Of a stretch of 32,000 nucleotides of DNA, positions 1 through 32,000 are shown in pieces. Every line of letters starts with the position of its first letter. Positions within the stretch are counted from its first letter, which is position 1. This DNA is from Geotalea uraniireducens Rf4 (GTDB lineage Bacteria > Desulfobacterota > Desulfuromonadia > Geobacterales > Geobacteraceae). A program made the translations under genes and the position numbers. The stretch is taken from contig NC_009483.1 of NCBI RefSeq assembly GCF_000016745.1, positions 3,270,001 through 3,302,000 on the forward strand, in the 5' to 3' direction. Under the pieces are notes generated by a model that worked only from the letters and a program-made list of their open reading frames with translations, had not been told where the DNA came from and did no database searches.

Positions 1-86
1 GAAACGATGGTCACGGCCGGTGTGCGCCATTTTTTTACCGCTTCTGCCAGAATCGCCATGGCATCGCGGATTTCACCATCTTTCAC
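1..86 (-). CDS. Possible 5' end of an unidentified gene running off the window (start only)
   Basis: A minus-strand frame is open from GTG at 86..84 to position 1 (VKDGEIRDAMAILAEAVKKWRTPAVTIV...). The GTG overlaps the TGA stop of the upstream 76-aa gene (GTGA), suggesting translational coupling. No recognisable motif. Confidence 0.2.
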   Translation of the reverse strand, partial: MKDGEIRDAMAILAEAVKKWRTPAVTIV

Positions 87-313
87 GCCATGCCTCTGTT
101 CCTGAATATCCGCATTAAGAGCACTCCGAGAATCGACAACGAAAGGCCGACGCAGAGAAAAAGGTAACCGATGCTCCGTCCCTCACCCCAACCCCAGAGA
201 TCGCGGCCACGCATGAATGCTATCAGGCCGAGGCCGCCAAAGGCGGCAATCCCTCCGAAGATATAGGTCCCGAACGCCACAACCGCCAGCGCAATCCCCT
301 GCTTCTTTGCCAT
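83..313 (-). CDS. Small integral membrane protein (76 aa, two hydrophobic helices)
   Basis: ORF with a AAAGGAG Shine-Dalgarno 7 nt upstream of the ATG. The sequence has two Gly/Ala/Ile-rich hydrophobic stretches (ALAVVAFGTYIFGGIAAFGGLGLIAF; YLFLCVGLSLSILGVLLM). Confidence 0.55.
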   Translation of the reverse strand: MAKKQGIALAVVAFGTYIFGGIAAFGGLGLIAFMRGRDLWGWGEGRSIGYLFLCVGLSLSILGVLLMRIFRNRGMA

Positions 314-532
314 GCATTGCTCCTTTATTGGTTAACCATGCCCGGCCGGCAATTTCACTACCCTGCTTGCCCGGCAATTTGGCTGATATTCTACTTGATG
401 CCCTACGCCAAGGCAACAGCAAACTCTCGCCTGACCAGGCAAATTAATGCCATATATACTGTTGCCTTTAGCGGGCGAACGGTTTATACCTTTGGATAAA
501 GAATTCAATTTTTCAGAAAGCAGGTCAACGTT

Positions 533-1399
533 ATGAAGCAATTTGTGGATCTCCACATGCACTCTTCCTACTCCGACGGTATTCACAAGCCGGAAATACT
601 GGTGGCAATGGCCGCAGAAAAAAATCTGAAGGCAATTGCCCTGGCAGACCATGATGCTGTCGAAGGAATTGATGAGGCGCTGGAAGCTGGTGAACGCCTC
701 GGGGTTGAGGTTATTCCGGCAGTCGAATTATCAGTGGAATTCAAAAAGCACCATGACGTACACCTGTTGGGATATTACATCGACTATAATGATGCGGTTT
801 TTCTGGAGAAATTGGCTGATTTTCGTGAAAGCCGCGATCACCGCGGTCAGGCCATTATTGCAAACATCAACGCCAAGCTGGAACGGGAAAAGAAAGGAAG
901 CATGTCCTATGAGGAGGCTGACGCCCTTGCCGAAGGTGCATTCGGTCGCCCGCATATCGCTCGTGTTCTGGTAGATAAGGGGTTTGCCCACGACTTGCAG
1001 GATGCTTTCGAGCGCTACCTGGTGCCGTGCAATGTGCCGAAACGCTATTTCCCCATGGAGGAGGCACTGGCTGAAATAAGGCGGTTACGCGGCATTTCCG
1101 TGCTTGCCCACCCTACGAGCATCACTGAAGACAGGAACACGTTGAAAGCCATCATTAAAGAGCTGGCTGCAATGGGGCTTGAAGGCATTGAAGTCTACAA
1201 CAATATGTGCAATGACGACGACATGAGTTTCCTTGAACGGCAGGCGATCGATCACGGGTTGGTTATGACCGGCGGTTCCGATTTTCACGGCATTGAAGCC
1301 GGCATAGAGATGGGCGTTGGCCGAGGCCACTTGGCGGTTCCTTATAGCTCGGCAGAGGCGCTGAAACGGCTACACGAAGAAAAAAGGTCAGGAGCATGA
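533..1399 (+). CDS. PHP-domain metal-dependent phosphoesterase (TrpH/YciV-like)
   Basis: The N-terminal DLHMHSSYSDG motif, ALADHD, later His/Asp ligands (AHP, GGSDFHG) and the ~288 aa size are typical of stand-alone PHP proteins. Confidence 0.88.
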   Translation: MKQFVDLHMHSSYSDGIHKPEILVAMAAEKNLKAIALADHDAVEGIDEALEAGERLGVEVIPAVELSVEFKKHHDVHLLGYYIDYNDAVFLEKLADFRESRDHRGQAIIANINAKLEREKKGSMSYEEADALAEGAFGRPHIARVLVDKGFAHDLQDAFERYLVPCNVPKRYFPMEEALAEIRRLRGISVLAHPTSITEDRNTLKAIIKELAAMGLEGIEVYNNMCNDDDMSFLERQAIDHGLVMTGGSDFHGIEAGIEMGVGRGHLAVPYSSAEALKRLHEEKRSGA

Positions 1400-1418
1400 C
1401 CTCACATCGGTGAGGACA

Positions 1419-1447
1419 CAAAAAAAAGGCCCTGACGGGCCTTTTTC
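1419..1447. terminator. Bidirectional rho-independent terminator between convergent genes
   Basis: A-run, GGCCC stem (1428-1432), TGAC loop, GGGCC stem (1437-1441), then TTTTT (1442-1446). A second small hairpin CCTCAC-ATCG-GTGAGG lies at 1400-1415. Confidence 0.6.
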
Positions 1448-1468
1448 ATTTAAAGAGCGCTGTGCTGC

Positions 1469-2290
1469 CTACTCTTTGTGAGGTTTATAGTTGACCACCT
1501 GGAGATCATCCTCAACAAGGCTGACGCCCTTTACCTTGGCGGCAATTTTTACGGCTTGTTCCCGCTCTTGCTCGGTGTGCACATGGCCACTCAGGCATAT
1601 CTCTCCATCCAGTGACTCAATTTTAAAGTGGAGGCTCTCGATCTTCCCTGACTTGAGAAGTTCGGCCTCTACCCGCTTGCGAAGAATGATATCATCCAGC
1701 AGCGCCGTCGCTTCAGCCTCGGCATCCTTAAGCTTCTGGTCTTTTGCCGCCGCAACAATGCTGTCCACCATGGCGCTTTTGGATAAATGGGAGGTGTTGA
1801 AAACCAGATCATACTCCAACGGGTTCTGCCAGTCCTTGTCAAAATAGAAATGAATGAAGCCGCCGCGCTGGTGGTCGCTCTTACGGATGAGCTCACGGGC
1901 AAGGTCCGGATCGATCCACTCCCGCTCGGCAAAATTTTCGACCCGTTCGTCGAACGGGGCTATAAAACGGACGCGCAGGACATTACGCATACCCTCAAGG
2001 AGATACTGCGCCCCCCTGCCGTACAGAATAACATTTCCTTTTCTGGCGCAATCCAGAAGTATCAACTCCATGGTGCTCAGATTTGCGGCCTGCAGCCGGT
2101 CTTCTGCGGTTATATAAGCGGGGGGTTTCTCATCGACCCTTTCCAGGATTTCGCCGCTCAGGCCGTAATTGTGCGCCAGCTCGGCAATTTTAGGGCCGTC
2201 AATCAGGGTATATTTAAGTTTTTTGGCCAGTTCCCTGGCCATGGCATAGGCGCCGGTGCCCATCTGTCTTGATATGGTAATGATCGCCAT
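1469..2290 (-). CDS. Cytidylate-kinase-like family protein with a C-terminal BON domain
   Basis: The N-terminus IITISRQMGTGAYAMARELAKKL is typical of the cytidylate-kinase-like family. The C-terminal ~70 aa (ICLSGHVHTEQEREQAVKIAAKVKGVSLVEDDLQV) resembles a BON domain. Strong GGGAGGGG RBS. Confidence 0.75.
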   Translation of the reverse strand: MAIITISRQMGTGAYAMARELAKKLKYTLIDGPKIAELAHNYGLSGEILERVDEKPPAYITAEDRLQAANLSTMELILLDCARKGNVILYGRGAQYLLEGMRNVLRVRFIAPFDERVENFAEREWIDPDLARELIRKSDHQRGGFIHFYFDKDWQNPLEYDLVFNTSHLSKSAMVDSIVAAAKDQKLKDAEAEATALLDDIILRKRVEAELLKSGKIESLHFKIESLDGEICLSGHVHTEQEREQAVKIAAKVKGVSLVEDDLQVVNYKPHKE

Positions 2291-2338
2291 ACACTTCCCC
2301 TCCCGTCATGCAAAAGTGGCCAATATTATCATGTAACC

Positions 2339-2367
2339 TTTTTGTATACAAGGATATAGTATATAAT
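2339..2367 (+). promoter_or_regulatory. Candidate sigma70 promoter (weak -35 TTTTTG, 17-nt spacer, perfect -10 TATAAT)
   Basis: TATAAT at 2362-2367, about 40 nt upstream of the TTG start at 2408. The -35 is poor. Confidence 0.25.
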
Positions 2368-2407
2368 CCATTGAATCATTCCTTTCCTGCTGGAAAAAGG
2401 AGCCCTC

Positions 2408-3004
2408 TTGCACGACAACAGTTACGTTTTTGCCTGCCGATTTATCGCATTTGCAATTTGCCATTCCATTCTGGCAACCCCTGCGGTGCAGTACCGCTTC
2501 AAATGCCTTTTCGGCAGCGGGTGGCGGGGTTACCGTCTTGGTTATAACCTTTTATCTATTATCATGTTCGGTTGGGTAATGGCCGCATACCGCAGTTCAC
2601 GCATCATCTTCCTTGTTCCGGGCTTCTGGGGTCCATTATGCTATCTTGTGCAGGTTGCACTCCTTTTACTCCTCTTCCGTTGCGCAGCACAAGTCGGCAT
2701 CGGCGACTTTCTCGGCTTCAACCAACTCAGGGGCAGGATGACCAGGCATGTACTGGTTAAAAGCGGCTGTTACGCCAGGGTAAGGCATCCCCAGTATTCG
2801 TTGGCCATTGTCTTTTTATTGTTGAATCCGGTTATAAGCGTCAATGGGATCGTCTTGACACTGCTTTCAGCGTCATACTTTATATTCGGTGCGGTAATTG
2901 AAGAAAAGAGGCTTGCTTTAGAGTTCGGTGAAGAATATCGACGTTATCGGGATGAAGTACCGATGTTCATACCGAGTTTTTACAGAAGATGCATAAAACG
3001 ATAA
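2408..3004 (+). CDS. Membrane methyltransferase-family protein (ICMT/PEMT/NnrU-like)
   Basis: Multi-pass hydrophobic protein with the C-terminal signature RVRHPQYSLAIVF...EEKRLALEFGEEYRRYRDEVPMF. The TTG start is preceded by AAGGAG 5 nt upstream. Confidence 0.75.
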   Translation: MHDNSYVFACRFIAFAICHSILATPAVQYRFKCLFGSGWRGYRLGYNLLSIIMFGWVMAAYRSSRIIFLVPGFWGPLCYLVQVALLLLLFRCAAQVGIGDFLGFNQLRGRMTRHVLVKSGCYARVRHPQYSLAIVFLLLNPVISVNGIVLTLLSASYFIFGAVIEEKRLALEFGEEYRRYRDEVPMFIPSFYRRCIKR

Positions 3005-3084
3005 GGAAAAAAAGATTGCTGCTTTAAGCTGAGCTATCGAATCGACAGACCGGTAATTAGCCTGAAAGCCGCTATTCCCACCGA

Positions 3085-3768
3085 TCATTCCAACCTCACC
3101 TTCTTAACACCTTCAACGAGCGCTATGCGGTCGACCACTTTGCAGGCCATGTCGCGGGTGGTAAACCTGACGTCGTACTCGATAGCCAACAGCTTCTGTT
3201 CAATGTCTTTTTCAAACCTGGCATCGGCTATATGCAGTTGGCAGCCGGCCATCAGTTCTTCAATTTCCGGCATCAGCCCTTCGCGGTCGCTGCTCCAGAT
3301 CTTGACCGAAACATAGATGTCCTTGGCAAGTCTGTTCTCGACTTTTTTCAGCAGCAATAGACTGAGCAAGGCAATCCCGGTTACGATCACGGCAATGCCG
3401 AACAGGCCGATACCGCATGCAATGCCGATGGCAGCCGCCACCCAGAGACAGGCTGCCGTGGTAAGGCCGCGAATGGAGGCCTTCTCCCTGATGATAGCAC
3501 CCGCGCCGAGGAAACCGATCCCCGTTACCACCTGAGCTGCAACCCTCCCTGGATCAACCCCTACCGGTATATTACCGCTGAAATCACCGTAAACCTTGTA
3601 AAACGCTATTGAAGTTATTACAAAAAGGGATGAGCCGAGTGAAACCAGCAGGTGGGTCCTGAATCCGGCCGGTCTGCCGTGCACCTCTCTCTCCAGGCCG
3701 ATTATCCCTCCAAGCAGAGATGCAAGAAGGAGCCGAACCACCATTTCCATATCAACTGAAAAAACCAT
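3085..3768 (-). CDS. mgtC: MgtC/SapB family membrane protein
   Basis: The N-terminus VVRLLLASLLGGIIGLEREVHGRPAGFRTHLLV is the MgtC family signature. It is followed by a soluble ACT-like C-terminal domain. Confidence 0.9.
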   Translation of the reverse strand: MVFSVDMEMVVRLLLASLLGGIIGLEREVHGRPAGFRTHLLVSLGSSLFVITSIAFYKVYGDFSGNIPVGVDPGRVAAQVVTGIGFLGAGAIIREKASIRGLTTAACLWVAAAIGIACGIGLFGIAVIVTGIALLSLLLLKKVENRLAKDIYVSVKIWSSDREGLMPEIEELMAGCQLHIADARFEKDIEQKLLAIEYDVRFTTRDMACKVVDRIALVEGVKKVRLE

Positions 3769-3859
3769 TAAGCCTCATCTTCCTGGCATGGACAACAAAT
3801 TCAGCACTATTACATCGAACCAGACACTATGGCTGTACTTGCGCGAATTGGGGTTTACC

Positions 3860-4777
3860 TCAATCAAGACTGATCGTCAGATTCAAGGCAATCGTTTTCT
3901 CCCTGCCGGCATACTTGATAGTAATGGGGAGGCGCAGTCTGCCAGGCGCCACCATTTCAACGTCCCCGTTAAACGACACGTCGGGCTCCTCGCCATGGAT
4001 TGAGGGTGCGGTAACGATTGAAGCTTCCGGTTCTGCGGCAATTTCCTCCTCAGCCAAGGAGACAGTCGTAACCTCGTCCTCATCGGCAAAAGATTTTCCT
4101 GCCTGCTCGACCTGAACCTGCGCCGCGGCCGAACCCGCCGCAACCTGTTCACTGACGCCCTGAAGTTTTTCAACGCCTTCTTCCAGGTCCAGCCCGGTTT
4201 CACGCAACTTTTTCAGCACTATTCTAACCAGTGCAAGCAGCGCATTGAGCACACCGTCGCCCCTGCTCGCCGTTGCCGGGAAATTGGGCAAATTGCCGGG
4301 ATTCAACATACGCTGCAAATCTTCATGAGGAACCGCGTCAACACGGTCACGCTTGTTGTACTCGAAAACAACGGGAATATCCGCCGGATTTAGACCATAT
4401 ACACCCAGGTATTCAGCAAGATTTTCCAGGCTTTCCCGGTTAGCCGTCATCCTGTCCGGCGCAGAATCAGCGACAAACACCACGCCATCAGCCCCCTTCA
4501 GCACCATTTTCCATGGAGAAGAGCTTTTGGTTTCACCCTTGATGGTATAGATATGGAAACGGACACTATAACCGTTTACCTTCCCGTCACCAGGAGGGGT
4601 GAAATCAAAAAAGAGCATCTTATCGTTCTGAATGTTCATCGACTTGAGCTTGCCACGAAATTCCGGTTTTAACTTGCTGTAGATATGGTTAAGATTTGTG
4701 GTCTTGCCGGAAAGTCCCGGGCCGAAAAAGACCAGCTTTGCATTGATTTCCCGTTTGATCTTGTTCACCAAAGCCAT
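3860..4777 (-). CDS. MglA-like Ras-superfamily small GTPase with a ~110-aa C-terminal extension and altered catalytic residues
   Basis: Ungapped alignment, from my memory of M. xanthus MglA, over residues 1-100 (REINAKLVFFGPGLSGKTTNL...LFFDF...RFHIYT..G...LKGADGVVFVADS...YNKRD). The AAGGGGGA RBS lies 6 nt upstream of the ATG. Confidence 0.85.
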   Translation of the reverse strand: MALVNKIKREINAKLVFFGPGLSGKTTNLNHIYSKLKPEFRGKLKSMNIQNDKMLFFDFTPPGDGKVNGYSVRFHIYTIKGETKSSSPWKMVLKGADGVVFVADSAPDRMTANRESLENLAEYLGVYGLNPADIPVVFEYNKRDRVDAVPHEDLQRMLNPGNLPNFPATASRGDGVLNALLALVRIVLKKLRETGLDLEEGVEKLQGVSEQVAAGSAAAQVQVEQAGKSFADEDEVTTVSLAEEEIAAEPEASIVTAPSIHGEEPDVSFNGDVEMVAPGRLRLPITIKYAGREKTIALNLTISLD

Positions 4778-4792
4778 TGGTGTCCCCCTTAG

Positions 4793-5704
4793 TTACTTCT
4801 TGCTTTTATTCATGAGAATTCTTCGTGACTGGGTAGATATCACCGAAGATACATTCTTGCTCTTGGCCAAAAACGCCAGGTCCTTCTCTGTTAAAGACGC
4901 CATAAATCGGAGGGCGACCGGGAGCGGCGTCTTGTGGTTCTCCACCAGGGCCTTGCGGATCTGATAGTTTTTCACCCACTCCTTGTTCGCGCATATGACG
5001 CGCATGATTTCGTCGTTCTGTACGTTGGACTTGGAAATGGTGAGTATCTCCCCTTCGGTAATCCTTGGATTTTTCACCACAGACCCGGAAACCAGCTTGT
5101 TTGAGTCTTTCAGCAGTATGGAGCGCCACTCCTTGTCACCGGTAAGCGCCATTTTTATTTTGTCGGCAACCCCCAGTTGCTGCGACAACTGATACTTGGA
5201 CTTGAACGCCTCTTCTTCCTCTGCAACTTCCGCATCTTCGGCAGTTTCTGCCTGTTTATCATCTTCATTTGCGGCATCGAGATCAAATTTATCCTGGCTT
5301 GCACTCTCAGCCATGGCGTCAAAACAGAGTATCCCCTTTTCAGCCAGGAATCGGCGCGTACCATCGTCACAGTTCGGGTGCAGAGCAACCTTCTCCGCAA
5401 CAGCCTGCCGAGGAAAATGGAGCCGGGCAATCACGTCGAGAAGCCGCGAATTGATGTCGGGAAGGTCGACAATCGTCATAAGCAATGGTTCCGACAGCTC
5501 TCGCAAGCTCTTCAGTGCTGCAACTTTAATATCTGCGTCCTGGTCATGGCTTAGATAAAAGAGGAGCGCCATCAAATCATTAGGGGCAAGTGAAACCTCG
5601 GCGCGGGCCGCTCTCAATTTGTCCGTTTTCGGCGTATCACTCCTGACATAGGGAGCTGCCGCCGCAGATATTTTCAGAGTAACTTTCTTGGGCACACCTA
5701 TCAC
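4793..5704 (-). CDS. Hypothetical protein with helical (HEAT/LRV-like) repeats and an acidic linker
   Basis: The GTG start overlaps the stop of the upstream SPOR gene (GTGA). Repeated helical units contain NP..T/..L motifs (VKNPRITEGEIL, ENHKTPLPVAL), and there is a central acidic tract (EDAEVAEEEEA). No family is firmly recognised. Confidence 0.6.
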   Translation of the reverse strand: MIGVPKKVTLKISAAAAPYVRSDTPKTDKLRAARAEVSLAPNDLMALLFYLSHDQDADIKVAALKSLRELSEPLLMTIVDLPDINSRLLDVIARLHFPRQAVAEKVALHPNCDDGTRRFLAEKGILCFDAMAESASQDKFDLDAANEDDKQAETAEDAEVAEEEEAFKSKYQLSQQLGVADKIKMALTGDKEWRSILLKDSNKLVSGSVVKNPRITEGEILTISKSNVQNDEIMRVICANKEWVKNYQIRKALVENHKTPLPVALRFMASLTEKDLAFLAKSKNVSSVISTQSRRILMNKSKK

Positions 5705-6810
5705 TTCTTTTTCCCGGCATTGATTACCGTGGCGGAAATACCGGCTTTTTTCAGCCTTGCAACCGCTTTCCGGGCCTCGTCTTTGCCGGCGAAACTGCCG
5801 GCTGTCAGGACTGTAACCGGCACTCCGACTTCCGCTTTCTTCATGATCAGCTTTACGCCCTTGTCGAATAGCCGGTCCTGCTCGATGGCTGCTTTGCCTT
5901 CACTGTAATAGGACCCTGCATAAATCACGAATTTGTCACCCTCTTTCAAGAGGAATGCGTCAGGCGCAATTTTCTGCAATTTCTTAAGATCGGCAACGGC
6001 TGACTCATGGTCGCTAAATTCAGCATAATAGAGCCTGTGCATCGGTTCAGTCTTGTGAATCTTTTGCCGCTCAACCGGCGTAACCGCAAGCTTTTTCAGT
6101 TTTGCCTCTGCAGCACGCATATTTTTTTCAAGAACGTACGCGCCGATTTTCAGCGTATAAGCGCCTGCTACTTGTTTCTCAGCAGGCTTTGTTATCTGTT
6201 TTGCGGCAGCAGCGGCAACAGGAGCCGGCTTTTTCCCTGACGGCTTGGCCGCGGCAGCTGCTTTCTCTTCGGTTTTAGCCTGCACCTTGGGTTTCATTGC
6301 TGGAGCCGGCTTTGCCGCCGCTTTTCTGTCGGCCGGCGCCTCCGCTTTTGCAGTTTTTACCGGTTCGGCTTTGGCTGGAGCTTTGGCTGGAGCTTTGGCT
6401 GGAGCTTTGGCTGGAGCTGGAGCTTTGGCTGGAGCTGGAGCTGGGGTTGGGGCTGCGACTGGTGCAGGTTTCGGTTTCTGCGCCGGTGCAGGTTTCGCTT
6501 GGCCGGGTTCGCCGGCAGAAGGTTTCCCATCCTTGTCAGCAACCTGCTTCTTTTCTTCCGGCTTTGCCGTCGGCTCCCCGTTTCCAGCCGGTTGTTCCTT
6601 GCGCGGAGGCATCGGCTTTTTCACCTGAGCCGTCTGCACCGCTTGCTCTTTAGCCACTTCACGAGGTTTTATCAAGCCGGTAAAGAAATAAAGATAGCCA
6701 AATACTGCTACCAGCACGAGCAAGACAAGGAGAAGGGCCTGTCGTGAATTCCCCTTCTCACCTCGGCCTGGAAGATTTTCCTCGGAATCCGGTAAAAACT
6801 GCTTGGACAT
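5701..6810 (-). CDS. Membrane-anchored SPOR-domain (septal peptidoglycan-binding) protein with a Pro/Ala/Lys-rich linker
   Basis: It has one N-terminal TM helix and a ~180-aa low-complexity PAKA/PAPA linker. Two C-terminal SPOR-like modules follow (YTLKIGAYVLEKNMRAAEAKLKKL...; VTVLTAGSFAGKDEARKAVARLKKAGISATVI). AAGGAGG RBS. Confidence 0.8.
   Translation of the reverse strand: MSKQFLPDSEENLPGRGEKGNSRQALLLVLLVLVAVFGYLYFFTGLIKPREVAKEQAVQTAQVKKPMPPRKEQPAGNGEPTAKPEEKKQVADKDGKPSAGEPGQAKPAPAQKPKPAPVAAPTPAPAPAKAPAPAKAPAKAPAKAPAKAEPVKTAKAEAPADRKAAAKPAPAMKPKVQAKTEEKAAAAAKPSGKKPAPVAAAAAKQITKPAEKQVAGAYTLKIGAYVLEKNMRAAEAKLKKLAVTPVERQKIHKTEPMHRLYYAEFSDHESAVADLKKLQKIAPDAFLLKEGDKFVIYAGSYYSEGKAAIEQDRLFDKGVKLIMKKAEVGVPVTVLTAGSFAGKDEARKAVARLKKAGISATVINAGKKK
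6366..6446. repeat. In-frame 12-bp/6-bp tandem repeat (AGCTTTGGCTGG / AGCTGG units) encoding APAKAPAK...
   Basis: Directly visible run: gctttggctggagctttggctggagctttggctggagctttggctggagctggagctttggctggagctggagctgg, inside the SPOR gene linker. Confidence 0.85.
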
Positions 6811-6898
6811 GTAACAATTCCTCCTTTTACATCCTAACCCTGATAAACAGTATAAGTGCGTTAACGAAGCTATTTTCTGTAAGTATGTTCACAAAATC

Positions 6899-6923
6899 AT
6901 TTCTGCATAAAAGCCGCAGAAAT
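6899..6923 (-). terminator. Possible hairpin terminator downstream of the EF-G paralog
   Basis: The 8-bp stem ATTTCTGC/GCAGAAAT has a 9-nt loop and is followed on the minus strand by GATTTTGTG. The T-tract is weak. Confidence 0.3.
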
Positions 6924-6968
6924 CATTTTTAACGTACTAAAAAAGCGCAAAAAATCACTTCTTACTTA

Positions 6969-9062
6969 CTAATGGTTAGCATGTTTATGATTTGTCGCAG
7001 CTTCGCTGACGATTTTCTGTGACAGATGACCCGGCACTTCCTCGTAGTGTGAAAATTCCATGGTGAAGAGCCCGCGGTCGCTGGTCATGGAACGAAGGTC
7101 CGATGCATAGGCAAGGACCTCGGACATCGGCACTACAGCCCTGATGATCTGCGAATTAGCCTTGGGCTCGACACCGACCACCTTACCCCGCCTTGAGTTG
7201 AGATCGCCGATCACGTCGCCCATCGTCTCTTCCGGCACGGTAATCTTCATGTTCATGATCGGTTCGAGGAGCGTTGGTTTTGCGCTCTCCATCGCCTTTT
7301 TGAGCGCCATGGAGCCGGCTACCTTAAAGGCCATCTCCGACGAATCGACCGTATGGAAGGAGCCGTCATAGACCGCCGCCTTGAAATCCACCAGGGGATA
7401 GCCGGCCAGAAATCCGTCCTGCGCGGACTCAAATATCCCCTTTTCCACTGCCGGGATATACTGACGGGGAATTACACCGCCGACGATCCGGTCCTCGAAC
7501 TGGAACCCTTCACCGCGGAGAAGTGGGCTGAATTCCACCCAACAGTCGCCGTACTGACCACGTCCGCCGGACTGCTTTTTGTATTTGCCCTGGACCTTGA
7601 CGGTCCCCTTGAAGGTTTCCAGATACGGCACCTTCGGGGTCTTCAACTCCACATCGACGCTGAACTTGCGTTTCAGCTTCTCGATGGTCACTTCCAGGTG
7701 CACCTGCCCCATGCCGGAAATAATGAGTTCCCTGGTTTTATCGTCGCGGTGAACCTCCAGTGTCTGGTCCTCCTCCATCAATCTCTGCAAAGCGCCGTGG
7801 ATCTTGTCTTCGTCGTTCTTGGTTTTCGGCAGGATTGCATATGATATGACCGGATGGAGCTGTTTGGCAGGTTCGTAACATATCGGTTTATCCGCATCGC
7901 AAAGGGTATCGCCGGTAAGGGTGTCCTTGAGCTTGGAGACGGCGACGATGTCTCCGGCCACAGCCTGCTTGACGGGTTTCTGCTTTTTCCCCTCCAGCTC
8001 GTAAATTTGCCCTATCCGCTCCATGATATCACGGTTGGGATTATAGACTGTCGAATCGGAGTTCAGTATCCCTGAATAGACCCTGAATACAGTAATTTTG
8101 CCGGTATAGGGATCGGAAGTCGTCTTGAACACCAGGGCGGAAAAAGGCTCCGCTTCGTCCGGTGCCCGCTCCACCAGTTGACCGGTTCTCGAATCGGTTC
8201 CTACCACCTTGCCCCGATCCAGCGGTGAGGGGAGGCAGCTGCAGATATAATCCAGGAGTTGGCTGACACCGATATTCATGACAGCAGAACCGCAGAGCAC
8301 GGGGGTGAAGGTGTAGCGGAGCGTGCCGACCCGCAGGCCGTCCATTATCTCCTCTTCGGTCAGGTCGCCGGTCTCAAGATACTTCTCGGTGAGGGAATCA
8401 TAGGCCTCTGCGATTGTCTCTACCATCTGCTCCCTAAGTCTGCGGGCTTCAGCTTCAAACTCGGCGGGAATTTCTTCTTCGCGGAATTTACCCGACAGGT
8501 CCTTTTCGTACAGGTAGGCCTTCATTTTCACCAGATCGATGACGCCGGCAAAATCCTCTTCGGCGCCCATCGGCATTTGAACTGCGACCCCCTTAGCCCC
8601 CAAAACCTTCTCCATATCATCTATGGCGCGGAAGAAACTGGCCCGCTCCCGGTCCATTTTGTTGACAAAGGCGATCCGTGGTATCTCGAACTCATTGGCC
8701 CATTCCCACACTTCTTCGGTTTGCACCTTTACCCCCGAGATGGCTGAAAGGATCAGGACCGCTCCGCCAAGGGCGCGCATGCAGGAACGGGTGTCGGCGA
8801 TAAAGTTGCCATAGCCGGGGGTGTCGACGATATGGATGGAATAACCGTTCCATTCGCAGTGATTGAGGGAAGAGGAGATGGTTATCTTGCGTTTGATCTC
8901 TTCCGGCTCGAAATCCATGGTGGAGGTACCGTCATCGACCCTTCCGAGGCGGTCGATCATCCCTGAGTCAAAGAGGATTGCTTCTGTTAAAGAGGTTTTT
9001 CCGGCCCCGCCATGAGCAACAATTCCAAGATTTCTCAGCTTTGCAGTATCATACTTTCCCAT
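6969..9062 (-). CDS. fusA: Elongation factor G paralog (EF-G-like translational GTPase)
   Basis: Full five-domain EF-G architecture: G1 AHGGAGKTS, DTPGY, NKMD, a domain IV loop region and a C-terminal domain V. The start is placed at the ATG at 9062 (MGKYDTAKLRNLG...), which has a GGGGGG RBS 4 nt upstream. The ORF-track start at 9101 has none. Confidence 0.9.
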   Translation of the reverse strand: MGKYDTAKLRNLGIVAHGGAGKTSLTEAILFDSGMIDRLGRVDDGTSTMDFEPEEIKRKITISSSLNHCEWNGYSIHIVDTPGYGNFIADTRSCMRALGGAVLILSAISGVKVQTEEVWEWANEFEIPRIAFVNKMDRERASFFRAIDDMEKVLGAKGVAVQMPMGAEEDFAGVIDLVKMKAYLYEKDLSGKFREEEIPAEFEAEARRLREQMVETIAEAYDSLTEKYLETGDLTEEEIMDGLRVGTLRYTFTPVLCGSAVMNIGVSQLLDYICSCLPSPLDRGKVVGTDSRTGQLVERAPDEAEPFSALVFKTTSDPYTGKITVFRVYSGILNSDSTVYNPNRDIMERIGQIYELEGKKQKPVKQAVAGDIVAVSKLKDTLTGDTLCDADKPICYEPAKQLHPVISYAILPKTKNDEDKIHGALQRLMEEDQTLEVHRDDKTRELIISGMGQVHLEVTIEKLKRKFSVDVELKTPKVPYLETFKGTVKVQGKYKKQSGGRGQYGDCWVEFSPLLRGEGFQFEDRIVGGVIPRQYIPAVEKGIFESAQDGFLAGYPLVDFKAAVYDGSFHTVDSSEMAFKVAGSMALKKAMESAKPTLLEPIMNMKITVPEETMGDVIGDLNSRRGKVVGVEPKANSQIIRAVVPMSEVLAYASDLRSMTSDRGLFTMEFSHYEEVPGHLSQKIVSEAATNHKHANH

Positions 9063-9136
9063 GATGCCCCCCTTGATTGGAAGTAGGTAAAAGTAACGCA
9101 AACGGCTCTTCTTCTTTACCGTTACCCTACCTGCCG

Positions 9137-9907
9137 TTAAGTTTCCCGGTTTCTCTGATACAGTATCCGCAACCCTTCCAAGGTCAGATACTCATCCACC
9201 TCCTCGATGGTAGCCGATTCCGGCGCAATCAGGCCGGCAAGCCCTCCCGTGGCGATAACCCTCGGGTTGTCCTTTCCCTCCCCTTTCATTCTTGTAACTA
9301 TCCCGTCAACGAGCCCCACGTAGCCATAATAAATCCCGGCCTGCATGGAGTTGACGGTGTTTTTCGCTATGATTGCCGGCGGCTTGGCTATCTCGACCCG
9401 CGGCAGCTTGCTCGCCTTCTGGAACAGGGCCTCCATGGAAATCATCAGACCGGGAGCAATGGCGCCGCCGCAGTATTCACCCCTCTTGTTCACATAGTCA
9501 AAGGTGGTGGCAGTGCCGAAATCGACGATTATCAGGGCACAGTGGTGTTTTTCGAATCCGGCGACCGCATTGACGATGCGGTCTGCCCCGACTTCCTTGG
9601 GGTTATCGTACTGTATCGGCATGCCGGTCTTGATACCGGGACCTACCACATACGGTTTGAACCCGAAGTATTGGCGTGAAAGCTTCTCCAGAGCCCCGGT
9701 AAGTGTGGGAACCACTGAAGAAATGATGATATCCTTGATGTCGGAAAAACCGATACCCGCAAGCCGGAACAGATCATGGACCAGGATGCCGTATTCGTCG
9801 GGCGTCTTCGACTTGTCGGTGGAGACGCGCCAGTCTCTCACCAGGCGCTCGTTGTCATAAATACCGAGAACAATGTTGCTGTTCCCCACATCAATTACCA
9901 GAAGCAA
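9137..9907 (-). CDS. coaX: Type III pantothenate kinase
   Basis: [32 protein letters not shown] and VIATGGLA are ASKHA-fold CoaX motifs. The TTG start is preceded by GGAGG. Confidence 0.9.
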
Positions 9908-9963
9908 ATCAAACCTCCAAAATCGGGGATCAGGAATCAGGGATCGGTAAAACTCTAATCAGC

Positions 9964-10047
9964 CAGTTCCCAGTTCCCAGTTCCCAGTTCCCAGTTCCCA
10001 GTTCCCAGTTCCCAGTTCCCAGTTCCCAGTTCCCAAATCACAAATCA
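9964..10047. repeat. Heptanucleotide tandem array: 10 x CAGTTCC followed by 2 x CAAATCA
   Basis: Ten perfect contiguous copies were counted directly (9964-10033), then two CAAATCA copies (10034-10047). The last copy contains the birA stop codon. The array lies in the birA-coaX spacer. Confidence 0.95.
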
Positions 10048-11055
10048 CAATATAGTCACATCCCCGGACAGCACCCGCTCTTCCCTGCCGTCGAGATCGA
10101 GCAGCAGCGCGCCTATGTCGTCAATTCCCTTGACCACGCCGGTCATTACCCGATCCTGACAGGACACCCTGACCTGTCGCCCGTACATTTGCGAACGGGC
10201 CAGCCATTCTTCCCTGATCGCCCCGTATCCATCAACCAAATAACTATCGTAGAGCGCATCAAGCTCATGGAGGAGGGTACGGACGAAATCGTTGCGGTTT
10301 ACCGGAACCCCACCCTCGATAAACAGGGAACTGGCCGGATGACGAAGGTCAGCTGGAAACTGCTCGGAACGCATATTCACATTAACGCCGATGCCCAGCA
10401 CCACGAAGTTCACCTTCTCGGTCTCGGCACTCATTTCGTTTAAAAGGCCGGCAATTTTTTTACCGTTGATCAGTATGTCATTGGGCCATTTTATCCATGG
10501 TTGCAACGGGGTAGACTGCTCCACGGACCTTGCCACGGCTACCACCGAAAGGAACGTCAACTGGGAAGCGGCAACAGGTGTTATTGAAGGGCGGAGAATT
10601 ATGGAGCAATAAAGATTGACGCCGTCCGGAGACGCCCATTCCCTTCCGAGCCGTCCCTTGCCGCGAGACTGGGTATCGGCAATCACCACCGTCCCCTCGG
10701 CGGCGCCATCCTCTGCAAGCTTGAAGGCAACGTTATTGGTGGAATCCGTCTCGTTGAAGCAGATAATCTTCGTGCCGATCCGTTTGTTCGCCAGCCCCGC
10801 TGCAATCTCGGCCGGAACAAGTAAATCGGGTGAGGCAAGCAACCGATACCCTCGCGCAGGAACCGCAACAATGCTGTAACCTAAATCCTTGAGGGATTTG
10901 ATATGCTTCCAGACGGCAGTTCGGGAGATACGGAGCGAGCTGCTCAGCTCCTCGCCGGAGACGACCTCCCCATTCCTGGCGCGGAATATTTCCAGTATCT
11001 GCTGGTTCAGCGTTTTTATGGTGCAATCAACGGTCTGCGTTGAAGTCTCTTTCAA
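10045..11055 (-). CDS. birA: Bifunctional biotin-[acetyl-CoA-carboxylase] ligase / biotin operon repressor
   Basis: It has an N-terminal winged HTH ([28 protein letters not shown]), the [12 protein letters not shown] biotin-binding motif and a C-terminal SH3-like domain. The TTG start overlaps the nadC stop. Confidence 0.9.
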
Positions 11056-11882
11056 CTGCCCTCCATCAGCATGGAGATATCCATGGCCCGTACCGAATGG
11101 GTAAGCGCACCGACGGAAATGATGTCGACTCCTGTTTCGGCGATTTCCCTGACGGTCGTCAGATTTACCCCCCCCGAAGCTTCCGCCAGCGCCTTTCCTC
11201 CGATCATGGCAACTGCCTCGCGCATGGTGGTCACATCCATGTTGTCAAGCATGATGATATCGGCTCCGGCGGTCAGGGCTTCGCCAACCTCGGCAAGCGT
11301 CTCGGTCTCCACCTCGATCTTCAGGGTGTGTGGGATATAGGCCCTGGCTCGACTTATGGCTGCGGTGATCCCACCGGCCGCAGCTATATGATTCTCCTTG
11401 ATCAGTACGCCATCATAGAGGCCGGTGCGGTGATTGATGCCGCCCCCCACCCTTACCGCATATTTTTCCAGCATCCTGAGCCCGGGCGTAGTCTTGCGGG
11501 TATCGACAACCCGGGCGTTGGTCCCGGTAACCGCCTGCACATACCGGGCAGTCTGGGTCGCCACCCCGCACATGCGCTGCAGCAGGTTGAGCGCCACCCG
11601 CTCGCCCTGGAGAAGCAACGAGGCATCGCCGACAATCTCGGCAATTATGTCGCCGGGGTTAAGCAGATCCCCATCAGAGAAATGAGCCGTGAATGTAATG
11701 CCTGGATCAAGAACATGGAAGACCCGCGCCGCGACATCAATGCCGGCCAGCATCATGGCTTCCTTTGCCTTCAGCCTGGCGCGCATTTTCCGGTTTTCAC
11801 GCACCACGGCCAGGGTAGTGATATCACCGGTGTGAATATCCTCCATGAGCGCATTTTCTATGATCCTGTCAAGACCGGTCAT
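11052..11882 (-). CDS. nadC: Nicotinate-nucleotide diphosphorylase (quinolinate phosphoribosyltransferase)
   Basis: A typical NadC sequence: DITT..., LLQGERVALNLLQRMCGVAT, DTRKTTPGLR, KENHI, IMLDNM and ASGGV. Confidence 0.9.
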   Translation of the reverse strand: MTGLDRIIENALMEDIHTGDITTLAVVRENRKMRARLKAKEAMMLAGIDVAARVFHVLDPGITFTAHFSDGDLLNPGDIIAEIVGDASLLLQGERVALNLLQRMCGVATQTARYVQAVTGTNARVVDTRKTTPGLRMLEKYAVRVGGGINHRTGLYDGVLIKENHIAAAGGITAAISRARAYIPHTLKIEVETETLAEVGEALTAGADIIMLDNMDVTTMREAVAMIGGKALAEASGGVNLTTVREIAETGVDIISVGALTHSVRAMDISMLMEGS

Positions 11883-12021
11883 AACTGTCTCCCGATAATA
11901 AAATCAAACCTTTTTATAACACAGCTTAACACCGGTCGCAACCGCTAATCCAGCGTTCAGACAATACCGATAACGGTACTTTTTCTGACTGATTTACGCC
12001 TTCCCATCTTTCCCTAATAAT

Positions 12022-12050
12022 TTGACTAAACAATCCCATTGCAATAGAAT
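12022..12050 (+). promoter_or_regulatory. Candidate sigma70 promoter TTGACT-17-TAGAAT
   Basis: -35 TTGACT (12022-12027), an exact 17-nt spacer, and -10 TAGAAT (12045-12050), 34 nt upstream of the ATG at 12084. Confidence 0.45.
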
Positions 12051-12083
12051 AATCGAACCAATGTCATTTATAAGTCGGGACTA

Positions 12084-13400
12084 ATGAAGATCAAATTTTT
12101 TCTACCCAAATTTTCACTTGTACAGAAGCTCGTCGCCGGCTACGTCGCGATGGCATTTTTCACCACGGCGTCTCTCATATTCTCGATAATGGGGTTGTAC
12201 TCCCTCCATTCGATAGCCAGAGAGATTGCCAGAAATGACCTGGTGATTATCAATTCAACCAACAAGCTGCGTGAGTCTTTGCTGGCCCAGGAACGCTATG
12301 CGGGCAAATATGCTATCCTGAAGAGTCCCGAATTCATTGAACTTTTCAGCCGCAGAGAAGCCGAGTTTCTCGATATCCTGCAAAAACTCAGACAGAACAA
12401 ACAGAATCAGGATATAGTGCCTCTTGCCCAATTGTATCAAAACTATCGAACCAATACCTACCGTTTGTTTCAGGGGAAGACCAGCGATCCTCTTCCCATA
12501 AAATCAGCGGCGCAAAAGATATTCAACGCCATCGATACAATCTACAAAAATCGACAGAACCAACTGAACGCCAAGCTCGAAACCGCTGACGAAAAGGAAA
12601 GCTCGACAATCAGATGGACGCTCATTCTCTCTTTTACCGGCTTCTCCCTTGCAATCGTCGTGGCGGCCTTCTTCATCTACAATATTTCGAGTGCCATAAG
12701 AAGGCTGAAGAAGGCAACACACCGCATCGCAGAAGGTGATTTCGATTACGATCCTCAAATCCGGCCTGGTGATGAAATCGGCGATCTGGCCGGGGATTTC
12801 ATCAGCATGGCAGCAAAGCTCAAGGTTCTGGAACAGATAAGCCTTGACGCCAGTCCGTTGACGAGGCTTCCCGGCAACATTGCCATTGAAAGGGTCCTGA
12901 ACAGAAGATTACAGGAAGGTATCCCTTTCGCCGTCTGTTACGCCGACCTGGACAACCTGAAGGCGTACAACGATCACTACGGTTACATAAAGGCAAGCGA
13001 AGTGATTAGAAGAGCAGGCGAAATCATATACGAGGCGGTCAAGTCGACTGCCGAAGCAAACGCCTTTGTCGGCCATATCGGCGGAGATGATTTTGTCATG
13101 GTAATCGACATGGAAAACGCAGCCGCAGCATGTGAAGCAGTGATAGAAAAATTCGACGCCGAGATACGCAACCACTACACACCGGAAGACCTGAGCAGAG
13201 GCTCGATTGACGCGGTAGACCGCTATGGGGTGCCGCGCGTATTCCCGATAATGACCATATCGATTGCCGTCACTATCTGCCGACAGGGCGAATATGACTC
13301 TGCCGTCGAGATCGCGAAAGCCGCTACCGAAATTAAAGATTATGTAAAAGGAATGCCGGGGAGCAATTATCTGATCAACCGGCGTAAGATCAAACGATGA
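12084..13400 (+). CDS. Membrane sensor with HAMP domain and a GGDEF-like domain carrying a non-canonical GGDDF signature
   Basis: It has two TM segments around a periplasmic helical region and a HAMP domain (IRRLKKATHRIAEGDFDYD...GDEIGDLAGDF). Then come LTRLPGN...YADLDNLKAYNDHYGY...GHIGGDDFVMV. Confidence 0.8.
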   Translation: MKIKFFLPKFSLVQKLVAGYVAMAFFTTASLIFSIMGLYSLHSIAREIARNDLVIINSTNKLRESLLAQERYAGKYAILKSPEFIELFSRREAEFLDILQKLRQNKQNQDIVPLAQLYQNYRTNTYRLFQGKTSDPLPIKSAAQKIFNAIDTIYKNRQNQLNAKLETADEKESSTIRWTLILSFTGFSLAIVVAAFFIYNISSAIRRLKKATHRIAEGDFDYDPQIRPGDEIGDLAGDFISMAAKLKVLEQISLDASPLTRLPGNIAIERVLNRRLQEGIPFAVCYADLDNLKAYNDHYGYIKASEVIRRAGEIIYEAVKSTAEANAFVGHIGGDDFVMVIDMENAAAACEAVIEKFDAEIRNHYTPEDLSRGSIDAVDRYGVPRVFPIMTISIAVTICRQGEYDSAVEIAKAATEIKDYVKGMPGSNYLINRRKIKR

Positions 13401-13951
13401 AAAAGCTTATTATCATACTTATTGCGCTCCTTGGTCTAACCGGCTGCGCCGCAATCAATAAAGAGAGCGGTGGCATCATTCATCGCTTCAAACAGGAGAG
13501 GAAACTTGCGGAAGCGGTTAAACTGCTGGAAAAAGGGGATGAAGCAGCCGCCACTAAATTATTGAAAGAAATCACCACAGCGGAAGGAACGCCGGGGGTC
13601 ACCGATGAGGCGCTGTTCCGTCTCAGCCTGATGCAACTTCGACCAGACGTGGGGCGGGACGGGCTTGAACAGACGCAAAAAAGCCTGGAACACCTGCTGA
13701 GGGAATACCCGTCAAGTTCCTGGACCCGCATGGCCTGGCCGCTCATGGAATTCCTGACCTCAGCGGAAGAATTGCAGCGCCAGAACCGGAATCTGAAGAT
13801 TCTCAATCTGTCGTTGAATAAAGAAAACAAGGAGCAGCAACACATTAAAAGCCTTAACCTGTCCCTGACCAAGGAAAACAAGGAGTTGCGGCAGGCTATC
13901 GAACGGCTGAAGAACCTGGACCTGGAACTGGAACAGAAAACGAAACACTAG
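13397..13951 (+). CDS. Lipoprotein with a TPR-like region and a C-terminal coiled coil with a duplicated LNLSL(N/T)KENKE unit
   Basis: Lipobox LLGLTGC after a signal peptide. The start overlaps the upstream stop (ATGA). The internal repeat is ILNLSLNKENKEQ / SLNLSLTKENKEL. Confidence 0.7.
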   Translation: MKKLIIILIALLGLTGCAAINKESGGIIHRFKQERKLAEAVKLLEKGDEAAATKLLKEITTAEGTPGVTDEALFRLSLMQLRPDVGRDGLEQTQKSLEHLLREYPSSSWTRMAWPLMEFLTSAEELQRQNRNLKILNLSLNKENKEQQHIKSLNLSLTKENKELRQAIERLKNLDLELEQKTKH

Positions 13952-13958
13952 TGTATCG

Positions 13959-14495
13959 TTACTGCCGCCATCCCAACGGAACGCCGACCCTTGCCGCCTC
14001 CACATCGAGGGCGTTGAGCTTTTCCTGCAGTTCTATTATTTTAGCCTCATCCCGTTTAATTTCGTCATTCAGATCATTAAAAGAGACCCGGTCGCTCCCG
14101 CGCTGATATATAACCCTCTTACGCCGCGCAACATTCAAGTTCTCCCTCTTTACCGTCAGACCATCCTCAAGGCTTTTAATTTCTGCACGGAGAGTCGCAA
14201 AGCCGGACCGCCACCAATCCTCTCCGTAACCGCCAAAGAGCCTGCTTCCATTATCCGTATCATCGGATGCGGCAGGGGCCGCGCTTTCCGTAACAGGCGG
14301 CAAGGCTGGTTTTGACACCTCCCCCTTGACGGAATCCCTTTCCTTAACCCGTTTCAGGTACTTTGCCGGAATCCTGTCGGGATCATCGGTGAAATGTAGG
14401 ACACCCTTTTCGTCCAGCCACTCGTAGGTTGCTGCCTGCGCCGCCACATTGAACAAGAGTACCGTTAAAATCAATGCCGGTAAAAGCTTCTTCAT
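13959..14495 (-). CDS. Secreted DUF4124-domain protein
   Basis: A signal peptide (MKKLLPALILTVLLFNVAAQA) is followed by YEWLDEKGVLHFTDDPDRIP, the DUF4124 signature, and then a coiled-coil tail. Confidence 0.7.
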   Translation of the reverse strand: MKKLLPALILTVLLFNVAAQAATYEWLDEKGVLHFTDDPDRIPAKYLKRVKERDSVKGEVSKPALPPVTESAAPAASDDTDNGSRLFGGYGEDWWRSGFATLRAEIKSLEDGLTVKRENLNVARRKRVIYQRGSDRVSFNDLNDEIKRDEAKIIELQEKLNALDVEAARVGVPLGWRQ

Positions 14496-14557
14496 CGCCC
14501 CTATCTCCCCATTCCGCTCTGGAAACCGTCGAGAATTTGCTCCAATTATAAAAAACA

Positions 14558-14576
14558 GTCAATATTTTAAATTGAC
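14558..14576. promoter_or_regulatory. Palindrome GTCAAT-N7-ATTGAC overlapping the -35 of the cytochrome promoter (possible operator)
   Basis: Directly visible 6-bp inverted repeat arms separated by ATTTTAA. Confidence 0.3.
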
Positions 14577-14600
14577 GACTGAAAACTCAGTGTGTATATT
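14572..14600 (+). promoter_or_regulatory. Candidate sigma70 promoter TTGACG-17-TATATT for the multiheme cytochrome gene
   Basis: -35 TTGACG (14572-14577), a 17-nt spacer, and -10 TATATT (14595-14600), about 50 nt upstream of the ATG at 14652. Confidence 0.5.
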
Positions 14601-14651
14601 ACAGCGCTTGAAATGCAAATTCAGTTATTATTCCATGACAAGGAGTGCGCC

Positions 14652-15674
14652 ATGCAGCTTCGTCTCACCATCCTTACATTTCTTTTTGTTTTATCGGCAC
14701 CGCTCGTCCTCTTCGCCAAGGAGACCAAGGATGTCCAGTTTCGGCTTGAAAACGCCGAACCGGTTGTGTTCAGCCATGATATCCATTTAAAGAAATATAA
14801 CAACAATTGCAGAATTTGCCACAACGCAATTTTCAACCTTAAAAAACGCCAGCATTACACCATGGCCGAGATGGAGAAGACCAAATCATGCGGCGCCTGC
14901 CACTCCGGCGTCAAGGCTTTCAGCGTTGCCGACGAAAAGGACTGCGTCCGTTGCCATAAAGGCAAGCCGCGCAACATTACCTACAAGGTTAAAGGTGCAA
15001 CCGAGGCCATGTTCAGCCATGCGGTGCATATTGCCAAAACCGGCGGCAAATGTAAAAGCTGCCACAACGGCAAAATCATCACCGGCAAGGATGGCCGCGT
15101 AACAATGGCGCAGATGGAAAAAGGAAAGACCTGCGGCGCCTGCCATAACGGCGCGAAGGCCTTCACGGTAGCAGGTAACTGCGGCAAGTGTCACAAGGGA
15201 ATGACACCAAAGGATATCGCCTTCAAAACCAAGGGAATCAGCGGCGCAACCTTCAGCCACACTTTCCACACCGGCGTTTACAGCTGTAAAGACTGCCACA
15301 CCAAGATCTTCCCATTCAAAGCCGGAGCAAAGCATTTCACCATGGGTGATATGGACAAAGGCAAATCGTGCGGCGCTTGCCACAACGGCAAAGATGCATT
15401 TGCCTCCAGTGGCGACTGCGAAAAATGCCATACCGGTTTCAAACCAGGTAACATTACTTTCAAGACCGAATCCGGAGATGCCAAATTCAGCCATGAATTC
15501 CACCTCGGCATGTATAAATGCACCGACTGCCACACCAAACTGTTCCCCTTCAAGGCGGGAGCAAAACACTTCACCATGACGCAGATGGAAGAGGGAAAAT
15601 CGTGCGGTACCTGCCACAATTCGAAGGATGCTTTTAGCGTAAAGGGTGACTGTGAAAAATGCCACAAAATGTAA
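14652..15674 (+). CDS. Periplasmic dodecaheme cytochrome c built from four c7-type triheme domains
   Basis: Twelve CxxCH motifs were counted, arranged as 4 x (F.H..H...CxxCH...T/HxTM..M..GK(S/T)CGxCH...AF...CxxCH). The signal peptide is MQLRLTILTFLFVLSAPLVLFA. The start is set at the ATG at 14652, with AAGGAG 6 nt upstream, rather than the ORF-track 14592. Confidence 0.9.
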   Translation: MQLRLTILTFLFVLSAPLVLFAKETKDVQFRLENAEPVVFSHDIHLKKYNNNCRICHNAIFNLKKRQHYTMAEMEKTKSCGACHSGVKAFSVADEKDCVRCHKGKPRNITYKVKGATEAMFSHAVHIAKTGGKCKSCHNGKIITGKDGRVTMAQMEKGKTCGACHNGAKAFTVAGNCGKCHKGMTPKDIAFKTKGISGATFSHTFHTGVYSCKDCHTKIFPFKAGAKHFTMGDMDKGKSCGACHNGKDAFASSGDCEKCHTGFKPGNITFKTESGDAKFSHEFHLGMYKCTDCHTKLFPFKAGAKHFTMTQMEEGKSCGTCHNSKDAFSVKGDCEKCHKM

Positions 15675-15710
15675 GGGACACGCTGTCGCGTTTGTGACCG
15701 AATAAACAAG

Positions 15711-15740
15711 AAAAGGCGGAGCCATCAGCTCCGCCTTTTC
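15711..15740 (+). terminator. Rho-independent terminator
   Basis: AAAA, GGCGGAGC stem (15715-15722), CATCA loop, GCTCCGCC stem (15728-15735), then TTTT. Confidence 0.7.
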
Positions 15741-15827
15741 TGTACCATACATCCGATTAACGTTTTGGGAAACACATGCAATGATCTAGCTGCAAAGTCT
15801 TTAATCCTTGTTCCGGGAGGGTCCGCT

Positions 15828-16910
15828 ATGCAAAAATTGAAAATTTTGACTGTCATACTGACGATGTTTCTCACAGTTCCCGGTTTTAGTATTGTCGCAT
15901 CAGCAGAACCGGTGCAGCCTGTCCTCCAAAAAATACAGGTAACCGGGACGGGCAAAGATACCCGGATTGATATCGTTGCCGACAAACCGCTCACCTACAC
16001 CTATTACAAAATGCCCGACCTGCTCAAGGTGGTAATCGATCTGGCGCTCGTTGATCCCGGATCGGTTGCCCCTGTTACAGTCAATTCAGGGTTGATTTCG
16101 AAAATAACAGTGGAAAAGAAAGCCATCTCGAATTTCTCCCTCACCCGGGTGGTAATCAATCTGAAAAATGACGCCGAGTTTGCGGTGCTGACGGATCAGG
16201 CAGACAAAGGTAAAATACAGGTTTCTTTCGGCAAGACATCCCCTTCCACTAACAGGGAAATATCCAAAAAGACCGGGGTAGATAAAGCCAAGACGGAAGG
16301 GGATGCGGCAACCATTGATAAAACGCCGCTATCCTCAGTTGCAATCACAACCCAACCGGCAGCCATCATCGCAACCGCTCCTGCCGCAGAAGCGGTTCTG
16401 CATCAACCGGTAGCGGCAGTACCAGCGTTGACTGGCAAAGAGCAGCAATCCGACGGGGAAAATGCAACAACTGACAAATCCGCTGTAGTGATTGCGGAGA
16501 CAAAGACTGGGCAAGCTGCGTCACTGCAACGGACAGAGTCAGCGACTTTCAGATCCAAGGCGGTTTTGCTGCCTGTCGTACCGCAGAAAATTCCGTCAGG
16601 ACCGATCAGCGCAGTCAAGGTAAACAAGGACAACCTTGTGATTGTCACCGGCTCCGGAGTTGCTGACTACAACGCCTTCACCCTGACTAATCCCGGACGG
16701 CTCGTCATCGATCTGCCGCTGGCAAAGTGCTCCATCCTTGCCAAGGATATGCCGGTGAAACGTTTCGGCATAGCAAAAGCCCGTGTCGGCACCTACCCCG
16801 ACAAAGTCCGGCTGGTTTTCGATGCTGCAGGAAAAACATTTCCTGCATACAAGATCGAGAAGACCGGCAAAGGCTTGAAAGTCACATTTCCTGCTCTCAA
16901 AAAAGGATAG
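15828..16910 (+). CDS. Secreted protein with two AMIN domains separated by a low-complexity linker
   Basis: Signal peptide MQKLKILTVILTMFLTVPGFSIVASA. AMIN-like modules are present at both ends (TRIDIVADKPLTYTYYKMPDLLKVVIDL; FTLTNPGRLVIDLPLA...RVGTYPDKVRLVFD). The ATG at 15828 has a GGGAGGG RBS. Confidence 0.72.
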   Translation: MQKLKILTVILTMFLTVPGFSIVASAEPVQPVLQKIQVTGTGKDTRIDIVADKPLTYTYYKMPDLLKVVIDLALVDPGSVAPVTVNSGLISKITVEKKAISNFSLTRVVINLKNDAEFAVLTDQADKGKIQVSFGKTSPSTNREISKKTGVDKAKTEGDAATIDKTPLSSVAITTQPAAIIATAPAAEAVLHQPVAAVPALTGKEQQSDGENATTDKSAVVIAETKTGQAASLQRTESATFRSKAVLLPVVPQKIPSGPISAVKVNKDNLVIVTGSGVADYNAFTLTNPGRLVIDLPLAKCSILAKDMPVKRFGIAKARVGTYPDKVRLVFDAAGKTFPAYKIEKTGKGLKVTFPALKKG

Positions 16911-16966
16911 AAATTTAAGGTCATATGAAGAGAAGAAGATAAAGGCTTCCGGACGTTCTCCGATAT

Positions 16967-18424
16967 TTATTCAAATGGGAAGCTGGAAATAGCGGTTATT
17001 TCTATTCTTTGCTCATTCCCGGTGCGAAGGTCGGCAGCAGAAACCTGGAGAATGCCGTCGACGTTAATAGTGAATGTCACCTCTATCTTCGGATCCCCCT
17101 TCGGTTCAGGAGGGATGTCCGCAAGCTCAAAAATGCCGAGACTCATATTATCACCGGCAGTCTCTTTCTCTCCCTGAAGGACGTGGATACTGACCGACGT
17201 CTGGTTATCGGCAGCGGTTGTAAATATCCTGTTTCTTGAGACGGGAACTGTGGTATTTCTGTCGACGATCCTGGTAAATGTCCCTCCTTGGGTCTCAATC
17301 CCCAGGGAGAGCGGCGTGACGTCCAGCAAAACGACGTCGCTGAACTCACCGGCAATGATCCCTCCCTGTATCGCAGCGCCAATGGCTACCACCTCGTCAG
17401 GGTTAATGCCGTCATGGCAAATCTTCGAATCGCCGAACAAATTCTTTGCAAGTTCCAGCACCGCGGGCATCCGGGTCGAACCACCAACGAGAATAACCCT
17501 GTCGATATCCTCGAACCTGAGCCTGGCATCGGAAAGCGCCTGCAGGGTGGGCCCTACCAGCTTTCGGAGGAGAGAGTCGGTTAATTCCTCGAAATCTTCC
17601 CGCGAAAGGCGTATAGGCAATATACTCCCATCCCTGGCATCTCCCCCCGTCAGGGCGTTAAGGGGAATGGTTATCTCAGCAACCATTTCACGAGACAGCT
17701 TTTTCTTAGCGAGTTCCGCCGTCTCTCTCAGGAACGATAAGGCCGCTTTATCTCTCAAAGGATCGATTCCGGTCTCCAGATGTATGATTCCGGCCAGATG
17801 CTTGACGATCCTTTGATCCCAGTCATCCCCGCCCAGATGGGTATCACCGTTGACCGCCATGACCTCGAATATCCCTTGGCCAAGTTCCAGGACGGAAACA
17901 TCGAATGTACCGCCACCCAAATCCCAGACGAGTACCGTATGGATCTCCTCCTTGTCCAGCCCATAGGCTAAAGCTGCGGCGGTCGGCTCGTTGATTATCC
18001 TTACCACATCCAGGCCGGCCACGATCCCGGCTTCCTTTGTGGCTTCGCGCTGTTCGTTGTTGAAATAGGCGGGGACCGTGATCACAACCTTCTCTATCCT
18101 TTCCCCCAGATACGCTTCCACATCTCCGACAACTTTGCGAAGGATCATCCCCGATATCCCTGCCGGTGTGTAAACATTTCCCCCCGCATGAAACCTTTGC
18201 AATGAGCCCATATACCTCTTGACCGAGACGATGGTCCCCTCGGGATTGCCGATCGCCTGGTGCAAAGCACCCTTTCCCGCCAGCATCCCGTCATCCGTGA
18301 AGGCCACCACCGAAGGGGTCAGATTTTCACCGTCCCCATTGGGAATAACCACAGGGCGTCCATTATCGAGAATGGCAACAACCGTATTGGTGGTCCCCAG
18401 ATCGATACCGATTATCCTGGACAT
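16967..18424 (-). CDS. Hsp70/DnaK-family chaperone lacking the C-terminal helical lid (485 aa); last gene of the gvp operon
   Basis: [35 protein letters not shown] and the interdomain linker [16 protein letters not shown] are present. The SBD-beta region runs to [29 protein letters not shown], and the protein ends ~12 aa later. The ATG at 18424 has GGAGG 4 nt upstream and overlaps the upstream gvpJ/M gene by 13 nt. Confidence 0.9.
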
Positions 18425-18651
18425 GGTTCCTCCGTAGCCCGAATTTCCTTGTCCCACTCCTCCATGACGCCATATTTGGTCATCGTTTCCATTCCGGCCA
18501 CGGCTGCCCTCAGGTTGACGCCGACCAAGGGGATGCCCGCAATGGAGATAACCAGGTCCGCATCCACTACGACCCCCTTGTCGAGGACCCTCTCCAGCAC
18601 ATCAACCAGCGTAATATTTCCTTTGCTTGCATGTTCCATATTCACCGTCAC
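18412..18651 (-). CDS. gvpJ/M: GvpA/J/M-family gas vesicle protein (minor structural paralog)
   Basis: The core TLVDVLERVLDKGVVVDADLVISIAGIPLVGVNLRAAVAGMETMTKYG matches the GvpA-family fold signature. The GTG start overlaps the upstream stop (GTGA). Confidence 0.85.
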   Translation of the reverse strand: MTVNMEHASKGNITLVDVLERVLDKGVVVDADLVISIAGIPLVGVNLRAAVAGMETMTKYGVMEEWDKEIRATEEPCPG

Positions 18652-19397
18652 ATGTCGACAAAGCTGTACGGCGGCCAGGGGCCGGTAGGGCGTACTGCGA
18701 TACCTTCCCTGAGGTTGATGATCTCCAGTTCCGCTGTCATCTCATCACGCCTTTCCCCGGGGACCAGGACCGACAGGTTCATGATCATCCGTACGCCGTT
18801 ATCTGCCGCCTTCACCTCTTCAATGATTATCCGTTCCGCCAGCTCCTCGATCCTCTGGTAGATATTCTCGAAATACCTTTCCTTCTCCCTTGCCATCTCG
18901 CGCTTTAACGCCTTTTCCAGGAGCTGGCCATGCATGTAAGCCGCTCCTGTCCCACCCTCCGTCTTCGCCTTGAGTTCCCTGAGGGCCGGCACACTATCCA
19001 CAAGCCTTCCTGCAACAAGATCCTCGTCCCAGAATACCTGGACACCGTATTCTTCCCTGCCCCTCAACCGGCCGATACTTTTTCGCAGTTCCCCGTGGTT
19101 TCCCCCCAGCCATCCATTGAGATCATCCGCCCCCCCCTTGATGACGGTATGGAATCTTACCGGGAGGATTGTTCCGAACCGCCTCCATGCCGTTTCAACC
19201 ACCTTCTGGTGGGAGACGACCCAGCCGATCATACTTTCTCTCTCCCAACAATCGGGCGGGTCTCCCTGGTAATTATGGACAATCGCAGACAGGCCTTCAA
19301 AATGAACAGTATAGACCTCGCTCCCATCTATCCCGATCCTTCCGAGCGAAATTTCCTCGTCCCCCTCCGCCACGCAATAGATATATCTACCTTCCAT
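18648..19397 (-). CDS. gvpF/L: GvpF/GvpL-family gas vesicle assembly protein
   Basis: The N-terminus is YIYCVAEGD...VYTVHFEGLSAIV, and the C-terminus is ...NLSVLVPGERRDEMTAEL...VRPTGPWPPYSFV, typical of GvpL/F. The start is set at the ATG at 19397 (GGAG 7 nt upstream), overlapping the end of gvpK. Confidence 0.85.
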   Translation of the reverse strand: MEGRYIYCVAEGDEEISLGRIGIDGSEVYTVHFEGLSAIVHNYQGDPPDCWERESMIGWVVSHQKVVETAWRRFGTILPVRFHTVIKGGADDLNGWLGGNHGELRKSIGRLRGREEYGVQVFWDEDLVAGRLVDSVPALRELKAKTEGGTGAAYMHGQLLEKALKREMAREKERYFENIYQRIEELAERIIIEEVKAADNGVRMIMNLSVLVPGERRDEMTAELEIINLREGIAVRPTGPWPPYSFVDM

Positions 19398-19677
19398 GCA
19401 AGTCTCCGCCAAGCACCCCTTCCACCAGGTTGTCCAGACTATCCCTCACAGACCTGACCGCCTCGGTAACACCGTTATCCTCTTTTATCTGTTCCACGAC
19501 CCTGTCAAACTCCATGAGGGACTTTCCCAGCCTTTCCACCTCCTCCGCGTTCAGGCTTCCGTTTTCCATCCGCCTTACGGCCTGGGTCTTGAGAAGATCC
19601 CTGATTATCTCCACCAGGGCAAGGACGAGCCCCAGAACCCCCTGCTTGAGATTGTCCTGCTCGATGTCGATATTCAT
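19387..19677 (-). CDS. gvpK: Gas vesicle protein GvpK
   Basis: GVLGLVLALVEIIRDLLKTQAVRRMENGSLNAEEVERLGKSLMEF is the characteristic GvpK core. Confidence 0.85.
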   Translation of the reverse strand: MNIDIEQDNLKQGVLGLVLALVEIIRDLLKTQAVRRMENGSLNAEEVERLGKSLMEFDRVVEQIKEDNGVTEAVRSVRDSLDNLVEGVLGGDLHGR

Positions 19678-19692
19678 GGGGATATTTTACTC

Positions 19693-20058
19693 CTAGAGAC
19701 TATAGTCGGTTGTATGGGCTGCAATCTTCGCCCTGGCGCTCTCCCAACCGCACCAGGGACAACCTGCGGCGATCAGTTCATCCACAGAAACCCTCTTTCC
19801 GCATTCGGGGCAGGTTTCCTTGGTCGTGATCCCCTCTTTCCAGGCAGGAGCCTCAAGATTGATCCCTGAAGGAAACGCCAGACCATACCTGGCCGCTACC
19901 TCAAAAGAGGCAATGCTCGCCCTGATCTTGATGCTGAGGAGTTCAGTCCCGACAATGGATATGGCAATGTCCGCATTGATGACTATTCCCTTGTCCAGGA
20001 TCCTGTCGAGCACATCCAGCAAGGAAGCGCTGTTGTTTATTGTCCCTTCTATGGCCAT
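19693..20058 (-). CDS. gvpJ: GvpA/J-family gas vesicle protein with a C-terminal CxxC-x13-CxxC zinc-ribbon extension
   Basis: The GvpA-family core is SLLDVLDRILDKGIVINADIAISIVGTELLSIKIRASIASFEVAARYG. A ~50-aa tail follows, containing CPECGKRVSVDELIAAGCPWC. The AAGGAG RBS lies 6 nt upstream. Confidence 0.85.
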   Translation of the reverse strand: MAIEGTINNSASLLDVLDRILDKGIVINADIAISIVGTELLSIKIRASIASFEVAARYGLAFPSGINLEAPAWKEGITTKETCPECGKRVSVDELIAAGCPWCGWESARAKIAAHTTDYSL

Positions 20059-20068
20059 CCGTTTCTCC

Positions 20069-20374
20069 TTAGTCCCTTAGAAAAATTATTTGCATGTTTT
20101 TTGCCAGCGTTGTCCGGTTTGGTTTGTGCATCAAGGTTGTTAAGCCCCATTAGGGGCGTTCGAATGTAGCCGGGGGATTCATCCCCCGGATGAGATGCTA
20201 TATTTCCCCACGTCACGTACGTGACGTGATGATATTTCGCCTGGATGACCGGGGAATGAATTCCCCGGCTACCAGTATTCTGTCCCTACGGGACGTAAGC
20301 AAAAACCAAACCGGACAACGCTGGTTTTTTGCGAAGAATTTTTCGTGAAGGGACTTATCCCGTTCATCGGGGTT
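20069..20374. repeat. Copy A of a 78-bp intergenic module, split into 35-bp and 43-bp halves by a MITE insertion
   Basis: 20069-20103 plus 20332-20374 are 100% identical to 25247-25324, by direct base-by-base comparison. Confidence 0.9.
20104..20324. mobile_element. MITE-like non-autonomous element (221 bp) with 22-bp perfect terminal inverted repeats and a 7-bp target-site duplication
   Basis: The TIR is CCAGCGTTGTCCGGTTTGGTTT at 20104-20125, with its reverse complement at 20303-20324. The flanking TTTTTTG is duplicated (20097-20103 and 20325-20331). An empty-site paralog at 25270-25285 carries a single TTTTTTG. The element has no ORF. Its interior is a chain of hairpins, including the perfect 20-bp palindrome CACGTCACGTACGTGACGTG. 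Confidence 0.8.
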
Positions 20375-20403
20375 AGGACCTGTTACGCGAGACTCTCTAT
20401 TTG

Positions 20404-22362
20404 TTACGCACCCGTCAGTTGACCAAGGGCTTCCACCCCCTTGACCGGACTCAGAAACAGCGGCACAACAGCAACGTCGTAGTCATTCCCCCACTTTGCC
20501 GTCACCTGCCGCAGATACTTTTCCTGCTCTCCCTTGCAGCAGCGGCATCCGGCAGGAGGGGTCACCATGTTGACGATTATATGCCTTGACGGGATACCCA
20601 ATCTCCTGATGCCGGAAAGGAGGCGTTCCGTTTCAAGGATGGCAAGGGATTCCGGAATGGTAACGGCAACAAATTCAGTTTGCAGGGAGTCGGTAAGGGC
20701 CTTTTTCACATTCTTTACATCCCTGAGCAGATTCATGATCCCTTCGGCGGCACAACCAAGCCGGACGATCTCCTTGTATTTAAGCAGCAGCCTGAGGATC
20801 GCCTTCAACCATTCAAGGACGATCTCTGGGGTTTCGAGGAAACGGAGCGCATGACCGGTGGGCGCAGTATCGATAACGAACAGGTCGTACGCCCCTCTCA
20901 GTTCGAGCATCTTCTTCAGGCCCATGATCTCGTCCAGTCCCGGGGGGGAAAGCTCGATAAGCCCCAGCATCACCTCTTTGTCAAAGGCGATATCTCCCCC
21001 TCCGGCGACGAAGGGGGAGAAAACCGCCTCGATGTCCGCGCAGTATTCTTTCTGGAATACGTTAAGCATGCGGGAGGCGTCCATCTCCAGTGCGAAGAGA
21101 TGTCCCCCCGCCGATGAGTCGATGATCGGCGTGACGGCATTTCCTATCGTGCGGTCGAAACAGTCCGACAACGAATGTGCGGGATCCGTGGAAAGTATCA
21201 GGATCTTCCTCTCCGGATTTTCCCTTGCCATATAAAGCGCTGTCGATGCGGCCATAGTGGTCTTGCCGACTCCTCCCTTGCCGCCGAAGAGAAGAAACTC
21301 CAGACCGGGTTTGCGCGCAAGCTCCGCTATGGCATTGCGAAAAGCCGCAAGGGTATAGTCGGGGGGAACGGGTGGTGAGGCAACATCTTTCCCGGCCGGA
21401 GCCGCGATTTTTACCGGCGCAAAGAGAAGCTCCGCAAATTTGCACAGGTTTTCAAATCCGTTGATTTCATGGTGGATAAGAGGGGCGAACACGAGATTGC
21501 AGTCGGCGAACCTCTCTCCGATTTCCGCCAGATACCCTTCGATCCCTTTCCTTCGCGAAGAACAGAACGGACAGTCCCCTCCCTCGACGACGCGATTGAC
21601 GATCAGGCTCCGCACCGCTATCCTATACTCCTTCAGGGATGCCAGCAGCCTGCCGGTTTCTTCGATCGCCGCCGGTTCGGGGATAGTCACCGGGACAAAT
21701 TCGGTCATCATGCCGTCCTTGAGAAGGGAATCCACTCGGTCCAGGTCGTCCGTCATCGTCTTCAGGAACTCATCCGTCGCGTCCCTCACGTACCGTCCCT
21801 TGAATCGTCTCAGGAGTAAACGGTGCTTCTCCTGCATCAGGTCAAAAACGGCAATCCATTTCTTCATCTGGGCCGGGAGGGCCAAAAGCCTCAGCGTGTG
21901 GCCGGTCGGCGCGGTATCGAGGACAATCAGGTCGAATTCGCCGGACTTCAAAAGCCTGACCACTTCAATGACCGCCATCACCTCGTCAAGCCCCGGCAGC
22001 GACAGGGAAAAGAACCCTTCGACGTCTTCCCGGTCAAAATAGGTCCCCCTTTCCGCCAGCTTTTTCATCACCCCTTCGTATTTTTTTCTGAAGTCCTGGA
22101 AGAGCTTGCGAGCGTCCATCTCCAGCAGCCAGAGATTATCAAGCTCATCGACCCGTGTGATATCCCCCCCGACGCTCCTCTCGAAACAGTCGCCCAGAGA
22201 ATGAGCCGGATCGAGGGAAATGAGAACCACCTTTTTCCCGGGCCTGAGCCGCGCCAGGTATATGGACGCAGCAGCTGCAGATGTGGTTTTTCCGCACCCC
22301 CCCTTTCCGCCGAACATTATCAGCCGGAGAGCCGGGTTATCAAGGAGCTTGGAGTTAGCCAC
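20404..22362 (-). CDS. Tandem-duplicated ArsA/Get3-family P-loop ATPase (pseudo-dimer) with a CxxC motif in each half
   Basis: It has two deviant Walker A loops (FGGKGGCGKTT; FGGKGGVGKTT), two DPAHSL motifs and two DTAPTGHTLR/DTAPTGHALR switch II motifs. CPFC follows IVNRV in half 1, and CRCC follows IVNMV in half 2. GTG start 6 nt after the gvpO stop. Confidence 0.9.
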   Translation of the reverse strand: MANSKLLDNPALRLIMFGGKGGCGKTTSAAAASIYLARLRPGKKVVLISLDPAHSLGDCFERSVGGDITRVDELDNLWLLEMDARKLFQDFRKKYEGVMKKLAERGTYFDREDVEGFFSLSLPGLDEVMAVIEVVRLLKSGEFDLIVLDTAPTGHTLRLLALPAQMKKWIAVFDLMQEKHRLLLRRFKGRYVRDATDEFLKTMTDDLDRVDSLLKDGMMTEFVPVTIPEPAAIEETGRLLASLKEYRIAVRSLIVNRVVEGGDCPFCSSRRKGIEGYLAEIGERFADCNLVFAPLIHHEINGFENLCKFAELLFAPVKIAAPAGKDVASPPVPPDYTLAAFRNAIAELARKPGLEFLLFGGKGGVGKTTMAASTALYMARENPERKILILSTDPAHSLSDCFDRTIGNAVTPIIDSSAGGHLFALEMDASRMLNVFQKEYCADIEAVFSPFVAGGGDIAFDKEVMLGLIELSPPGLDEIMGLKKMLELRGAYDLFVIDTAPTGHALRFLETPEIVLEWLKAILRLLLKYKEIVRLGCAAEGIMNLLRDVKNVKKALTDSLQTEFVAVTIPESLAILETERLLSGIRRLGIPSRHIIVNMVTPPAGCRCCKGEQEKYLRQVTAKWGNDYDVAVVPLFLSPVKGVEALGQLTGA

Positions 22363-22368
22363 ATGCCC

Positions 22369-22671
22369 CTACTCTTCCACTAACGTTTCGGCGCGCCTGC
22401 GCATCCCTTTGCGGCTGAATTCGAGCAGATTGCCGTGATTATCCAGTACGGCCTCATAGGTTGCAAGGATATCCATGTTATCAGGTATGACGCGCTTTTC
22501 CACCAGCTCGACCGACACTCGCCATCCCATCTCATCCTTCGCAGTCTTCAGCGTGGATGAAAGCTCCAGGCCGGTCAGAACGCTGAGCTCACTTCTTGCC
22601 TTCTGGATGATATTCCCGATAGACATCGCCATTTTTGCCGCCTCCGGCTGTTCAGACGAATCGACTTTCAT
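22369..22671 (-). CDS. gvpO: Gas vesicle protein GvpO
   Basis: The core LTGLELSSTLKTAKDEMGWRVSVELVEKRVIPDNMDILATYEAVLDNHGNLLEFSRKGMRRR matches my recollection of the GvpO family. The ATGA overlaps the gvpG stop. Confidence 0.8.
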   Translation of the reverse strand: MKVDSSEQPEAAKMAMSIGNIIQKARSELSVLTGLELSSTLKTAKDEMGWRVSVELVEKRVIPDNMDILATYEAVLDNHGNLLEFSRKGMRRRAETLVEE

Positions 22672-22907
22672 AATTCCTCTTTACGTTCCATGATCTCTTC
22701 CAGCCTGGCCATCAGTTCCGCTTCCTTGCTCAGATACTCTTCTTCGGTCATCTCATCGAGCTCAAAGCGCATCTGTAGTTCGAGAAGTTCCTCATGTATC
22801 CTGGAGTCGTCGGTCATCTCCGACTCAGCCATGTCCTTGAGTTTATCGGCTACCCAGACCAGCCCTTTTATGGGTGAAAGGAGAATGTCATCCAACAAAA
22901 AGATCAT
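22668..22907 (-). CDS. gvpG: Gas vesicle protein GvpG
   Basis: MIFLLDDILLSPIKGLVWVADKLKDMAESE...EEEYLSKEAELMARLEEI is the typical GvpG N-terminal hydrophobic helix plus acidic helix. The ATGA overlaps the upstream gene. Confidence 0.85.
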   Translation of the reverse strand: MIFLLDDILLSPIKGLVWVADKLKDMAESEMTDDSRIHEELLELQMRFELDEMTEEEYLSKEAELMARLEEIMERKEEL

Positions 22908-23881
22908 TCGACGACCCTTACCATTATGGCATCCTTCCCGAAAGCGAGGTTGCTGCAGCCCGTCAGGATTTTGTATGCCCGGCTGAACTTCTCGAAAATC
23001 ATCTGCGCATCGGGGTCGCCGGAATTATTGTCCGGGTGATACTTCCGGAGCTGCTTCCTATATGCCTTCCTGACCTCGTCCTTATCATCTCCAGGGACCA
23101 CGCCGATGATATTCATCGCTTCCTCAATCTCCCCGGCCCCTATTCTGCATATTTCCAGGGTATTGAAGCTGTGAGGAGGAAGCGGGCCTATGACCCGGAA
23201 GTTTATTCTGCCGCAATACCTCTTATCCAGCCCTTCTATCTGCTCATCCAGCGCGTTTTTCTTCTCACTCTCCACAAGAAAAGCCACGTTCAGCAGCATC
23301 CTGTCATCGAAATGCTCGCGGATCCTCTGCTCAAGGTGATGCTCCTTAAGAGCGAACAAAATTTCGTTCCCGACCCTCCCATTCTCCTCCTCCAGGGCCA
23401 CCCTGACCATTTTTCCCAGCTCTATGGCCGCCTCCCTAAGCTCTTCCCGGGATGCAGTTGCAATCTCTTCCTTGAACCGTCGAATCTCGTCTCTCTCCCC
23501 CAGTTCCCTCAATGTCGAATCCAGATCATTCCACAAGGCTATCAAATCCACCTCGACCTTGCCCGCCATGCTGTCGATCGCGTTTTTGAAGCAAGGGTAT
23601 CCCGATTCCAGTATTTCGAGAAGCTCCCCGTCATCCATGGCCGATGTCCCGAATTTTATCGGGACAGCCGTACACTCCTTCATAATCCCCTCGATCAGCG
23701 ACTGGTGGTTTGCCAGGTGCCGGACAAGGATATCCTTGGGAAGGGATGCGTAGTTTATGGGTGATGATTCCTTTACCACCAGGGCGATGTCGCGGTACGG
23801 CACGAGATAGGCGCAATCCCCCGAAACCGCCGCATCCCCGCCATCACGGCTTACAACGCAATAAAGATGCTTTGCCATCAT
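22904..23881 (-). CDS. GvpF/GvpL-family protein fused to a C-terminal DnaJ (J) domain
   Basis: Residues 1-245 are GvpL/F-like (HLYCVVS..., LLNVAFLVESEKKNALDEQI..., FRVIGPLPPHSFN). Residues ~250-305 are EIEEAMNIIGVVPGDDKDEVRKAYRKQLRKYHPDNNSGDPDAQMIFEKFSRAYKIL, with the diagnostic HPD tripeptide. Confidence 0.85.
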   Translation of the reverse strand: MMAKHLYCVVSRDGGDAAVSGDCAYLVPYRDIALVVKESSPINYASLPKDILVRHLANHQSLIEGIMKECTAVPIKFGTSAMDDGELLEILESGYPCFKNAIDSMAGKVEVDLIALWNDLDSTLRELGERDEIRRFKEEIATASREELREAAIELGKMVRVALEEENGRVGNEILFALKEHHLEQRIREHFDDRMLLNVAFLVESEKKNALDEQIEGLDKRYCGRINFRVIGPLPPHSFNTLEICRIGAGEIEEAMNIIGVVPGDDKDEVRKAYRKQLRKYHPDNNSGDPDAQMIFEKFSRAYKILTGCSNLAFGKDAIMVRVVE

Positions 23882-23888
23882 TGTCCCT

Positions 23889-24440
23889 TCAGGGCTTCTT
23901 CCTGGCCTTCTTTTTTGAAACTCTGATATCGAGGATGCCGTTTTTGTAAGAGGATTTGAGTGTGGCCGGATCGACAGACGATGGCAGGGGAATCTCTTTC
24001 ATGTATTTCCTGTCCTTATTCCCGGCCTTGAGGAAAAGGGTATCGCCTTTAACATCGATGCTGATGTGCTCATTTTCCACACCGGGCATCTCCGCAACCA
24101 CCACCACGTGATCCTTCTCATCGAACACGTCTATCATCGGCTCCCTGACCTCCTCCACCACAGGCCCTTTTGCGGTGTCCCTGACGTTACCGAAGGACTC
24201 TACAACGGGCTTGCCGCCCATGGTCCGCACCGTAAAGCCGTAGACACCTTTCGCCTCCTTAGGCATTCCCCTTATCTCACCCTCCTTGCGGATCTCTTCC
24301 CCCTTTTCAGCCGCTGTGGCGGCAAGGTCAATAAGGGTTCCAAGCCCCTTGAAGAGCCCTCCAAAAGAGACTTTGCCCAGACCGAAATCGATCTCTACCC
24401 CCTCTTCCTCTTTTTCCGCTTTCTTTTTTCTCTCAGCCAT
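23889..24440 (-). CDS. Hsp20/alpha-crystallin small heat-shock protein (GvpH-like position)
   Basis: The alpha-crystallin domain is IDVFDEKDHVVVVAEMPGVENEHISIDVKGDTLFLKAG...EIPLPSSVDPATLKSSYKNGILDIRV. A Lys/Glu-rich N-terminus precedes it. Confidence 0.88.
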   Translation of the reverse strand: MAERKKKAEKEEEGVEIDFGLGKVSFGGLFKGLGTLIDLAATAAEKGEEIRKEGEIRGMPKEAKGVYGFTVRTMGGKPVVESFGNVRDTAKGPVVEEVREPMIDVFDEKDHVVVVAEMPGVENEHISIDVKGDTLFLKAGNKDRKYMKEIPLPSSVDPATLKSSYKNGILDIRVSKKKARKKP

Positions 24441-24467
24441 GTTAACCCCCTGGTCCTCTTCTTCGCC

Positions 24468-25217
24468 TCATTTCCATTCCACGACTAGGTTCACAAAATT
24501 GAAAGGCGGTATTGGACCGACATATTTGAATATGAGCCTATCCTTGTTTGCGGCGTCGAGTTCCGTCATTCTCTCGTCAAACTCCCTTATCCGCCCACGT
24601 TCTACAAGGAAAGCCGCATTTAAATTCATGTTGTCTCCATGGAGTTTATTTACGCTGGTTCTGCGGGATATCGGCTTCAACTTGTCGAGGATATATCCCG
24701 CTTCCCGTTCCTTTCTGGCCACAAGCGCCGCCTGGACCATCCGGCCGAGGTTGATCCTGTCAGCGTAACACTTATCCGGCGGGACCGAGGCTATTTTCCC
24801 CTTCAGTCTCTTTATTTCCGGTTCCGTTTCTCCGATTTCATGAAATACCTCGTTTAAATCCTTCCAGAGGGACTTCACCCCGAGCTCCACCATGTTGTCC
24901 ATATCCCTAAGGAGTTCCTTGAACTCCATATATCTCTTTCTCAACACCCTGCGGATATCTTCCACGCTTTCAGCGACGGTGCAGAACCTCACAGGGAGGA
25001 CCGTATGATCCTTCATGACCTCTTCGATGACCTTCTGATGGGCCAGCAGATTTTCTCTGGTAAGGGTGTATTTGATCACAGGGGTCCCGCTGATAACTGC
25101 AGCGATGTTCTCGCAATTTATGGTGGTTACCACATCTCCACGGCCACCGATCCCCATGGGACCGAAATTTCTCGCGTCATCAGTCCCTATGATGCAATAT
25201 AAATAATTGTTTTCCAC
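24468..25217 (-). CDS. gvpF/L: GvpF/GvpL-family gas vesicle assembly protein
   Basis: YLYCIIGTDD..., LLAHQKVIEEVMKDHTVLPVRF, NLNAAFLVERGRIREFDERM and FKYVGPIPPFNFV. The GTG start has GGAGA 6 nt upstream. Confidence 0.85.
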   Translation of the reverse strand: MENNYLYCIIGTDDARNFGPMGIGGRGDVVTTINCENIAAVISGTPVIKYTLTRENLLAHQKVIEEVMKDHTVLPVRFCTVAESVEDIRRVLRKRYMEFKELLRDMDNMVELGVKSLWKDLNEVFHEIGETEPEIKRLKGKIASVPPDKCYADRINLGRMVQAALVARKEREAGYILDKLKPISRRTSVNKLHGDNMNLNAAFLVERGRIREFDERMTELDAANKDRLIFKYVGPIPPFNFVNLVVEWK

Positions 25218-25246
25218 CCATGGTCTCCGAAATACAAAATTCCCTC

Positions 25247-25324
25247 TTAGTCCCTTAGAAAAATTATTTGCATGTTTTTTGCGAAGAATTTTTCGTGAAG
25301 GGACTTATCCCGTTCATCGGGGTT
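25247..25324. repeat. Copy B (intact) of the 78-bp intergenic module; contains an interrupted palindrome
   Basis: Identical to the split copy A. On the minus strand it reads AGTCCCTT-cac-GAAAAATT-(21 nt)-AATTTTTC-t-AAGGGACT, that is, two 8-bp arm pairs. It lies immediately upstream of the RBS of the downstream gvp gene. Confidence 0.9.
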
Positions 25325-25342
25325 TGTATGAGGGGTCTTATC

Positions 25343-25660
25343 TCAATAATCCATAACCATCGTCTTGAATTTTTCCTTTGCCCCCTTCGGAGCATTTTCT
25401 TTGGAATTCCTTTTCCCGTCTTCCTTCAATACGGTTTTTCCAATATTTATTATTTCTTTTCCGAGATCTTTCAGGTCATCCTCTATACTCTTCTTTCTCT
25501 TGAGCAGGGCGTGCAACTCCAATTCCAGTTTGGTCCTTTTCCGCGTCAATACATAGAGGTCAAGGTAGCGGTTCACCGAAGCCTTCGGCACGGAACGGAT
25601 TTTCGTTCTTGGGGCGGTTCTTGGAGCGGTTCTTATAATTGATCCACTTGTAATGCTCAC
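25343..25660 (-). CDS. Small basic coiled-coil protein in the gvpV position (tentative GvpV-like)
   Basis: GTG start with a GGAGGG RBS 7 nt upstream. It has an N-terminal RTAPRTAPRT repeat and then RYLDLYVLTRKRTKLELELHALLKRKKSIEDDLKDL. It sits directly after gvpN, as gvpV does in Serratia/Anabaena-type clusters. Homology is not verifiable here. Confidence 0.5.
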   Translation of the reverse strand: MSITSGSIIRTAPRTAPRTKIRSVPKASVNRYLDLYVLTRKRTKLELELHALLKRKKSIEDDLKDLGKEIINIGKTVLKEDGKRNSKENAPKGAKEKFKTMVMDY

Positions 25661-25686
25661 GTTGCAACCCTCCGTTTTTTTCAGCT

Positions 25687-26709
25687 TTACAGCATGCTGA
25701 CTGCCTTGTCACCCACCGCTATTCTCTGGCCGACCTTAAGGGACGGTTTCGTATCCGTATTCATTTCCCCGGCTTCAGGGTTACTCCCACAGTGCCTGTC
25801 AACCAGTTCAGCTATGAACTCCTTAACCTTTTTTATATTGGCATCGCTTCCCACCCTGCTCGTTTCCGAGGCAAGTACATCAGTGCAGATACTCCTGAAT
25901 ATTTTGTTCCCCGCTTCGACCGCGGCCTTTCTTACCTTCGCAGTCTTTGCAATCATGATGCATCCCCTCACAGTGGGTGCAAACTCGTATTTCCCGGAAT
26001 CCCTGAGACTCCTGACGATATTCACAATTTTTTCCGAATCGTGCAGGGGCAATCCCGACTTTGCCGAGGTTATAGCCATTTCCGTCTCCTTGTCAGGATA
26101 GCTGATGTCTATCGTGACCATCCTGTCCCGCAGAGCGTCCTGGCTCCTGTAGACTCCCGCATACTCCTCGGGATTGCTTGTAAAGATCGCGACAAAATCC
26201 GGGTGCACCTTGAGATACCCTTCTCCCCCCCTTGCAGTGGGCATGCCCATCATCTTTTCCTGCAGGACAGACAGGAGAACGTTATTGGCTTCGGGCCTGG
26301 ACCTGGTAAATTCGTCATAGATCAGAGTGAACCCTTTTTTGCAGGCCAGCGTCAGCCGGCTGTCTATCCAGGAACTGTTCATGCTCTCTTCAGTCTTCAG
26401 GACTGAATGAATGAAGTTGTCCACGACCTTCTTTTTCCTGTAGCCATGCTGCCCCCCCACCAGGTCGGATGTGGAATGCTCCTCGTCACCATGCATGATA
26501 ACGAGCGGCCTGCCGAGCTTACTGGCAACATGCATGGCAATTGTGGTCTTGCCTGTACCTGAGGTCCCCCTGAAGTGGACGGGGAAACCAGCAGCAATAT
26601 AGGCAAGAGCCCGCTCCGTCACATCCCGGACATAGTCCGTTTCCACAAAGTTCGGCAAAGAACGGGGCTCTAAAACGGTCGCCAGTACTTCAGCATTTTC
26701 TTCCTGCAT
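25687..26709 (-). CDS. gvpN: Gas vesicle AAA+ ATPase GvpN (CbbQ/NirQ/NorQ/GvpN family)
   Basis: Walker A FRGTSGTGKTTIAMHVA, Walker B LIYDEFTRS, and an arginine-finger region. The size is ~340 aa. The AAGGAGAG RBS lies 6 nt upstream. Confidence 0.9.
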   Translation of the reverse strand: MQEENAEVLATVLEPRSLPNFVETDYVRDVTERALAYIAAGFPVHFRGTSGTGKTTIAMHVASKLGRPLVIMHGDEEHSTSDLVGGQHGYRKKKVVDNFIHSVLKTEESMNSSWIDSRLTLACKKGFTLIYDEFTRSRPEANNVLLSVLQEKMMGMPTARGGEGYLKVHPDFVAIFTSNPEEYAGVYRSQDALRDRMVTIDISYPDKETEMAITSAKSGLPLHDSEKIVNIVRSLRDSGKYEFAPTVRGCIMIAKTAKVRKAAVEAGNKIFRSICTDVLASETSRVGSDANIKKVKEFIAELVDRHCGSNPEAGEMNTDTKPSLKVGQRIAVGDKAVSML

Positions 26710-26760
26710 AGGCTCTCTCCTTGATTGGACCTATATTCCGGAATCCTGTTGCCTGAATAA

Positions 26761-27015
26761 TTAACAGGCTGCTGGAAAACACCGGAGTTTGAATGTTGTC
26801 CTGAACGCAGCATGGAACCTCTCAAACAGGTTATACCAATTCCAAATCAAGGCGCTATCTTCGTTGGCTCGTCTTCGGCTCCTCAACGTACGCAGTTGTA
26901 CGCCTTCGTCGCCTCAATCCTCGCCGCCTTGATTTCATCCTTGATTTGAAATTGGAATTACTCCCGCACCTTGTTCAGGATTCATCAGGTGTCAGTTTTC
27001 TCAACAGCCCGTTAA
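26761..27015. repeat. About 255-bp imperfect long inverted repeat filling most of the 385-bp gap upstream of gvpN (degenerate MITE or structured RNA)
   Basis: The outer arms are TTAACAGGCTGCTGG... and ...CTCAACAGCCCGTTAA. The inner arms are AATTCCAAATCAAGG and CCTTGATTTGAAATTGGAATT. The central hairpin is CGTAC-GCAGTT-GTACG. The arms were aligned by eye with several mismatches and indels. Confidence 0.5.
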
Positions 27016-27094
27016 AGGTTGTGCCATGCAGCGGGTCAGGTTCGATATTCTGCGGCACGGACCGCCTTCGGTTCAAGGACTCCTTGAAACCACT

Positions 27095-27430
27095 TTATTG
27101 TTTCGCACTTTTCCTGGCAGCGCCGCCTCTTTTCGCCTGCATAGTGGAGCCCAAGTGCCCCCATGCAGCAATTGCGTCGTCGTGCTCCTTTTTGAAACCC
27201 TTGAGAAGATTGCTCGTCTCTTTCTTCATGGAGTACCTTGCCTTGGAAAGATCCTGCCTGAGCTGTGACGCCATCTCACCCCGCTCCTTGTGAAGATCGT
27301 CAAGCATCCTGTGGACATCGTCAGTCATTTCGTGGACATCCTTTTTGATGGATGCAAGAACAGCCATCCTTTCATCAAAAGAAGCGGTAATATCCTGGGC
27401 TAGTGCCTTGAATCCGTCTACTCTTGCCAT
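27095..27430 (-). CDS. Hypothetical charged alpha-helical protein (111 aa) inside the gvp operon
   Basis: AAGGAG RBS 8 nt upstream. The sequence is rich in heptad-like charged helices (DERMAVLASIKKDVHEMTDDVHRMLDDLHKERGEMASQLRQDL). No family is recognised. Confidence 0.6.
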   Translation of the reverse strand: MARVDGFKALAQDITASFDERMAVLASIKKDVHEMTDDVHRMLDDLHKERGEMASQLRQDLSKARYSMKKETSNLLKGFKKEHDDAIAAWGHLGSTMQAKRGGAARKSAKQ

Positions 27431-27457
27431 TTTGGTATCTCCTTTCTTTTGAATTTT

Positions 27458-28105
27458 TCAACCCTGCCATGCCGTCTTGTCATAGAAACTGAACACCCCT
27501 TCCCACTGAGCGGCCACTTCCCGGCGTATCCTGTCAAACTCATCCAGTATCCGGTCTATCTCGTCACTGGATTCCCTGTCACGGTTACCGAGCGTCTTAA
27601 CCACGGATTTCAAGTCCTTTATCCTTACCTCCTCCCCTTTGGACAAAAGATTTTTCAATGCCGCTATCAACTCTTCCTGCTCCAGCTGGAACTTCATCAG
27701 TGACTTTGCCACCTCTTTCTCTCGTTCCCTGAGCCGCAAAAGGATATCCCTCTTCATTATTTCAAAATCGGCAGGGTTGCAATTCCCGGTGAGGACCTTC
27801 TTCAAGATGAGGATCATCTCCCCTTCTTCCTGCCATATAGTTTCCAGCTGCTGCCGGGTTTTTGTCTCTCTTTCTCTCCTCTTGGCCAGGACGGTTTCCA
27901 TCAGGGCATCAAAGTCCTTTTTTCTCATCCCCCCATGCCTCGAGAGATTTTCCTTCAAACGTCTGCTCATCTCATCCTGTTCCCTGCAATAGTTATTCAC
28001 ACGTTTCATTGCTTCAACAACGAGAGTATTGACAAGCTTTAACCGCTTTTCGTACGATTTTATGATCTCCAACCCTATAGTTCTCAAAGGTTCCTGAAAC
28101 TCCAT
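27458..28105 (-). CDS. Charged helical repeat protein in the gvpC position (candidate GvpC functional analogue)
   Basis: The ATG at 28105 has GGAG 6 nt upstream. There are two clear ~47-aa internal repeats: KKDFDALMETVLAKRRERETKTRQQLETIWQEEGEMILILKKVLT and PADFEIMKRDILLRLREREKEVAKSLMKFQLEQEELIAALKNLLS. It lies directly downstream of gvpA. Confidence 0.6.
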   Translation of the reverse strand: MEFQEPLRTIGLEIIKSYEKRLKLVNTLVVEAMKRVNNYCREQDEMSRRLKENLSRHGGMRKKDFDALMETVLAKRRERETKTRQQLETIWQEEGEMILILKKVLTGNCNPADFEIMKRDILLRLREREKEVAKSLMKFQLEQEELIAALKNLLSKGEEVRIKDLKSVVKTLGNRDRESSDEIDRILDEFDRIRREVAAQWEGVFSFYDKTAWQG

Positions 28106-28195
28106 TTCCAACTCCGCTCATAATCCTTGTACGGTTTCGCGTCTACTGTTTGTGTGAATGGAGATGGAGACATGCTTGAGTAACTTGTTTATAAT

Positions 28196-28215
28196 AAAGG
28201 GGCATTGGCGCCTTT
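28196..28215 (-). terminator. Weak hairpin after gvpA (possible attenuating terminator)
   Basis: AAAGGGGC-ATTG-GCGCCTTT forms a stem with one mismatch. On the minus strand it is followed by ATTATAAAC. Marginal. Confidence 0.2.
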
Positions 28216-28253
28216 ATGCCTCAAGGATGTCCTCCGCGTCGATTTTTCGGATC

Positions 28254-28472
28254 TTACGCATGCATTGCCGTCGCAGTGGTTGTAAGGCCTACTGCCTCGG
28301 CATACTTAAGGAAAGTATCCACAGAGGCAACAACGACCCTCGCTTCGATAGCGAGAAGCTCGATCCCCACTAAGGAAACCCTTGCCCAAGCATCGATACA
28401 TACGCCCTTGTCCAGGATCCTGTCGATTACCTCGACGAGACTGGAAGATGCATTTGTTTTCTCAACTGCCAT
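28254..28472 (-). CDS. gvpA: Major gas vesicle structural protein GvpA
   Basis: [63 protein letters not shown] is nearly identical in pattern to canonical GvpA. The start is set at the ATG at 28472, with an AGGGGG RBS, not the GTG at 28481. Confidence 0.95.
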
Positions 28473-28617
28473 GATATTCACCCCCTTTCTTTGAACTGGC
28501 GTGACACTCTAAACCCTTTATTCCATCGATCGATACGGAGCGATCCGTCTCACGCAAATCTTTTCCGCATGCGTCGTCGGTTACTTCAAAGTTTAGAGAT
28601 ATCTAATAAGAGACTAT

Positions 28618-28633
28618 TACAAGAGGTATGCCA
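28618..28633 (-). promoter_or_regulatory. Candidate sigma54 (-24/-12) promoter for gvpA: TGGCAT-N5-TTGTA
   Basis: The minus strand reads TGGCATACCTCTTGTA. The -24 GG and the spacing are correct, but the -12 element is GT instead of GC. It lies ~136 nt upstream of the gvpA ATG and downstream of an NtrC-type activator gene. Confidence 0.3.
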
Positions 28634-28726
28634 TAAATGTATTTATTGCTAAAAAAACTCTGAACCAGTTGATATATCGTGCTTTTCATTCGATAAAATA
28701 ATGGTACATCCATTCATTCCAGACTA

Positions 28727-30187
28727 TTATTCCTGAAAGGGGAAGGAAGCTCCTCCCCTTTCGGGGAAATGCTTCCCGCCTATTGGATTCCTGTTTCTGG
28801 CAGACCTGATCTGGCCTATCTTGGTACGGAGCGTCTTCGGGTCAATGTTCAGGAACCGGGAGACCCTGACCATATTAAGGTTTGATCTCTCCATTACATT
28901 CCTTATCACGGTCTCTTCGAGCCGGTCGCTCCACTTTTTGATCAACGCCTTCAGATCAAGAGAGCCCTCCAGCAGCCCCTTCTCTATCTCTTCCTCGACC
29001 TTTATCCCCGGGAAATGGCAATCCTCAGCATCTTCCGGCAGGGAAAAACTGCCCTTCCTGATGTATTCCGGCAGGTGTTTCGCCAAGATATCTCCGTCCG
29101 CAAGGATAACAGCTGACTTCACGACGTTTTCGAGTTCCCTCACGTTTCCGGGCCATGGATAGGCATTCAGGAGCAGCAAGGCTTCCTCGGAGATATTGGC
29201 CGCATTACCGAATTCTTCGGAATAGGCGGCCAGGAAATGACGGATCAGGACGTCCACATCCTTTACCCTATCCCTGAGGGAAGGTATCGCTATCGTCATC
29301 TGGCTGAACCTGTAAAAGAGGTCCTTCCTGAACACTCCGTTGTTAATAATCTCCGTAAGGGGGATGTTACTTGCCGCGACTATCCTGACATCCACTTTAA
29401 TTGCCTTGGTGCCGCCGACCCTCTCGATCTGCTTTTCTTCGACAGCCCTCAAGAGCTTGGCCTGATTGGAAGACGAGAGGTTTTCAACTTCGTCTATGAA
29501 CAACGTTCCTCCATGGGCCCTTTCGAACTTTCCGATCTTCCTTTCGGTGGCCCCTGTAAACGCCCCCTTCTCGTGTCCGAACAGCTCGCTTTCAATGAGC
29601 GTCTCCGAGAGGGCGGCGCAGTCCAGTGGAACAAACGGCCCGCTGCGTCTCTTGCTTTTCTGGTGGATGGCCCTGGCAAACAATTCCTTCCCGGTTCCGC
29701 TCTCCCCCTGGAGAAGGATGGTAATGTCCGAAAGGGCGAACTTATCCACCAATCGAAAGACTTTTTTCATCTGGGGGCTTGAACCCACAATGCCGCAATG
29801 GTCGTTGCCGGCAATGTTTCTTGCACTTATCACCCCGTTTATAAATCTTTTGAAGTCGTAATGGTTGAAAGGCTTCTGGACGAAGTCCATTGCACCCATC
29901 TTGATGGAGCGGACCGCGGTTTCGATACTCCCGTAGGCCGTCATCATCACGATAGGGGTTCCCCTGACGGCGTCCTTCATATCCCTGAGCATGTCCATGC
30001 CGTCTATATCCGGAAGGTTTATATCGAGCAGAATGATGTCGGGAAGACTCTCTTCCAGCACCCTCTTCATGGCCTCCTTGCCGGTTGTTACCTGCTCTAT
30101 TTCATAATTGTCACCGGCGAGAAGCCTCGACACTATCTTTCCCACATCCTTCTCATCATCAACCAGAAGAATCCTATGCATTTTCAT
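28727..30187 (-). CDS. Sigma54-dependent NtrC-family response regulator (REC, AAA+, Fis-type HTH); GvrA-like position
   Basis: The REC domain has ILLVDDE...DIILLDINLPDIDG. The AAA+ domain has Walker A GESGTGKELFARAIH, the GAFTGA loop, and LFIDEV. The C-terminal HTH is NMVRVSRFLNIDPKTLRTKI. The start is placed at the ATG at 30187 (MKMHRILLV), overlapping the end of the kinase gene. Confidence 0.9.
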   Translation of the reverse strand: MKMHRILLVDDEKDVGKIVSRLLAGDNYEIEQVTTGKEAMKRVLEESLPDIILLDINLPDIDGMDMLRDMKDAVRGTPIVMMTAYGSIETAVRSIKMGAMDFVQKPFNHYDFKRFINGVISARNIAGNDHCGIVGSSPQMKKVFRLVDKFALSDITILLQGESGTGKELFARAIHQKSKRRSGPFVPLDCAALSETLIESELFGHEKGAFTGATERKIGKFERAHGGTLFIDEVENLSSSNQAKLLRAVEEKQIERVGGTKAIKVDVRIVAASNIPLTEIINNGVFRKDLFYRFSQMTIAIPSLRDRVKDVDVLIRHFLAAYSEEFGNAANISEEALLLLNAYPWPGNVRELENVVKSAVILADGDILAKHLPEYIRKGSFSLPEDAEDCHFPGIKVEEEIEKGLLEGSLDLKALIKKWSDRLEETVIRNVMERSNLNMVRVSRFLNIDPKTLRTKIGQIRSARNRNPIGGKHFPERGGASFPFQE

Positions 30188-31229
30188 CTTTTCTCCCATC
30201 GGCCGGAAGAAGAATAGAAACGGTTGTCCCTACGCCTTCCTTGCTGGTGACCGTAATCCTGCCGTTATGCTCTCTGACGATGTTCCTGACAATGAAGAGC
30301 CCAAGACCGTTCCCGTTGCACTTGGTAGTATGGAACGGTTTGAAAATCGTCTTCATATCCTTTTCGGATATCCCGATGCCGCTGTCCGTAACCTCCACAA
30401 GAACCGCGTCCTTTCCGTCGAGATCAACTCTCTTTGCCGCTACGGAAAACTTTCCTCCGTTGGGCATCGCCTCGATTGAGTTCTTGACCAGGTTCAGAAA
30501 TACCTGCTTCAAGCGATGGGGATTGCAGCATACTATCGGAAGATTATCCTCGATGGATGCCTCGATCACCACGCCGTGCCCCTCACATTCCTTCTCGACA
30601 AAGTGCAGGATCTGTGAAAGGCTGCTGCAGATATCGTGAAAAACGATCTGTTCTTTATTGGGCCTCGAAAACTCCGAAATGTCTTTCAACAACTCGTGCA
30701 TCCTGTCGATGTTTTCCATGACCACCTGGCTGTACATGGTCAAATCGCCGCCCATCCTTGTCAGGTGGTCGTTAAGGAATCGCATGGTGGATTTCATGAT
30801 CCCCAGCGGATTCCCGATTTCGTGGGTGATGCAGGTGGCCAACTGTCCCATGGCAAAGAGCTTTTCCGCCTGCAGAAACTTCTCCTCCAGCCACATCCTT
30901 TCCGACAGCTCTTCCATGAGGACGATGATCCCGTCCGGCGTAACGGATGTTGCGCTTTTCATCACGACCCTCAGGTCAATACCGTTGTTCAGGCGAAGCC
31001 TGCTTTCCCTTCTGCCGACCTCCCCCCCCAAAACATCTTCCATCATCCCCTTGAGAGTATCGTCCGGGACAATTTCGGAAAAGGGCCTGTTCAGAATTTC
31101 TTCGTCGATTGAAAAGAGATCCATGAAATCGCTGTTGGCCGCTTGAATGCGGAACTCACTCCCGAGGAGGAGGGCCGCCATGGGTATTGCCTCGAAAACA
31201 TGCGGGAACAGCAGGGATACTTCATTCAT
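30174..31229 (-). CDS. Cytoplasmic PAS-HisKA-HATPase sensor histidine kinase (GvrB-like position)
   Basis: It has an N-terminal PAS-like region, the H-box ATCITHEIGNPL, the N-box LNLVKNSIEAM, and G-boxes DSGIGI and GNGLGLFIVRNIV. GAGGTGA RBS. Confidence 0.85.
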   Translation of the reverse strand: MNEVSLLFPHVFEAIPMAALLLGSEFRIQAANSDFMDLFSIDEEILNRPFSEIVPDDTLKGMMEDVLGGEVGRRESRLRLNNGIDLRVVMKSATSVTPDGIIVLMEELSERMWLEEKFLQAEKLFAMGQLATCITHEIGNPLGIMKSTMRFLNDHLTRMGGDLTMYSQVVMENIDRMHELLKDISEFSRPNKEQIVFHDICSSLSQILHFVEKECEGHGVVIEASIEDNLPIVCCNPHRLKQVFLNLVKNSIEAMPNGGKFSVAAKRVDLDGKDAVLVEVTDSGIGISEKDMKTIFKPFHTTKCNGNGLGLFIVRNIVREHNGRITVTSKEGVGTTVSILLPADGRKDENA

Positions 31230-31337
31230 CAGTCACCTCGTTGCGCCCCTGAAATCTTTCGACAATTATTCACGCAAAGCCGGAACGCAAAGATATCCAA
31301 AATCTGAACAAGACGCAGATCAAATCAAAAGACATCG

Positions 31338-31458
31338 CACCCTCCCCCGACCCCTCCTTTAGGCCCTTTGGGTCCATCAAGGGAGGGGAGCATTAAAGTC
31401 CCCTCGCCCCTTGTGGACCCATATTGCGGGCCTAAAGGAGAGGGTTAGGGTGAGGGGA
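31338..31458. repeat. GC-rich nested palindrome (about 120 bp) between the AAA ATPase gene and the kinase gene
   Basis: The outer arms are CCCCTCCTTTAGGCCC (31351-31366) and GGGCCTAAAGGAGAGG (31428-31443). The inner arms are GGGTCCATCAAGGGAGGGGAG (31370-31390) and TCCCCTCGCCCCTTGTGGACCC (31399-31420). The loop is CATTAAAG. C-rich and G-rich flanks extend the pairing. Confidence 0.6.
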
Positions 31459-31515
31459 AAGTGCGGATGTAAAAACTGGACAGTGCTGACTCTTTGTGGT
31501 GAAAAGTTTTAAGAT

Positions 31516-32000
31516 TTATCTGCGCCCTTCCATGAAGACTTTCATCGCCTCCTGGAAATGAGCTGCGGATATTTTCAACGTCTTGGGATCGTCTGCGCCT
31601 TTCTCGACGAACTCGCAGATTGCAATAATGGTAGCTTTTCTGCACAGGAACTCTATATCGGCGCCGACCAGTCCTTCCGTTTCAGCGGCAATGGACTTCA
31701 GATCAACGTCCTTGAGAAGCGGTTTGCCTCTCGTATGAACCTTGAATATCTCCAGGCGGGCATCTTCGCCGGGAGGCGGGATCTCGACGAGGATATCGAT
31801 GCGCCCCGGCCTCAGGAGAGCCGGGTCTATGATATCCTTTCTGTTGGTGGCGCCGAGGATGAAGACCCCCTTCAGCTCTTCGGTCCCGTCTATCTCGGTC
31901 AGGAGCTGGCTTATGACCCGCTCCGACACATGGGAATCTCCGCCCCCTCCCCTTGCAGGAGCAATTGCGTCCATCTCGTCGAAAAAGAGTATGCAGGGGG
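31516..32000 (-). CDS. AAA+ ATPase, CDC48/VCP-like subfamily (C-terminal part; gene continues beyond the window end)
   Basis: The Walker B region ILFFDEMDAIAP runs to the window edge. Sensor-1 is GATNR, the second region of homology/arginine finger is DPALLRPGRID, and a helical lid follows (GADIEFLCRKA). Confidence 0.85.
   Translation of the reverse strand, partial: PCILFFDEMDAIAPARGGGGDSHVSERVISQLLTEIDGTEELKGVFILGATNRKDIIDPALLRPGRIDILVEIPPPGEDARLEIFKVHTRGKPLLKDVDLKSIAAETEGLVGADIEFLCRKATIIAICEFVEKGADDPKTLKISAAHFQEAMKVFMEGRR

What the first reader, a model, noticed from the sequence alone, without database searches (positions are those of the whole stretch)
16967..31229. Gas-vesicle island carrying its own proteostasis and targeting machinery
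All the core gvp genes are present in one co-directional block with short or overlapping junctions. They are gvpA, N, three F/L paralogs, G, O, K and two J/M-type paralogs. Interleaved with them are four genes that, to my recollection, are absent (bar an Hsp20-type gvpH in Serratia) from the textbook gvp sets of Halobacterium, Anabaena, Bacillus megaterium and Serratia. These are an Hsp20, a J domain fused to a GvpF/L protein, a tandem Get3/ArsA-like ATPase, and a lidless Hsp70 as the terminal cistron. Several junctions are ATGA/GTGA overlaps, which argues for co-translation as one unit rather than chance adjacency. A dedicated Hsp70/J/sHsp/Get3 set suggests that the extremely hydrophobic, aggregation-prone GvpA-family subunits are held and delivered by ATP-driven chaperones. 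That would be an assembly mode not described for gas vesicles, as far as I know.
Basis: partly seen in the sequence, partly recalled or inferred. Interest (0 to 1): 0.9.

Follow-up and report, generated by a model that had tools for sequence, protein, structure and literature searches.

The report
Gas-vesicle operon with dedicated chaperones
A Geobacter-type gas-vesicle gene cluster carries its own Hsp70, a J domain fused to a GvpF/L protein, a small heat-shock protein, a Get3-like ATPase and a CDC48-like unfoldase; this chaperone set recurs in gas-vesicle clusters of many phyla, and only its ArsA/Hsp20 part has been described.

Summary
On the minus strand, 16967-28472, lie gvpA, N, three F/L, G, O, K and two J/M paralogs. 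Interleaved are an Hsp20, a GvpF/L-J-domain fusion, a tandem Get3/ArsA ATPase and a terminal lidless Hsp70.

The linkage is not chance. All 80 best GvpF-J loci from genome collections (about 17 phylum-level groups) keep chaperone genes co-directional with gvp genes. Among 37 loci spanning the cluster, 35 have Hsp20, 29 CDC48, 18 ArsA and 18 Hsp70. Three of three short Hsp70 homologues, looked up independently, sit in gvp clusters. Cultured gas-vacuolate Chlorobium luteolum and Octadecabacter arcticus carry GvpF-J.

The novelty claim is overstated. ArsA and Hsp20 in gvp clusters were published in 2010. I found no paper on the J fusion, Hsp70 or CDC48.

Most likely GvpF-J recruits Hsp70 to GvpA-family subunits, and the sHsp, Get3-like and CDC48-like proteins prevent or reverse off-pathway aggregation. 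Recycling of collapsed vesicles is the main rival. No function was tested. Verdict: new variant of a known kind, interest 0.7.

The parts
31516..32000 (-). C-terminal 160 aa of a CDC48/VAT-like double-ring AAA+ ATPase (D2 Walker B onwards); the gene is cut by the window end
   Evidence: Translation. 157/160 residues match the 701-aa protein of L084, which has CDC48_N, CDC48_2 and 2x AAA domains. Its best PDB match is Thermoplasma VAT 5g4f, E 1e-225. It has aromatic pore loops KFYG and KYVG. The gene holds the same position in L001 and L084.
30174..31229 (-). Sensor histidine kinase (PAS, HisKA, HATPase_c)
   Evidence: Pfam. Present in L084/L085 and absent in L001.
28727..30199 (-). NtrC-type sigma-54-dependent response regulator
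   Evidence: Pfam Response_reg + Sigma54_activat + HTH_8. Conserved in L001, L084 and L087.
28618..28633 (-). Sigma-54-type promoter candidate TGGCATACCTCTTGTA, 146 nt upstream of the gvpA ATG
   Evidence: It is the only match to TGGCAY-N5-TTGYW in the window. The element is conserved as TGGCATGCCATTTGTA in the 68%-identical cluster L001, within an otherwise diverged spacer. Activity was not tested.
28254..28472 (-). gvpA, major shell protein (72 aa)
   Evidence: PF00741, E 4.7e-15. A 72-aa gene is called in L084.
27458..28111 (-). Predicted helical 217-aa protein with no family, in the GvpC position
   Evidence: No Pfam hit above cut-off (two sub-threshold matches only) and no NCBIfam hit. 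Homologues sit in the same position in many related loci (label 'cc').
27095..27430 (-). 111-aa protein with no family, conserved in related clusters
   Evidence: label 'p111'.
25687..26709 (-). gvpN, MoxR-like AAA+ ATPase
   Evidence: TIGR02640, 351 bits against a cut-off of 267; AAA_5.
25343..25660 (-). 105-aa basic protein with no family, always just after gvpN
   Evidence: label 'p105'; also present in Chlorobium luteolum L089.
24468..25217 (-). GvpF/L paralog 1
   Evidence: PF06386, E 1e-67.
23889..24440 (-). Small heat-shock protein (alpha-crystallin domain, long N-terminal arm)
   Evidence: PF00011 E 4.6e-11 and PF17886 ArsA_HSP20. NF041800 'archaeal Hsp20', 152 bits against a cut-off of 140.
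22904..23881 (-). GvpF/L paralog 2 fused to a C-terminal J domain (GvpF-J)
   Evidence: PF06386 (residues 5-239) plus PF00226 (residues 257-307). The HPD motif is near-invariant in 14 homologues. The AF2 model has pLDDT 89. It matches GvpF 6l5d/4qsg, and its J domain superposes on the DnaJ J domain bound to DnaK (5nro_B) at 1.1 A.
22668..22907 (-). gvpG (ATGA overlap with GvpF-J)
   Evidence: PF05120; junction -4.
22369..22671 (-). gvpO
   Evidence: PF05800; junction -4.
20404..22362 (-). Tandem (pseudo-dimeric) Get3/TRC40/ArsA-family ATPase, 652 aa
   Evidence: TIGR00345, 441 bits against a cut-off of 135. The ArsA equivalog scores 209 against a cut-off of 650. Best PDB matches are Chlamydomonas ARSA1 5zme and archaeal/yeast Get3, ahead of E. 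coli ArsA. It has two P-loops, two DTAPTGH motifs and CPFC/CRCC at the Get3 Zn-site position.
20104..20324 (.). MITE-like insertion (26-nt terminal inverted repeats, 9-bp duplicated GTTTTTTGC) inside the ArsA>gvpJ spacer
   Evidence: The same junction is 0 nt in L001.
19693..20058 (-). GvpJ-like GvpA-family paralog with a C-terminal CxxC...CxxC zinc-ribbon-like tail
   Evidence: PF00741; NF046090 GvpJ is the best NCBIfam hit; sequence.
19387..19677 (-). gvpK
   Evidence: PF05121.
18648..19397 (-). GvpF/L paralog 3
   Evidence: PF06386, E 1e-61. A 249-aa gene is called in L084.
18412..18651 (-). GvpM-like GvpA-family paralog
   Evidence: NF046091 GvpM is the best hit, E 1e-26. A 79-aa gene is called in L084.
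16967..18424 (-). Lidless Hsp70 (NBD + linker + beta-sandwich SBD, no alpha-helical lid or tail), terminal cistron
   Evidence: PF00012, E 6.5e-179. The DnaK model matches only positions 1-498 of 625. It is colinear with Geobacillus DnaK 2v7y and ends at about E. coli DnaK residue 505-510. Gln replaces Met/Leu at the position aligning with the IETMGG motif, which I recall as DnaK Met404 of the substrate arch. It overlaps gvpM by 13 nt.

Best explanation
This is a gas-vesicle (GV) biogenesis operon that carries a client-dedicated proteostasis module for the aggregation-prone GvpA-family shell proteins (GvpA, GvpJ, GvpM).

Shown:
- The genes are present and have intact catalytic and signature motifs.
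- They are linked to gvp genes across many phyla.

Inferred mechanism:
- The GvpF/L domain of GvpF-J binds shell subunits or the nascent shell, as GvpF/L proteins do in studied systems.
- Its HPD J domain then triggers ATP hydrolysis in an Hsp70 at that site. Here the Hsp70 is the cluster's own lidless protein with an altered substrate arch. In clusters without one it would be the housekeeping DnaK.
- The sHsp and the Zn-CxxC Get3-like pseudo-dimer act as holdases for the hydrophobic or amphipathic segments.
- The VAT-like double-ring AAA+ unfoldase, usually encoded directly upstream of GvpF-J, extracts or unfolds mis-assembled subunits.
- The net effect is that subunits stay assembly-competent during sigma-54-driven GV production and off-pathway aggregates are reversed.
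For: Domain identities and motifs:
- General assignments.
- J domain: near-invariant HPD and a J fold that superposes on the DnaK-bound DnaJ J domain.
- Hsp70: NBD and SBD-beta align along their full length with DnaK (about 65% identity by eye to Geobacillus DnaK); the lid is absent.
- Arch position: the residue aligning with the IETMGG motif (DnaK Met404 by my recollection) is Gln, Glu, Arg, Lys or Ser in 21 of 22 gvp-linked Hsp70s, against Met or Leu in 16 of 16 canonical DnaKs.
- Get3-type CxxC: kept in 38 of 38 tandem halves. Get3-type proteins are the best PDB matches.
- VAT-like unfoldase: both Walker sites and aromatic pore loops are intact.

Linkage:
- All 80 best GvpF-J loci come from about 17 phylum-level groups.
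- In the 37 loci that span gvpA, N and K: Hsp20 35, CDC48 29, Zn-finger DnaJ-like 22, ArsA 18, Hsp70 18, and CDC48 or Hsp70 34.
- Every Hsp70 (32/32), CDC48 (56/56) and ArsA (43/43) gene lies on the gvp strand.
- CDC48 sits immediately upstream of GvpF-J in 35 of 50 loci.
- Hsp70 sits upstream of GvpF-J in Anaerolineae but is the terminal gene elsewhere, so the order differs while the linkage holds.
- Reverse look-ups of short Hsp70s (P0142, P0065, P0080): 3 of 3 lie in gvp clusters.

Unit boundaries: two Geobacter genomes share the block from CDC48 to Hsp70 but have different flanks.

Bona fide gas-vacuolate isolates carry GvpF-J:
- Chlorobium luteolum DSM 273, which also has Hsp20, ArsA and CDC48.
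- Octadecabacter arcticus 238, which also has Hsp20.

Field context: GV expression causes proteotoxic stress in E. coli, and the assembly factors are thought to chaperone GvpA (PMC12848028).
Against: - No experiment or transcript data exist. Binding of GvpF-J to GvpA or to the Hsp70 is inferred from homology only.
- Textbook clusters (Halobacterium, B. megaterium, Serratia) make GVs without such genes. This rests on established knowledge and was not tested here. Plasmid-borne actinomycete GvpF/L proteins lack the J domain. The module is therefore accessory, not essential.
- The component list resembles a disaggregase at least as much as a delivery system.
- Long spacers and a MITE-like insertion leave operon continuity open.
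- No nucleotide-exchange factor is encoded in the cluster.
- Geobacter is not known to form gas vesicles (my own knowledge).
- The 80 loci were chosen as the best matches to a J-containing query, so the share of all gvp clusters that carry the module is unknown.
Confidence: 0.6

Rival explanations
1. Disassembly and recycling machine. The sHsp + Hsp70/J + double-ring AAA+ set is a GvpF-targeted disaggregase. It would work like DnaK/DnaJ-ClpB-IbpAB, or like auxilin-Hsc70 uncoating. It would remove collapsed or unwanted gas vesicles and recover or clear their very stable GvpA sheets. Its main role would not be to help assembly.
For: - The component list matches the bacterial bi-chaperone disaggregase, with a VAT-like unfoldase in place of ClpB.
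- CDC48 is the gene most tightly adjacent to GvpF-J.
- In Chloroflexi- and Coprothermobacterota-type loci, Hsp70, Hsp20 and CDC48 are contiguous.
[quoted passage not shown] No recogniser of collapsed GVs has been found (bioRxiv 10.64898/2026.05.31.729101).
- A lidless SBD could plausibly engage segments of assembled lattices (inference).
Against: - The genes sit among assembly genes and downstream of the gvpA promoter, so they are probably made during assembly.
- No protease gene is linked.
- The Get3-like holdase fits handling of new subunits better.
- The two roles are not mutually exclusive.
Confidence: 0.2
2. Generic stress buffer. The chaperones are not client-specific. They are co-expressed only to protect the cell from the proteotoxic load of mass-producing hydrophobic Gvp proteins.
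For: - GV expression is proteotoxic in E. coli (PMC12848028).
- The Hsp70 is about 60% identical to ordinary DnaKs.
- The Hsp20 matches a general Hsp20 equivalog model.
Against: - The J domain is covalently fused to a Gvp protein in 80 of 80 loci.
- gvp-linked Hsp70s share a changed residue at the substrate-arch position and shortened C-termini.
- The closest database relatives of the Hsp70 are themselves gvp-linked.
These features point to specialisation.
Confidence: 0.1
3. Targeting role for the Get3-like ATPase. As Get3 does with tail-anchored proteins, it would escort a hydrophobic helix (GvpG, GvpJ/M or GvpA) to a defined site such as the membrane or the GV nucleation point. This is the sense in which Castillo & Saier proposed that it 'energises a biogenic step'.
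For: - Get3-type signatures and best matches.
- Published co-occurrence of ArsA homologues with gvp genes, and predicted single hydrophobic segments in GvpG and GvpM (PMC2963123).
Against: - ArsA is present in only about half of the spanned loci (18 of 37).
- The CxxC motif is lost in 5 of 19 single-domain versions, including that of C. luteolum.
- No receptor homologue is evident.
- The hydrophobic client groove was not examined.
Confidence: 0.1
4. Chance adjacency or hitch-hiking of housekeeping chaperone genes next to a gvp cluster.
For: None beyond the fact that dnaK-like and hsp20 genes are common in genomes.
Against: - The linkage is conserved on the same strand across many phyla, with shuffled order.
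- The reverse look-ups gave 3 of 3.
- The flanks differ between Geobacter genomes while the block is kept.
- A random 20-kb stretch should hold an Hsp70 gene in roughly 1-2% of cases (estimate from typical copy numbers, my own knowledge), against 18 of 37 observed.
Confidence: 0.02

Closest known systems
ArsA/Hsp20-containing gvp clusters (Castillo & Saier 2010, PMC2963123)
   Same: Two-domain ArsA homologue plus Hsp20 embedded among gvpN/F/L/G/J/K/M/O, with no ars genes. The paper proposed an ATP-driven role in GV biogenesis. It covers Pelodictyon (Chlorobium) luteolum, whose cluster I show also holds CDC48 and GvpF-J, and a Geobacter species.
   Different: In the passages I retrieved by term search, that paper does not mention the J domain on GvpF/L, any Hsp70, the CDC48-like unfoldase or the DnaJ-type zinc-finger proteins. 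The window's cluster has all of Hsp20, ArsA, CDC48, J and Hsp70.
Bacterial bi-chaperone disaggregase (DnaK-DnaJ-GrpE with ClpB and IbpA/B)
   Same: The same functional classes are encoded together: an sHsp, an Hsp70 with a J-domain partner, and a double-ring AAA+ threading motor with aromatic pore loops.
   Different: The AAA+ is CDC48/VAT-type, not ClpB, so it has no M-domain for Hsp70 docking. The J protein is a client-specific fusion. The Hsp70 lacks its lid. No GrpE is encoded. A Get3-like ATPase is added.
Specialised J-protein/Hsp70 pairs (HscB-HscA for Fe-S clusters; auxilin-Hsc70 for clathrin uncoating; Mycoplasma TopJ for the terminal organelle)
   Same: A J domain with no G/F region, zinc-finger or C-terminal client domains is attached to a client-specific module. 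This brings Hsp70 to one structure or client. TopJ models were among the NCBIfam J-domain hits.
   Different: The targeting module is a GvpF/L fold. The dedicated Hsp70 is truncated after the beta-sandwich. No biochemical data exist.
Get3/TRC40 and tandem plastid-type ARSA1
   Same: P-loop, DTAPTGH switch II and Zn-binding CxxC motifs. It is a tandem pseudo-dimer like Chlamydomonas ARSA1 (5zme), its best PDB match.
   Different: The genomic context is gas-vesicle genes, with no known receptor. The client and the hydrophobic groove were not examined.
Archaeal heat-shock pair Hsp20 + CDC48/VAT (Phr/HSR1 regulons; recalled from my own knowledge, not checked here)
   Same: An sHsp gene sits next to a VAT-type unfoldase gene. 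The window's Hsp20 scores above the cut-off of the 'archaeal Hsp20' equivalog model, and the AAA+ is closest to Thermoplasma VAT.
   Different: The pair is bacterial, embedded in gvp clusters, and coupled to GvpF-J rather than to a heat-shock regulator.
Serratia sp. ATCC 39006 gvp cluster with the NtrC-family regulator GvrA (my own knowledge)
   Same: A sigma-54-dependent response regulator and a kinase are encoded with the gvp genes. There is a sigma-54-type promoter before gvpA.
   Different: As far as I recall, Serratia lacks the Hsp70, J fusion, Get3-like and CDC48-like genes.

Membership tests
Gas-vesicle (gvp) gene cluster | GvpA shell protein plus the core accessory set (GvpN, F/L, G, J/M, K, O), clustered and co-directional | tested here: met
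   Pfam and NCBIfam hits for every member; all lie on the minus strand.
Gas-vesicle (gvp) gene cluster | The organism actually forms gas vesicles | not testable with these tools
   The source looks like an uncultured Geobacter relative. Related clusters occur in the gas-vacuolate isolates C. luteolum DSM 273 and O. arcticus 238.
Hsp70/DnaK | Actin-like NBD, conserved interdomain linker ([11 protein letters not shown]) and beta-sandwich SBD | tested here: met
   PF00012, E 6.5e-179. Full-length alignment with Geobacillus DnaK residues 1-474.
Hsp70/DnaK | Alpha-helical lid (SBD-alpha) and C-terminal tail | tested here: not met
   The protein ends at DnaK model position ~498 of 625 and at about E. 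coli DnaK residue 505-510. No residues follow the SBD-beta, against 122-168 in canonical DnaKs. The truncation is conserved in orthologues.
J-domain protein | J-domain helical fold with the HPD loop | tested here: met
   PF00226, 51 bits. HPD is near-invariant in the alignment. The predicted fold lies 1.1 A from the J domain of 5nro.
Class A/B DnaJ (Hsp40) | G/F-rich region, CxxCxGxG zinc-finger domain and C-terminal client-binding domains | tested here: not met
   Only the J domain matches DnaJ models, at residues 257-308. The rest is a GvpF fold. Separate CxxCxGxG proteins occur in related loci but not in the window.
Get3/TRC40 | Deviant P-loop, switch II DTAPTGH, and a CxxC zinc site at the dimer interface | tested here: met
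   TIGR00345, 441 bits. Motif positions and CPFC/CRCC are aligned with the Get3 CxxC.
Get3/TRC40 | Hydrophobic client groove that binds tail-anchor helices, and a receptor-dependent cycle | not tested
   No structure model was made of this protein, and no receptor homologue was looked for.
ArsA arsenite-pump ATPase | Equivalog-level similarity and an ars operon context (arsB/acr3, arsD, arsR) | tested here: not met
   TIGR04291 scores 209 bits against a cut-off of 650. E. coli ArsA is a much weaker PDB match than Get3. The neighbours are gvp genes only. The metalloid-binding cysteines were not checked.
Small heat-shock protein | Alpha-crystallin domain | tested here: met
   PF00011 and PF17886; NF041800 above its cut-off. 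The C-terminal IXI motif and the oligomeric state were not examined.
CDC48/VAT/p97 AAA+ | Double-psi-barrel N domain plus D1 and D2 rings with Walker A/B motifs and pore loops | tested here: met
   Shown on the full-length orthologue from L084. The window itself holds only the last 160 residues.
DnaK-ClpB bi-chaperone disaggregase | A ClpB/Hsp104 motor with an M-domain that docks Hsp70 | tested here: not met
   The AAA+ is VAT-type. The resemblance is functional, not membership.

The most novel reading that the evidence does not exclude
GvpF-J, the lid-less or lid-shortened Hsp70 with its altered substrate arch, and the VAT-like unfoldase together form an ATP-driven machine that works directly on the gas-vesicle shell. 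GvpF would dock on the GvpA lattice. The J domain would fire Hsp70 on exposed shell segments, as auxilin does on clathrin coats. The AAA+ ring would pull subunits out. This would give cells enzymatic, regulated disassembly, remodelling and subunit recycling of gas vesicles, a process currently thought to depend on pressure collapse and dilution. The Get3-like and sHsp proteins would hold the released subunits for re-use.
Probability: 0.2. Interest if true: 0.9.

Novelty: new variant of a known kind. Interest (0 to 1): 0.7.

Why it matters
How the very hydrophobic GvpA is kept soluble, delivered into a growing shell and removed after collapse is an open problem. It is also a practical bottleneck for acoustic reporter genes. 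Heterologous GV expression is proteotoxic and many clusters fail to assemble (PMC12848028). No factor that recognises collapsed vesicles has been found (bioRxiv 2026).

Nature appears to have bolted a complete, client-targeted chaperone set onto gvp clusters in many phyla. The set comprises a J domain fused to GvpF/L, a specialised Hsp70, an sHsp, a Get3-like ATPase and a VAT-like unfoldase.

This gives direct handles:
- defined genes to add to, or delete from, expression constructs;
- a predicted GvpF-client-Hsp70 contact to test;
- cultured hosts (C. luteolum, O. arcticus) in which to test it.

It would also add a natural lidless Hsp70 and a bacterial CDC48 with a known client to chaperone biology.

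Tried and rejected
- Consensus sigma-70 promoter and terminator scans of 16000-32000 gave counts no higher than shuffles. They say nothing about operon boundaries.
- Rfam found nothing in the window.
- Pfam and NCBIfam gave no family above cut-off for the 217-, 111- and 105-aa proteins. I did not pursue them. By position they may be GvpC- and GvpV-like.
- A neighbour-joining tree of gvp-linked and canonical Hsp70s did not give one clean gvp clade. Canonical DnaKs nest among the gvp-linked groups under midpoint rooting. I therefore do not claim a single origin. It only suggests that lid loss arose in at least two groups (the Geobacter/P0142 clade and Chloroflexi L049/L069).
- The representative-library search with the GvpF-J profile gave 86,647 hits at E<=1e-3. 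That number is dominated by ordinary J proteins and is not a family size. The informative result is that nearly all of the best 150 representatives (50% identity clusters) match through the J region.
- I could not measure what fraction of all gvp clusters carries the module.
- I considered that the short Hsp70 was a truncated pseudogene. I rejected this because orthologues of 480-487 aa are conserved at 66-93% identity.
- Ten literature searches found no description of Hsp70, DnaK, DnaJ/J-domain, CDC48 or Get3 genes within gvp clusters. Subscription-only papers are not covered.

Full report
**1. What is in the window**

All relevant genes lie on the minus strand. Pfam and NCBIfam assignments give this order, 5' to 3':
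- the C-terminus of a CDC48/VAT-like AAA+ (31516-32000, cut by the window end)
- a PAS histidine kinase (30174-31229)
- an NtrC-type sigma-54 response regulator (28727-30199)
- gvpA (28254-28472)
- a predicted helical 217-aa protein and a 111-aa protein, both without a family
- gvpN (25687-26709)
- a 105-aa protein without a family
- GvpF/L-1 (24468-25217)
- Hsp20 (23889-24440)
- GvpF/L-2 with a C-terminal J domain (22904-23881)
- gvpG
- gvpO
- a 652-aa tandem Get3/ArsA ATPase (20404-22362)
- a GvpJ-like paralog with a zinc-ribbon-like tail (19693-20058)
- gvpK
- GvpF/L-3
- a GvpM-like paralog (18412-18651)
- an Hsp70 (16967-18424)

The next genes are convergent. In the 97%-identical contigs L084/L085 they encode an AMIN-domain protein and a multihaem cytochrome. 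The corrections are the Hsp70 start (ATG at 18424, 485 aa), the existence of five spacers of 125-385 bp besides the tight junctions, and the missed CDC48-like gene.

**2. The unit and its control**

A second Geobacter MAG (L001) is 68% identical in GvpF-J. It has the same block from CDC48 to Hsp70 but different flanking genes, and it lacks the kinase. The near-identical contigs L084/L085 show the complete 701-aa CDC48-like gene upstream of the kinase. The conserved unit therefore runs from CDC48 to Hsp70.

The only match in the window to a sigma-54 promoter pattern sits at 28618-28633, 146 nt upstream of gvpA. It is conserved in L001 inside an otherwise diverged spacer. This fits the adjacent sigma-54 activator. 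Generic promoter and terminator scans were uninformative. Whether one transcript reaches the Hsp70 is not known.

**3. The chaperone-type proteins**

*GvpF-J.*
- The AlphaFold model has pLDDT 89.
- It is a GvpF fold (Anabaena 6l5d, Microcystis 4qsg; TM 0.75-0.80). A J domain follows and superposes at 1.1 A on the DnaJ J domain bound to DnaK.
- The HPD motif is near-invariant in 14 homologues down to 30% identity.
- There is no G/F region, zinc finger or DnaJ C-terminal domain.

*Hsp70.*
- It is about 60% identical to canonical DnaKs.
- It is colinear with Geobacillus DnaK.
- It stops right after the beta-sandwich, at about E. coli DnaK residue 505-510.
- At the position aligning with the IETMGG motif, which I recall as DnaK Met404 of the substrate arch, it has Gln.

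*Get3-like ATPase.*
- It scores far above the TRC40/GET3/ArsA subfamily cut-off and far below the ArsA equivalog cut-off.
- Its best solved relatives are the tandem Chlamydomonas ARSA1 and archaeal and yeast Get3, ahead of E. coli ArsA.
- Both halves keep the P-loop, DTAPTGH and the CxxC that forms the Get3 zinc site.

*Hsp20.* It has an alpha-crystallin domain and matches the 'archaeal Hsp20' equivalog above its cut-off.

*CDC48-like protein.* It is closest to Thermoplasma VAT (E 1e-225, full length). It has intact Walker A/B motifs in both rings and aromatic pore loops KFYG and KYVG.

**4. Is the linkage more than chance?**

*Forward test.* A scan of one genome per species with a GvpF-J alignment found at least 580 relatives. 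The best 80 loci come from about 17 phylum-level groups by record title. They include Desulfobacterota, Nitrospirae, NC10, Acidobacteria, Planctomycetes, several Chloroflexi classes, Omnitrophota, Chlamydiota, Elusimicrobia, Armatimonadetes, Bacteroidota, Chlorobi, Alphaproteobacteria, Lentisphaerae and Actinobacteria.

I annotated these loci with the window's proteins, a J-domain HMM and a CxxCxGxG pattern:
- Every locus has the J fusion.
- Among the 37 loci that span gvpA, gvpN and gvpK, 35 have Hsp20, 29 a full-length CDC48-like gene, 22 DnaJ-type zinc-finger proteins, 18 ArsA, 18 Hsp70, and 34 CDC48 or Hsp70.
- All Hsp70 (32/32), CDC48 (56/56) and ArsA (43/43) genes are on the gvp strand.
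- Nine of the 80 genome-scan loci have the full set (seven of them among the 37 spanning loci).
- CDC48 lies immediately upstream of GvpF-J in 35 of 50 loci. Hsp20-(ArsA)-CDC48-GvpF-J is the commonest arrangement.
- In Anaerolineae the Hsp70 sits directly upstream of GvpF-J instead of at the end. The order changes but the linkage stays.

*Reverse test.* I chose three short Hsp70 homologues only by similarity and contig length. These were P0142 (487 aa), P0065 (480 aa) and P0080 (581 aa, annotated as the 'DnaK' of a Coprothermobacterota MAG). All three lie in gvp clusters with GvpF-J.

*Shared Hsp70 features.* gvp-linked Hsp70s carry a polar or charged residue at the arch position in 21 of 22 cases, against Met or Leu in 16 of 16 canonical DnaKs. 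They also have shortened C-termini. After the beta-sandwich they have 0-33 residues in the Geobacter/P0142 clade and two Chloroflexi, and 88-120 in the others, against 122-168 in canonical DnaKs.

*Family size.* A library-wide profile search shows that nearly all of the best 150 representatives at 50% identity match through the J region.

*Limits.* The 80 loci were selected as the best matches to a J-containing query. The share of all gvp clusters with this module is therefore unknown. Plasmid-borne actinomycete and Spartinivicinus GvpF/L proteins lack the J domain.

**5. Cultured organisms**

- The GvpF-J cluster containing ABB23576.1 belongs to Chlorobium (Pelodictyon) luteolum DSM 273. Its locus reads gvpA x3 ... 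gvpN ... Hsp20-like, 314-aa ArsA, 718-aa CDC48, GvpF-J, then more GvpF/G/M/K, with no Hsp70.
- Plasmid pOA238_160 of Octadecabacter arcticus 238 has an Hsp20 and a 360-aa GvpF/L with a Pfam DnaJ hit (28.0 bits, cut-off 27.8).
- Both species are known gas-vacuolate bacteria. Such clusters are therefore real gas-vesicle clusters.

**6. What was already known**

Castillo & Saier (2010, PMC2963123) reported two-domain ArsA homologues and Hsp20 in gvp clusters. Their organisms were Polaribacter irgensii, Pelodictyon luteolum, Geobacter uraniireducens, Anabaena/Nostoc and an acidobacterium. They proposed that the ATPase energises a biogenic step and that Hsp20 acts as a chaperone. That part of the finding is not new.

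Ten full-text searches found no paper describing an Hsp70/DnaK, a J domain, a CDC48-like ATPase or 'Get3' within gvp clusters. The Octadecabacter genome paper lists only GvpN as a 'chaperone' plus one unknown protein. Some database pipelines already label such proteins 'GvpL/GvpF/DnaJ domain'. Subscription literature was not searchable.

**7. Mechanism**

*Shown:* gene content, motif integrity and conserved linkage.

*Inferred:*
- GvpF-J is a client-specific J protein. Its GvpF/L domain binds shell subunits or the nascent shell, and its J domain fires Hsp70 there.
- The sHsp and the Get3-like pseudo-dimer hold hydrophobic segments.
- The VAT-like motor extracts mis-assembled subunits.

I favour assembly-time quality control because the genes are interleaved with assembly genes downstream of the gvpA promoter (confidence 0.6 for a Gvp-dedicated proteostasis role).

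The main rival is a recycling or disassembly machine for collapsed vesicles (0.2). [quoted passage not shown] Generic stress buffering (0.1) is disfavoured by the covalent J fusion and the specialised Hsp70. Chance adjacency is effectively excluded.

Lid loss and the arch change may let the Hsp70 engage segments of large or assembled clients. This is speculation.

**8. Verdict**

Novelty is 'new variant of a known kind': a known ArsA/Hsp20-bearing class of gvp clusters, now seen to include a J-fused GvpF, specialised Hsp70s and a VAT-like unfoldase across many phyla. Interest is 0.7.

Noticed in passing
window 20068-20374 and 25246-25324: A 79-nt intergenic element upstream of gvpF/L-1 recurs upstream of gvpJ. 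There it is split by a 220-bp insert (20104-20324) with 26-nt terminal inverted repeats (96% complementary) and a duplicated 9-bp GTTTTTTGC. This looks like a MITE inside the operon. The same junction is 0 nt in the Geobacter MAG L001 and 307 nt in L084.
   Followed up: partly
window 26830-26961: The 385-bp spacer between the 111-aa gene and gvpN holds another 23-nt inverted-repeat pair (87% complementary, 86 nt apart). It may be a second small mobile or palindromic element. The spacer is shorter in L084 (260 nt) and L001 (171 nt).
   Followed up: no
window 31516-32000; L084 483-2588: A CDC48/VAT-like AAA+ gene is cut by the window end. In related loci it is the gene most often directly upstream of GvpF-J (35 of 50 loci). 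This suggests a functional pairing that nobody seems to have described.
   Followed up: partly
window 19693-20058: The GvpJ-like paralog carries a C-terminal CPEC...CPWC zinc-ribbon-like tail, conserved in L001. Chloroflexi- and Coprothermobacterota-type loci instead have ~370-aa GvpA-family proteins with long C-terminal extensions.
   Followed up: no
L002, L003, L019, L020, L029 and many other related loci: Small proteins made of 4-6 CxxCxGxG repeats (the DnaJ zinc-finger domain without a J domain) are common in J-bearing gvp clusters (22 of 37 spanned loci). They are absent from the window.
   Followed up: partly
window 16967-18424 and Hsp70s of L013-L071: gvp-linked Hsp70s have Gln, Glu, Arg, Lys or Ser at the position aligning with the IETMGG motif (recalled as E. 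coli DnaK Met404 of the substrate arch), against Met or Leu in canonical DnaKs. This could be a sequence signature for recognising this subfamily, including proteins annotated simply as 'DnaK'.
   Followed up: partly
L013, L023, L024, L031, L042 (Desulfobacterota loci): These clusters carry an internal histidine-kinase/response-regulator pair immediately before Hsp70. A ~315-aa Hsp20-like ORF and ArsA follow. This hints at separate regulation of the chaperone sub-block.
   Followed up: no
window 27458-28111, 27095-27430, 25343-25660: Three proteins with no Pfam or NCBIfam family above cut-off are conserved in position (after gvpA, and after gvpN) across distant phyla, including C. luteolum. 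By position they may be analogues of GvpC and GvpV.
   Followed up: no

Follow-up and report, generated by a model that had tools for sequence, protein, structure and literature searches.

The window, a stretch of 32,000 nucleotides from Geotalea uraniireducens Rf4, contains a gas-vesicle (gvp) operon in which the genes for GvpA, N, F/L, G, J, K, M, and O all run in the same direction. The genes of the operon, with the parts of them described here, are located on the minus strand. The operon starts with the gene for GvpA (28254..28481), followed by those for a GvpN-type AAA+ ATPase (25687..26709) and a GvpF/L protein without a J-domain (24468..25217). These three were assigned by orthology to annotated loci, where the orthologues carry Pfam Gas_vesicle, AAA_5, and GvpL_GvpF domains, respectively; the GvpF/L gene is conserved in the related loci L009 and L010. 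Further downstream, Pfam and NCBIfam matches identify an Hsp20/alpha-crystallin small heat-shock protein (23889..24440), a GvpF/L paralogue with a C-terminal J-domain (22904..23881), GvpG (22668..22907), GvpO (22369..22671, Pfam), a tandem ArsA/Get3-type ATPase (20404..22362), GvpJ with a C-terminal zinc ribbon (19693..20058), GvpK (19387..19677, Pfam), and GvpL/F (18648..19412). The association of both Hsp20 and the ArsA/Get3-type ATPase with gvp clusters is already known (PMC2963123).

The last cistron of the operon, confirmed here in the position that an earlier note on this DNA had given it, encodes an Hsp70 of 485 amino acids (16967..18424), assigned on the basis of Pfam, alignment, an AF2 model, and clade membership. 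Its open reading frame, on the minus strand, which the note does not specify, begins with an ATG at 18424, with the sequence GGAGGA 5 nt 5' of it, and ends with a TAA stop codon at 16969-16967. A longer frame with a GTG start, reaching up to 18457, was considered and is unlikely because a 13-residue stretch of the shorter product lines up with DnaK residue 1. The preceding gene (18412..18651) encodes a GvpM-like member of the GvpA family, as indicated by Pfam Gas_vesicle, by GvpM as the best NCBIfam match, and by the junction sequences. The 13-nt overlap of this gene with the Hsp70 start, reported in the earlier note, is real, and an identical gvpM/hsp70 overlap is found in L001, L006, L007, and L008. 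On the other side, the end of a convergent AMIN-domain gene lies 56 nt beyond the Hsp70 stop, and a terminator scan past the stop gave no convincing site adjoining it. The Hsp70 gene is embedded in the gvp operon and not in a dnaK-dnaJ-grpE context. No full-length DnaJ was found in the window; GrpE, said earlier to be missing from it, was indeed absent from the 30 window ORFs in a Pfam scan and from the gene lists of related loci.

The Hsp70 matches Pfam HSP70 (PF00012) with E=6.5e-179 over approximately profile positions 1-499 of 599, and it covers positions 1-498 of 625 in the NCBIfam DnaK profile. The domain layout described in the earlier note, consisting of an actin-fold nucleotide-binding domain (NBD), a conserved hydrophobic interdomain linker, and a beta-sandwich substrate-binding domain (SBD-beta), is present throughout. 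More specifically, the NBD spans residues ~1-360 (17345..18424), and its catalytic residues D8, K70, E171, D194, T199, and D201 (DnaK numbering) are all identical. The J-binding residues R167, N170, T173, and D326 are conserved in the alignment as well; the residue roles are those given in PMC8215388. The linker reads DVVLLD (residues 363-368; 17321..17338, by alignment and position look-up). The SBD-beta sandwich occupies residues ~369-478 (16991..17320) in the alignment and residues 373-475 in the AF2 model. Within it, the arch residue Q379 corresponds to DnaK M404, and K420 and K442 take the positions of the latch arginines R445 and R467. In the NBD, the cleft salt-bridge residues are altered (K55 to L, R56 to H), the GrpE signature ATGPKH (residues 290-295) is absent, and the ~24-aa insert of proteobacterial DnaK is missing.

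The helical lid is missing, as had been proposed. When aligned with E. coli DnaK, HscA, and HscC, its sequence stops at approximately DnaK N508, before helix A. The AF2 model (pLDDT 84.7) places the last beta strand at residues 471-475, with residues 476-485 disordered and no helices beyond residue 357. By alignment, AF2, and tblastn, the end of the gene consists of a disordered 7-residue tail, ISSFPFE, with the TAA and no helix A (16967..16990). The loss of ~100-130 aa given in the earlier note holds for the full DnaK lid plus tail; measured against the gvp-linked lid-bearing relatives described below, the missing part is ~90-110 aa. A lid supplied downstream through a frameshift or sequencing error was also looked for. 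Searching the window by tblastn with seven lid sequences gave a best E of 0.16 (SBD-beta control, E 2e-37), and the same seven sequences found no lid remnant in seven related lidless loci; positive controls of these searches gave E 1e-4 to 1e-24. A 157-aa ORF after the Hsp70 gene of L004 was considered as a separate lid and is not lid-like. The lid of the window Hsp70 has been lost through evolution, but all the catalytic, J-binding, linker, and interdomain residues that were examined are still in place.

To place this protein, neighbor-joining (NJ) trees were built on the 480 shared NBD and SBD-beta columns only. The window Hsp70 falls outside the ordinary housekeeping DnaKs, with which the earlier note had considered it might group, and belongs to a clade of 24 short Hsp70s (480-512 aa) that is monophyletic in 200/200 trees and receives 92-100% bootstrap support under three distance corrections. 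The truncation point is common to these 24 independent clusters. In all six lidless relatives examined (60-72% identity), the Hsp70 gene closes the gvp operon and directly follows a gvpM-like gene, which bears out the expectation of a gvp-linked clade. The window Hsp70 fits this clade in its length, its monophyletic grouping, its position after gvpM, its polar residue (Q/E) at 404, and the loss of the latch arginines. The relatives in the clade come from uncultured MAGs or metagenomes, and their production of gas vesicles is putative.

The lidless clade also differs in residues outside the lid. Latch residue R467 is retained in 0/24 lidless proteins, compared with 37/41 in a group of 565-590 aa and 58/58 DnaKs of at least 600 aa, and R445 in 2/24, 41/41, and 58/58, respectively. 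For the cleft salt bridges, K55 (counted as K or R) is kept in 9/24, 41/41, and 57/58, and R56 in 7/24, 37/41, and 57/58. The GrpE signature ATGPKH is absent from the lidless clade. Judged from the aligned sequences, the coordinated decay of latch and salt bridges is confined to this clade. Salt-bridge loss is partial across its members, as the nine proteins with K/R55 illustrate.

Hsp70s of 570-586 aa that carry a lid are likewise linked to gvp genes, in 6/6 cases examined, which brings the linkage to 12/12 for lidless and lid-bearing relatives together. These proteins, examples of which are the 'DnaK' of Candidatus Hakubella thermalkaliphila and that of a Coprothermobacterota MAG, occupy the same slot after a GvpM-like gene, with GvpF/L-J, Hsp20, ArsA, and CDC48 alongside in several loci. 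Unlike the lidless proteins, they keep helices A-E, the latch arginines, and K55/R56; the disordered C-terminal tail is the only part missing from them. At the arch, a polar residue (Q/E404) is found in 39/41 lid-bearing relatives and also in the lidless clade. The shared gvp linkage and the shared Q/E404 suggest that the association of Hsp70 with gvp is the wider one and that lid loss arose within it as a derived state. As the lid-bearing proteins hold the same operon position, the gvp role is independent of lid loss, and lid loss is not what specifies it. NJ trees under Kimura and gamma distances did not place the lidless clade within the lid-bearing gvp Hsp70s: none of them gave a 'lidless+mid' group, and the sister group was of mixed composition. 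The polar residue at 404 is the one shared trait that hints at a common ancestry of the two groups. Any reason for the loss of the lid is speculative.

The putative partner of this Hsp70 lies upstream in the same operon. The GvpF/L paralogue (Pfam GvpL_GvpF 1.2e-51, DnaJ 1.4e-13) carries a J-domain that was not mentioned in the earlier note. Its AF2 model (pLDDT 89.8) shows three helices at residues 249-259, 267-281, and 292-308 (helices I-III, residues 249-308; 22958..23137), with the HPD motif (23030..23038, by position look-up) between helices II and III. Both domains occur together in 48/54 homologue clusters; the HPD is invariant in 6/6 fusions and kept in 38/41 homologues. Furthermore, an Hsp70 gene is present in 10/10 HPD-bearing GvpF/L-J loci with enough flanking sequence (the window, L001, L002, L004, L006, L007, L015, L021, L022, and L024); L020 was left out of this count, as the locus ends at the GvpM-like gene. 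The genome contig scan comprised 8 loci. An alphaproteobacterial locus (L016) was excluded: it has no gvp cluster, and its GvpF-like protein is an orphan whose J region is degenerate. The conserved pairing leads us to presume that GvpF/L-J is the dedicated co-chaperone of the operon's Hsp70, and the specialised role for one client class suggested in the earlier note gains support from this fusion.

We compared the window Hsp70 with the known systems. A review recognises only DnaK, HscA, and HscC among prokaryotic Hsp70s, and the length and residue criteria for DnaK used here (cleft salt bridges, GrpE signature at 290-295, arch residue 404) are taken from it (PMC8215388). Housekeeping DnaK measures ~640 aa and includes both a lid and a tail that is charged and disordered, whereas the window protein has 485 aa and no lid; DnaK has the bridges K55-E267 and R56-E264, the GrpE signature, and Met/Leu404, in contrast to L55, H56, Q404, and no ATGPKH in the window. 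The DnaK model TIGR02350 scores 637 (cut-off 822.55), and NF001413 scores 649.9, marginally above its cut-off of 648. The HscA-HscB-IscU system for Fe-S clusters is similar in that a specialised bacterial Hsp70 has its gene among those of its own pathway, in the isc operon with HscB, and a dedicated J-protein brings one client. HscA has also lost the DnaK cleft salt bridges and does not depend on GrpE (PMC8215388), matching the lost bridges and the absent signature in the window. However, HscA has a full lid, 600-620 aa, and an N-terminal extension that the window protein lacks, and its model TIGR01991 scores only 498 (cut-off 708.55); the window system differs further in its gvp context, a J-domain fused to a GvpF/L fold, Q/E instead of M at the arch, and the missing lid. 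E. coli HscC, with DjlB/DjlC, is likewise short (556 aa), has neither the NBD insert nor the GrpE features, and lies next to the genes of its own J-proteins (PMC8215388). It differs from the window Hsp70, to which it is 37% identical, in its shortened lid (the class is defined by 550-580 aa with such a lid), in an SBD-beta insertion ('NRQGVSG' in E. coli) that the window protein lacks, and in having no organelle-operon association.

The window Hsp70 is also alike in layout to engineered lid-deleted Hsp70s, namely DnaK truncations, Mycoplasma DnaK delta-SBD-alpha (5obu/5obv), and BiP (7a4u), which share the NBD-linker-SBD-beta arrangement. The AF2 model of the window Hsp70 superposes on 5obu/5obv, on 7a4u, and on ATP-state DnaK. 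These are laboratory constructs, whereas the window Hsp70 belongs to a natural, conserved lineage with compensating changes in latch, arch, and cleft salt bridges. Weak NCBIfam matches to EutJ and TopJ were also seen in the scan. EutJ is an Hsp70-like protein of the ethanolamine microcompartment operon that has the actin-fold ATPase domain only and no SBD, and TopJ is a large J-protein for assembly of the Mycoplasma terminal organelle that uses the housekeeping DnaK. By family description, both are members of Hsp70/J systems devoted to building a prokaryotic organelle, but neither is related to gvp genes. An MreB-like cytoskeletal role was rejected: the Pfam MreB_Mbl match reflects the shared actin fold only, and the intact linker and SBD argue against it.

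Taken together, we consider it reasonably probable from the gene arrangement and conserved residues that the gvp operon encodes its own Hsp70 machine dedicated to gas vesicles. GvpA has GvpF as its primary binding partner and 'chaperone', GvpJ and GvpM are bound by GvpL, and the A/J/M proteins aggregate without chaperones (PMC11445434; PMC9501494). Since GvpF/L proteins are reported to bind the hydrophobic GvpA/J/M directly, GvpF/L-J would act as a client-specific J-protein. While holding a GvpA/J/M-type protein, it would dock its J-domain on the ATP form of the Hsp70 and trigger hydrolysis, upon which SBD-beta would clamp an exposed hydrophobic segment of the client. As the lid, the latch, and both cleft salt bridges (L55, H56) are gone, client and ADP are predicted to leave quickly without GrpE. 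Such rapid cycles of hold and release, instead of long trapping, could keep the aggregation-prone shell proteins soluble and hand them over to the growing vesicle, or free them from GvpF/L for it. Without a lid, the SBD may also gain access to segments of clients that are oligomeric or partly assembled. The adjacency of gvpM and hsp70, with its 13-nt overlap, suggests GvpM as a prime client. For the lidless clade in general, the loss of latch and cleft salt bridges and the absent GrpE signature likewise predict fast cycling without GrpE. The predicted fast client on and off kinetics also lean on lid-deletion work, in which, as summarised in a review, substrate on and off rates rise upon lid removal (Mayer 2000, Moro 2004, cited in PMC8215388).

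Other explanations of this gene arrangement were weighed. The Hsp70 might be a remodelling or quality-control factor that works with Hsp20, ArsA/Get3, and, in relatives, a CDC48-type AAA+ ATPase to extract or clear mis-assembled GvpA-family aggregates or dismantle vesicles; a small Hsp, an Hsp70, and an AAA+ protein form the canonical disaggregation triad, and Hsp20, ArsA, and CDC48-like ATPases do co-occur in these gvp clusters. We regard this as improbable, because GvpF/L, to which the J-domain is fused, is an assembly factor and not a module that binds aggregates, and the tight coupling of gvpM and hsp70 suggests synthesis together with a client. Moreover, reasoning from PMC8215388, a lidless, fast-releasing Hsp70 would be ill-suited to force-generating disaggregation. 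It is also quite improbable that the J-domain of GvpF/L serves the DnaK/GrpE of the host and that the lidless Hsp70 has a separate, J-independent job, such as that of a passive holdase. The presence of an Hsp70 gene in the same cluster in every adequately covered HPD-bearing fusion locus speaks against this, as do the retained R167, N170, T173, D326, and linker for J-domain signalling, even if housekeeping DnaK is, to our knowledge, near-universal among bacteria and J-domains are promiscuous towards DnaK-type Hsp70s, the latter according to PMC8215388.

A role in regulating gvp expression, for example by titrating the sigma-54 activator or another factor, has a model in the titration of sigma-32 by DnaK. 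A sigma-54 activator and a histidine kinase are located upstream, and the Hsp70 gene of L015 is separated from gvpM by a kinase and a response regulator. Yet the co-chaperone forms one polypeptide with a structural assembly protein, and the regulators vary by lineage (NtrC-type versus GerE/LuxR-type) while the pair of Hsp70 and GvpF-J is constant, which makes this role very unlikely. Finally, it is hardly credible that an ordinary dnaK appears here as a truncated pseudogene or through a frameshift or assembly artefact, or that a housekeeping paralogue lies beside the gvp genes by chance. Only the score just over the NF001413 cut-off points in this direction, against a truncation point shared by 24 clusters, conserved functional residues, no lid remnant, clade-specific decay of latch and salt bridges, and the gvp linkage in all lidless and lid-bearing relatives examined. 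The missing NBD insert, which is present in E. coli DnaK, indicates that the gene did not arise by recent copying of a dnaK of the proteobacterial type; outside the proteobacterial clade, many DnaKs have this insert deleted (PMC8215388).

Literature searches for Hsp70, DnaK, or J-domains in gvp clusters returned unrelated mentions only, and no paper describing such a system was found. A Desulfotignum genome paper lists an 'Hsp70 protein' and makes no link to gvp, and the Hakubella paper describes the organism's gvp cluster and hsp20 without the adjacent 'DnaK'. The organelle-specific, gas-vesicle Hsp70 system thus appears to be undescribed, and it probably handles the sticky shell proteins. 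How GvpA-family proteins, which are extremely hydrophobic and prone to aggregate, stay soluble and reach the growing wall is an open question, and a chaperone function of GvpF and GvpG has only been hypothesised (PMC11445434). A dedicated Hsp70 machine, with an operon Hsp70 and a J-domain fused to GvpF/L, would offer a concrete, ATP-driven, testable mechanism and tie GvpF/L to the known chaperone cycle.

More tentatively, and less likely than not, the gvp clusters of many uncultured anaerobes may hold the genes for a further class of prokaryotic Hsp70, a fourth beside DnaK, HscA, and HscC, that is dedicated to an organelle and has a GvpF/L fusion as its obligate J-protein. The Geobacteraceae/'Deltaproteobacteria' branch would then have shed lid, latch, cleft bridges, and GrpE dependence, leaving a minimal fast-cycling clamp that acts directly on GvpA/J/M at the growing shell or close to it, where steric hindrance would keep a lid out. 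If true, this Hsp70 would be an essential, transferable assembly factor for such gas vesicles. The natural lidless lineage, with its matched decay of latch and cleft bridges, represents an evolutionary experiment on the purpose of the lid and of GrpE. Heterologous expression of gas vesicles for ultrasound reporters is described as burdened by proteotoxic stress (PMC12848028), and dedicated chaperone modules from such gvp operons are candidates to ease it.

The gvp operon ends with a gene for a 485-aa Hsp70 (minus strand; ATG at 18424, TAA at 16969-16967) that, as an earlier note had proposed, combines a nucleotide-binding domain (NBD) and a beta-sandwich substrate-binding domain (SBD-beta) without a helical lid. 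The Pfam HSP70 profile matches it with E=6.5e-179 and reaches only position 499 of 599, and the NCBIfam DnaK models match over positions 1-498 of 625. Among solved structures it matches Geobacillus DnaK best, over residues 1-474, and the match stops at 505 in the E. coli DnaK numbering used below. Alignment with E. coli DnaK, HscA and HscC from the MG1655 record, the comparison suggested in that note, places the C-terminus at about DnaK N508, just ahead of lid helix A. The AlphaFold2 model (mean pLDDT 84.7, pTM 0.81) contains the NBD and a beta-sandwich at residues 373-475, has no helix beyond residue 357 and a disordered stretch of 10 residues at the end, and gives its best superpositions with DnaK structures of the domain-docked, ATP type (TM 0.87-0.90).

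A lid displaced by a frameshift, the possibility that the earlier note held against its own reading, was not found. Seven lid queries (E. coli DnaK, E. coli HscC, Alicyclobacillus DnaK and four gvp-linked lid-bearing Hsp70s) gave only noise in tblastn searches of the whole window (best E 0.16); across seven related lidless loci nothing reached E<=0.05. In the controls, SBD-beta was matched at 17302-16985 (E 2e-37), and the same lid queries recovered lids in lid-bearing loci with E-values of 1e-4 to 1e-24. Since the lid searches were empty while the controls were positive, there is no frameshifted or split lid. In lidless subclade 2 (proteins P0015, P0024, P0035, P0048, P0049, P0088 and P0091), a conserved C-terminal motif, ...GQADNxIEEIPAEMI, follows SBD-beta and may serve in docking; the C-terminus of the window protein reads ISSFPFE instead.

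The ATG at 18424 is preceded, at a distance of 5 nt, by a GGAGGA sequence, and the ORF listing contains a longer alternative from a GTG at 18457. Position 18424 is the likely start codon, preferred because '[13 protein letters not shown]' matches residue 1 of DnaK proteins. The gene begins with the 13-nt overlap already described, here with a GvpM-like gene of the GvpA family (18412-18651). An AMIN-domain gene on the plus strand (15765-16910) runs convergent to the operon and ends 56 nt past the Hsp70 stop, which makes the Hsp70 the last cistron, as had been claimed. The absence of GrpE also held, as none of the 30 window ORFs searched with Pfam carries a GrpE domain. With that, all parts of the earlier observation are borne out. 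Another convergent plus-strand gene (14592-15674) encodes a multihaem protein with four cytochrome c7 repeats, in keeping with a Geobacteraceae-like host.

The phylogeny recovered the gvp-linked clade that the earlier note had asked about. In a search of 5.8 billion proteins, the thirteen closest relatives share 66-93% identity and are all 480-510 aa long; below them, more short proteins are mixed with numerous 565-590-aa proteins and with ordinary DnaKs of 600-650 aa. Neighbor-joining trees of the best 120 matches were built from the 480 columns common to all sequences (NBD and SBD-beta), which keeps the absent lid from shaping the result. The 24 short proteins all fell into one clade in 200 of 200 bootstraps, with 92-100% support under three distance corrections. 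Genomic linkage was examined at 12 Hsp70 loci. At all six lidless loci placed on contigs, which span both subclades and include one Geobacter sp. MAG and one 'Deltaproteobacteria' MAG, the Hsp70 is the final gvp gene, right behind a GvpM-like gene, and four of the six share the identical 13-nt overlap. The relatives all come from MAGs or metagenomes; for the operon as a whole, the nearest one with a name is a Geobacteraceae MAG. Readings of the gene as an artefact or a chance neighbour were rejected, given the missing lid remnant, the supported clade and the gvp linkage at the 12 loci examined.

The loss of the lid is accompanied by changes at latch and nucleotide-cleft residues. In DnaK, the lid is held to SBD-beta by the R467-D540 latch and brakes both substrate association and dissociation, and the nucleotide cleft is closed by two salt bridges, K55-E267 and R56-E264 (PMC8215388). 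Latch residue R467 is kept in 0/24 lidless proteins, 37/41 proteins of 565-590 aa and 58/58 DnaKs of at least 600 aa, and R445 in 2/24, 41/41 and 58/58, respectively. For the cleft, K55 (as K or R) is kept in 9/24, 41/41 and 57/58, and R56 in 7/24, 37/41 and 57/58. Among the three groups, this decay is confined to the lidless clade. At the corresponding positions the window protein carries L55, H56, A257, Q404, K445 and K467, and the GrpE signature ATGPKH is missing from it; it has kept the linker as well as R167, N170, T173 and D326, which take part in J-domain interaction. In HscA, missing cleft bridges explain a 700-fold faster ADP release and GrpE independence (PMC8215388). Taken together, the latch, cleft and GrpE-signature changes argue for a protein that has long evolved as a lidless, fast-cycling, GrpE-independent and J-dependent Hsp70, as far as its sequence can tell.

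Linkage to gvp genes was also seen for lid-bearing Hsp70s of 570-586 aa, in six of six cases: L015 (a Desulfatiglandales MAG), L021, L022, L023, L024 (a Coprothermobacterota MAG) and L025 (Candidatus Hakubella thermalkaliphila, annotated 'DnaK'). The published Hakubella gvp analysis mentions hsp20 and not this adjacent 'DnaK' gene. A polar residue occupies arch position 404 in 24/24 lidless and 39/41 lid-bearing proteins, while 56/58 ordinary DnaKs have Met or Leu, as DnaKs do in general (PMC8215388). As to whether the lidless clade nests among these lid-bearing proteins, distance trees of the best 120 matches gave no decision. The GvpM-like gene near lid-bearing Hsp70s (L014, L015, L021, L023, L024, L025) usually encodes a long fusion protein (237-371 aa) in which a GvpA-family domain is joined to one or two GRAM/PH-like modules and a zinc ribbon, and GvpM in lidless clusters has 70-85 aa; L022 departs from this pattern, its 90-aa GvpM standing beside a 584-aa Hsp70.

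A candidate partner is encoded in the same operon. One of its three GvpF/L paralogues (22904-23881, minus strand) carries a C-terminal J-domain (Pfam DnaJ, 1.4e-13) with its HPD motif at 23030-23038. The HPD is invariant in 6/6 syntenic fusions and present in 38/41 homologues, and both Pfam domains occur in 48/54 homologue clusters found. The AlphaFold2 model (pLDDT 89.8) contains J helices I-III only. In this model the J-domain acts like a near-C-terminal insertion and not a free tail, because the conserved final strand (AIMVRVV, residues 318-324) packs back on the GvpF beta-sheet. At all ten loci with an HPD-bearing fusion and sufficient flanking sequence (the window, L001, L002, L004, L006, L007, L015, L021, L022 and L024), an Hsp70 lies in the same cluster. 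Stand-alone small proteins with a DnaJ-type CXXCXGXG zinc finger are encoded at L020 9088-9519, L020 18641-19033 and L021 19900-20325, inside gvp clusters with GvpF-J fusions, where class-A DnaJ modules appear to be spread over several genes. An alphaproteobacterial orphan (L016 9806-10942) is GvpF/L-like, with a degenerate J-like tail lacking the HPD and no gvp genes nearby.

Published interaction work names GvpF as the main protein that binds the hydrophobic part of GvpA and as its putative chaperone (PMC11445434); GvpL is the protein that pairs with GvpJ and GvpM, and members of the A/J/M family aggregate when chaperones are absent (PMC9501494). From these interactions, we infer that the fusion is a client-specific J-protein. 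Having bound a GvpA/J/M-type protein, it would offer this client to the Hsp70 in its ATP form and set off hydrolysis; the lidless SBD would grip a hydrophobic client segment and release it fast, and the client would stay soluble and be handed on, or released from GvpF/L, for shell incorporation. GvpM is a leading candidate client, since the gvpM-hsp70 adjacency is constant. Alternatively, the J-domain might work with the housekeeping DnaK, the Hsp70 might serve quality control or disaggregation together with Hsp20, ArsA and CDC48, or it might be a regulator. For the proposed pairing of GvpF/L-J with the lidless Hsp70, HscA-HscB-IscU is the nearest functional analogue.

The window protein belongs to the Hsp70 superfamily but fits the definition of none of the three recognised prokaryotic types. 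It differs from DnaK in length, lid, tail, salt bridges, GrpE signature, Met/Leu404 and genomic context, scoring 637 against the TIGR02350 (DnaK) cut-off of 822. Unlike HscA, it has no N-terminal extension (HscA model score 498, cut-off 708); unlike HscC, it has no SBD-beta insertion, and its lid is missing altogether whereas that of HscC is shortened. ArsA and Hsp20 are already known from gvp operons (PMC2963123). No description of an Hsp70 or J-domain in gvp clusters was found in the full texts searched, which leave out many subscription papers. A known machine, Hsp70 plus J-protein, is found here in an undescribed architecture and proposed role.

Also on the minus strand inside the operon are a tandem ArsA/Get3-type ATPase (20404-22362) and an Hsp20 that also matches the ArsA_HSP20 domain (23889-24440), an association with gvp operons noted by Castillo and Saier in 2010. 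The C-terminal part of a CDC48-like AAA+ ATPase lies at the window edge (31516-31974, minus strand). A CDC48_N double-AAA+ ATPase is found in or beside the gvp cluster of L006, L007, L022, L023 and L024; in L006 and L007 it stands between Hsp20 and GvpF-J, and both operons lack ArsA. A GvpJ (19693-20058, minus strand) has a C-terminal zinc-ribbon extension, CPxCG...CPWCG, with a weak DUF7560 match. Directly after gvpA, a 217-aa protein (27458-28111, minus strand), predicted to be all-helical, has about three internal repeats of ~45 aa, judged by eye, and matches no Pfam family above the cut-off. Its conservation extends to L009, L010 and L015, and it may reinforce the shell in the manner of GvpC. 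Directly upstream of gvpA lie genes for a sigma-54-dependent response regulator (28727-30199) and a histidine kinase (30174-31229), both on the minus strand, an arrangement kept in L001 and L002 and replaced by GerE/LuxR-type regulators in more distant gvp clusters.

Follow-up and report, generated by a model that had tools for sequence, protein, structure and literature searches.

A 219-bp MITE-like element nested in an older small repeat of a gas-vesicle operon

What is the hairpin-rich insert that separates the ArsA-like gene from gvpJ in this gas-vesicle (gvp) operon, how did it come to lie there, and does it alter the expression of the genes behind it? The window analyzed here is the whole stretch of 32,000 nucleotides. 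In it, the gene upstream of the interrupted spacer belongs to the gvp cluster and encodes an ArsA-family ATPase with two domains (20404-22362, minus strand; Pfam PF02374, E = 8e-131), and a GvpA/J-family gas vesicle protein (19693-20058, minus strand; Pfam PF00741) is encoded downstream. These assignments agree with a preliminary description that placed the insert in the middle of a gas-vesicle operon, between the ArsA-like gene and gvpJ, and regarded it as a MITE. Our analysis supports a non-autonomous transposable element lying beside its empty site; the best explanation overall is very probably a MITE, a non-autonomous DNA transposon whose family abounds in Geobacteraceae.

Boundaries, anatomy, and copies of the element

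The MITE proper spans 219 bp (CAGCG…CGCTG; 20105-20323), with bounds derived from comparison with 75 paired family members, and folds as a near-palindromic chain of hairpins with an interior that we call type A. Its left terminal inverted repeat (TIR) of 21 bp, CAGCGTTGTCCGGTTTGGTTT (20105-20125, plus strand), is conserved in all family members, and the right 21-bp TIR (20303-20323, minus strand) is the exact complement of the left; a repeat search of the window extends the inverted arms to 26 nt at 96% (25/26). The element is flanked by two copies of the 9-bp target-site duplication (TSD) GTTTTTTGC, at 20096-20104 and 20324-20332; the left copy is read from the window letters, and the 9-bp rule for both comes from the family. 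The centre is occupied by the perfect 20-bp palindrome CACGTCACGTACGTGACGTG (20209-20228), which is conserved in all type-A copies. The predicted RNA fold of the element has an energy of -128.4 kcal/mol (z = -13 versus shuffles), no ORF of at least 60 aa occurs within it in the ORF list of the window, and its G+C content of 53% is close to the 52% of the window. Thus, the lack of coding capacity, the hairpin chain, and the central palindrome noted in the preliminary description are all borne out, and every string that it quoted is present where it was placed.

The limits of the element, however, had to be redrawn. The preliminary description gave a 221-bp element with 22-bp TIRs and a 7-bp TSD, which the 75 paired copies correct to 219 bp, 21 bp, and 9 bp, respectively, the former model being one base off on each side. 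The longer model is readily understood from the letters of this locus: TTTTTTG stands at both ends of the MITE (20097-20103 and 20325-20331), and the 22-mer CCAGCGTTGTCCGGTTTGGTTT at 20104-20125 has its exact reverse complement at 20303-20324, these being the 2 matches in the window at up to three mismatches versus 0 in 100 shuffles. The first letter of GTTTTTTGC is G and the last is C, so that at this locus the duplication looks like one more base pair of the TIR. In other copies, the bases adjoining CAG…CTG follow the logic of a direct repeat and not that of an inverted repeat, and the position that follows CTG holds no conserved G; any of the four bases can stand there, in keeping with the duplication.

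The paired copies used for boundaries and duplications (n = 75) come from Geobacteraceae genomes and from metagenomes. Their 9-base flanks are identical at 9/9 positions in 51 of 75 and at 8/9 in nine more, while offset control flanks subjected to the same comparison peak at 2/9. The duplications represent 43 distinct insertion sites and are 70% A+T; because there are 43 different flanks, one locus assembled repeatedly is unlikely. The preliminary description had staked its reading on the existence of other copies or related TIRs, and these are plentiful: besides the 43 duplicated sites, a 19-mer of the TIR has 20 matches in GTDB species representatives, 16 of them in Geobacteraceae or Desulfuromonadales MAGs, and matches on 114 metagenome contigs. 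Full-length relatives of the window element, 78-99.5% identical, lie at unrelated loci. The closest (99.5%, in L125) is flanked by TAATATAAT, and it suggests that the MITE was recently active, whereas copies of 78-92% identity occur in L097/L081, L004/L013/L108, L116, L080, L093, and L015. The family falls into main size classes of 177-180, 218-219, and 236 bp. Thus, the insert is shorter than about 600 bp, noncoding, bounded by TIRs and a TSD of fixed length, and represented by further copies and by empty sites, as expected of a MITE.

The same CAGCG-type TIRs carry either the type-A core or quite different interiors with unrelated G-rich hairpin cores. These G-rich cores recur in another MITE family, which has TGCAYTGTAACA ends and duplicates CTAG.

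As for mobilization, we infer that a DDE-type transposase, encoded elsewhere by an IS with matching (CAGCGTTGTCCGG-type) ends, would bind the 21-bp TIRs, and that the MITE would have inserted at a 9-bp staggered cut in A+T-rich DNA, with gap repair producing the GTTTTTTGC duplication. No transposase was found in the window, nor in the solo-TIR loci, where the recurrent ORFs are housekeeping genes (gltX, ABC ATPases, an MCP, and a glucanotransferase), and no match was found in the plasmid and viral collections. One candidate IS end, CAGCGTTGTCCGGTTTGGTCTTTGCATAGTTCTTTGAG…, is found with at least four different flanks, and contig ends always cut it at 127 nt or less.

Empty sites and order of insertion

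The MITE does not interrupt unique spacer DNA. Together with one TSD copy, it splits a 72-bp small repeat (20073-20372), which is uninterrupted in a sister strain and is itself flanked by a 4-bp TTAG duplication (20069-20072 and 20373-20376). An uninterrupted paralogous copy of the 72-bp element (25251-25322) lies upstream of gvpF/L and serves as an empty site within the window; it is contained in an uninterrupted 78-bp module (25246-25323) with a single TTTTTTG, and the two module copies in the window are identical over 78 bp and 5 kb apart. When the flanks of the MITE are joined, they match the empty copy at 36/36 positions, a match that the window contains a single time and shuffled sequences not at all, and the empty form of the junction reads TTCTTCGCAAAAAACATGC. 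The target GTTTTTTGC is single in the empty copy (25274-25282) and sits in the apical loop of the hairpin formed by the 72-bp element. Both the empty-site paralog and the insertion into the module loop had been proposed in the preliminary description, and the exact match confirms the former, while the position of the target in the hairpin loop agrees with the latter.

Empty sites are also found outside the window. The sister strain, represented by three independent assemblies (L146/L147/L149) with 98-99% nucleotide identity, likewise has the module between ArsA and gvpJ, but there TTCTTCGCAAAAAACATGCAAATAAT is continuous and the MITE is absent. Datasets with the sister strain are ERZ27247098, 3300029959, and 3300027566, and those with the window-type strain are SRR29904084, SRR9436595, and SRR9436596. 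Further intact module copies occur in L101 (100%) and L104 (98.7%), with TTAG on each side of both, so that the 4-bp flanks of the 72-bp element read TTAG/TTAG at window site 1, L101, and L104 and TTAG/TTTG at window site 2. In the orthologs L023-L027, both the 72-bp module and the MITE are absent and CTAA is present once; because CTAA is single in ortholog L023, the TTAG duplication of the 72-bp element is confirmed. Orthologs with 75-84% ArsA identity have an ArsA-gvpJ spacer of 34-58 bp, and the spacer upstream of gvpF/L measures 48-73 bp in the orthologs versus 125 bp here. Logan contigs that encode the exact GvpJ and ArsA of the window end inside the 78-bp repeat, and an exact-match look-up with GvpG for module site 2 of the sister strain returned one short Logan contig.

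Two identical 78-bp copies 5 kb apart could in principle convert each other, and the 219 bp might then be ancestral, with the empty copies produced by precise deletion or by gene conversion between modules. The present evidence already contradicts this reading, whose probability we regard as practically nil. The orthologs at 75-84% identity have neither module nor MITE; four MITE-free module copies are at hand (the window paralog, L101, L104, and the sister strain); the filled site is an exact 9-bp duplication of a sequence that is single in every empty copy; and near-identical copies of the element lie elsewhere. The MITE-free sister strain and orthologs show that the filled form is not the ancestral one, which answers a doubt raised in the preliminary description.

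The insertion is therefore nested: an older, TTAG-flanked small element came first, and the MITE entered its hairpin loop later. As a first step, the TTAG-duplicating 72-bp element settled between the ArsA-like gene and gvpJ, with a second copy upstream of gvpF/L; as a second step, the 219-bp MITE inserted into the A/T-rich apical loop of the 72-bp hairpin, recently and in this lineage only.

The older element resembles small MITEs of the IS5-family type. IS5 insertion produces a 4-bp duplication of a YTAR-type target. Likewise, the 72-bp element shows a 4-bp YTAR-type duplication (TTAG/CTAA), perfect in 3/4 copies, and it is small, contains an internal inverted repeat, and occupies intergenic spacers. 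However, an extra CCCGTTCATCGGGG hairpin at one end keeps its two termini from forming clear inverted repeats, and no IS matching this host element was identified.

Interior modules and relation to known repeats

While the ends and flanks of the element identify a transposon, its interior contains sequences that resemble a motif catalogued as RNA. A two-hairpin module at 20143-20189 (minus strand) matches Rfam RF01687 (Acido-Lenti-1) at 36.3 bits, and a second, inverted copy at 20249-20295 (plus strand) matches at 32.8 bits; both lie below the gathering score of 37 bits, with E about 5e-7 for the window matches. The modules share with RF01687 the two-hairpin architecture and a conserved GGCUA linker. 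The same inverted pair is found in L125, L108, and L116, and the copy of the module in L015 reaches 43.4 bits, above the gathering score. RF01687 was catalogued as a putative sRNA that acts in trans in Acidobacteria and Lentisphaerae, whereas here the motif forms an inverted, sub-terminal pair within a transposon.

It could be argued that the insert is primarily a structured-RNA locus, encoding either a convergent pair of sRNAs of the Acido-Lenti-1 type or an RNA that regulates the gvp operon in cis, and that the inverted ends and flanking repeats are incidental. The two matches just under the gathering score, the relative above it, and the few compensatory changes seen in the small hairpin among type-A copies would be in keeping with this, as would the study of Weinberg et al. 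(2010), in which the Acido-Lenti-1 motif was judged a probable RNA with covariation (PMC2864571). However, the same 219 bp recurs at unrelated loci with different 9-bp duplications, and neither the sister strain, at 98-99% identity, nor any of the orthologous gvp operons contains it. Moreover, every Acido-Lenti-1 match in 40 kb of related loci lies inside a MITE copy, and the RF01687 seed itself behaves as a repeat element, consisting mostly of arrays and inverted pairs within few genomes. As an explanation of the origin of the insert, the structured-RNA reading is refuted, and we hold it to be highly improbable in any form. One seed sequence comes from G. uraniireducens and has flanks homologous to the core of the window element. 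In G. uraniireducens Rf4, a sequence homologous to the type-A interior (73% identity over 125 nt) occurs without these TIRs, and the homologous palindrome there reads CGTCGCGTACGCGACG. [quoted passage not shown]

On the plus strand, 20143-20189 reads as a GTAG motif plus a GC-rich palindrome and is thus REP-like. The core contains an inverted doublet of such units, each a GTAG-type head with a GC-rich imperfect palindrome (20166-20189 and 20249-20272), and reads GTAGCCGGGGGATTCATCCCCCGG … CCGGGGAATGAATTCCCCGGCTAC on the plus strand. Inverted GTAG plus GC-palindrome units are reportedly the architecture of REPs and REPINs, as Nunvar in 2010 and Bertels and Rainey in 2011 are said to have described. 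The window core likewise has two inverted units of this kind with a spacer between them, and GTAG plus GC-rich palindrome units also occur in arrays in other phyla, as in the Acido-Lenti-1 seed.

Accordingly, the whole element or its core could be a REPIN-like doublet moved by a RAYT, with the outer inverted repeats being just part of the hairpin. The architecture of the core, its homolog without these TIRs in Rf4, and the occurrence of the same TIRs with quite different interiors speak for this. However, REPINs have neither TIRs nor a TSD, while the window element possesses 21-bp TIRs and a 9-bp TSD; movement of the RAYT/IS200 type gives no target duplication and needs no TIRs, whereas 60/75 copies have 9-bp duplications matching at 8/9 or better that exactly abut the CAG…CTG ends. 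This makes RAYT-driven movement a very unlikely account, and the MITE reading remains the one we prefer.

Since the same TIRs enclose different interiors, core and ends are separable modules. It is conceivable, although we consider it rather unlikely, that the RF01687 motif is not an sRNA and instead a REP-like hairpin cassette that moves between transposon chassis; the CAGCG TIRs with varied cores, the G-rich cores in the TGCAYTGTAACA family, and the TIR-less core in Rf4 fit this reading. If it were true, the window element would be a composite that two unrelated enzymes could mobilize, a DDE transposase and a Y1 RAYT-like transposase, and MITE interiors would constitute an exchangeable pool of structured modules, seeded repeatedly into operon spacers such as those of gvp.

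Among named families, the closest counterpart is Chunjie, a MITE of Geobacter uraniireducens Rf4 reported by Chen, Zhou, Li, and Xu (2008, Genetics 179:2291) and characterized here from later accounts (PMC3184786, PMC10969869, PMC6042816). In these accounts, Chunjie measures 178-235 bp and has 21-bp TIRs, 9-bp direct repeats, and RNA folding energies of -98 to -130 kcal/mol (PMC3184786); a 235-bp copy lies in the pst operon (PMC10969869), and a 219-bp reference copy is given at NC_009483.1:2632106-2632324 with the direct repeat ACGACCGGT (PMC6042816). Chunjie and the window family agree in bacterial family, TIR length, and direct-repeat length. They also agree in size, the 178, 219, and 236 bp of the window family standing against 178-235 bp for Chunjie, whose named copies measure 219 and 235 bp, and in folding energy, which at -128 kcal/mol for the window element lies within the range quoted above. 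For each, a copy was found within an operon, and a paralogous operon or segment provides the empty site. Chunjie is described there as having many partial copies without TIRs, of which the Rf4 core homolog (73% over 125 nt) would be one. On contigs that encode a PstB 100% identical to that of G. uraniireducens, a 178-bp member of our family follows phoU at a distance of about 100 bp.

However, the window MITE has 53% G+C, whereas a secondary source calls Chunjie 'A+T rich', and it was inserted into the loop of a further small mobile element, in the gvp operon, whereas the host operon reported for Chunjie is pst. In the large spacers of the pst operon on L142, a further Rf4-like contig with such a PstB, no element with a 9-bp direct repeat and 21-bp TIRs was found; the TIR 19-mer with a 5' C has no match in a G. 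uraniireducens genome in the GTDB scan; and the TIR string does not occur in the literature searched. Judged from the published description, the window family is probably Chunjie or a very close relative. In other respects, the element is an ordinary MITE, apparently active in recent times, and opens no new category.

Consequences for the gas-vesicle operon

Without the MITE, the untranslated ArsA-gvpJ spacer would measure about 117 nt; with it, the length is 345 nt. The 72-bp element reaches up to the Shine-Dalgarno sequence CTAAGGAG of the downstream gene (19693-20058). According to structure prediction, the spacer forms a single long coaxial hairpin with a stem of about 150 bp; the stem of the MITE is stacked on that of the module, and the Shine-Dalgarno sequence remains unpaired.

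The preliminary description had suggested that the MITE may attenuate or terminate read-through or supply an outward promoter. On the sense (minus) strand, no intrinsic terminator was found, the hairpin being followed by CAAAAAAC without a U-run; the sense strand at the end of the hairpin reads …CGCUGGCAAAAAAC, and only the antisense strand has a T-run. Neither the element nor the module yielded a sigma-70-like promoter. At the junction of the MITE end with its flank, TGGCAAAAAACATGCA displays the -24/-12 spacing of sigma-54, and a sigma-54 activator is encoded at 28727-30199 in the window; as a promoter candidate, however, this site was rejected, with a score of 9/12 that nine window sites reach and that shuffled sequences reach about 11 times per window. 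In the absence of a predicted sense-strand terminator or promoter, the suggested effect on expression is unsupported. The hairpin lacks a sense U-tract, and the ribosome-binding site of gvpJ is predicted to lie outside the stem; read-through is therefore to be expected, with possible processing of the RNase III type. We infer from these predictions that the effect of the MITE on expression is probably near neutral.

The sister strain provides a comparison for the same spacer. It harbors a different, 190-bp element in the ArsA-gvpJ spacer, 12 bp away, and a 130-bp element between gvpJ and gvpK, which indicates that the gvp spacers tolerate, or attract, small inserts. These inserts also speak for the proposal that the MITE was co-opted as an attenuator, a processing site, or a new promoter, and that it thereby changes how strongly the distal genes (gvpJ-K-F/L-J/M-hsp70) are expressed relative to the proximal ones (gvpF/L…ArsA). 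The lengthened spacer, the dsRNA-like stem in the operon transcript, the intact state of all ORFs downstream of the insertion, and the sigma-54 spacing with an activator nearby could be cited in its favor as well. However, the hairpin lacks a sense U-tract, no sigma-70-like promoter was found, the sigma-54-like site is at the level of shuffled sequence, and presence or absence among near-identical strains fits a neutral, recent insertion. Co-option is in our judgment unlikely, and a near-neutral MITE insertion is the reading we retain.

If there is any effect, the most plausible model by analogy is RNase III processing as in the Correia elements. The hairpins of these Neisseria elements are cut by RNase III, and mRNA stability can change as a result. 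Correia elements (CREE) and the window MITE are both small MITEs with TIRs (about 100-160 bp in Correia) that occupy operon spacers and are co-transcribed as long hairpins. However, the TA duplication, IHF sites, and outward promoters belong to Correia elements only, and the sequences are unrelated.

The boundaries of a widespread Geobacteraceae MITE family are hereby settled: its members end in CAG…CTG, have TIRs of 21 bp, and duplicate an A/T-rich target of 9 bp. For the gas-vesicle operon, two strains that are 98-99% identical and carry a different small element in the same ArsA-gvpJ spacer constitute a clean natural experiment, in which it could be measured directly how long hairpin inserts affect read-through of the operon and the stoichiometry of the Gvp proteins.

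Boundaries and anatomy of the MITE

The window contains a perfect 22-nt inverted repeat (20104–20125 and 20303–20324; 2 matches versus 0 in 100 shuffles), the arms of which lengthen to 26 nt at 96% identity in a repeat search, with TTTTTTG at either side. The inverted repeat and flanking duplication of the preliminary description were borne out, whereas its dimensions (221 bp, 22-bp terminal inverted repeat [TIR], and 7-bp target-site duplication [TSD]) were not. When the ends were read in related copies, the conserved termini were CAG…CTG, and the duplicated target was 9 bp, as in the copies at loci L125 (TAATATAAT), L097 (AAAAAATAT), L004 (AAGAAGATC), and L116 (AATCATTTT). The 9-bp flanks were identical at all nine positions in 51 of 75 paired copies and at eight positions in another 9, whereas offset control flanks had a mode of 2/9 and a maximum of 6. 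The family occupies 43 different insertion sites, and its duplications are 70% A+T. The MITE thus spans 20105–20323 (219 bp, 21-bp TIRs) between TSD copies of GTTTTTTGC at 20096–20104 and 20324–20332; counts from the single locus gave 22 and 7 bp because the first G and the last C of GTTTTTTGC are complementary by chance.

Overall, the MITE is a near-palindrome built of nested inverted repeats around a perfect 20-bp palindrome at its center (20209–20228), which agrees with the chain of hairpins described previously. It folds stably both as RNA (−128.4 kcal/mol, z = −13) and as DNA (−69.5 kcal/mol, z = −12), and the proposed lack of coding capacity holds, as no ORF of ≥60 aa lies within it. Every quoted string of the element and its flanks was found in the window, and the observation itself is confirmed with corrected boundaries.

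Empty sites and likely consequences for the gas-vesicle operon

Pfam assignments agree that the MITE lies inside a gas-vesicle operon, between the ArsA gene (20404–22362) and gvpJ (19693–20058). Read along the minus strand, the cluster (16967–31229) comprises a histidine kinase, a sigma-54 response regulator, a gvpN-like AAA gene, a 105-aa gene, an empty module, gvpF/L, hsp20, a gvpF/L–DnaJ fusion, gvpG, gvpO, the ArsA-type ATPase, the filled module, gvpJ, gvpK, gvpF/L, a gvpA/J-like gene, and hsp70. The kinase and regulator adjoin the cluster, and no sigma-54 promoter scoring ≥10/12 was found anywhere in the window. The remainder of the window consists of chromosomal housekeeping genes and has no transposase. 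Its CoaX is 91% identical to that of Geotalea sp. SG265 and 84% to that of G. uraniireducens, and the top named ArsA matches are Geobacteraceae MAGs (75% identity).

The joined flanks of the MITE recur exactly once, at 25259–25294 within the common 78-bp module (25246–25323), giving the empty-site paralog that had been claimed. This module consists of a 72-bp element with an internal hairpin and an additional CCCGTTCATCGGGG hairpin, plus a 4-bp TTAG/CTAA duplication, and its copies occupy two intergenic sites of the operon (20069–20376 and 25247–25326). Copies with TTAG at either side are also present in the related contigs L101 (4741–4818, 100% identical) and L104 (2462–2539, 98.7%). Comparing the window with distant orthologous clusters in L023–L025 (ArsA 84% identical) and in L026 and L027 (75%), the ArsA–gvpJ spacer is 345 bp versus 34 to 58 bp, and the spacer ahead of gvpF/L is 125 bp versus 48 to 73 bp; the 72-bp element is absent from these more distant orthologs. 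Where the window has CTAA, module, and CTAA, the alignment to L023 has a single CTAA; the module must therefore have inserted here and is a small mobile element in its own right.

The most telling comparison was with a sister strain, located by an exact-match look-up of GvpK in three independent assemblies (L146, L147, and L149), 98 to 99% identical to the window over the gvp cluster. Its 72-bp element is at the same ArsA–gvpJ position with the loop, TTCTTCGCAAAAAACATGCAAATAAT, uninterrupted, which makes this spacer a true orthologous empty site. As both strains share the 72-bp element, it is the older insertion, whereas the 219 bp are not ancestral but recent and lineage specific. The perfect TIRs, the perfect TSD, and a 99.5% identical copy in L125 agree with a recent insertion. 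The MITE reading is therefore upheld by the derived filled state as well as by further copies.

The sister strain carries a different, 190-bp inverted-repeat element inside the same module, 12 bp further along (L146 3275–3464, also in L147 and L149; TIR CCTA…CCACAGAGACACAGAGACA, ATAAT repeat). Another element of 130 bp (L146 3857–3986, also in L147 and L149; TIR TGCAYTGTAACA, CTAG duplication, G-rich hairpin core) separates its gvpJ from gvpK; in the window, 15 bp lie between the two genes. The spacers of the gvp operon are evidently hot spots for insertion. The window itself has a third small inverted-repeat element of 132 bp (26830–26961), which, with 23-nt TIRs at 87% identity (GTTATACCAATTCCAAATCAAGG/CCTTGATTTGAAATTGGAATTAC), occupies the spacer between a 111-aa gene and the gvpN-like gene; approximately 91% identical copies are present in L121, L074, and L001, and no clear TSD was seen around it. 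Short-read Logan contigs of the locus (L021, L022, L148, L150, and L151) systematically break within the 72-bp repeat or where the small elements lie, so automated assembly would conceal such insertions and leave the gvp operon in pieces.

It had been suggested that the MITE attenuates or terminates transcription or supplies an outward promoter, for which we found no support. On the sense (minus) strand, the MITE hairpin and the 72-bp element's stem are predicted to stack into one long structure (−161 kcal/mol for the spacer), outside which the gvpJ Shine–Dalgarno remains. Past the hairpin, this strand reads CAAAAAAC, and the T-run is on the antisense strand; therefore, it is no intrinsic terminator for the operon. 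No sigma-70-like promoter was predicted, and a sigma-54-like junction at the MITE end scored at chance level. Our best estimate from these predictions is read-through with little effect. RNase III–type processing is known for Correia elements, and by analogy the spacer may possibly be processed in the same way.

Family members, exchangeable interiors, and mobility

The TIR 19-mer has 20 matches in GTDB species representatives, 16 of which are in Geobacteraceae/Desulfuromonadales MAGs; the rest look like chance matches. A TIR scan of JGI metagenomes returned 114 contigs, and the majority of TIR matches are inverted pairs with 94 to 263 bp between them. Full-length relatives are present at unrelated loci, with identities to the MITE of 99.5% (L125), 91.8% (L097/L081), about 89% (L093), 88.6% (L004/L013/L108), 88.2% (L116), 84.6% (L080), and 78.5% (L015), and a 236-bp variant among relatives carries a 17-bp internal duplication. 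In L019 (3649 region), a family member is flanked by a perfect 17-bp inverted repeat, CCTTGATCCCCTTTATC/GATAAAGGGGATCAAGG, formed by its flanks in place of a direct repeat, which points to nesting within another palindromic element or to rearranged ends.

Two sub-terminal modules of the MITE match Rfam Acido-Lenti-1 (RF01687) just below the gathering score of 37, at 20143–20189 (minus strand, 36.3 bits) and 20249–20295 (plus strand, 32.8 bits). Further matches are in L015 (2864–2909, 43.4 bits), L125 (8483–8529 and 8589–8635), L108, L116, and L055, and all those in 40 kb of related loci fall inside MITE copies. The RF01687 seed alignment is largely made up of arrays and inverted pairs from few genomes, and the flanks of its one G. 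uraniireducens sequence are homologous to the MITE core. On the plus strand, the sub-terminal module is GTAG followed by a GC-rich palindrome, which is REP architecture. Judged by these alignments, "Acido-Lenti-1 RNA" looks like a REP-like repeat-element module rather than a free-standing sRNA, at least in Geobacteraceae.

In the family survey (L001–L016 and L028–L141), the CAGCG TIRs hold two or more unrelated interiors. In type A, to which the window MITE belongs, REP-like hairpins accompany a palindrome at the center, and the elements are 219 or 236 bp long. Type B has CCCCTCCC/GGGAGGGG hairpins and is mostly 178 bp long. The survey also includes shorter forms (94 to 130 bp). Unrelated G-rich hairpin interiors occur under the same TIRs, and similar ones recur in another MITE family whose ends differ. 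Because the same TIRs enclose unrelated cores and G-rich cores recur under other ends, ends and interiors look modular and exchangeable.

The fixed 21-bp TIRs, fixed 9-bp duplication, and A/T-rich targets are the signature of DDE-type transposition, suggesting that the MITE would be moved by a DDE enzyme supplied in trans, either by cut-and-paste or replicatively. No transposase was found at the solo-TIR loci, where the ORFs are housekeeping genes. Candidate ends of an autonomous IS are at L031, L041, L089, L120, and L129 (contig ends) and at L037 and L075. One end variant with the same 21-bp TIR (CAGCGTTGTCCGGTTTGGTCTTTGCATAGTTCTTTGAGAATGTAAAAAAGTTG…; TIR then GCATAGTTCTTTGAGAATGTAAAAAAGTTGTAAAATCAGCG…) adjoins no fewer than four different flanking sequences, and in every case the contig stops within 127 nt. 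A multicopy IS with long TIRs would appear so in short-read assemblies, making this variant a candidate IS end; a sister variant that diverges after approximately 50 nt may be the other end.

Relation to Chunjie

Chunjie, a published MITE of Geobacter uraniireducens Rf4, is described in part by citing papers as 178 to 235 bp with 21-bp TIRs, 9-bp direct repeats, and an RNA ΔG of −98 to −130 kcal/mol (PMC3184786). A 235-bp copy lies in one of two pst operons, with 37 other full and 57 partial copies (PMC10969869), and the reference copy is 219 bp (PMC6042816). By these descriptions, the window family matches Chunjie in geometry and in its three size classes (178, 219, and 236 bp here). A 178-bp family member lies just past phoU on contigs with a PstB 100% identical to that of G. 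uraniireducens, and the Rf4 genome has a homolog of the type-A core without TIRs. Two points count against membership: the GTDB species-representative scan gave no G. uraniireducens match for the TIR 19-mer, and a secondary source applies the term A+T-rich to Chunjie.

Separately, among pstSCAB–phoU contigs of a G. uraniireducens–like genome (L053/L054 versus L142), two that are 99.7% identical over 5 kb diverge approximately 50 bp past phoU: a 178-bp family member (TSD CCTTTCATT) is present in one and missing from the other. The pstB–phoU spacers of both are filled with heptad tandem repeats (GACTCAC/TACTCAC) forming a long inverted repeat.

Compared by published description rather than by sequence, the window family is rather likely to be Chunjie; if not, the two are sister families of one kind. 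The window MITE belongs to a known kind of element and has been active recently, and its family probably already has a name.

Follow-up and report, generated by a model that had tools for sequence, protein, structure and literature searches.

Why should a gas-vesicle (gvp) gene cluster contain an ATPase that is annotated for arsenite efflux? Such a gene occurs in the 32-kb stretch of the Geotalea uraniireducens Rf4 genome analyzed here (in the following called the window), where it lies between gvpO and gvpJ, as the first-pass annotation of this DNA had indicated (Table 1). By exact-sequence match its product is ABQ27002.1/WP_041245472.1, the protein Gur2 of Castillo and Saier (2010). The GenBank version starts at Met16 and has 637 aa, the RefSeq version has 652 aa. 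We favor the RefSeq start because the N-terminal residues are conserved.

Table 1 Features of the gas-vesicle cluster and of the tandem ATPase, in window coordinates.
Feature	Position	Strand	Remarks
Tandem Get3/ArsA-fold ATPase, 652 aa	20404..22362	minus	GTG start; WP_041245472.1; "Gur2" of Castillo and Saier 2010
Half 1, residues 1-316	21415..22362	minus	Walker A 22285-22308, DPAHSL 22195-22212, DTAPTGH 21898-21918
CPFC, residues 264-267 (C264, C267)	21562..21573	minus	after IVNRV; Get3 CxxC equivalent
Inter-half linker, residues 317-336	21355..21414	minus	predicted disordered, pLDDT <50
Half 2, residues 337-652	20407..21354	minus	Walker A 21259-21282, DPAHSL 21169-21186, DTAPTGH 20851-20871
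CRCC, residues 606-609	20536..20547	minus	after IVNMV; C606, C609 are the Get3 CxxC equivalents
gvpO	22369..22671	minus	6 nt upstream of ATPase start; adjacency kept in closer relatives
gvpG	22668..22907	minus	commonest upstream neighbor of tandem forms
GvpL/F fused to DnaJ J-domain	22904..23881	minus	conserved in L001, L003, L085-L088
Hsp20/alpha-crystallin protein	23889..24440	minus	also passes Pfam ArsA_HSP20
gvpF	24468..25217	minus	
gvpN (AAA_5 ATPase)	25687..26709	minus	
gvpA, 75 aa	28254..28481	minus	candidate client
gvpJ	19693..20058	minus	C-terminal CPEC...CPWC zinc ribbon; candidate client
gvpK	19387..19677	minus	
gvpF/L paralogue	18648..19412	minus	
Third GvpA-family paralogue (GvpM/S-like, 79 aa)	18412..18651	minus	candidate client
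Short DnaK-type Hsp70, 496 aa	16967..18457	minus	DnaK model positions 1-498 of 625

The cluster combines structural gvp genes with several chaperone-type genes. A Cdc48-like AAA+ protein is encoded together with the ATPase, the Hsp20 protein, the GvpL-J-domain fusion and an Hsp70, which lacks the C-terminal lid, as its match to the DnaK model stops early (Table 1). The most hydrophobic 19-mers of the operon belong to GvpA and GvpJ (KD 1.75 and 1.76). A MITE-like insertion of 219 bp sits between the ATPase gene and gvpJ, and a sigma-54 activator gene is adjacent. Searches for the sigma-54 promoter consensus TGGCAC-N5-TTGCW with at most one mismatch, and of the window against Rfam, gave no match.

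The protein had been read as an internal duplication of the ArsA/Get3 fold with doubled Walker A, DPAHSL and DTAPTGH motifs, and all of these motifs were recovered in place. Its two halves share 37% identity across 315 aa (E 3e-54), Pfam ArsA_ATPase (PF02374) matches the protein twice (E 7.7e-131), and half 1 aligns with MjGet3 and MtGet3 along its full length. The Walker A loops are GKGGCGKT (residues 19-26) and GKGGVGKT (361-368), and the switch motifs are DPAHSL (51-56 and 393-398) and DTAPTGH (149-155 and 498-504). Across 27 diverse homologues, neither half shows any variation in these catalytic motifs; judged from sequence, both nucleotide sites are intact.

We considered whether the product is what its GenBank name, "arsenite efflux ATP-binding protein ArsA", says: a subunit of a true arsenite-stimulated pump. 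Its tandem architecture and ArsA-like size agree with the name, as does the best match of the whole AF2 model, the closed ArsA structure 9nbo (TM 0.70/0.79), with the halves packed as in a closed ArsA or Get3 dimer. The family models argue against it. The protein passes TIGR00345 (GET3_arsA_TRC40) with 441 bits against a cutoff of 135 but fails the ArsA equivalog model TIGR04291 with 208.8 bits against a cutoff of 650, for which a classical ArsA taken as control (L080) scored 784. When the protein is aligned to six classical ArsAs, LPGLDE replaces CTxEI and SPPGLDE replaces SPCTEEI, no Cys follows switch II, and the metalloid triad (C113, C172 and C422 in E. coli) is absent, its positions being occupied by Leu, a non-Cys residue and Pro. 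The lack of the triad in Gur2 was likewise reported by Castillo and Saier (2010), and the genome has a classical ArsA of its own, Gur1, at another locus (PMC2963123). The claim that arsenic-resistance neighbors are missing held as well: a check of every sizeable ORF in the window revealed no ArsB, Acr3, ArsC, ArsD or ArsR.

Several features instead match Get3. The PGxDE motif found where ArsA has CTxEI is a Get3-type feature. Helical-subdomain segments were extracted by alignment columns; the segment following switch II comprises 64 and 57 aa in the two halves, compared to 70 aa in archaeal Get3 and 50 and 38 aa in ArsA, and has a hydrophobic fraction of 0.44 and 0.49. The Met content of the putative groove (0.02-0.05) is lower than in archaeal Get3 (0.07). 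Superposition on Get3 and ArsA, as had been proposed, gave a TM of 0.83-0.84 for each half to the archaeal Get3 structure 3zq6. Homologs of Get1, Get2, Get4 or Get5 were not noticed in the gvp cluster. On the level of sequence, both helical subdomains belong to the Get3 type and the protein is a Get3-type ATPase, not an arsenical-pump ArsA. With the triad absent and TIGR04291 failed, we rejected the pump reading, to which we assign next to no probability. Annotations as ArsA or arsenite efflux ATPase beside gvp genes are wrong, the GenBank record of the protein studied here being one example; a second is Nodularia nsp15480, placed among arsenate genes in PMC3610870.

One Cys pair had been noted at the equivalent position of each half. 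Aligned to the archaeal Get3 structures 3ug6 and 3zq6, both motifs, CPFC and CRCC, fall exactly on the CxxC. Among 121 homologues with identities as low as 46%, each Cys is kept in 120 or more, and the pairs are therefore conserved far beyond chance. C608 within CRCC departs from the consensus CxFC; Phe is conserved at this position in 117 of the 121 sequences. The two motifs are also kept or lost together. Among representatives clustered at 50% identity, 96 have both, 22 neither and 8 one (odds ratio 132), and in genome loci the corresponding numbers are 23, 11 and 1, which fits the expectation for a single shared four-Cys site. C264, C267, C606 and C609 may come together within the chain as a single metal site, most likely Zn(Cys)4, where the two halves hinge; model confidence in the CxxC loops is moderate (pLDDT 57-66). 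The motifs are lost in gvp-linked proteins of cyanobacteria, Chlorobiaceae and some Acidobacteriota and Gemmatimonadota, so that the site is not essential to the gvp-linked role.

The gene neighborhood, for which a test of conservation had been proposed, proved to be strongly conserved. All six contigs of close relatives carry the gene in a gvp cluster. Of 80 genome loci sampled among the matches listed, 44 are gvp clusters, and these span ~17 phyla; the figure describes a sample and not a census, without any Geobacter genome. Outside of the cyanobacteria, nearly every sampled member of the clade on an adequate contig lies within a gvp cluster with conserved local order. Single-domain gvp-linked forms also exist, and in 11 of 11 such loci an Hsp20 gene lies directly upstream. 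In a domain tree, a rough neighbor-joining distance tree without support values that is suited for coarse groupings only, all gvp-linked forms cluster together, and their tandem duplication traces to one ancient event independent of the ArsA duplication. Two homologous halves per chain are thus common to ArsA and the tandem ATPase, but arose by separate duplications.

Neither the protein type nor its connection to gas vesicles is new: both had been published, in two papers that were never linked. Castillo and Saier (2010) described the same protein, Gur2, as having two domains and lying in a gvp cluster with Hsp20 and without arsR or other ars genes ("Cluster 4/6"), proposing only that the gvp-linked ATPase "energizes a biogenic step" (PMC2963123). 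The locus has the defining features of their Cluster 4, a two-domain ArsA homolog inside a gvp cluster with Hsp20; their paper mentions neither the CxxC motifs nor zinc, and no trait of Get3 type or mechanism as a chaperone. Their survey covered four phyla, compared to ~17 in the present sample, which adds single-domain gvp-linked forms and the one ancient duplication. Farkas et al. (2019) reported tandem bacterial Get3 homologs with CxxC in both domains and of unknown function from Myxococcales and "some Proteobacteria" ("Group 8"; PMC6593721). They assigned the TRC40 insert, or hydrophobic groove, to such proteins, found the residues for binding Get1, Get2 and Get4 lacking, and suggested a general chaperone role, drawing no link to gas vesicles. 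The ATPase studied here has the traits of this group: a double domain, insert and CxxC in both domains, and no alpha-crystallin domain. Because both halves of the idea were already in print, the novelty implied by the first-pass annotation does not stand. A need for chaperoning GvpA and GvpJ has also been discussed, and GvpF and GvpG were proposed as GvpA chaperones (PMC11445434). Within the literature pairing gas vesicles with Get3 or tail-anchored proteins, we found no paper that had put forward the chaperone hypothesis before; another two papers, which name both ArsA and gas vesicles, were irrelevant.

Archaeal Get3 (M. jannaschii 3ug6, M. thermautotrophicus 3zq6) has 34-36% identity to each half (TM ~0.83) and shares the P-loop, the switch motifs, PGxDE and the CxFC position, but is a single-domain homodimer or tetramer without gvp context and has a longer, more Met-rich groove segment. 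The ArsAs of E. coli and L. ferriphilum (1f48, 9nbo) are likewise fused pseudo-dimers and provide the best whole-chain structural match, yet have only 22% identity to it and differ by the C113/C172/C422 site, the lack of CxxC, shorter helical subdomains and location in an ars operon. The best PDB sequence match (1e-61) is Chlamydomonas ArsA1 (5zme), a tandem Get3-type protein with inserts in both halves; it has no CxxC and targets tail-anchored proteins to chloroplasts. Cyanobacterial tandem Get3 proteins ("Group 7") also combine inserts in both halves with the lack of CxxC, and some are gvp-linked (L028, L054 and Nodularia nsp15480). Get3d ("Group 6") joins the ATPase and a C-terminal alpha-crystallin domain in one chain and has no gvp context. 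Here, by contrast, the small heat shock protein (sHsp) is encoded by a separate gene of the same operon.

From these results, the tandem protein is very probably a Get3-like ATPase dedicated to gas vesicles. A role as candidate chaperone for GvpA, GvpJ and GvpM is plausible because a Get3-type helical subdomain occurs together with Hsp20, J-domain, Hsp70 and Cdc48-like neighbors, and we put the chance that it is a client-holding chaperone for GvpA-family proteins slightly below even. The best explanation overall, which we hold with even confidence, is a fused Get3-type pseudo-dimer for gas-vesicle biogenesis with a metal hinge and a client groove. The two subunits of the usual Get3 homodimer are here fused in one chain. 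ATP binding may close the pseudo-dimer and create a composite hydrophobic groove, which could hold the hydrophobic segments of GvpA, GvpJ and the GvpM/S-like protein. Hydrolysis, or contact with the assembly factors GvpO, GvpG, GvpF, GvpL and GvpK, might then release the client at the growing vesicle. The ATPase would act jointly with the Hsp20, the J-domain-GvpL/Hsp70 pair and the AAA+ proteins of the cluster. Points against this explanation are the low Met content of the putative groove, the moderate model confidence in the CxxC loops, the loss of these motifs in several gvp-linked lineages, the insertion between the ATPase gene and gvpJ, and the proposal of GvpF and GvpG as GvpA chaperones. 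Gas vesicles of G. uraniireducens itself are putative, the evidence here being its gvp genes.

SIMIBI proteins such as MinD/ParA and the SRP-type GTPases are precedents for a nucleotide switch or scaffold, and a gvp-dedicated ATPase of this kind would not hold clients, but could organize, position or time the complex of the assembly factors GvpF, GvpG, GvpL, GvpK and GvpO, or regulate GvpN or Hsp70. The deviant Walker A with its signature Lys occurs in MinD/ParA as well (weak family matches), the conserved adjacency is to gvpG and gvpO and not to gvpA, and the energizing of a biogenic step is all that was proposed before (PMC2963123). We nevertheless consider this rather unlikely, since the full-length similarity to Get3/ArsA is orders of magnitude above that to MinD/ParA, the helical subdomain is enlarged and hydrophobic as in Get3, and the gene is tightly coupled to sHsp genes, with Get3-alpha-crystallin fusions known elsewhere (PMC6593721). 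A Get3-like protein that acts generally in the cytosol, as a chaperone or as a factor for tail-anchored proteins, with an incidental or only regulatory position in the gvp cluster, would fit the role suggested by Farkas et al. (PMC6593721). It would also fit the tandem relatives without gvp genes within 10 kb, namely five cyanobacterial proteins (L020, L022, L026, L029 and L032) and the Myxococcaceae CxxC protein L041, the last of which is placed apart from the gvp-linked forms by the rough tree. The near-constant gvp context and the conserved gene order of the sampled non-cyanobacterial members across ~17 phyla make this very improbable.

The four Cys residues permit yet another reading, in which they bind a bridging Fe-S cluster or serve mainly as a redox switch, making the protein a chaperone or sensor that stress or redox state gates within the vesicle program of an anaerobe. 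Precedents are the SIMIBI ATPases of the Nbp35/Mrp/ApbC type and oxidized yeast Get3, an ATP-independent holdase. A fused pseudo-dimer needs no metal for dimerization, and ArsA and the cyanobacterial tandems lack the site (PMC6593721); that it is kept in most lineages all the same suggests a role beyond dimerization. Anaerobes are frequent among the hosts (Geobacter, Dehalococcoidia, Anaerolineales), and C608 creates a local CxCC variant. However, the motif and its flanks (CxFC...R/K) correspond to archaeal Get3 zinc sites and not to Mrp/Nbp35, and the matches to MrpORP and NifH models are confined to the P-loop. We regard this possibility as improbable, and retain the fused Get3-type pseudo-dimer with a metal hinge as the preferred reading.

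To our knowledge, the well-studied gas-vesicle clusters of Halobacterium, B. megaterium, Serratia and A. flos-aquae function without a Get3-like gene, and the gene is therefore accessory. More broadly, we tentatively suggest that a second, widespread task of Get3-type ATPases lies away from membranes. In it, the fused Get3 would work with an sHsp, the J-domain-GvpL/Hsp70 pair and a Cdc48-like unfoldase to capture the hydrophobic cores of GvpA-family subunits and to bring these subunits to the growing shell at the gas-water interface, with the Cys4 site as hinge or redox gate. This gene family joins the question of how the extremely hydrophobic GvpA-family proteins stay soluble and enter the growing vesicle with that of what bacterial Get3 homologs do, because an orphan tandem Get3 gains candidate clients and a simple vesicle/no-vesicle phenotype. 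If the suggestion is true, defined clients could be named for the bacterial tandem Get3 class described as of unknown function, and Get3-mediated delivery would extend beyond membranes. Co-expression of the ATPase and its chaperone neighbors might also ease the proteotoxic stress that limits heterologous gas vesicles for ultrasound imaging.

The ATPase gene is an intact open reading frame on the minus strand with a GTG start, and its 652-aa product exactly matches WP_041245472.1 of Geotalea (Geobacter) uraniireducens Rf4. In the older GenBank call ABQ27002.1, named 'arsenite efflux ATP-binding protein ArsA', the protein starts at Met16 and has 637 aa; because homologues share conserved residues upstream of Met16, the 652-aa start used by RefSeq is favoured. 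Pfam ArsA_ATPase matches the protein twice (E 7.7e-131), and half 1 (residues 1–316) and half 2 (residues 337–652) are 37% identical over 315 residues (E 3e-54). All motifs reported in the first-pass annotation were recovered, including one Cys pair per half: Walker A as GKGGCGKT (residues 19–26) and GKGGVGKT (361–368), DPAHSL (51–56 and 393–398), DTAPTGH (149–155 and 498–504), and the Cys pairs CPFC (264–267) following IVNRV and CRCC (606–609) following IVNMV.

The gene sits within a long gas-vesicle (gvp) cluster, located entirely on the minus strand. The placement between gvpO and gvpJ was likewise correct, with the ATPase start 6 nt past the gvpO stop and gvpJ next downstream. Full-length versions of the Cdc48-like AAA+ protein are encoded in the related gvp clusters L001 (a Geobacter MAG), L003 and L085–L088. 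The GvpL/F-J-domain fusion was present in all close relatives examined and the Hsp70 in three (L001, L087, L088), which suggests that an assembly factor uses its J-domain to recruit a dedicated Hsp70. A zinc ribbon like that of GvpJ occurs in related clusters as a separate small ORF, either downstream of gvpJ or in the gvpG-gvpO interval. The Geobacter MAG cluster also encodes counterparts of the 217-aa, 111-aa and 105-aa proteins. The coiled coil of 217 aa has further relatives in gvp clusters of Bacteroidota, Chlorobiaceae and Pirellulales and may have an accessory role, GvpC-like or otherwise. Just outside the gvp cluster lies a gene for a multihaem cytochrome c7-type protein with four c7 repeats. 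Such proteins are typical for Geobacter, and this one has no relation to the ATPase finding.

Features of the gas-vesicle cluster and its surroundings, followed by loci of relatives (L-numbers)
Feature	Position	Strand	Remark
Cdc48-like double-AAA+ ATPase, C-terminal part	31516-32000	-	cut by window edge
Histidine kinase + sigma-54 response regulator		-	
gvpA	28254-28481	-	
Coiled-coil protein, 217 aa	27458-28111	-	no family assignment
111-aa protein	27095-27430	-	no family assignment
gvpN		-	
105-aa protein, after gvpN	25343-25660	-	no family assignment
gvpF		-	
Hsp20		-	also passes Pfam 'HSP20-like domain found in ArsA' model
GvpL/F fused to DnaJ J-domain	22904-23881	-	
gvpG, gvpO, then ATPase	20404-22362 (ATPase)	-	
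gvpJ	19693-20058	-	C-terminal CPEC...CPWC zinc ribbon
gvpK, then gvpF/L		-	
Third GvpA-family gene	18412-18651	-	
DnaK-type Hsp70 without C-terminal lid	16967-18457	-	cluster end; DnaK model positions 1-498 of 625
Multihaem cytochrome	14592-15674	+	
MITE-like element	20105-20323		219 bp
79-nt sequence, first copy	25246-25324		
79-nt sequence, split copy	20068-20104 + 20324-20374		
Separate zinc-ribbon ORFs	L003 12577-12885; L085 8333-8542; L087 8404-8598; L088 8360-8563		
Second tandem paralogue	L003 20541-22034; L085 13121-15427; L087 19473-19959		
Tandem gene with two CxxC	L041 9902-11905		Citreicoccus inhibens, Myxococcaceae
Single-domain gvp-linked loci	L034, L036, L038-L040, L042-L047		Bacteroidota, Chlorobiaceae, Pirellulales, Nitrospinota, Spirochaetales

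A MITE-like element separates the ATPase stop from the gvpJ start. It is present as a single copy in the window, with perfect 21-nt terminal inverted repeats (CAGCGTTGTCCGGTTTGGTTT), a 9-bp target duplication (GCAAAAAAC, operon strand) and three palindromes in its interior. The two genes abut with nothing between them in the Geobacter MAG, and the insertion may be polar on gvpJ-K-F-M-hsp70. Its insertion site is the apical part of the second copy of a 79-nt intergenic sequence found twice in the operon with 100% identity. This sequence forms a stable hairpin (-25.3 kcal/mol, z = -4.7), had no match in Rfam, and is a candidate mRNA processing/stability element or REP-like sequence.

An identity of the ATPase as an arsenic pump was ruled out. 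In an alignment with six classical ArsAs, among them the control L080 (E 5e-173 to E. coli ArsA 1f48), the metalloid Cys sites are replaced, with LPGLDE in place of CTxEI and SPPGLDE in place of SPCTEEI, and the segment after switch II has no Cys. The protein passes the NCBI curated model for the general TRC40/GET3/ArsA family (441 bits, cutoff 135) and fails the ArsA equivalog model (209 bits vs a cutoff of 650; L080 reaches 784). Consistent with the earlier observation of no arsenic-resistance neighbours, no ars genes were found among the other sizeable ORFs of the 32-kb window, and the protein lacks the Cys triad. A separate classical ArsA of the same genome, Gur1, was analysed together with ArsD by Castillo & Saier (PMC2963123). 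Misannotation of the family as arsenic proteins looks systematic, as in the GenBank record here and for the gvp-adjacent Nodularia homologue nsp15480, which was placed among arsenate genes (PMC3610870).

Both halves can be aligned over their full length with the archaeal Get3 structures 3ug6 and 3zq6 (E 1e-41 to 1e-51), with both Cys pairs falling exactly on the Get3 CxxC ('dCpfCssrr' vs 'qCdfCrarr' in half 1; 'gCrcCkge' vs 'qCdfCrar' / 'dCefCnar' in half 2). As in archaeal Get3, there is a PGxDE motif and a longer hydrophobic segment after switch II (64/57 aa, compared with 70 aa in archaeal Get3 and 50/38 aa in ArsA), although methionine is scarcer in this segment. In the AlphaFold2 model (pLDDT 81, pTM 0.77; linker 317–336 disordered), the whole protein superposes best on the closed-state tandem ArsA 9nbo (TM 0.70/0.79; open states lower, 0.61/0.70) and single halves superpose on MtGet3 with TM 0.83–0.84. 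The interpretation in the first-pass annotation is supported in part: the Get3-type family, the CxxC equivalence and the gvp context are shown, and the metal-site geometry, groove and clients are predicted. Get3 dimers bind one zinc at the dimer interface jointly through both CxxC motifs (PMC6593721). Since the two halves of the model pack like a closed ArsA/Get3 dimer, the four cysteines would be expected to come together within one chain.

Conservation of the gene neighbourhood, suggested earlier as a check, extends to all six contigs of closer relatives examined and to at least 44 reference-genome loci. In the six contigs (Geobacter, Actinomycetota, Zixibacteria, 'Ca. Euphemobacter' and two metagenomic bins) the ATPase gene directly follows gvpO inside a gvp cluster sharing gvpG, GvpL-J-domain, Hsp20, Cdc48-like AAA+, gvpJ/K/L and often Hsp70. 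Three of the six, from uncultured lineages, contain a second, longer tandem ArsA/Get3 paralogue (about 706–768 aa) in the same extended cluster. Among the matches listed from reference genomes, several gvp genes lay within 10 kb at 44 of 80 loci, from Chloroflexota, Patescibacteria, Planctomycetota, Acidobacteriota, Verrucomicrobiota, Gemmatimonadota, Myxococcota, Cyanobacteriota, Bacteroidota, Chlorobiota, Nitrospinota, Spirochaetota and an Altiarchaeota MAG. The unlinked loci among these matches comprise archaeal single-domain Get3, classical ArsA, a third tandem group, several cyanobacteria and the Myxococcaceae locus L041. This last gene has no gvp genes within 10 kb and is flanked by genes for a sigma-54 response regulator, a PrkA kinase and a trypsin-like protease; the tandem CxxC architecture therefore also exists outside gas-vesicle clusters. 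In the Candidatus Altiarchaeota MAG (L008), a tandem CxxC Get3-like gene adjoins gvpN and a GvpJ-like gene, which would take the gvp-linked tandem form beyond bacteria, with MAG contamination possible for this 4.2-kb contig.

All gvp-linked proteins fell into one group in a rough single-domain NJ tree, in which halves from different phyla cluster by type, N-half or C-half, pointing to one old duplication independent of that of ArsA. The usual upstream neighbour of tandem forms is gvpG or gvpG-gvpO; the single-domain gvp-linked forms directly follow an Hsp20 gene at 11 of 11 loci (gaps -2 to 117 nt), with CxFC kept in some and lost in others. Fusions that join Get3 and alpha-crystallin domains occur commonly in other bacteria (PMC6593721).

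Across 121 sequences (the ATPase and its 120 best database homologues, 46–98% identity), all four Cys positions are conserved, each in 120 or more. Both halves share the consensus CxFC, from which CRCC departs by a local Phe-to-Cys change that gives its middle Cys. Both CxxC motifs are present in 96 of 126 complete tandem representatives (clustering at 50% identity), 22 lack both and 8 have a single one (odds ratio 132); the genome loci divide into 23, 11 and 1. Shared ancestry inflates both sets of counts. Even so, the rough NJ tree contains at least three lineages that separately lost both motifs, in addition to one intermediate (L027). Such paired retention and loss is the pattern expected if both motifs make one site. 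The same pattern shows the site to be dispensable in some gvp-linked lineages (cyanobacteria, Chlorobiaceae, some Acidobacteriota and Gemmatimonadota).

The tandem gvp-linked Get3-like protein is already known and not a new object. Castillo & Saier (2010, PMC2963123) described this gvp cluster and this exact protein as Gur2, and reported two-domain ArsA homologues without the ArsA cysteines and without arsR in gvp clusters with Hsp20 from four phyla. Farkas et al. (2019, PMC6593721) defined 'Group 8', 17 bacterial tandem Get3 homologues with an insert and CxxC in both domains. They regarded the group as unique across all domains of life, assigned it no known function and considered that its members may be general chaperones; gas vesicles are absent from their account. 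With both observations published, the earlier idea is a sensible union of the two. Our literature search found no paper combining 'gas vesicle' with 'Get3' and no experiments on gvp-linked family members.

The protein combines the ATPase fold and an intact double ATPase site with a Get3-type helical subdomain, conserved Cys pairs and a dedicated gvp context. If the protein works like Get3, ATP would close the pseudo-dimer about a Cys4 metal hinge and so form a hydrophobic groove, which would shield hydrophobic segments and let them go at the assembly site. The three GvpA-family proteins are the best client candidates, because they contain the most hydrophobic segments of the operon; hydrophobic stretches also occur in GvpG and GvpK. 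The conserved adjacency of their genes to that of the ATPase makes GvpO and GvpG candidate partners. Three rivals compete with this hypothesis: the protein may serve as a switch or scaffold, its Cys4 site may have an Fe-S or redox function, or the protein may be a general chaperone.

Our analysis adds a much wider taxonomic range of gvp-linked forms, single-domain gvp-linked forms tied to Hsp20, a single ancient duplication, the paired retention or loss of CxxC and curated-model evidence against an arsenic role. The functional hypothesis for the ATPase is specific and easily testable.

Follow-up and report, generated by a model that had tools for sequence, protein, structure and literature searches.

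Canonical GvpF and GvpL proteins, such as those of Microcystis (4QSG), Anabaena (6L5D) and haloarchaea, share the two-lobed alpha/beta fold of PF06386 and are encoded in gvp clusters beside gvpG. The function of GvpF/L proteins is an open question in the field, and so is how the extremely hydrophobic GvpA stays soluble and enters the growing vesicle wall. GvpL and GvpF bind the N-terminus of the hydrophobic GvpM, GvpH prevents the aggregation of GvpM, and accessory Gvps have been proposed to chaperone GvpA; binding to the GvpA family and a requirement for vesicle formation are known only for the haloarchaeal GvpF/L proteins (PMC6107691). In E. coli, gas vesicle expression is proteotoxic, and assembly factors chaperone GvpA2 (PMC12848028). 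Among chaperone systems, HscB/HscA offers the closest working analogy to the locus considered here: a dedicated J-protein and its Hsp70 partner are encoded beside their client, in the isc iron-sulfur cluster operon whose pathway they serve, the second domain of the J-protein binds the client, and no exchange factor is encoded alongside. In the yeast GET relay, hydrophobic clients pass from the Hsp70 Ssa1 with its J-proteins to Sgt2 and on to Get3, and J-proteins promote this relay from Hsp70 towards Get3 (PMC8054193). Finally, TopJ of the Mycoplasma terminal organelle and auxilin each join a J-domain to a second domain by which Hsp70 is directed to a single cellular structure.

The gas vesicle cluster of Geotalea uraniireducens Rf4 encodes a GvpF/L protein that itself carries a J-domain (Table 1; the window is the whole stretch of 32,000 nucleotides that was analysed). 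The initial annotation had proposed a covalent fusion of these two parts with an intact HPD motif. It is borne out: one ORF encodes both parts, both Pfam domains score far above their cut-offs (PF00226 at 51.2 bits against 27.8, E 1.4e-13, aa 257-307, model positions 4-54 of 63), and the peptide quoted at that time, KAYRKQLRKYHPDNNSGDPDAQMIFEKFSRAYKIL, is found exactly in the 325-aa translation. A frameshift or assembly error joining two separate genes, against which the same annotation had cautioned, is ruled out by the recurrence of the single ORF in 86 independently assembled loci. Coding on the + strand of this interval is likewise ruled out, as there are stops in frame. A GAAGGGA ribosome-binding site can be read 5' of the ATG. 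The genes of the cluster are closely packed and overlapping, and gvpA, N, F, G, O, J, K, L and M all share the strand of the fusion, which places it in a gas vesicle cluster. Each point of the annotation that lends itself to computational checking holds, but the annotation had overlooked the minus strand, the missing helix IV, the lidless form of the Hsp70, the extent of the family and the further chaperones around the fusion (Hsp20, the Get3-like ArsA and the CDC48-type AAA+ ATPase, and DnaJ-type zinc-finger proteins in relatives).

Table 1. Fusion gene, its parts and the neighbouring genes in the window (positions count from the first letter of the window)
Feature	Position	Strand	Evidence
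Lidless Hsp70, 485 aa from M12 (likely start 18424)	16967..18424	-	PF00012 E 6.5e-179; listed ORF 16967..18457 begins at GTG
GvpM-like small GvpA-family gene	18412..18651	-	NCBIfam halo_gas_GvpM E 1e-26; end overlaps hsp70 start
GvpL-like paralog	18648..19412	-	PF06386 E 1e-61; NCBIfam GvpL 170.6 bits, below 200-bit cut-off
GvpK	19387..19677	-	PF05121
GvpJ-like protein with C-terminal CPEC...CPWC zinc-ribbon-like motif	19693..20058	-	PF00741; NCBIfam GvpJ; CxxC pairs
ArsA/Get3-family ATPase, tandem-duplicated, 652 aa	20404..22362	-	PF02374 E 7.7e-131, two stretches; TIGR00345 GET3_arsA_TRC40
GvpO	22369..22671	-	PF05800
GvpG	22668..22907	-	PF05120; start overlaps fusion stop (ATGA, read in sequence)
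GvpF/L-J fusion gene, 325 aa	22904..23881	-	Single ORF, ATG start; PF06386 + PF00226; AF2 model pLDDT 89.7, pTM 0.80
C-terminal beta-strand, aa 318-324, IMVRVVE, in place of helix IV	22910..22930	-	DSSP strand in model
J-domain helices I-III, aa 249-308	22958..23137	-	PF00226; DnaJ sequence and structure matches
HPD motif, aa 282-284, codons cac ccg gac	23030..23038	-	Read in sequence; invariant in relatives
GvpF/L domain, aa 5-239, GvpF fold	23165..23869	-	PF06386 GvpL_GvpF E 1.2e-51, 176.5 bits (cut-off 23.6)
Hsp20/alpha-crystallin small heat-shock protein, directly upstream of fusion	23889..24440	-	PF00011, PF17886; NCBIfam Hsp20 151.8 bits (cut-off 140)
GvpF-like paralog	24468..25217	-	PF06386 E 1.2e-67; best NCBIfam match GvpF
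GvpN AAA+ ATPase	25687..26709	-	TIGR02640 351 bits (cut-off 266.8)
GvpA, main shell protein, presumed client	28254..28481	-	NCBIfam GvpA 133.6 bits (cut-off 100)
Sigma-54 activator with receiver domain (28727-30199) and histidine kinase (30174-31229), upstream of gvpA	28727..31229	-	Pfam
CDC48-family double-AAA+ ATPase, C-terminal part, cut by window end	31516..32000	-	TIGR01243 E 2.4e-46; tblastn 189 bits to L087 CDC48

The GvpF/L part of the AF2 model matches the GvpF structures 6l5d and 4qsg in Foldseek with target-normalised TM-scores of 0.75-0.80 (E 3e-13 to 2e-11). The protein is not an equivalog of the named GvpF or GvpL, since it scores only 51.8 bits with the NCBIfam GvpF model (cut-off 350) and 41 bits with the GvpL model (cut-off 200). 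Judged by its sequence, it is a third GvpF/L paralog beside the GvpF-like and GvpL-like genes of the cluster. It differs from canonical GvpF/GvpL in about 85 extra C-terminal residues, which comprise the J-domain and a terminal strand, and in forming a clade of its own: in a tree of 258 GvpF/L paralogs, the 82 J-bearing tips fall in one clade of 84. The J-bearing GvpF/L proteins thus have a single evolutionary origin. The same architecture is present in each of the 86 loci retrieved. Among these are all 80 of the species genomes kept, which carry the labels of more than 15 phyla, and both domains occur in 49 of 54 homolog clusters from a protein search. More than 500 protein clusters at 90% identity have this architecture, a second query matched 527 clusters at E <= 1e-40, and nearly all of the best 150 representatives at 50% identity are matched without a break from about position 2 of the profile to past position 312. 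The fusion is a member of a large unnamed family in uncultured anaerobes. The relatives found come from metagenome bins or single-cell genomes, so that vesicle formation by their clusters is a prediction from gene content, and a third protein search returned metagenome/MAG sources only.

The J-domain resembles that of canonical DnaJ. By sequence, its closest match in the PDB is the J-domain of E. coli DnaJ (E 1.5e-10, DnaJ residues 6-61), and in the AF2 model it superimposes on the DnaK-bound DnaJ J-domain 5nro_B with an rmsd of 1.1 A over 53 residues at 42% identity. Helices I, II and III of the model correspond to aa 249-259, 267-281 and 292-308. Helix II is basic (RKAYRKQLRKY), and the DnaJ alignment and the conservation table place the helix III core (F47, A53, Y54 and L57 in DnaJ numbering) in the fusion. 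The HPD motif is indeed intact: none of the 84 distinct family sequences, the most distant of which have about 30% overall identity, departs from H282, P283 and D284, and Y274, F296, A302, Y303 and L306 are each conserved in at least 77 of them. This pattern reflects selection on the Hsp70-facing elements. Helix IV is absent: the Pfam match ends before it, and the model has a strand in its place. In J-domains the contact with Hsp70 is carried by helix II, the HPD motif and helix III, so that this absence is not disqualifying. The alternating hydrophobic/basic pattern of the C-terminal strand is conserved across the fusion family, and the high pTM of the model suggests that the J-domain is held against the GvpF/L body.

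The annotation had also assigned an Hsp70 to the same operon. Such a gene is found 4.4 kb downstream of the fusion, with solely minus-strand gvp genes between the two; a scan of the interval gave no more terminator-like sites than shuffled sequence does. The encoded protein has the nucleotide-binding domain with VRIINEPT, the linker and SBD-beta; it aligns to residues 1-474 of Geobacillus DnaK and ends about 10 residues past SBD-beta. Alignment to DnaK structures shows that the alpha-helical lid (SBD-alpha) and the C-terminal tail are absent from it, and the lid is missing as well from the Hsp70 of locus L008 and from the closest homologs (480-512 aa). It is a member of a subfamily of lidless Hsp70s with a length of about 485 aa. 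In comparison with the E. coli DnaK sequence, the J-interaction residues R167, N170 and T173 (DnaK numbering) and a VLLD-type interdomain linker are kept in the cluster Hsp70s. No GrpE or other exchange factor was matched by Pfam or NCBIfam among the cluster ORFs scanned, of which orf217, orf111 and orf105 received no assignment.

Linkage to Hsp70 extends to the relatives. Of the 41 loci whose downstream flank reaches at least 9 kb, 20 carry an Hsp70 gene on the same strand, 4-9.6 kb downstream of the fusion, and 21 have none within 10 kb. All 12 loci with a single-domain-sized ArsA match (10 upstream beside Hsp20 and 2 downstream) lack an Hsp70 within 10 kb. In a reciprocal look-up, all three Hsp70 relatives examined closed a gvp cluster at its 3' end, and in two of these cases the fusion was visible as well. 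Several cluster Hsp70 genes start 9-9.6 kb downstream, and others may fall just past the 10 kb flank. A GvpM-like gene whose end overlaps the start of hsp70, as in the window, was seen in L008, L087 and L088; as a general rule this arrangement was rejected, a GvpM-like gene lying directly upstream of hsp70 in only 7 of 25 loci.

Taken with the structure model, these sequence features indicate that the fusion is probably a client-specific (class C) J-domain protein bringing Hsp70 to GvpF/L-bound hydrophobic Gvp clients. By extrapolation from the distant haloarchaeal GvpF/L proteins, the GvpF/L body would bind the aggregation-prone hydrophobic GvpA, GvpJ or GvpM, or an assembly complex. The C-terminal J-domain would then dock on ATP-bound Hsp70 and trigger ATP hydrolysis, upon which Hsp70 would clamp the client, and the soluble client would be passed to the growing vesicle wall. 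The Hsp70 at the end of the same operon would be the primary partner. Where no Hsp70 gene was seen within 10 kb, as in about half of the loci, this part may fall to the housekeeping DnaK. Hsp20, the Get3-like ArsA and the CDC48-type ATPase may act in the same pathway. Counting against this reading are the loci without a nearby Hsp70, the lack of a GrpE-type match among the scanned cluster ORFs, the missing helix IV, and the packing of the J-domain suggested by the pTM, by which the Hsp70-binding face may be covered.

The likeness to HscB/HscA is limited to the J and Hsp70 domains. The HscB C-terminal oligomerisation/IscU-binding domain has no Pfam or NCBIfam match in the fusion, whose putative client-binding domain has the GvpF/L fold instead of the helical domain of HscB. 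Moreover, the J-domain of the fusion is C-terminal, the window Hsp70 is lidless and the pathway is gas vesicle biogenesis. Although the closest J-domain sequence is that of E. coli DnaJ, which works with DnaK and GrpE, the fusion has none of the other features of class A DnaJ (G/F region, zinc finger, C-terminal client-binding domains, CxxC); only the J-domain is matched, and neither an in-frame CXXCXGXG nor GrpE was found among the ORFs scanned in the cluster. The sole CXXCXGXG in the window cluster lies in an off-frame 56-codon ORF inside gvpN and was rejected as a DnaJ-type zinc-finger protein. As in the GET relay, an Hsp70, a J-protein and a Get3/ArsA-family ATPase come together. Each half of the 652-aa ArsA has one CxxC (CPFC and CRCC), a Get3-type feature. 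This is an analogy only. The client here would be a gas vesicle shell protein and not a tail-anchored membrane protein; no homologs of Sgt2, Get4 or Get5 were seen, and ArsA is missing from some related clusters. NCBIfam TopJ models match the fusion weakly, through the J-domain, whereas the non-J parts of TopJ and auxilin and the structures they serve are unrelated.

Several other readings of the fusion have to be weighed against the adaptor proposed above. It is rather unlikely that the same adaptor role is played with housekeeping DnaK/GrpE as the working partner, the cluster Hsp70 being optional or serving another step. In favour of a housekeeping partner, an Hsp70 within 10 kb is lacking from about half of the loci that have sufficient flank, the J-domain comes closest to that of canonical DnaJ, and the scanned cluster ORFs include no nucleotide exchange factor. 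However, one to three Hsp70 genes per genome would by chance give far less linkage than the 20 of 41 loci observed, and every one of the three Hsp70 relatives looked up sits in a gvp cluster. Since some cluster Hsp70s are 9-9.6 kb downstream, more may also lie past 10 kb. It is extremely improbable that the J-domain is a structural remnant with no function towards Hsp70, or that errors of sequencing or assembly produced the fusion. The missing helix IV and the incomplete Pfam match are consistent with such decay, but this is already contradicted by the conservation of the HPD motif, and a J-like fold is confidently predicted within an ORF that is single in all 86 loci.

A role in disassembly or recycling, in place of assembly, is also unlikely. 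Auxilin strips clathrin via Hsp70, and small heat-shock proteins, Hsp70 and ClpB form a disaggregation system. By analogy, the J-domain might recruit Hsp70 to strip GvpF/L-containing assembly complexes, or the module might join with Hsp20 and the CDC48-type ATPase into a disaggregase devoted to misassembled or collapsed GvpA. A CDC48-type AAA+ gene is present in 49 of 59 loci and stands directly upstream of the fusion in 37 of the 59, most of the longer loci also carry Hsp20, and a small heat-shock protein, a J-protein, an Hsp70 and an AAA+ protein are the parts of an established bi-chaperone system. On the other hand, the sequences fit assembly as well as disassembly, the CDC48 gene of the window is displaced about 7.7 kb upstream of the fusion, and the fusion lies within the core gvpF-G-O block, among the assembly genes.

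If the client-specific adaptor reading holds, the conserved J-domain on a GvpF/L paralog would mean that evolution treats the GvpF/L fold as an adaptor between Hsp70 and a client or a site. For the question of GvpF/L function, the fusion gives a clean experimental handle, and together with the cluster chaperones it makes chaperone-driven gas vesicle assembly directly testable. It would also add a second dedicated prokaryotic J-protein/Hsp70 pair beside HscB/HscA, and a naturally lidless Hsp70 subfamily. A full-text literature search gave no description of the fusion, of a gvp-linked Hsp70 or of a gvp-linked CDC48, only ArsA and Hsp20 having been described in gvp clusters (PMC2963123), and the main text of a large J-protein survey does not mention Gvp (PMC10410713). 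In E. coli, expression of many gvp clusters is unsuccessful or toxic (PMC10344784, PMC12848028); for acoustic-reporter engineering, the cluster-encoded chaperones are candidate missing helper genes.

More speculatively, and with considerable doubt, the gvp cluster in many uncultured anaerobes might be a complete client-dedicated proteostasis machine, in which J-GvpF/L is the hub coupling Hsp70 to the adjacent CDC48-type ATPase and which extracts, holds and delivers amyloid-like GvpA. Its parts would be the Hsp20 holdase, the J-GvpF/L adaptor, its own Hsp70, stand-alone DnaJ-type zinc-finger proteins, the Get3-like ArsA and the CDC48-type unfoldase. If true, the vesicle wall protein could be assembled in a controlled way and perhaps also dismantled or recycled at the expense of ATP; such an assembly line and disaggregase, specific to one bacterial organelle, would have no described counterpart. 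In the relatives, the CDC48 family assignment is made by TIGR01243 at 953 bits, and many of the related clusters have separate genes for small proteins that bear the CXXCXGXG zinc finger of DnaJ.

The gas-vesicle cluster of the window occupies the minus strand between about 31.2 and 17.0 kb. It begins with a histidine kinase, a sigma-54 activator, gvpA, two unassigned ORFs, gvpN, a GvpF-like gene, Hsp20 and the gene studied here, a fusion of a GvpF/L-type protein to a C-terminal J-domain. This is followed by gvpG, gvpO, a tandem ATPase of the ArsA/Get3 family, gvpJ-like, gvpK, gvpL-like and gvpM-like genes and Hsp70. Terminator-like sites are no commoner in the cluster region than in shuffled sequence, and below 16.9 kb there are ordinary chromosomal genes, e.g. 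EF-G, BirA, NadC and CoaX.

Features of the gas-vesicle cluster and domains of the fusion protein (window coordinates; aa, residues of the protein)
Feature	Position	Strand	Remarks
CDC48-family AAA+ ATPase, C-terminal end	31516-32000	-	runs past window end
Regulators directly 5′ of gvpA	28727-31229	-	sigma-54-dependent response regulator and PAS histidine kinase
gvpA	28254-28481	-
ORFs of 217, 111 and 105 aa	27458-28111, 27095-27430, 25343-25660	-	no family assignment
Fusion GvpF/L-J	22904..23881	-	single ORF, ATG start, 325 aa
GvpL_GvpF domain	aa 5-239	-	PF06386, E 1.2e-51 (Pfam)
DnaJ domain	aa 257-307	-	PF00226, E 1.4e-13, 51.2 bits, cut-off 27.8 (Pfam)
HPD motif	aa 282-284, nt 23030-23038	-	read in sequence
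Tandem ArsA-family ATPase	20404-22362	-	CPFC at aa 264, CRCC at aa 606
GvpJ-like	19693-20058	-	C-terminal extension with two CxxC pairs (CPEC, CPWC), zinc-ribbon-like
GvpM-like small gene	18412-18651	-	overlaps likely hsp70 start (M12, 18424)
Hsp70	16967-18424	-

The initial annotation had described a GvpF/L-family protein fused to a DnaJ J-domain, and this description holds. Both parts are read in one ORF, which is preceded by a GAAGGGA ribosome-binding site and whose stop overlaps the gvpG start (ATGA). PF06386 and PF00226 are matched in the same protein, as the Pfam check proposed there was meant to establish, and the J-domain peptide quoted there is found in the ORF with HPD intact. Only two corrections are needed: the gene is on the minus strand (the plus-strand frame at 22904..23881 contains stops and is not open), and the J-domain lacks helix IV.

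The AlphaFold2 model of the fusion, built on 54 sequences, has a mean pLDDT of 89.7 and a pTM of 0.80. Foldseek searches with this model related the N-terminal body to crystal structures of GvpF (6L5D and 4QSG, target-normalised TM-score 0.75-0.80). The C-terminal part matched numerous J-domains, among them 5NRO_B, the J-domain of DnaJ bound to DnaK (53 residues at 1.1 A, 42% identity). At the sequence level, the last 80 residues find their best PDB match in residues 6-61 of E. coli DnaJ. The high pTM of the model suggests that the J-domain is probably not loosely tethered but packed onto the GvpF/L body. Helix II has a basic sequence (RKAYRKQLRKY). Among 84 distinct members of the family, the three residues of the HPD motif never vary, and Y274, F296, A302, Y303 and L306 hardly do. 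J-domains use helix II, HPD and helix III to bind ATP-Hsp70, whose hydrolysis of ATP they trigger. Since exactly these elements are kept in the family, their conservation argues that an Hsp70-directed J-domain function is under selection. Most relatives also have a Cys-containing turn C-terminal to helix III, and all share a terminal strand of the pattern (hydrophobic)-x-V-(K/R)-(V/I), IMVRVVE in the window, standing where helix IV would be.

The fusion is widespread. A search of 5.8 billion proteins gave 54 clusters of homologs with identities as low as 30%, and 49 of them have both Pfam domains. When one genome per GTDB species was scanned, 491 related stretches turned up; 80 were kept for analysis, and every one of these aligns with the query through helix III and carries HPD within the same ORF. 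Searching 1.84 billion representatives at 50% identity with a profile yielded 958 matches at E <= 1e-30, and nearly all of the best 150 cover the profile without a break, from about position 2 to past 312. With the fusion of a Desulfobacteraceae locus as a second query, 527 clusters were found at E <= 1e-40; among the 120 listed, both domains are on record in 117, the remaining three proteins being short or partial. In a simple neighbour-joining tree of 258 GvpF/L paralogs from the fetched loci, a single clade of 84 tips holds all 82 that a script flagged as J-bearing, and its other two tips are the fusion genes of loci L014 and L033, both HPD-bearing. The single clade and the recurrent two-domain architecture point to one ancient fusion event, later spread along with the gvp cluster.

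The titles of carrier records name Geobacteraceae, Desulfobacteraceae, Syntrophales, Nitrospirota, Dehalococcoidia, Actinomycetota, Planctomycetota, Omnitrophota, Verrucomicrobiota, NC10, Acidobacteria and others. These labels need some caution, because the carrier genomes in the species scan are all MAGs or single-cell genomes, whose taxonomy may include mis-binned contigs. The fusion is also present in two archaeal-labelled bins, L065 (Candidatus Methanoperedens, 3.6-kb contig) and P0426 (Methanosarcinaceae); as both are on short contigs, they may reflect mis-binning rather than a true archaeal presence.

An Hsp70 in the same operon had been proposed as partner of the fusion. It is indeed encoded on the same strand, and the linkage recurs: with co-occurrence scored by tblastn with the window's proteins in flanks of up to 10 kb, 20 of the 41 loci with at least 9 kb of downstream sequence have a same-strand Hsp70, 4-9.6 kb 3′ of the fusion gene. 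Several of these start only at 9-9.6 kb, so some loci scored as lacking Hsp70 may have the gene just out of the 10-kb range. By tblastn, none of the 12 loci with a single-domain-sized ArsA match (upstream beside Hsp20 in 10, downstream in 2) has an Hsp70 within 10 kb. In the reverse look-up, all three Hsp70 relatives examined (60-62% identity) are at the 3′ ends of gvp clusters, two with the fusion in view. Hsp20 was found in most longer loci. Of 59 loci with sufficient upstream sequence, 49 have a CDC48-family double-AAA+ ATPase, and in 37 its gene immediately precedes that of the fusion; the copy in locus L087 (4041-6179) matches TIGR01243 with 953 bits.

Aligned to Geobacillus DnaK, the cluster Hsp70 covers residues 1-474 and ends about 10 residues past SBD-beta, with neither helical lid nor tail. 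A truncation artefact is ruled out by the homolog in L008, a Geobacter MAG locus, which has the same end point, and by the closest database relatives (93-60% identity), which are 480-512 aa long. Judging by sequence, the Geobacter-type gvp-linked Hsp70s of 480-512 aa (window, L008 and database relatives P0055-P0067, P0078 and P0142) are a conserved, naturally lidless subfamily, and more distant ones have a short lid (569-612 aa). In the gvp-linked Hsp70s the interdomain linker is conserved, as are the J-contact residues R167, N170 and T173, and most of these proteins lack the ~25-residue insertion of E. coli DnaK. These features, and a resemblance to Firmicutes DnaK at about 60% identity, make them look like a paralog of their own and not a copy of a proteobacterial host DnaK.

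The best-supported reading is that the fusion would be a class C J-domain protein with the GvpF/L fold as its targeting domain: the J-domain, so targeted, would dock ATP-Hsp70 and trigger hydrolysis. HscB/HscA is the closest working precedent for the fusion and the cluster Hsp70. The two CxxC motifs of the window's ArsA resemble Get3's zinc-binding dimer motif and are unlike the metalloid site of ArsA. In haloarchaea, the hydrophobic, GvpA-like GvpM is bound at its N-terminus by GvpL and GvpF and protected from aggregation by GvpH, and it has been proposed that accessory Gvps keep GvpA soluble (PMC6107691). In E. coli, gas-vesicle expression is proteotoxic unless assembly factors precede GvpA (PMC12848028). 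By analogy with these haloarchaeal and E. coli data, the GvpF/L domain of the fusion may bind clients. In yeast tail-anchor targeting, J-proteins promote client relay from Hsp70 towards Get3 (PMC8054193). For the gvp cluster, whose ArsA is Get3-like and bears one CxxC per half, this relay serves only as an analogy. The same applies to the parts list of a disaggregase, as Hsp20, J-protein, Hsp70 and AAA+ ATPase are all present.

Where it is present, the co-encoded Hsp70 is the likeliest partner; the linkage is observed, and from it we infer the interaction. For clusters without an Hsp70 in view, it is plausible that the main partner is the housekeeping DnaK. It is also a live option that the chaperone module serves disassembly or recycling instead of assembly, consistent with the CDC48 gene adjoining the fusion gene. 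A degenerate J-domain or an artefactual fusion is contradicted by the conservation of the family.

The presence of ArsA and Hsp20 in gvp clusters, that of Geobacter uraniireducens among them, was already pointed out in 2010 (PMC2963123). A full-text literature search returned no description of a J-domain GvpF/L, a gvp-linked Hsp70 or a gvp-linked CDC48, and Gvp is mentioned neither in the main text of a large J-protein survey nor in a large DnaK-paralog survey. As far as can be told, the architecture is unnamed and undiscussed, probably because every carrier found in the species scan and protein searches is an uncultured organism. It is not hidden, being visible in precomputed Pfam annotation; the database names of the family are only 'GvpL/GvpF family gas vesicle protein', 'hypothetical protein', 'Chaperone protein DnaJ' and 'DnaJ-domain-containing protein 1'. 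What appears to be new is a putative client-specific J-protein and a chaperone-rich type of gvp cluster.

Related clusters vary in composition. The CDC48-family ATPase (~710 aa; CDC48_N, CDC48_2 and two AAA domains) belongs to the conserved gene content of these gvp clusters; its gene is just upstream of the fusion in most of loci L012-L086 and is displaced upstream of the regulators in the window. Small DnaJ CXXCXGXG zinc-finger proteins were found by tblastn in 40 of 86 loci and not in the window. They stand alone, often two or three per cluster (L001 9088-9519 and 18641-19033; L005 19900-20325), and the parts of a class A DnaJ appear to be split in related clusters between the GvpF/L-J protein and these separate proteins. 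ArsA in other clusters is single-domain next to Hsp20, or absent. The order gvpL, gvpM, hsp70 with overlap or near-abutment is also seen in L008, L087 and L088, and only 7 of 25 loci overall have a GvpM-like gene immediately preceding hsp70. The distant clusters of L001 and L005 have GerE/LuxR-type two-component regulators instead of the sigma-54 response regulator and PAS kinase.

The 217-, 111- and 105-aa ORFs between gvpA and the GvpF-like gene are charged and Lys/Arg/Glu-rich; similar-sized ORFs without a Pfam match are at the same positions in distant clusters, e.g. L001 6152-6943 and 7048-7395. A 79-nt intergenic sequence is duplicated exactly (25246-25324 and 20068-20104 plus 20324-20374), upstream of the GvpF-like gene and upstream of gvpJ. 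The gvpJ-side copy is split by ~220 nt with 26-nt inverted repeats at its ends (20104-20129 and 20299-20324, 96% complementary), an interruption that looks like a miniature transposable-element insertion.
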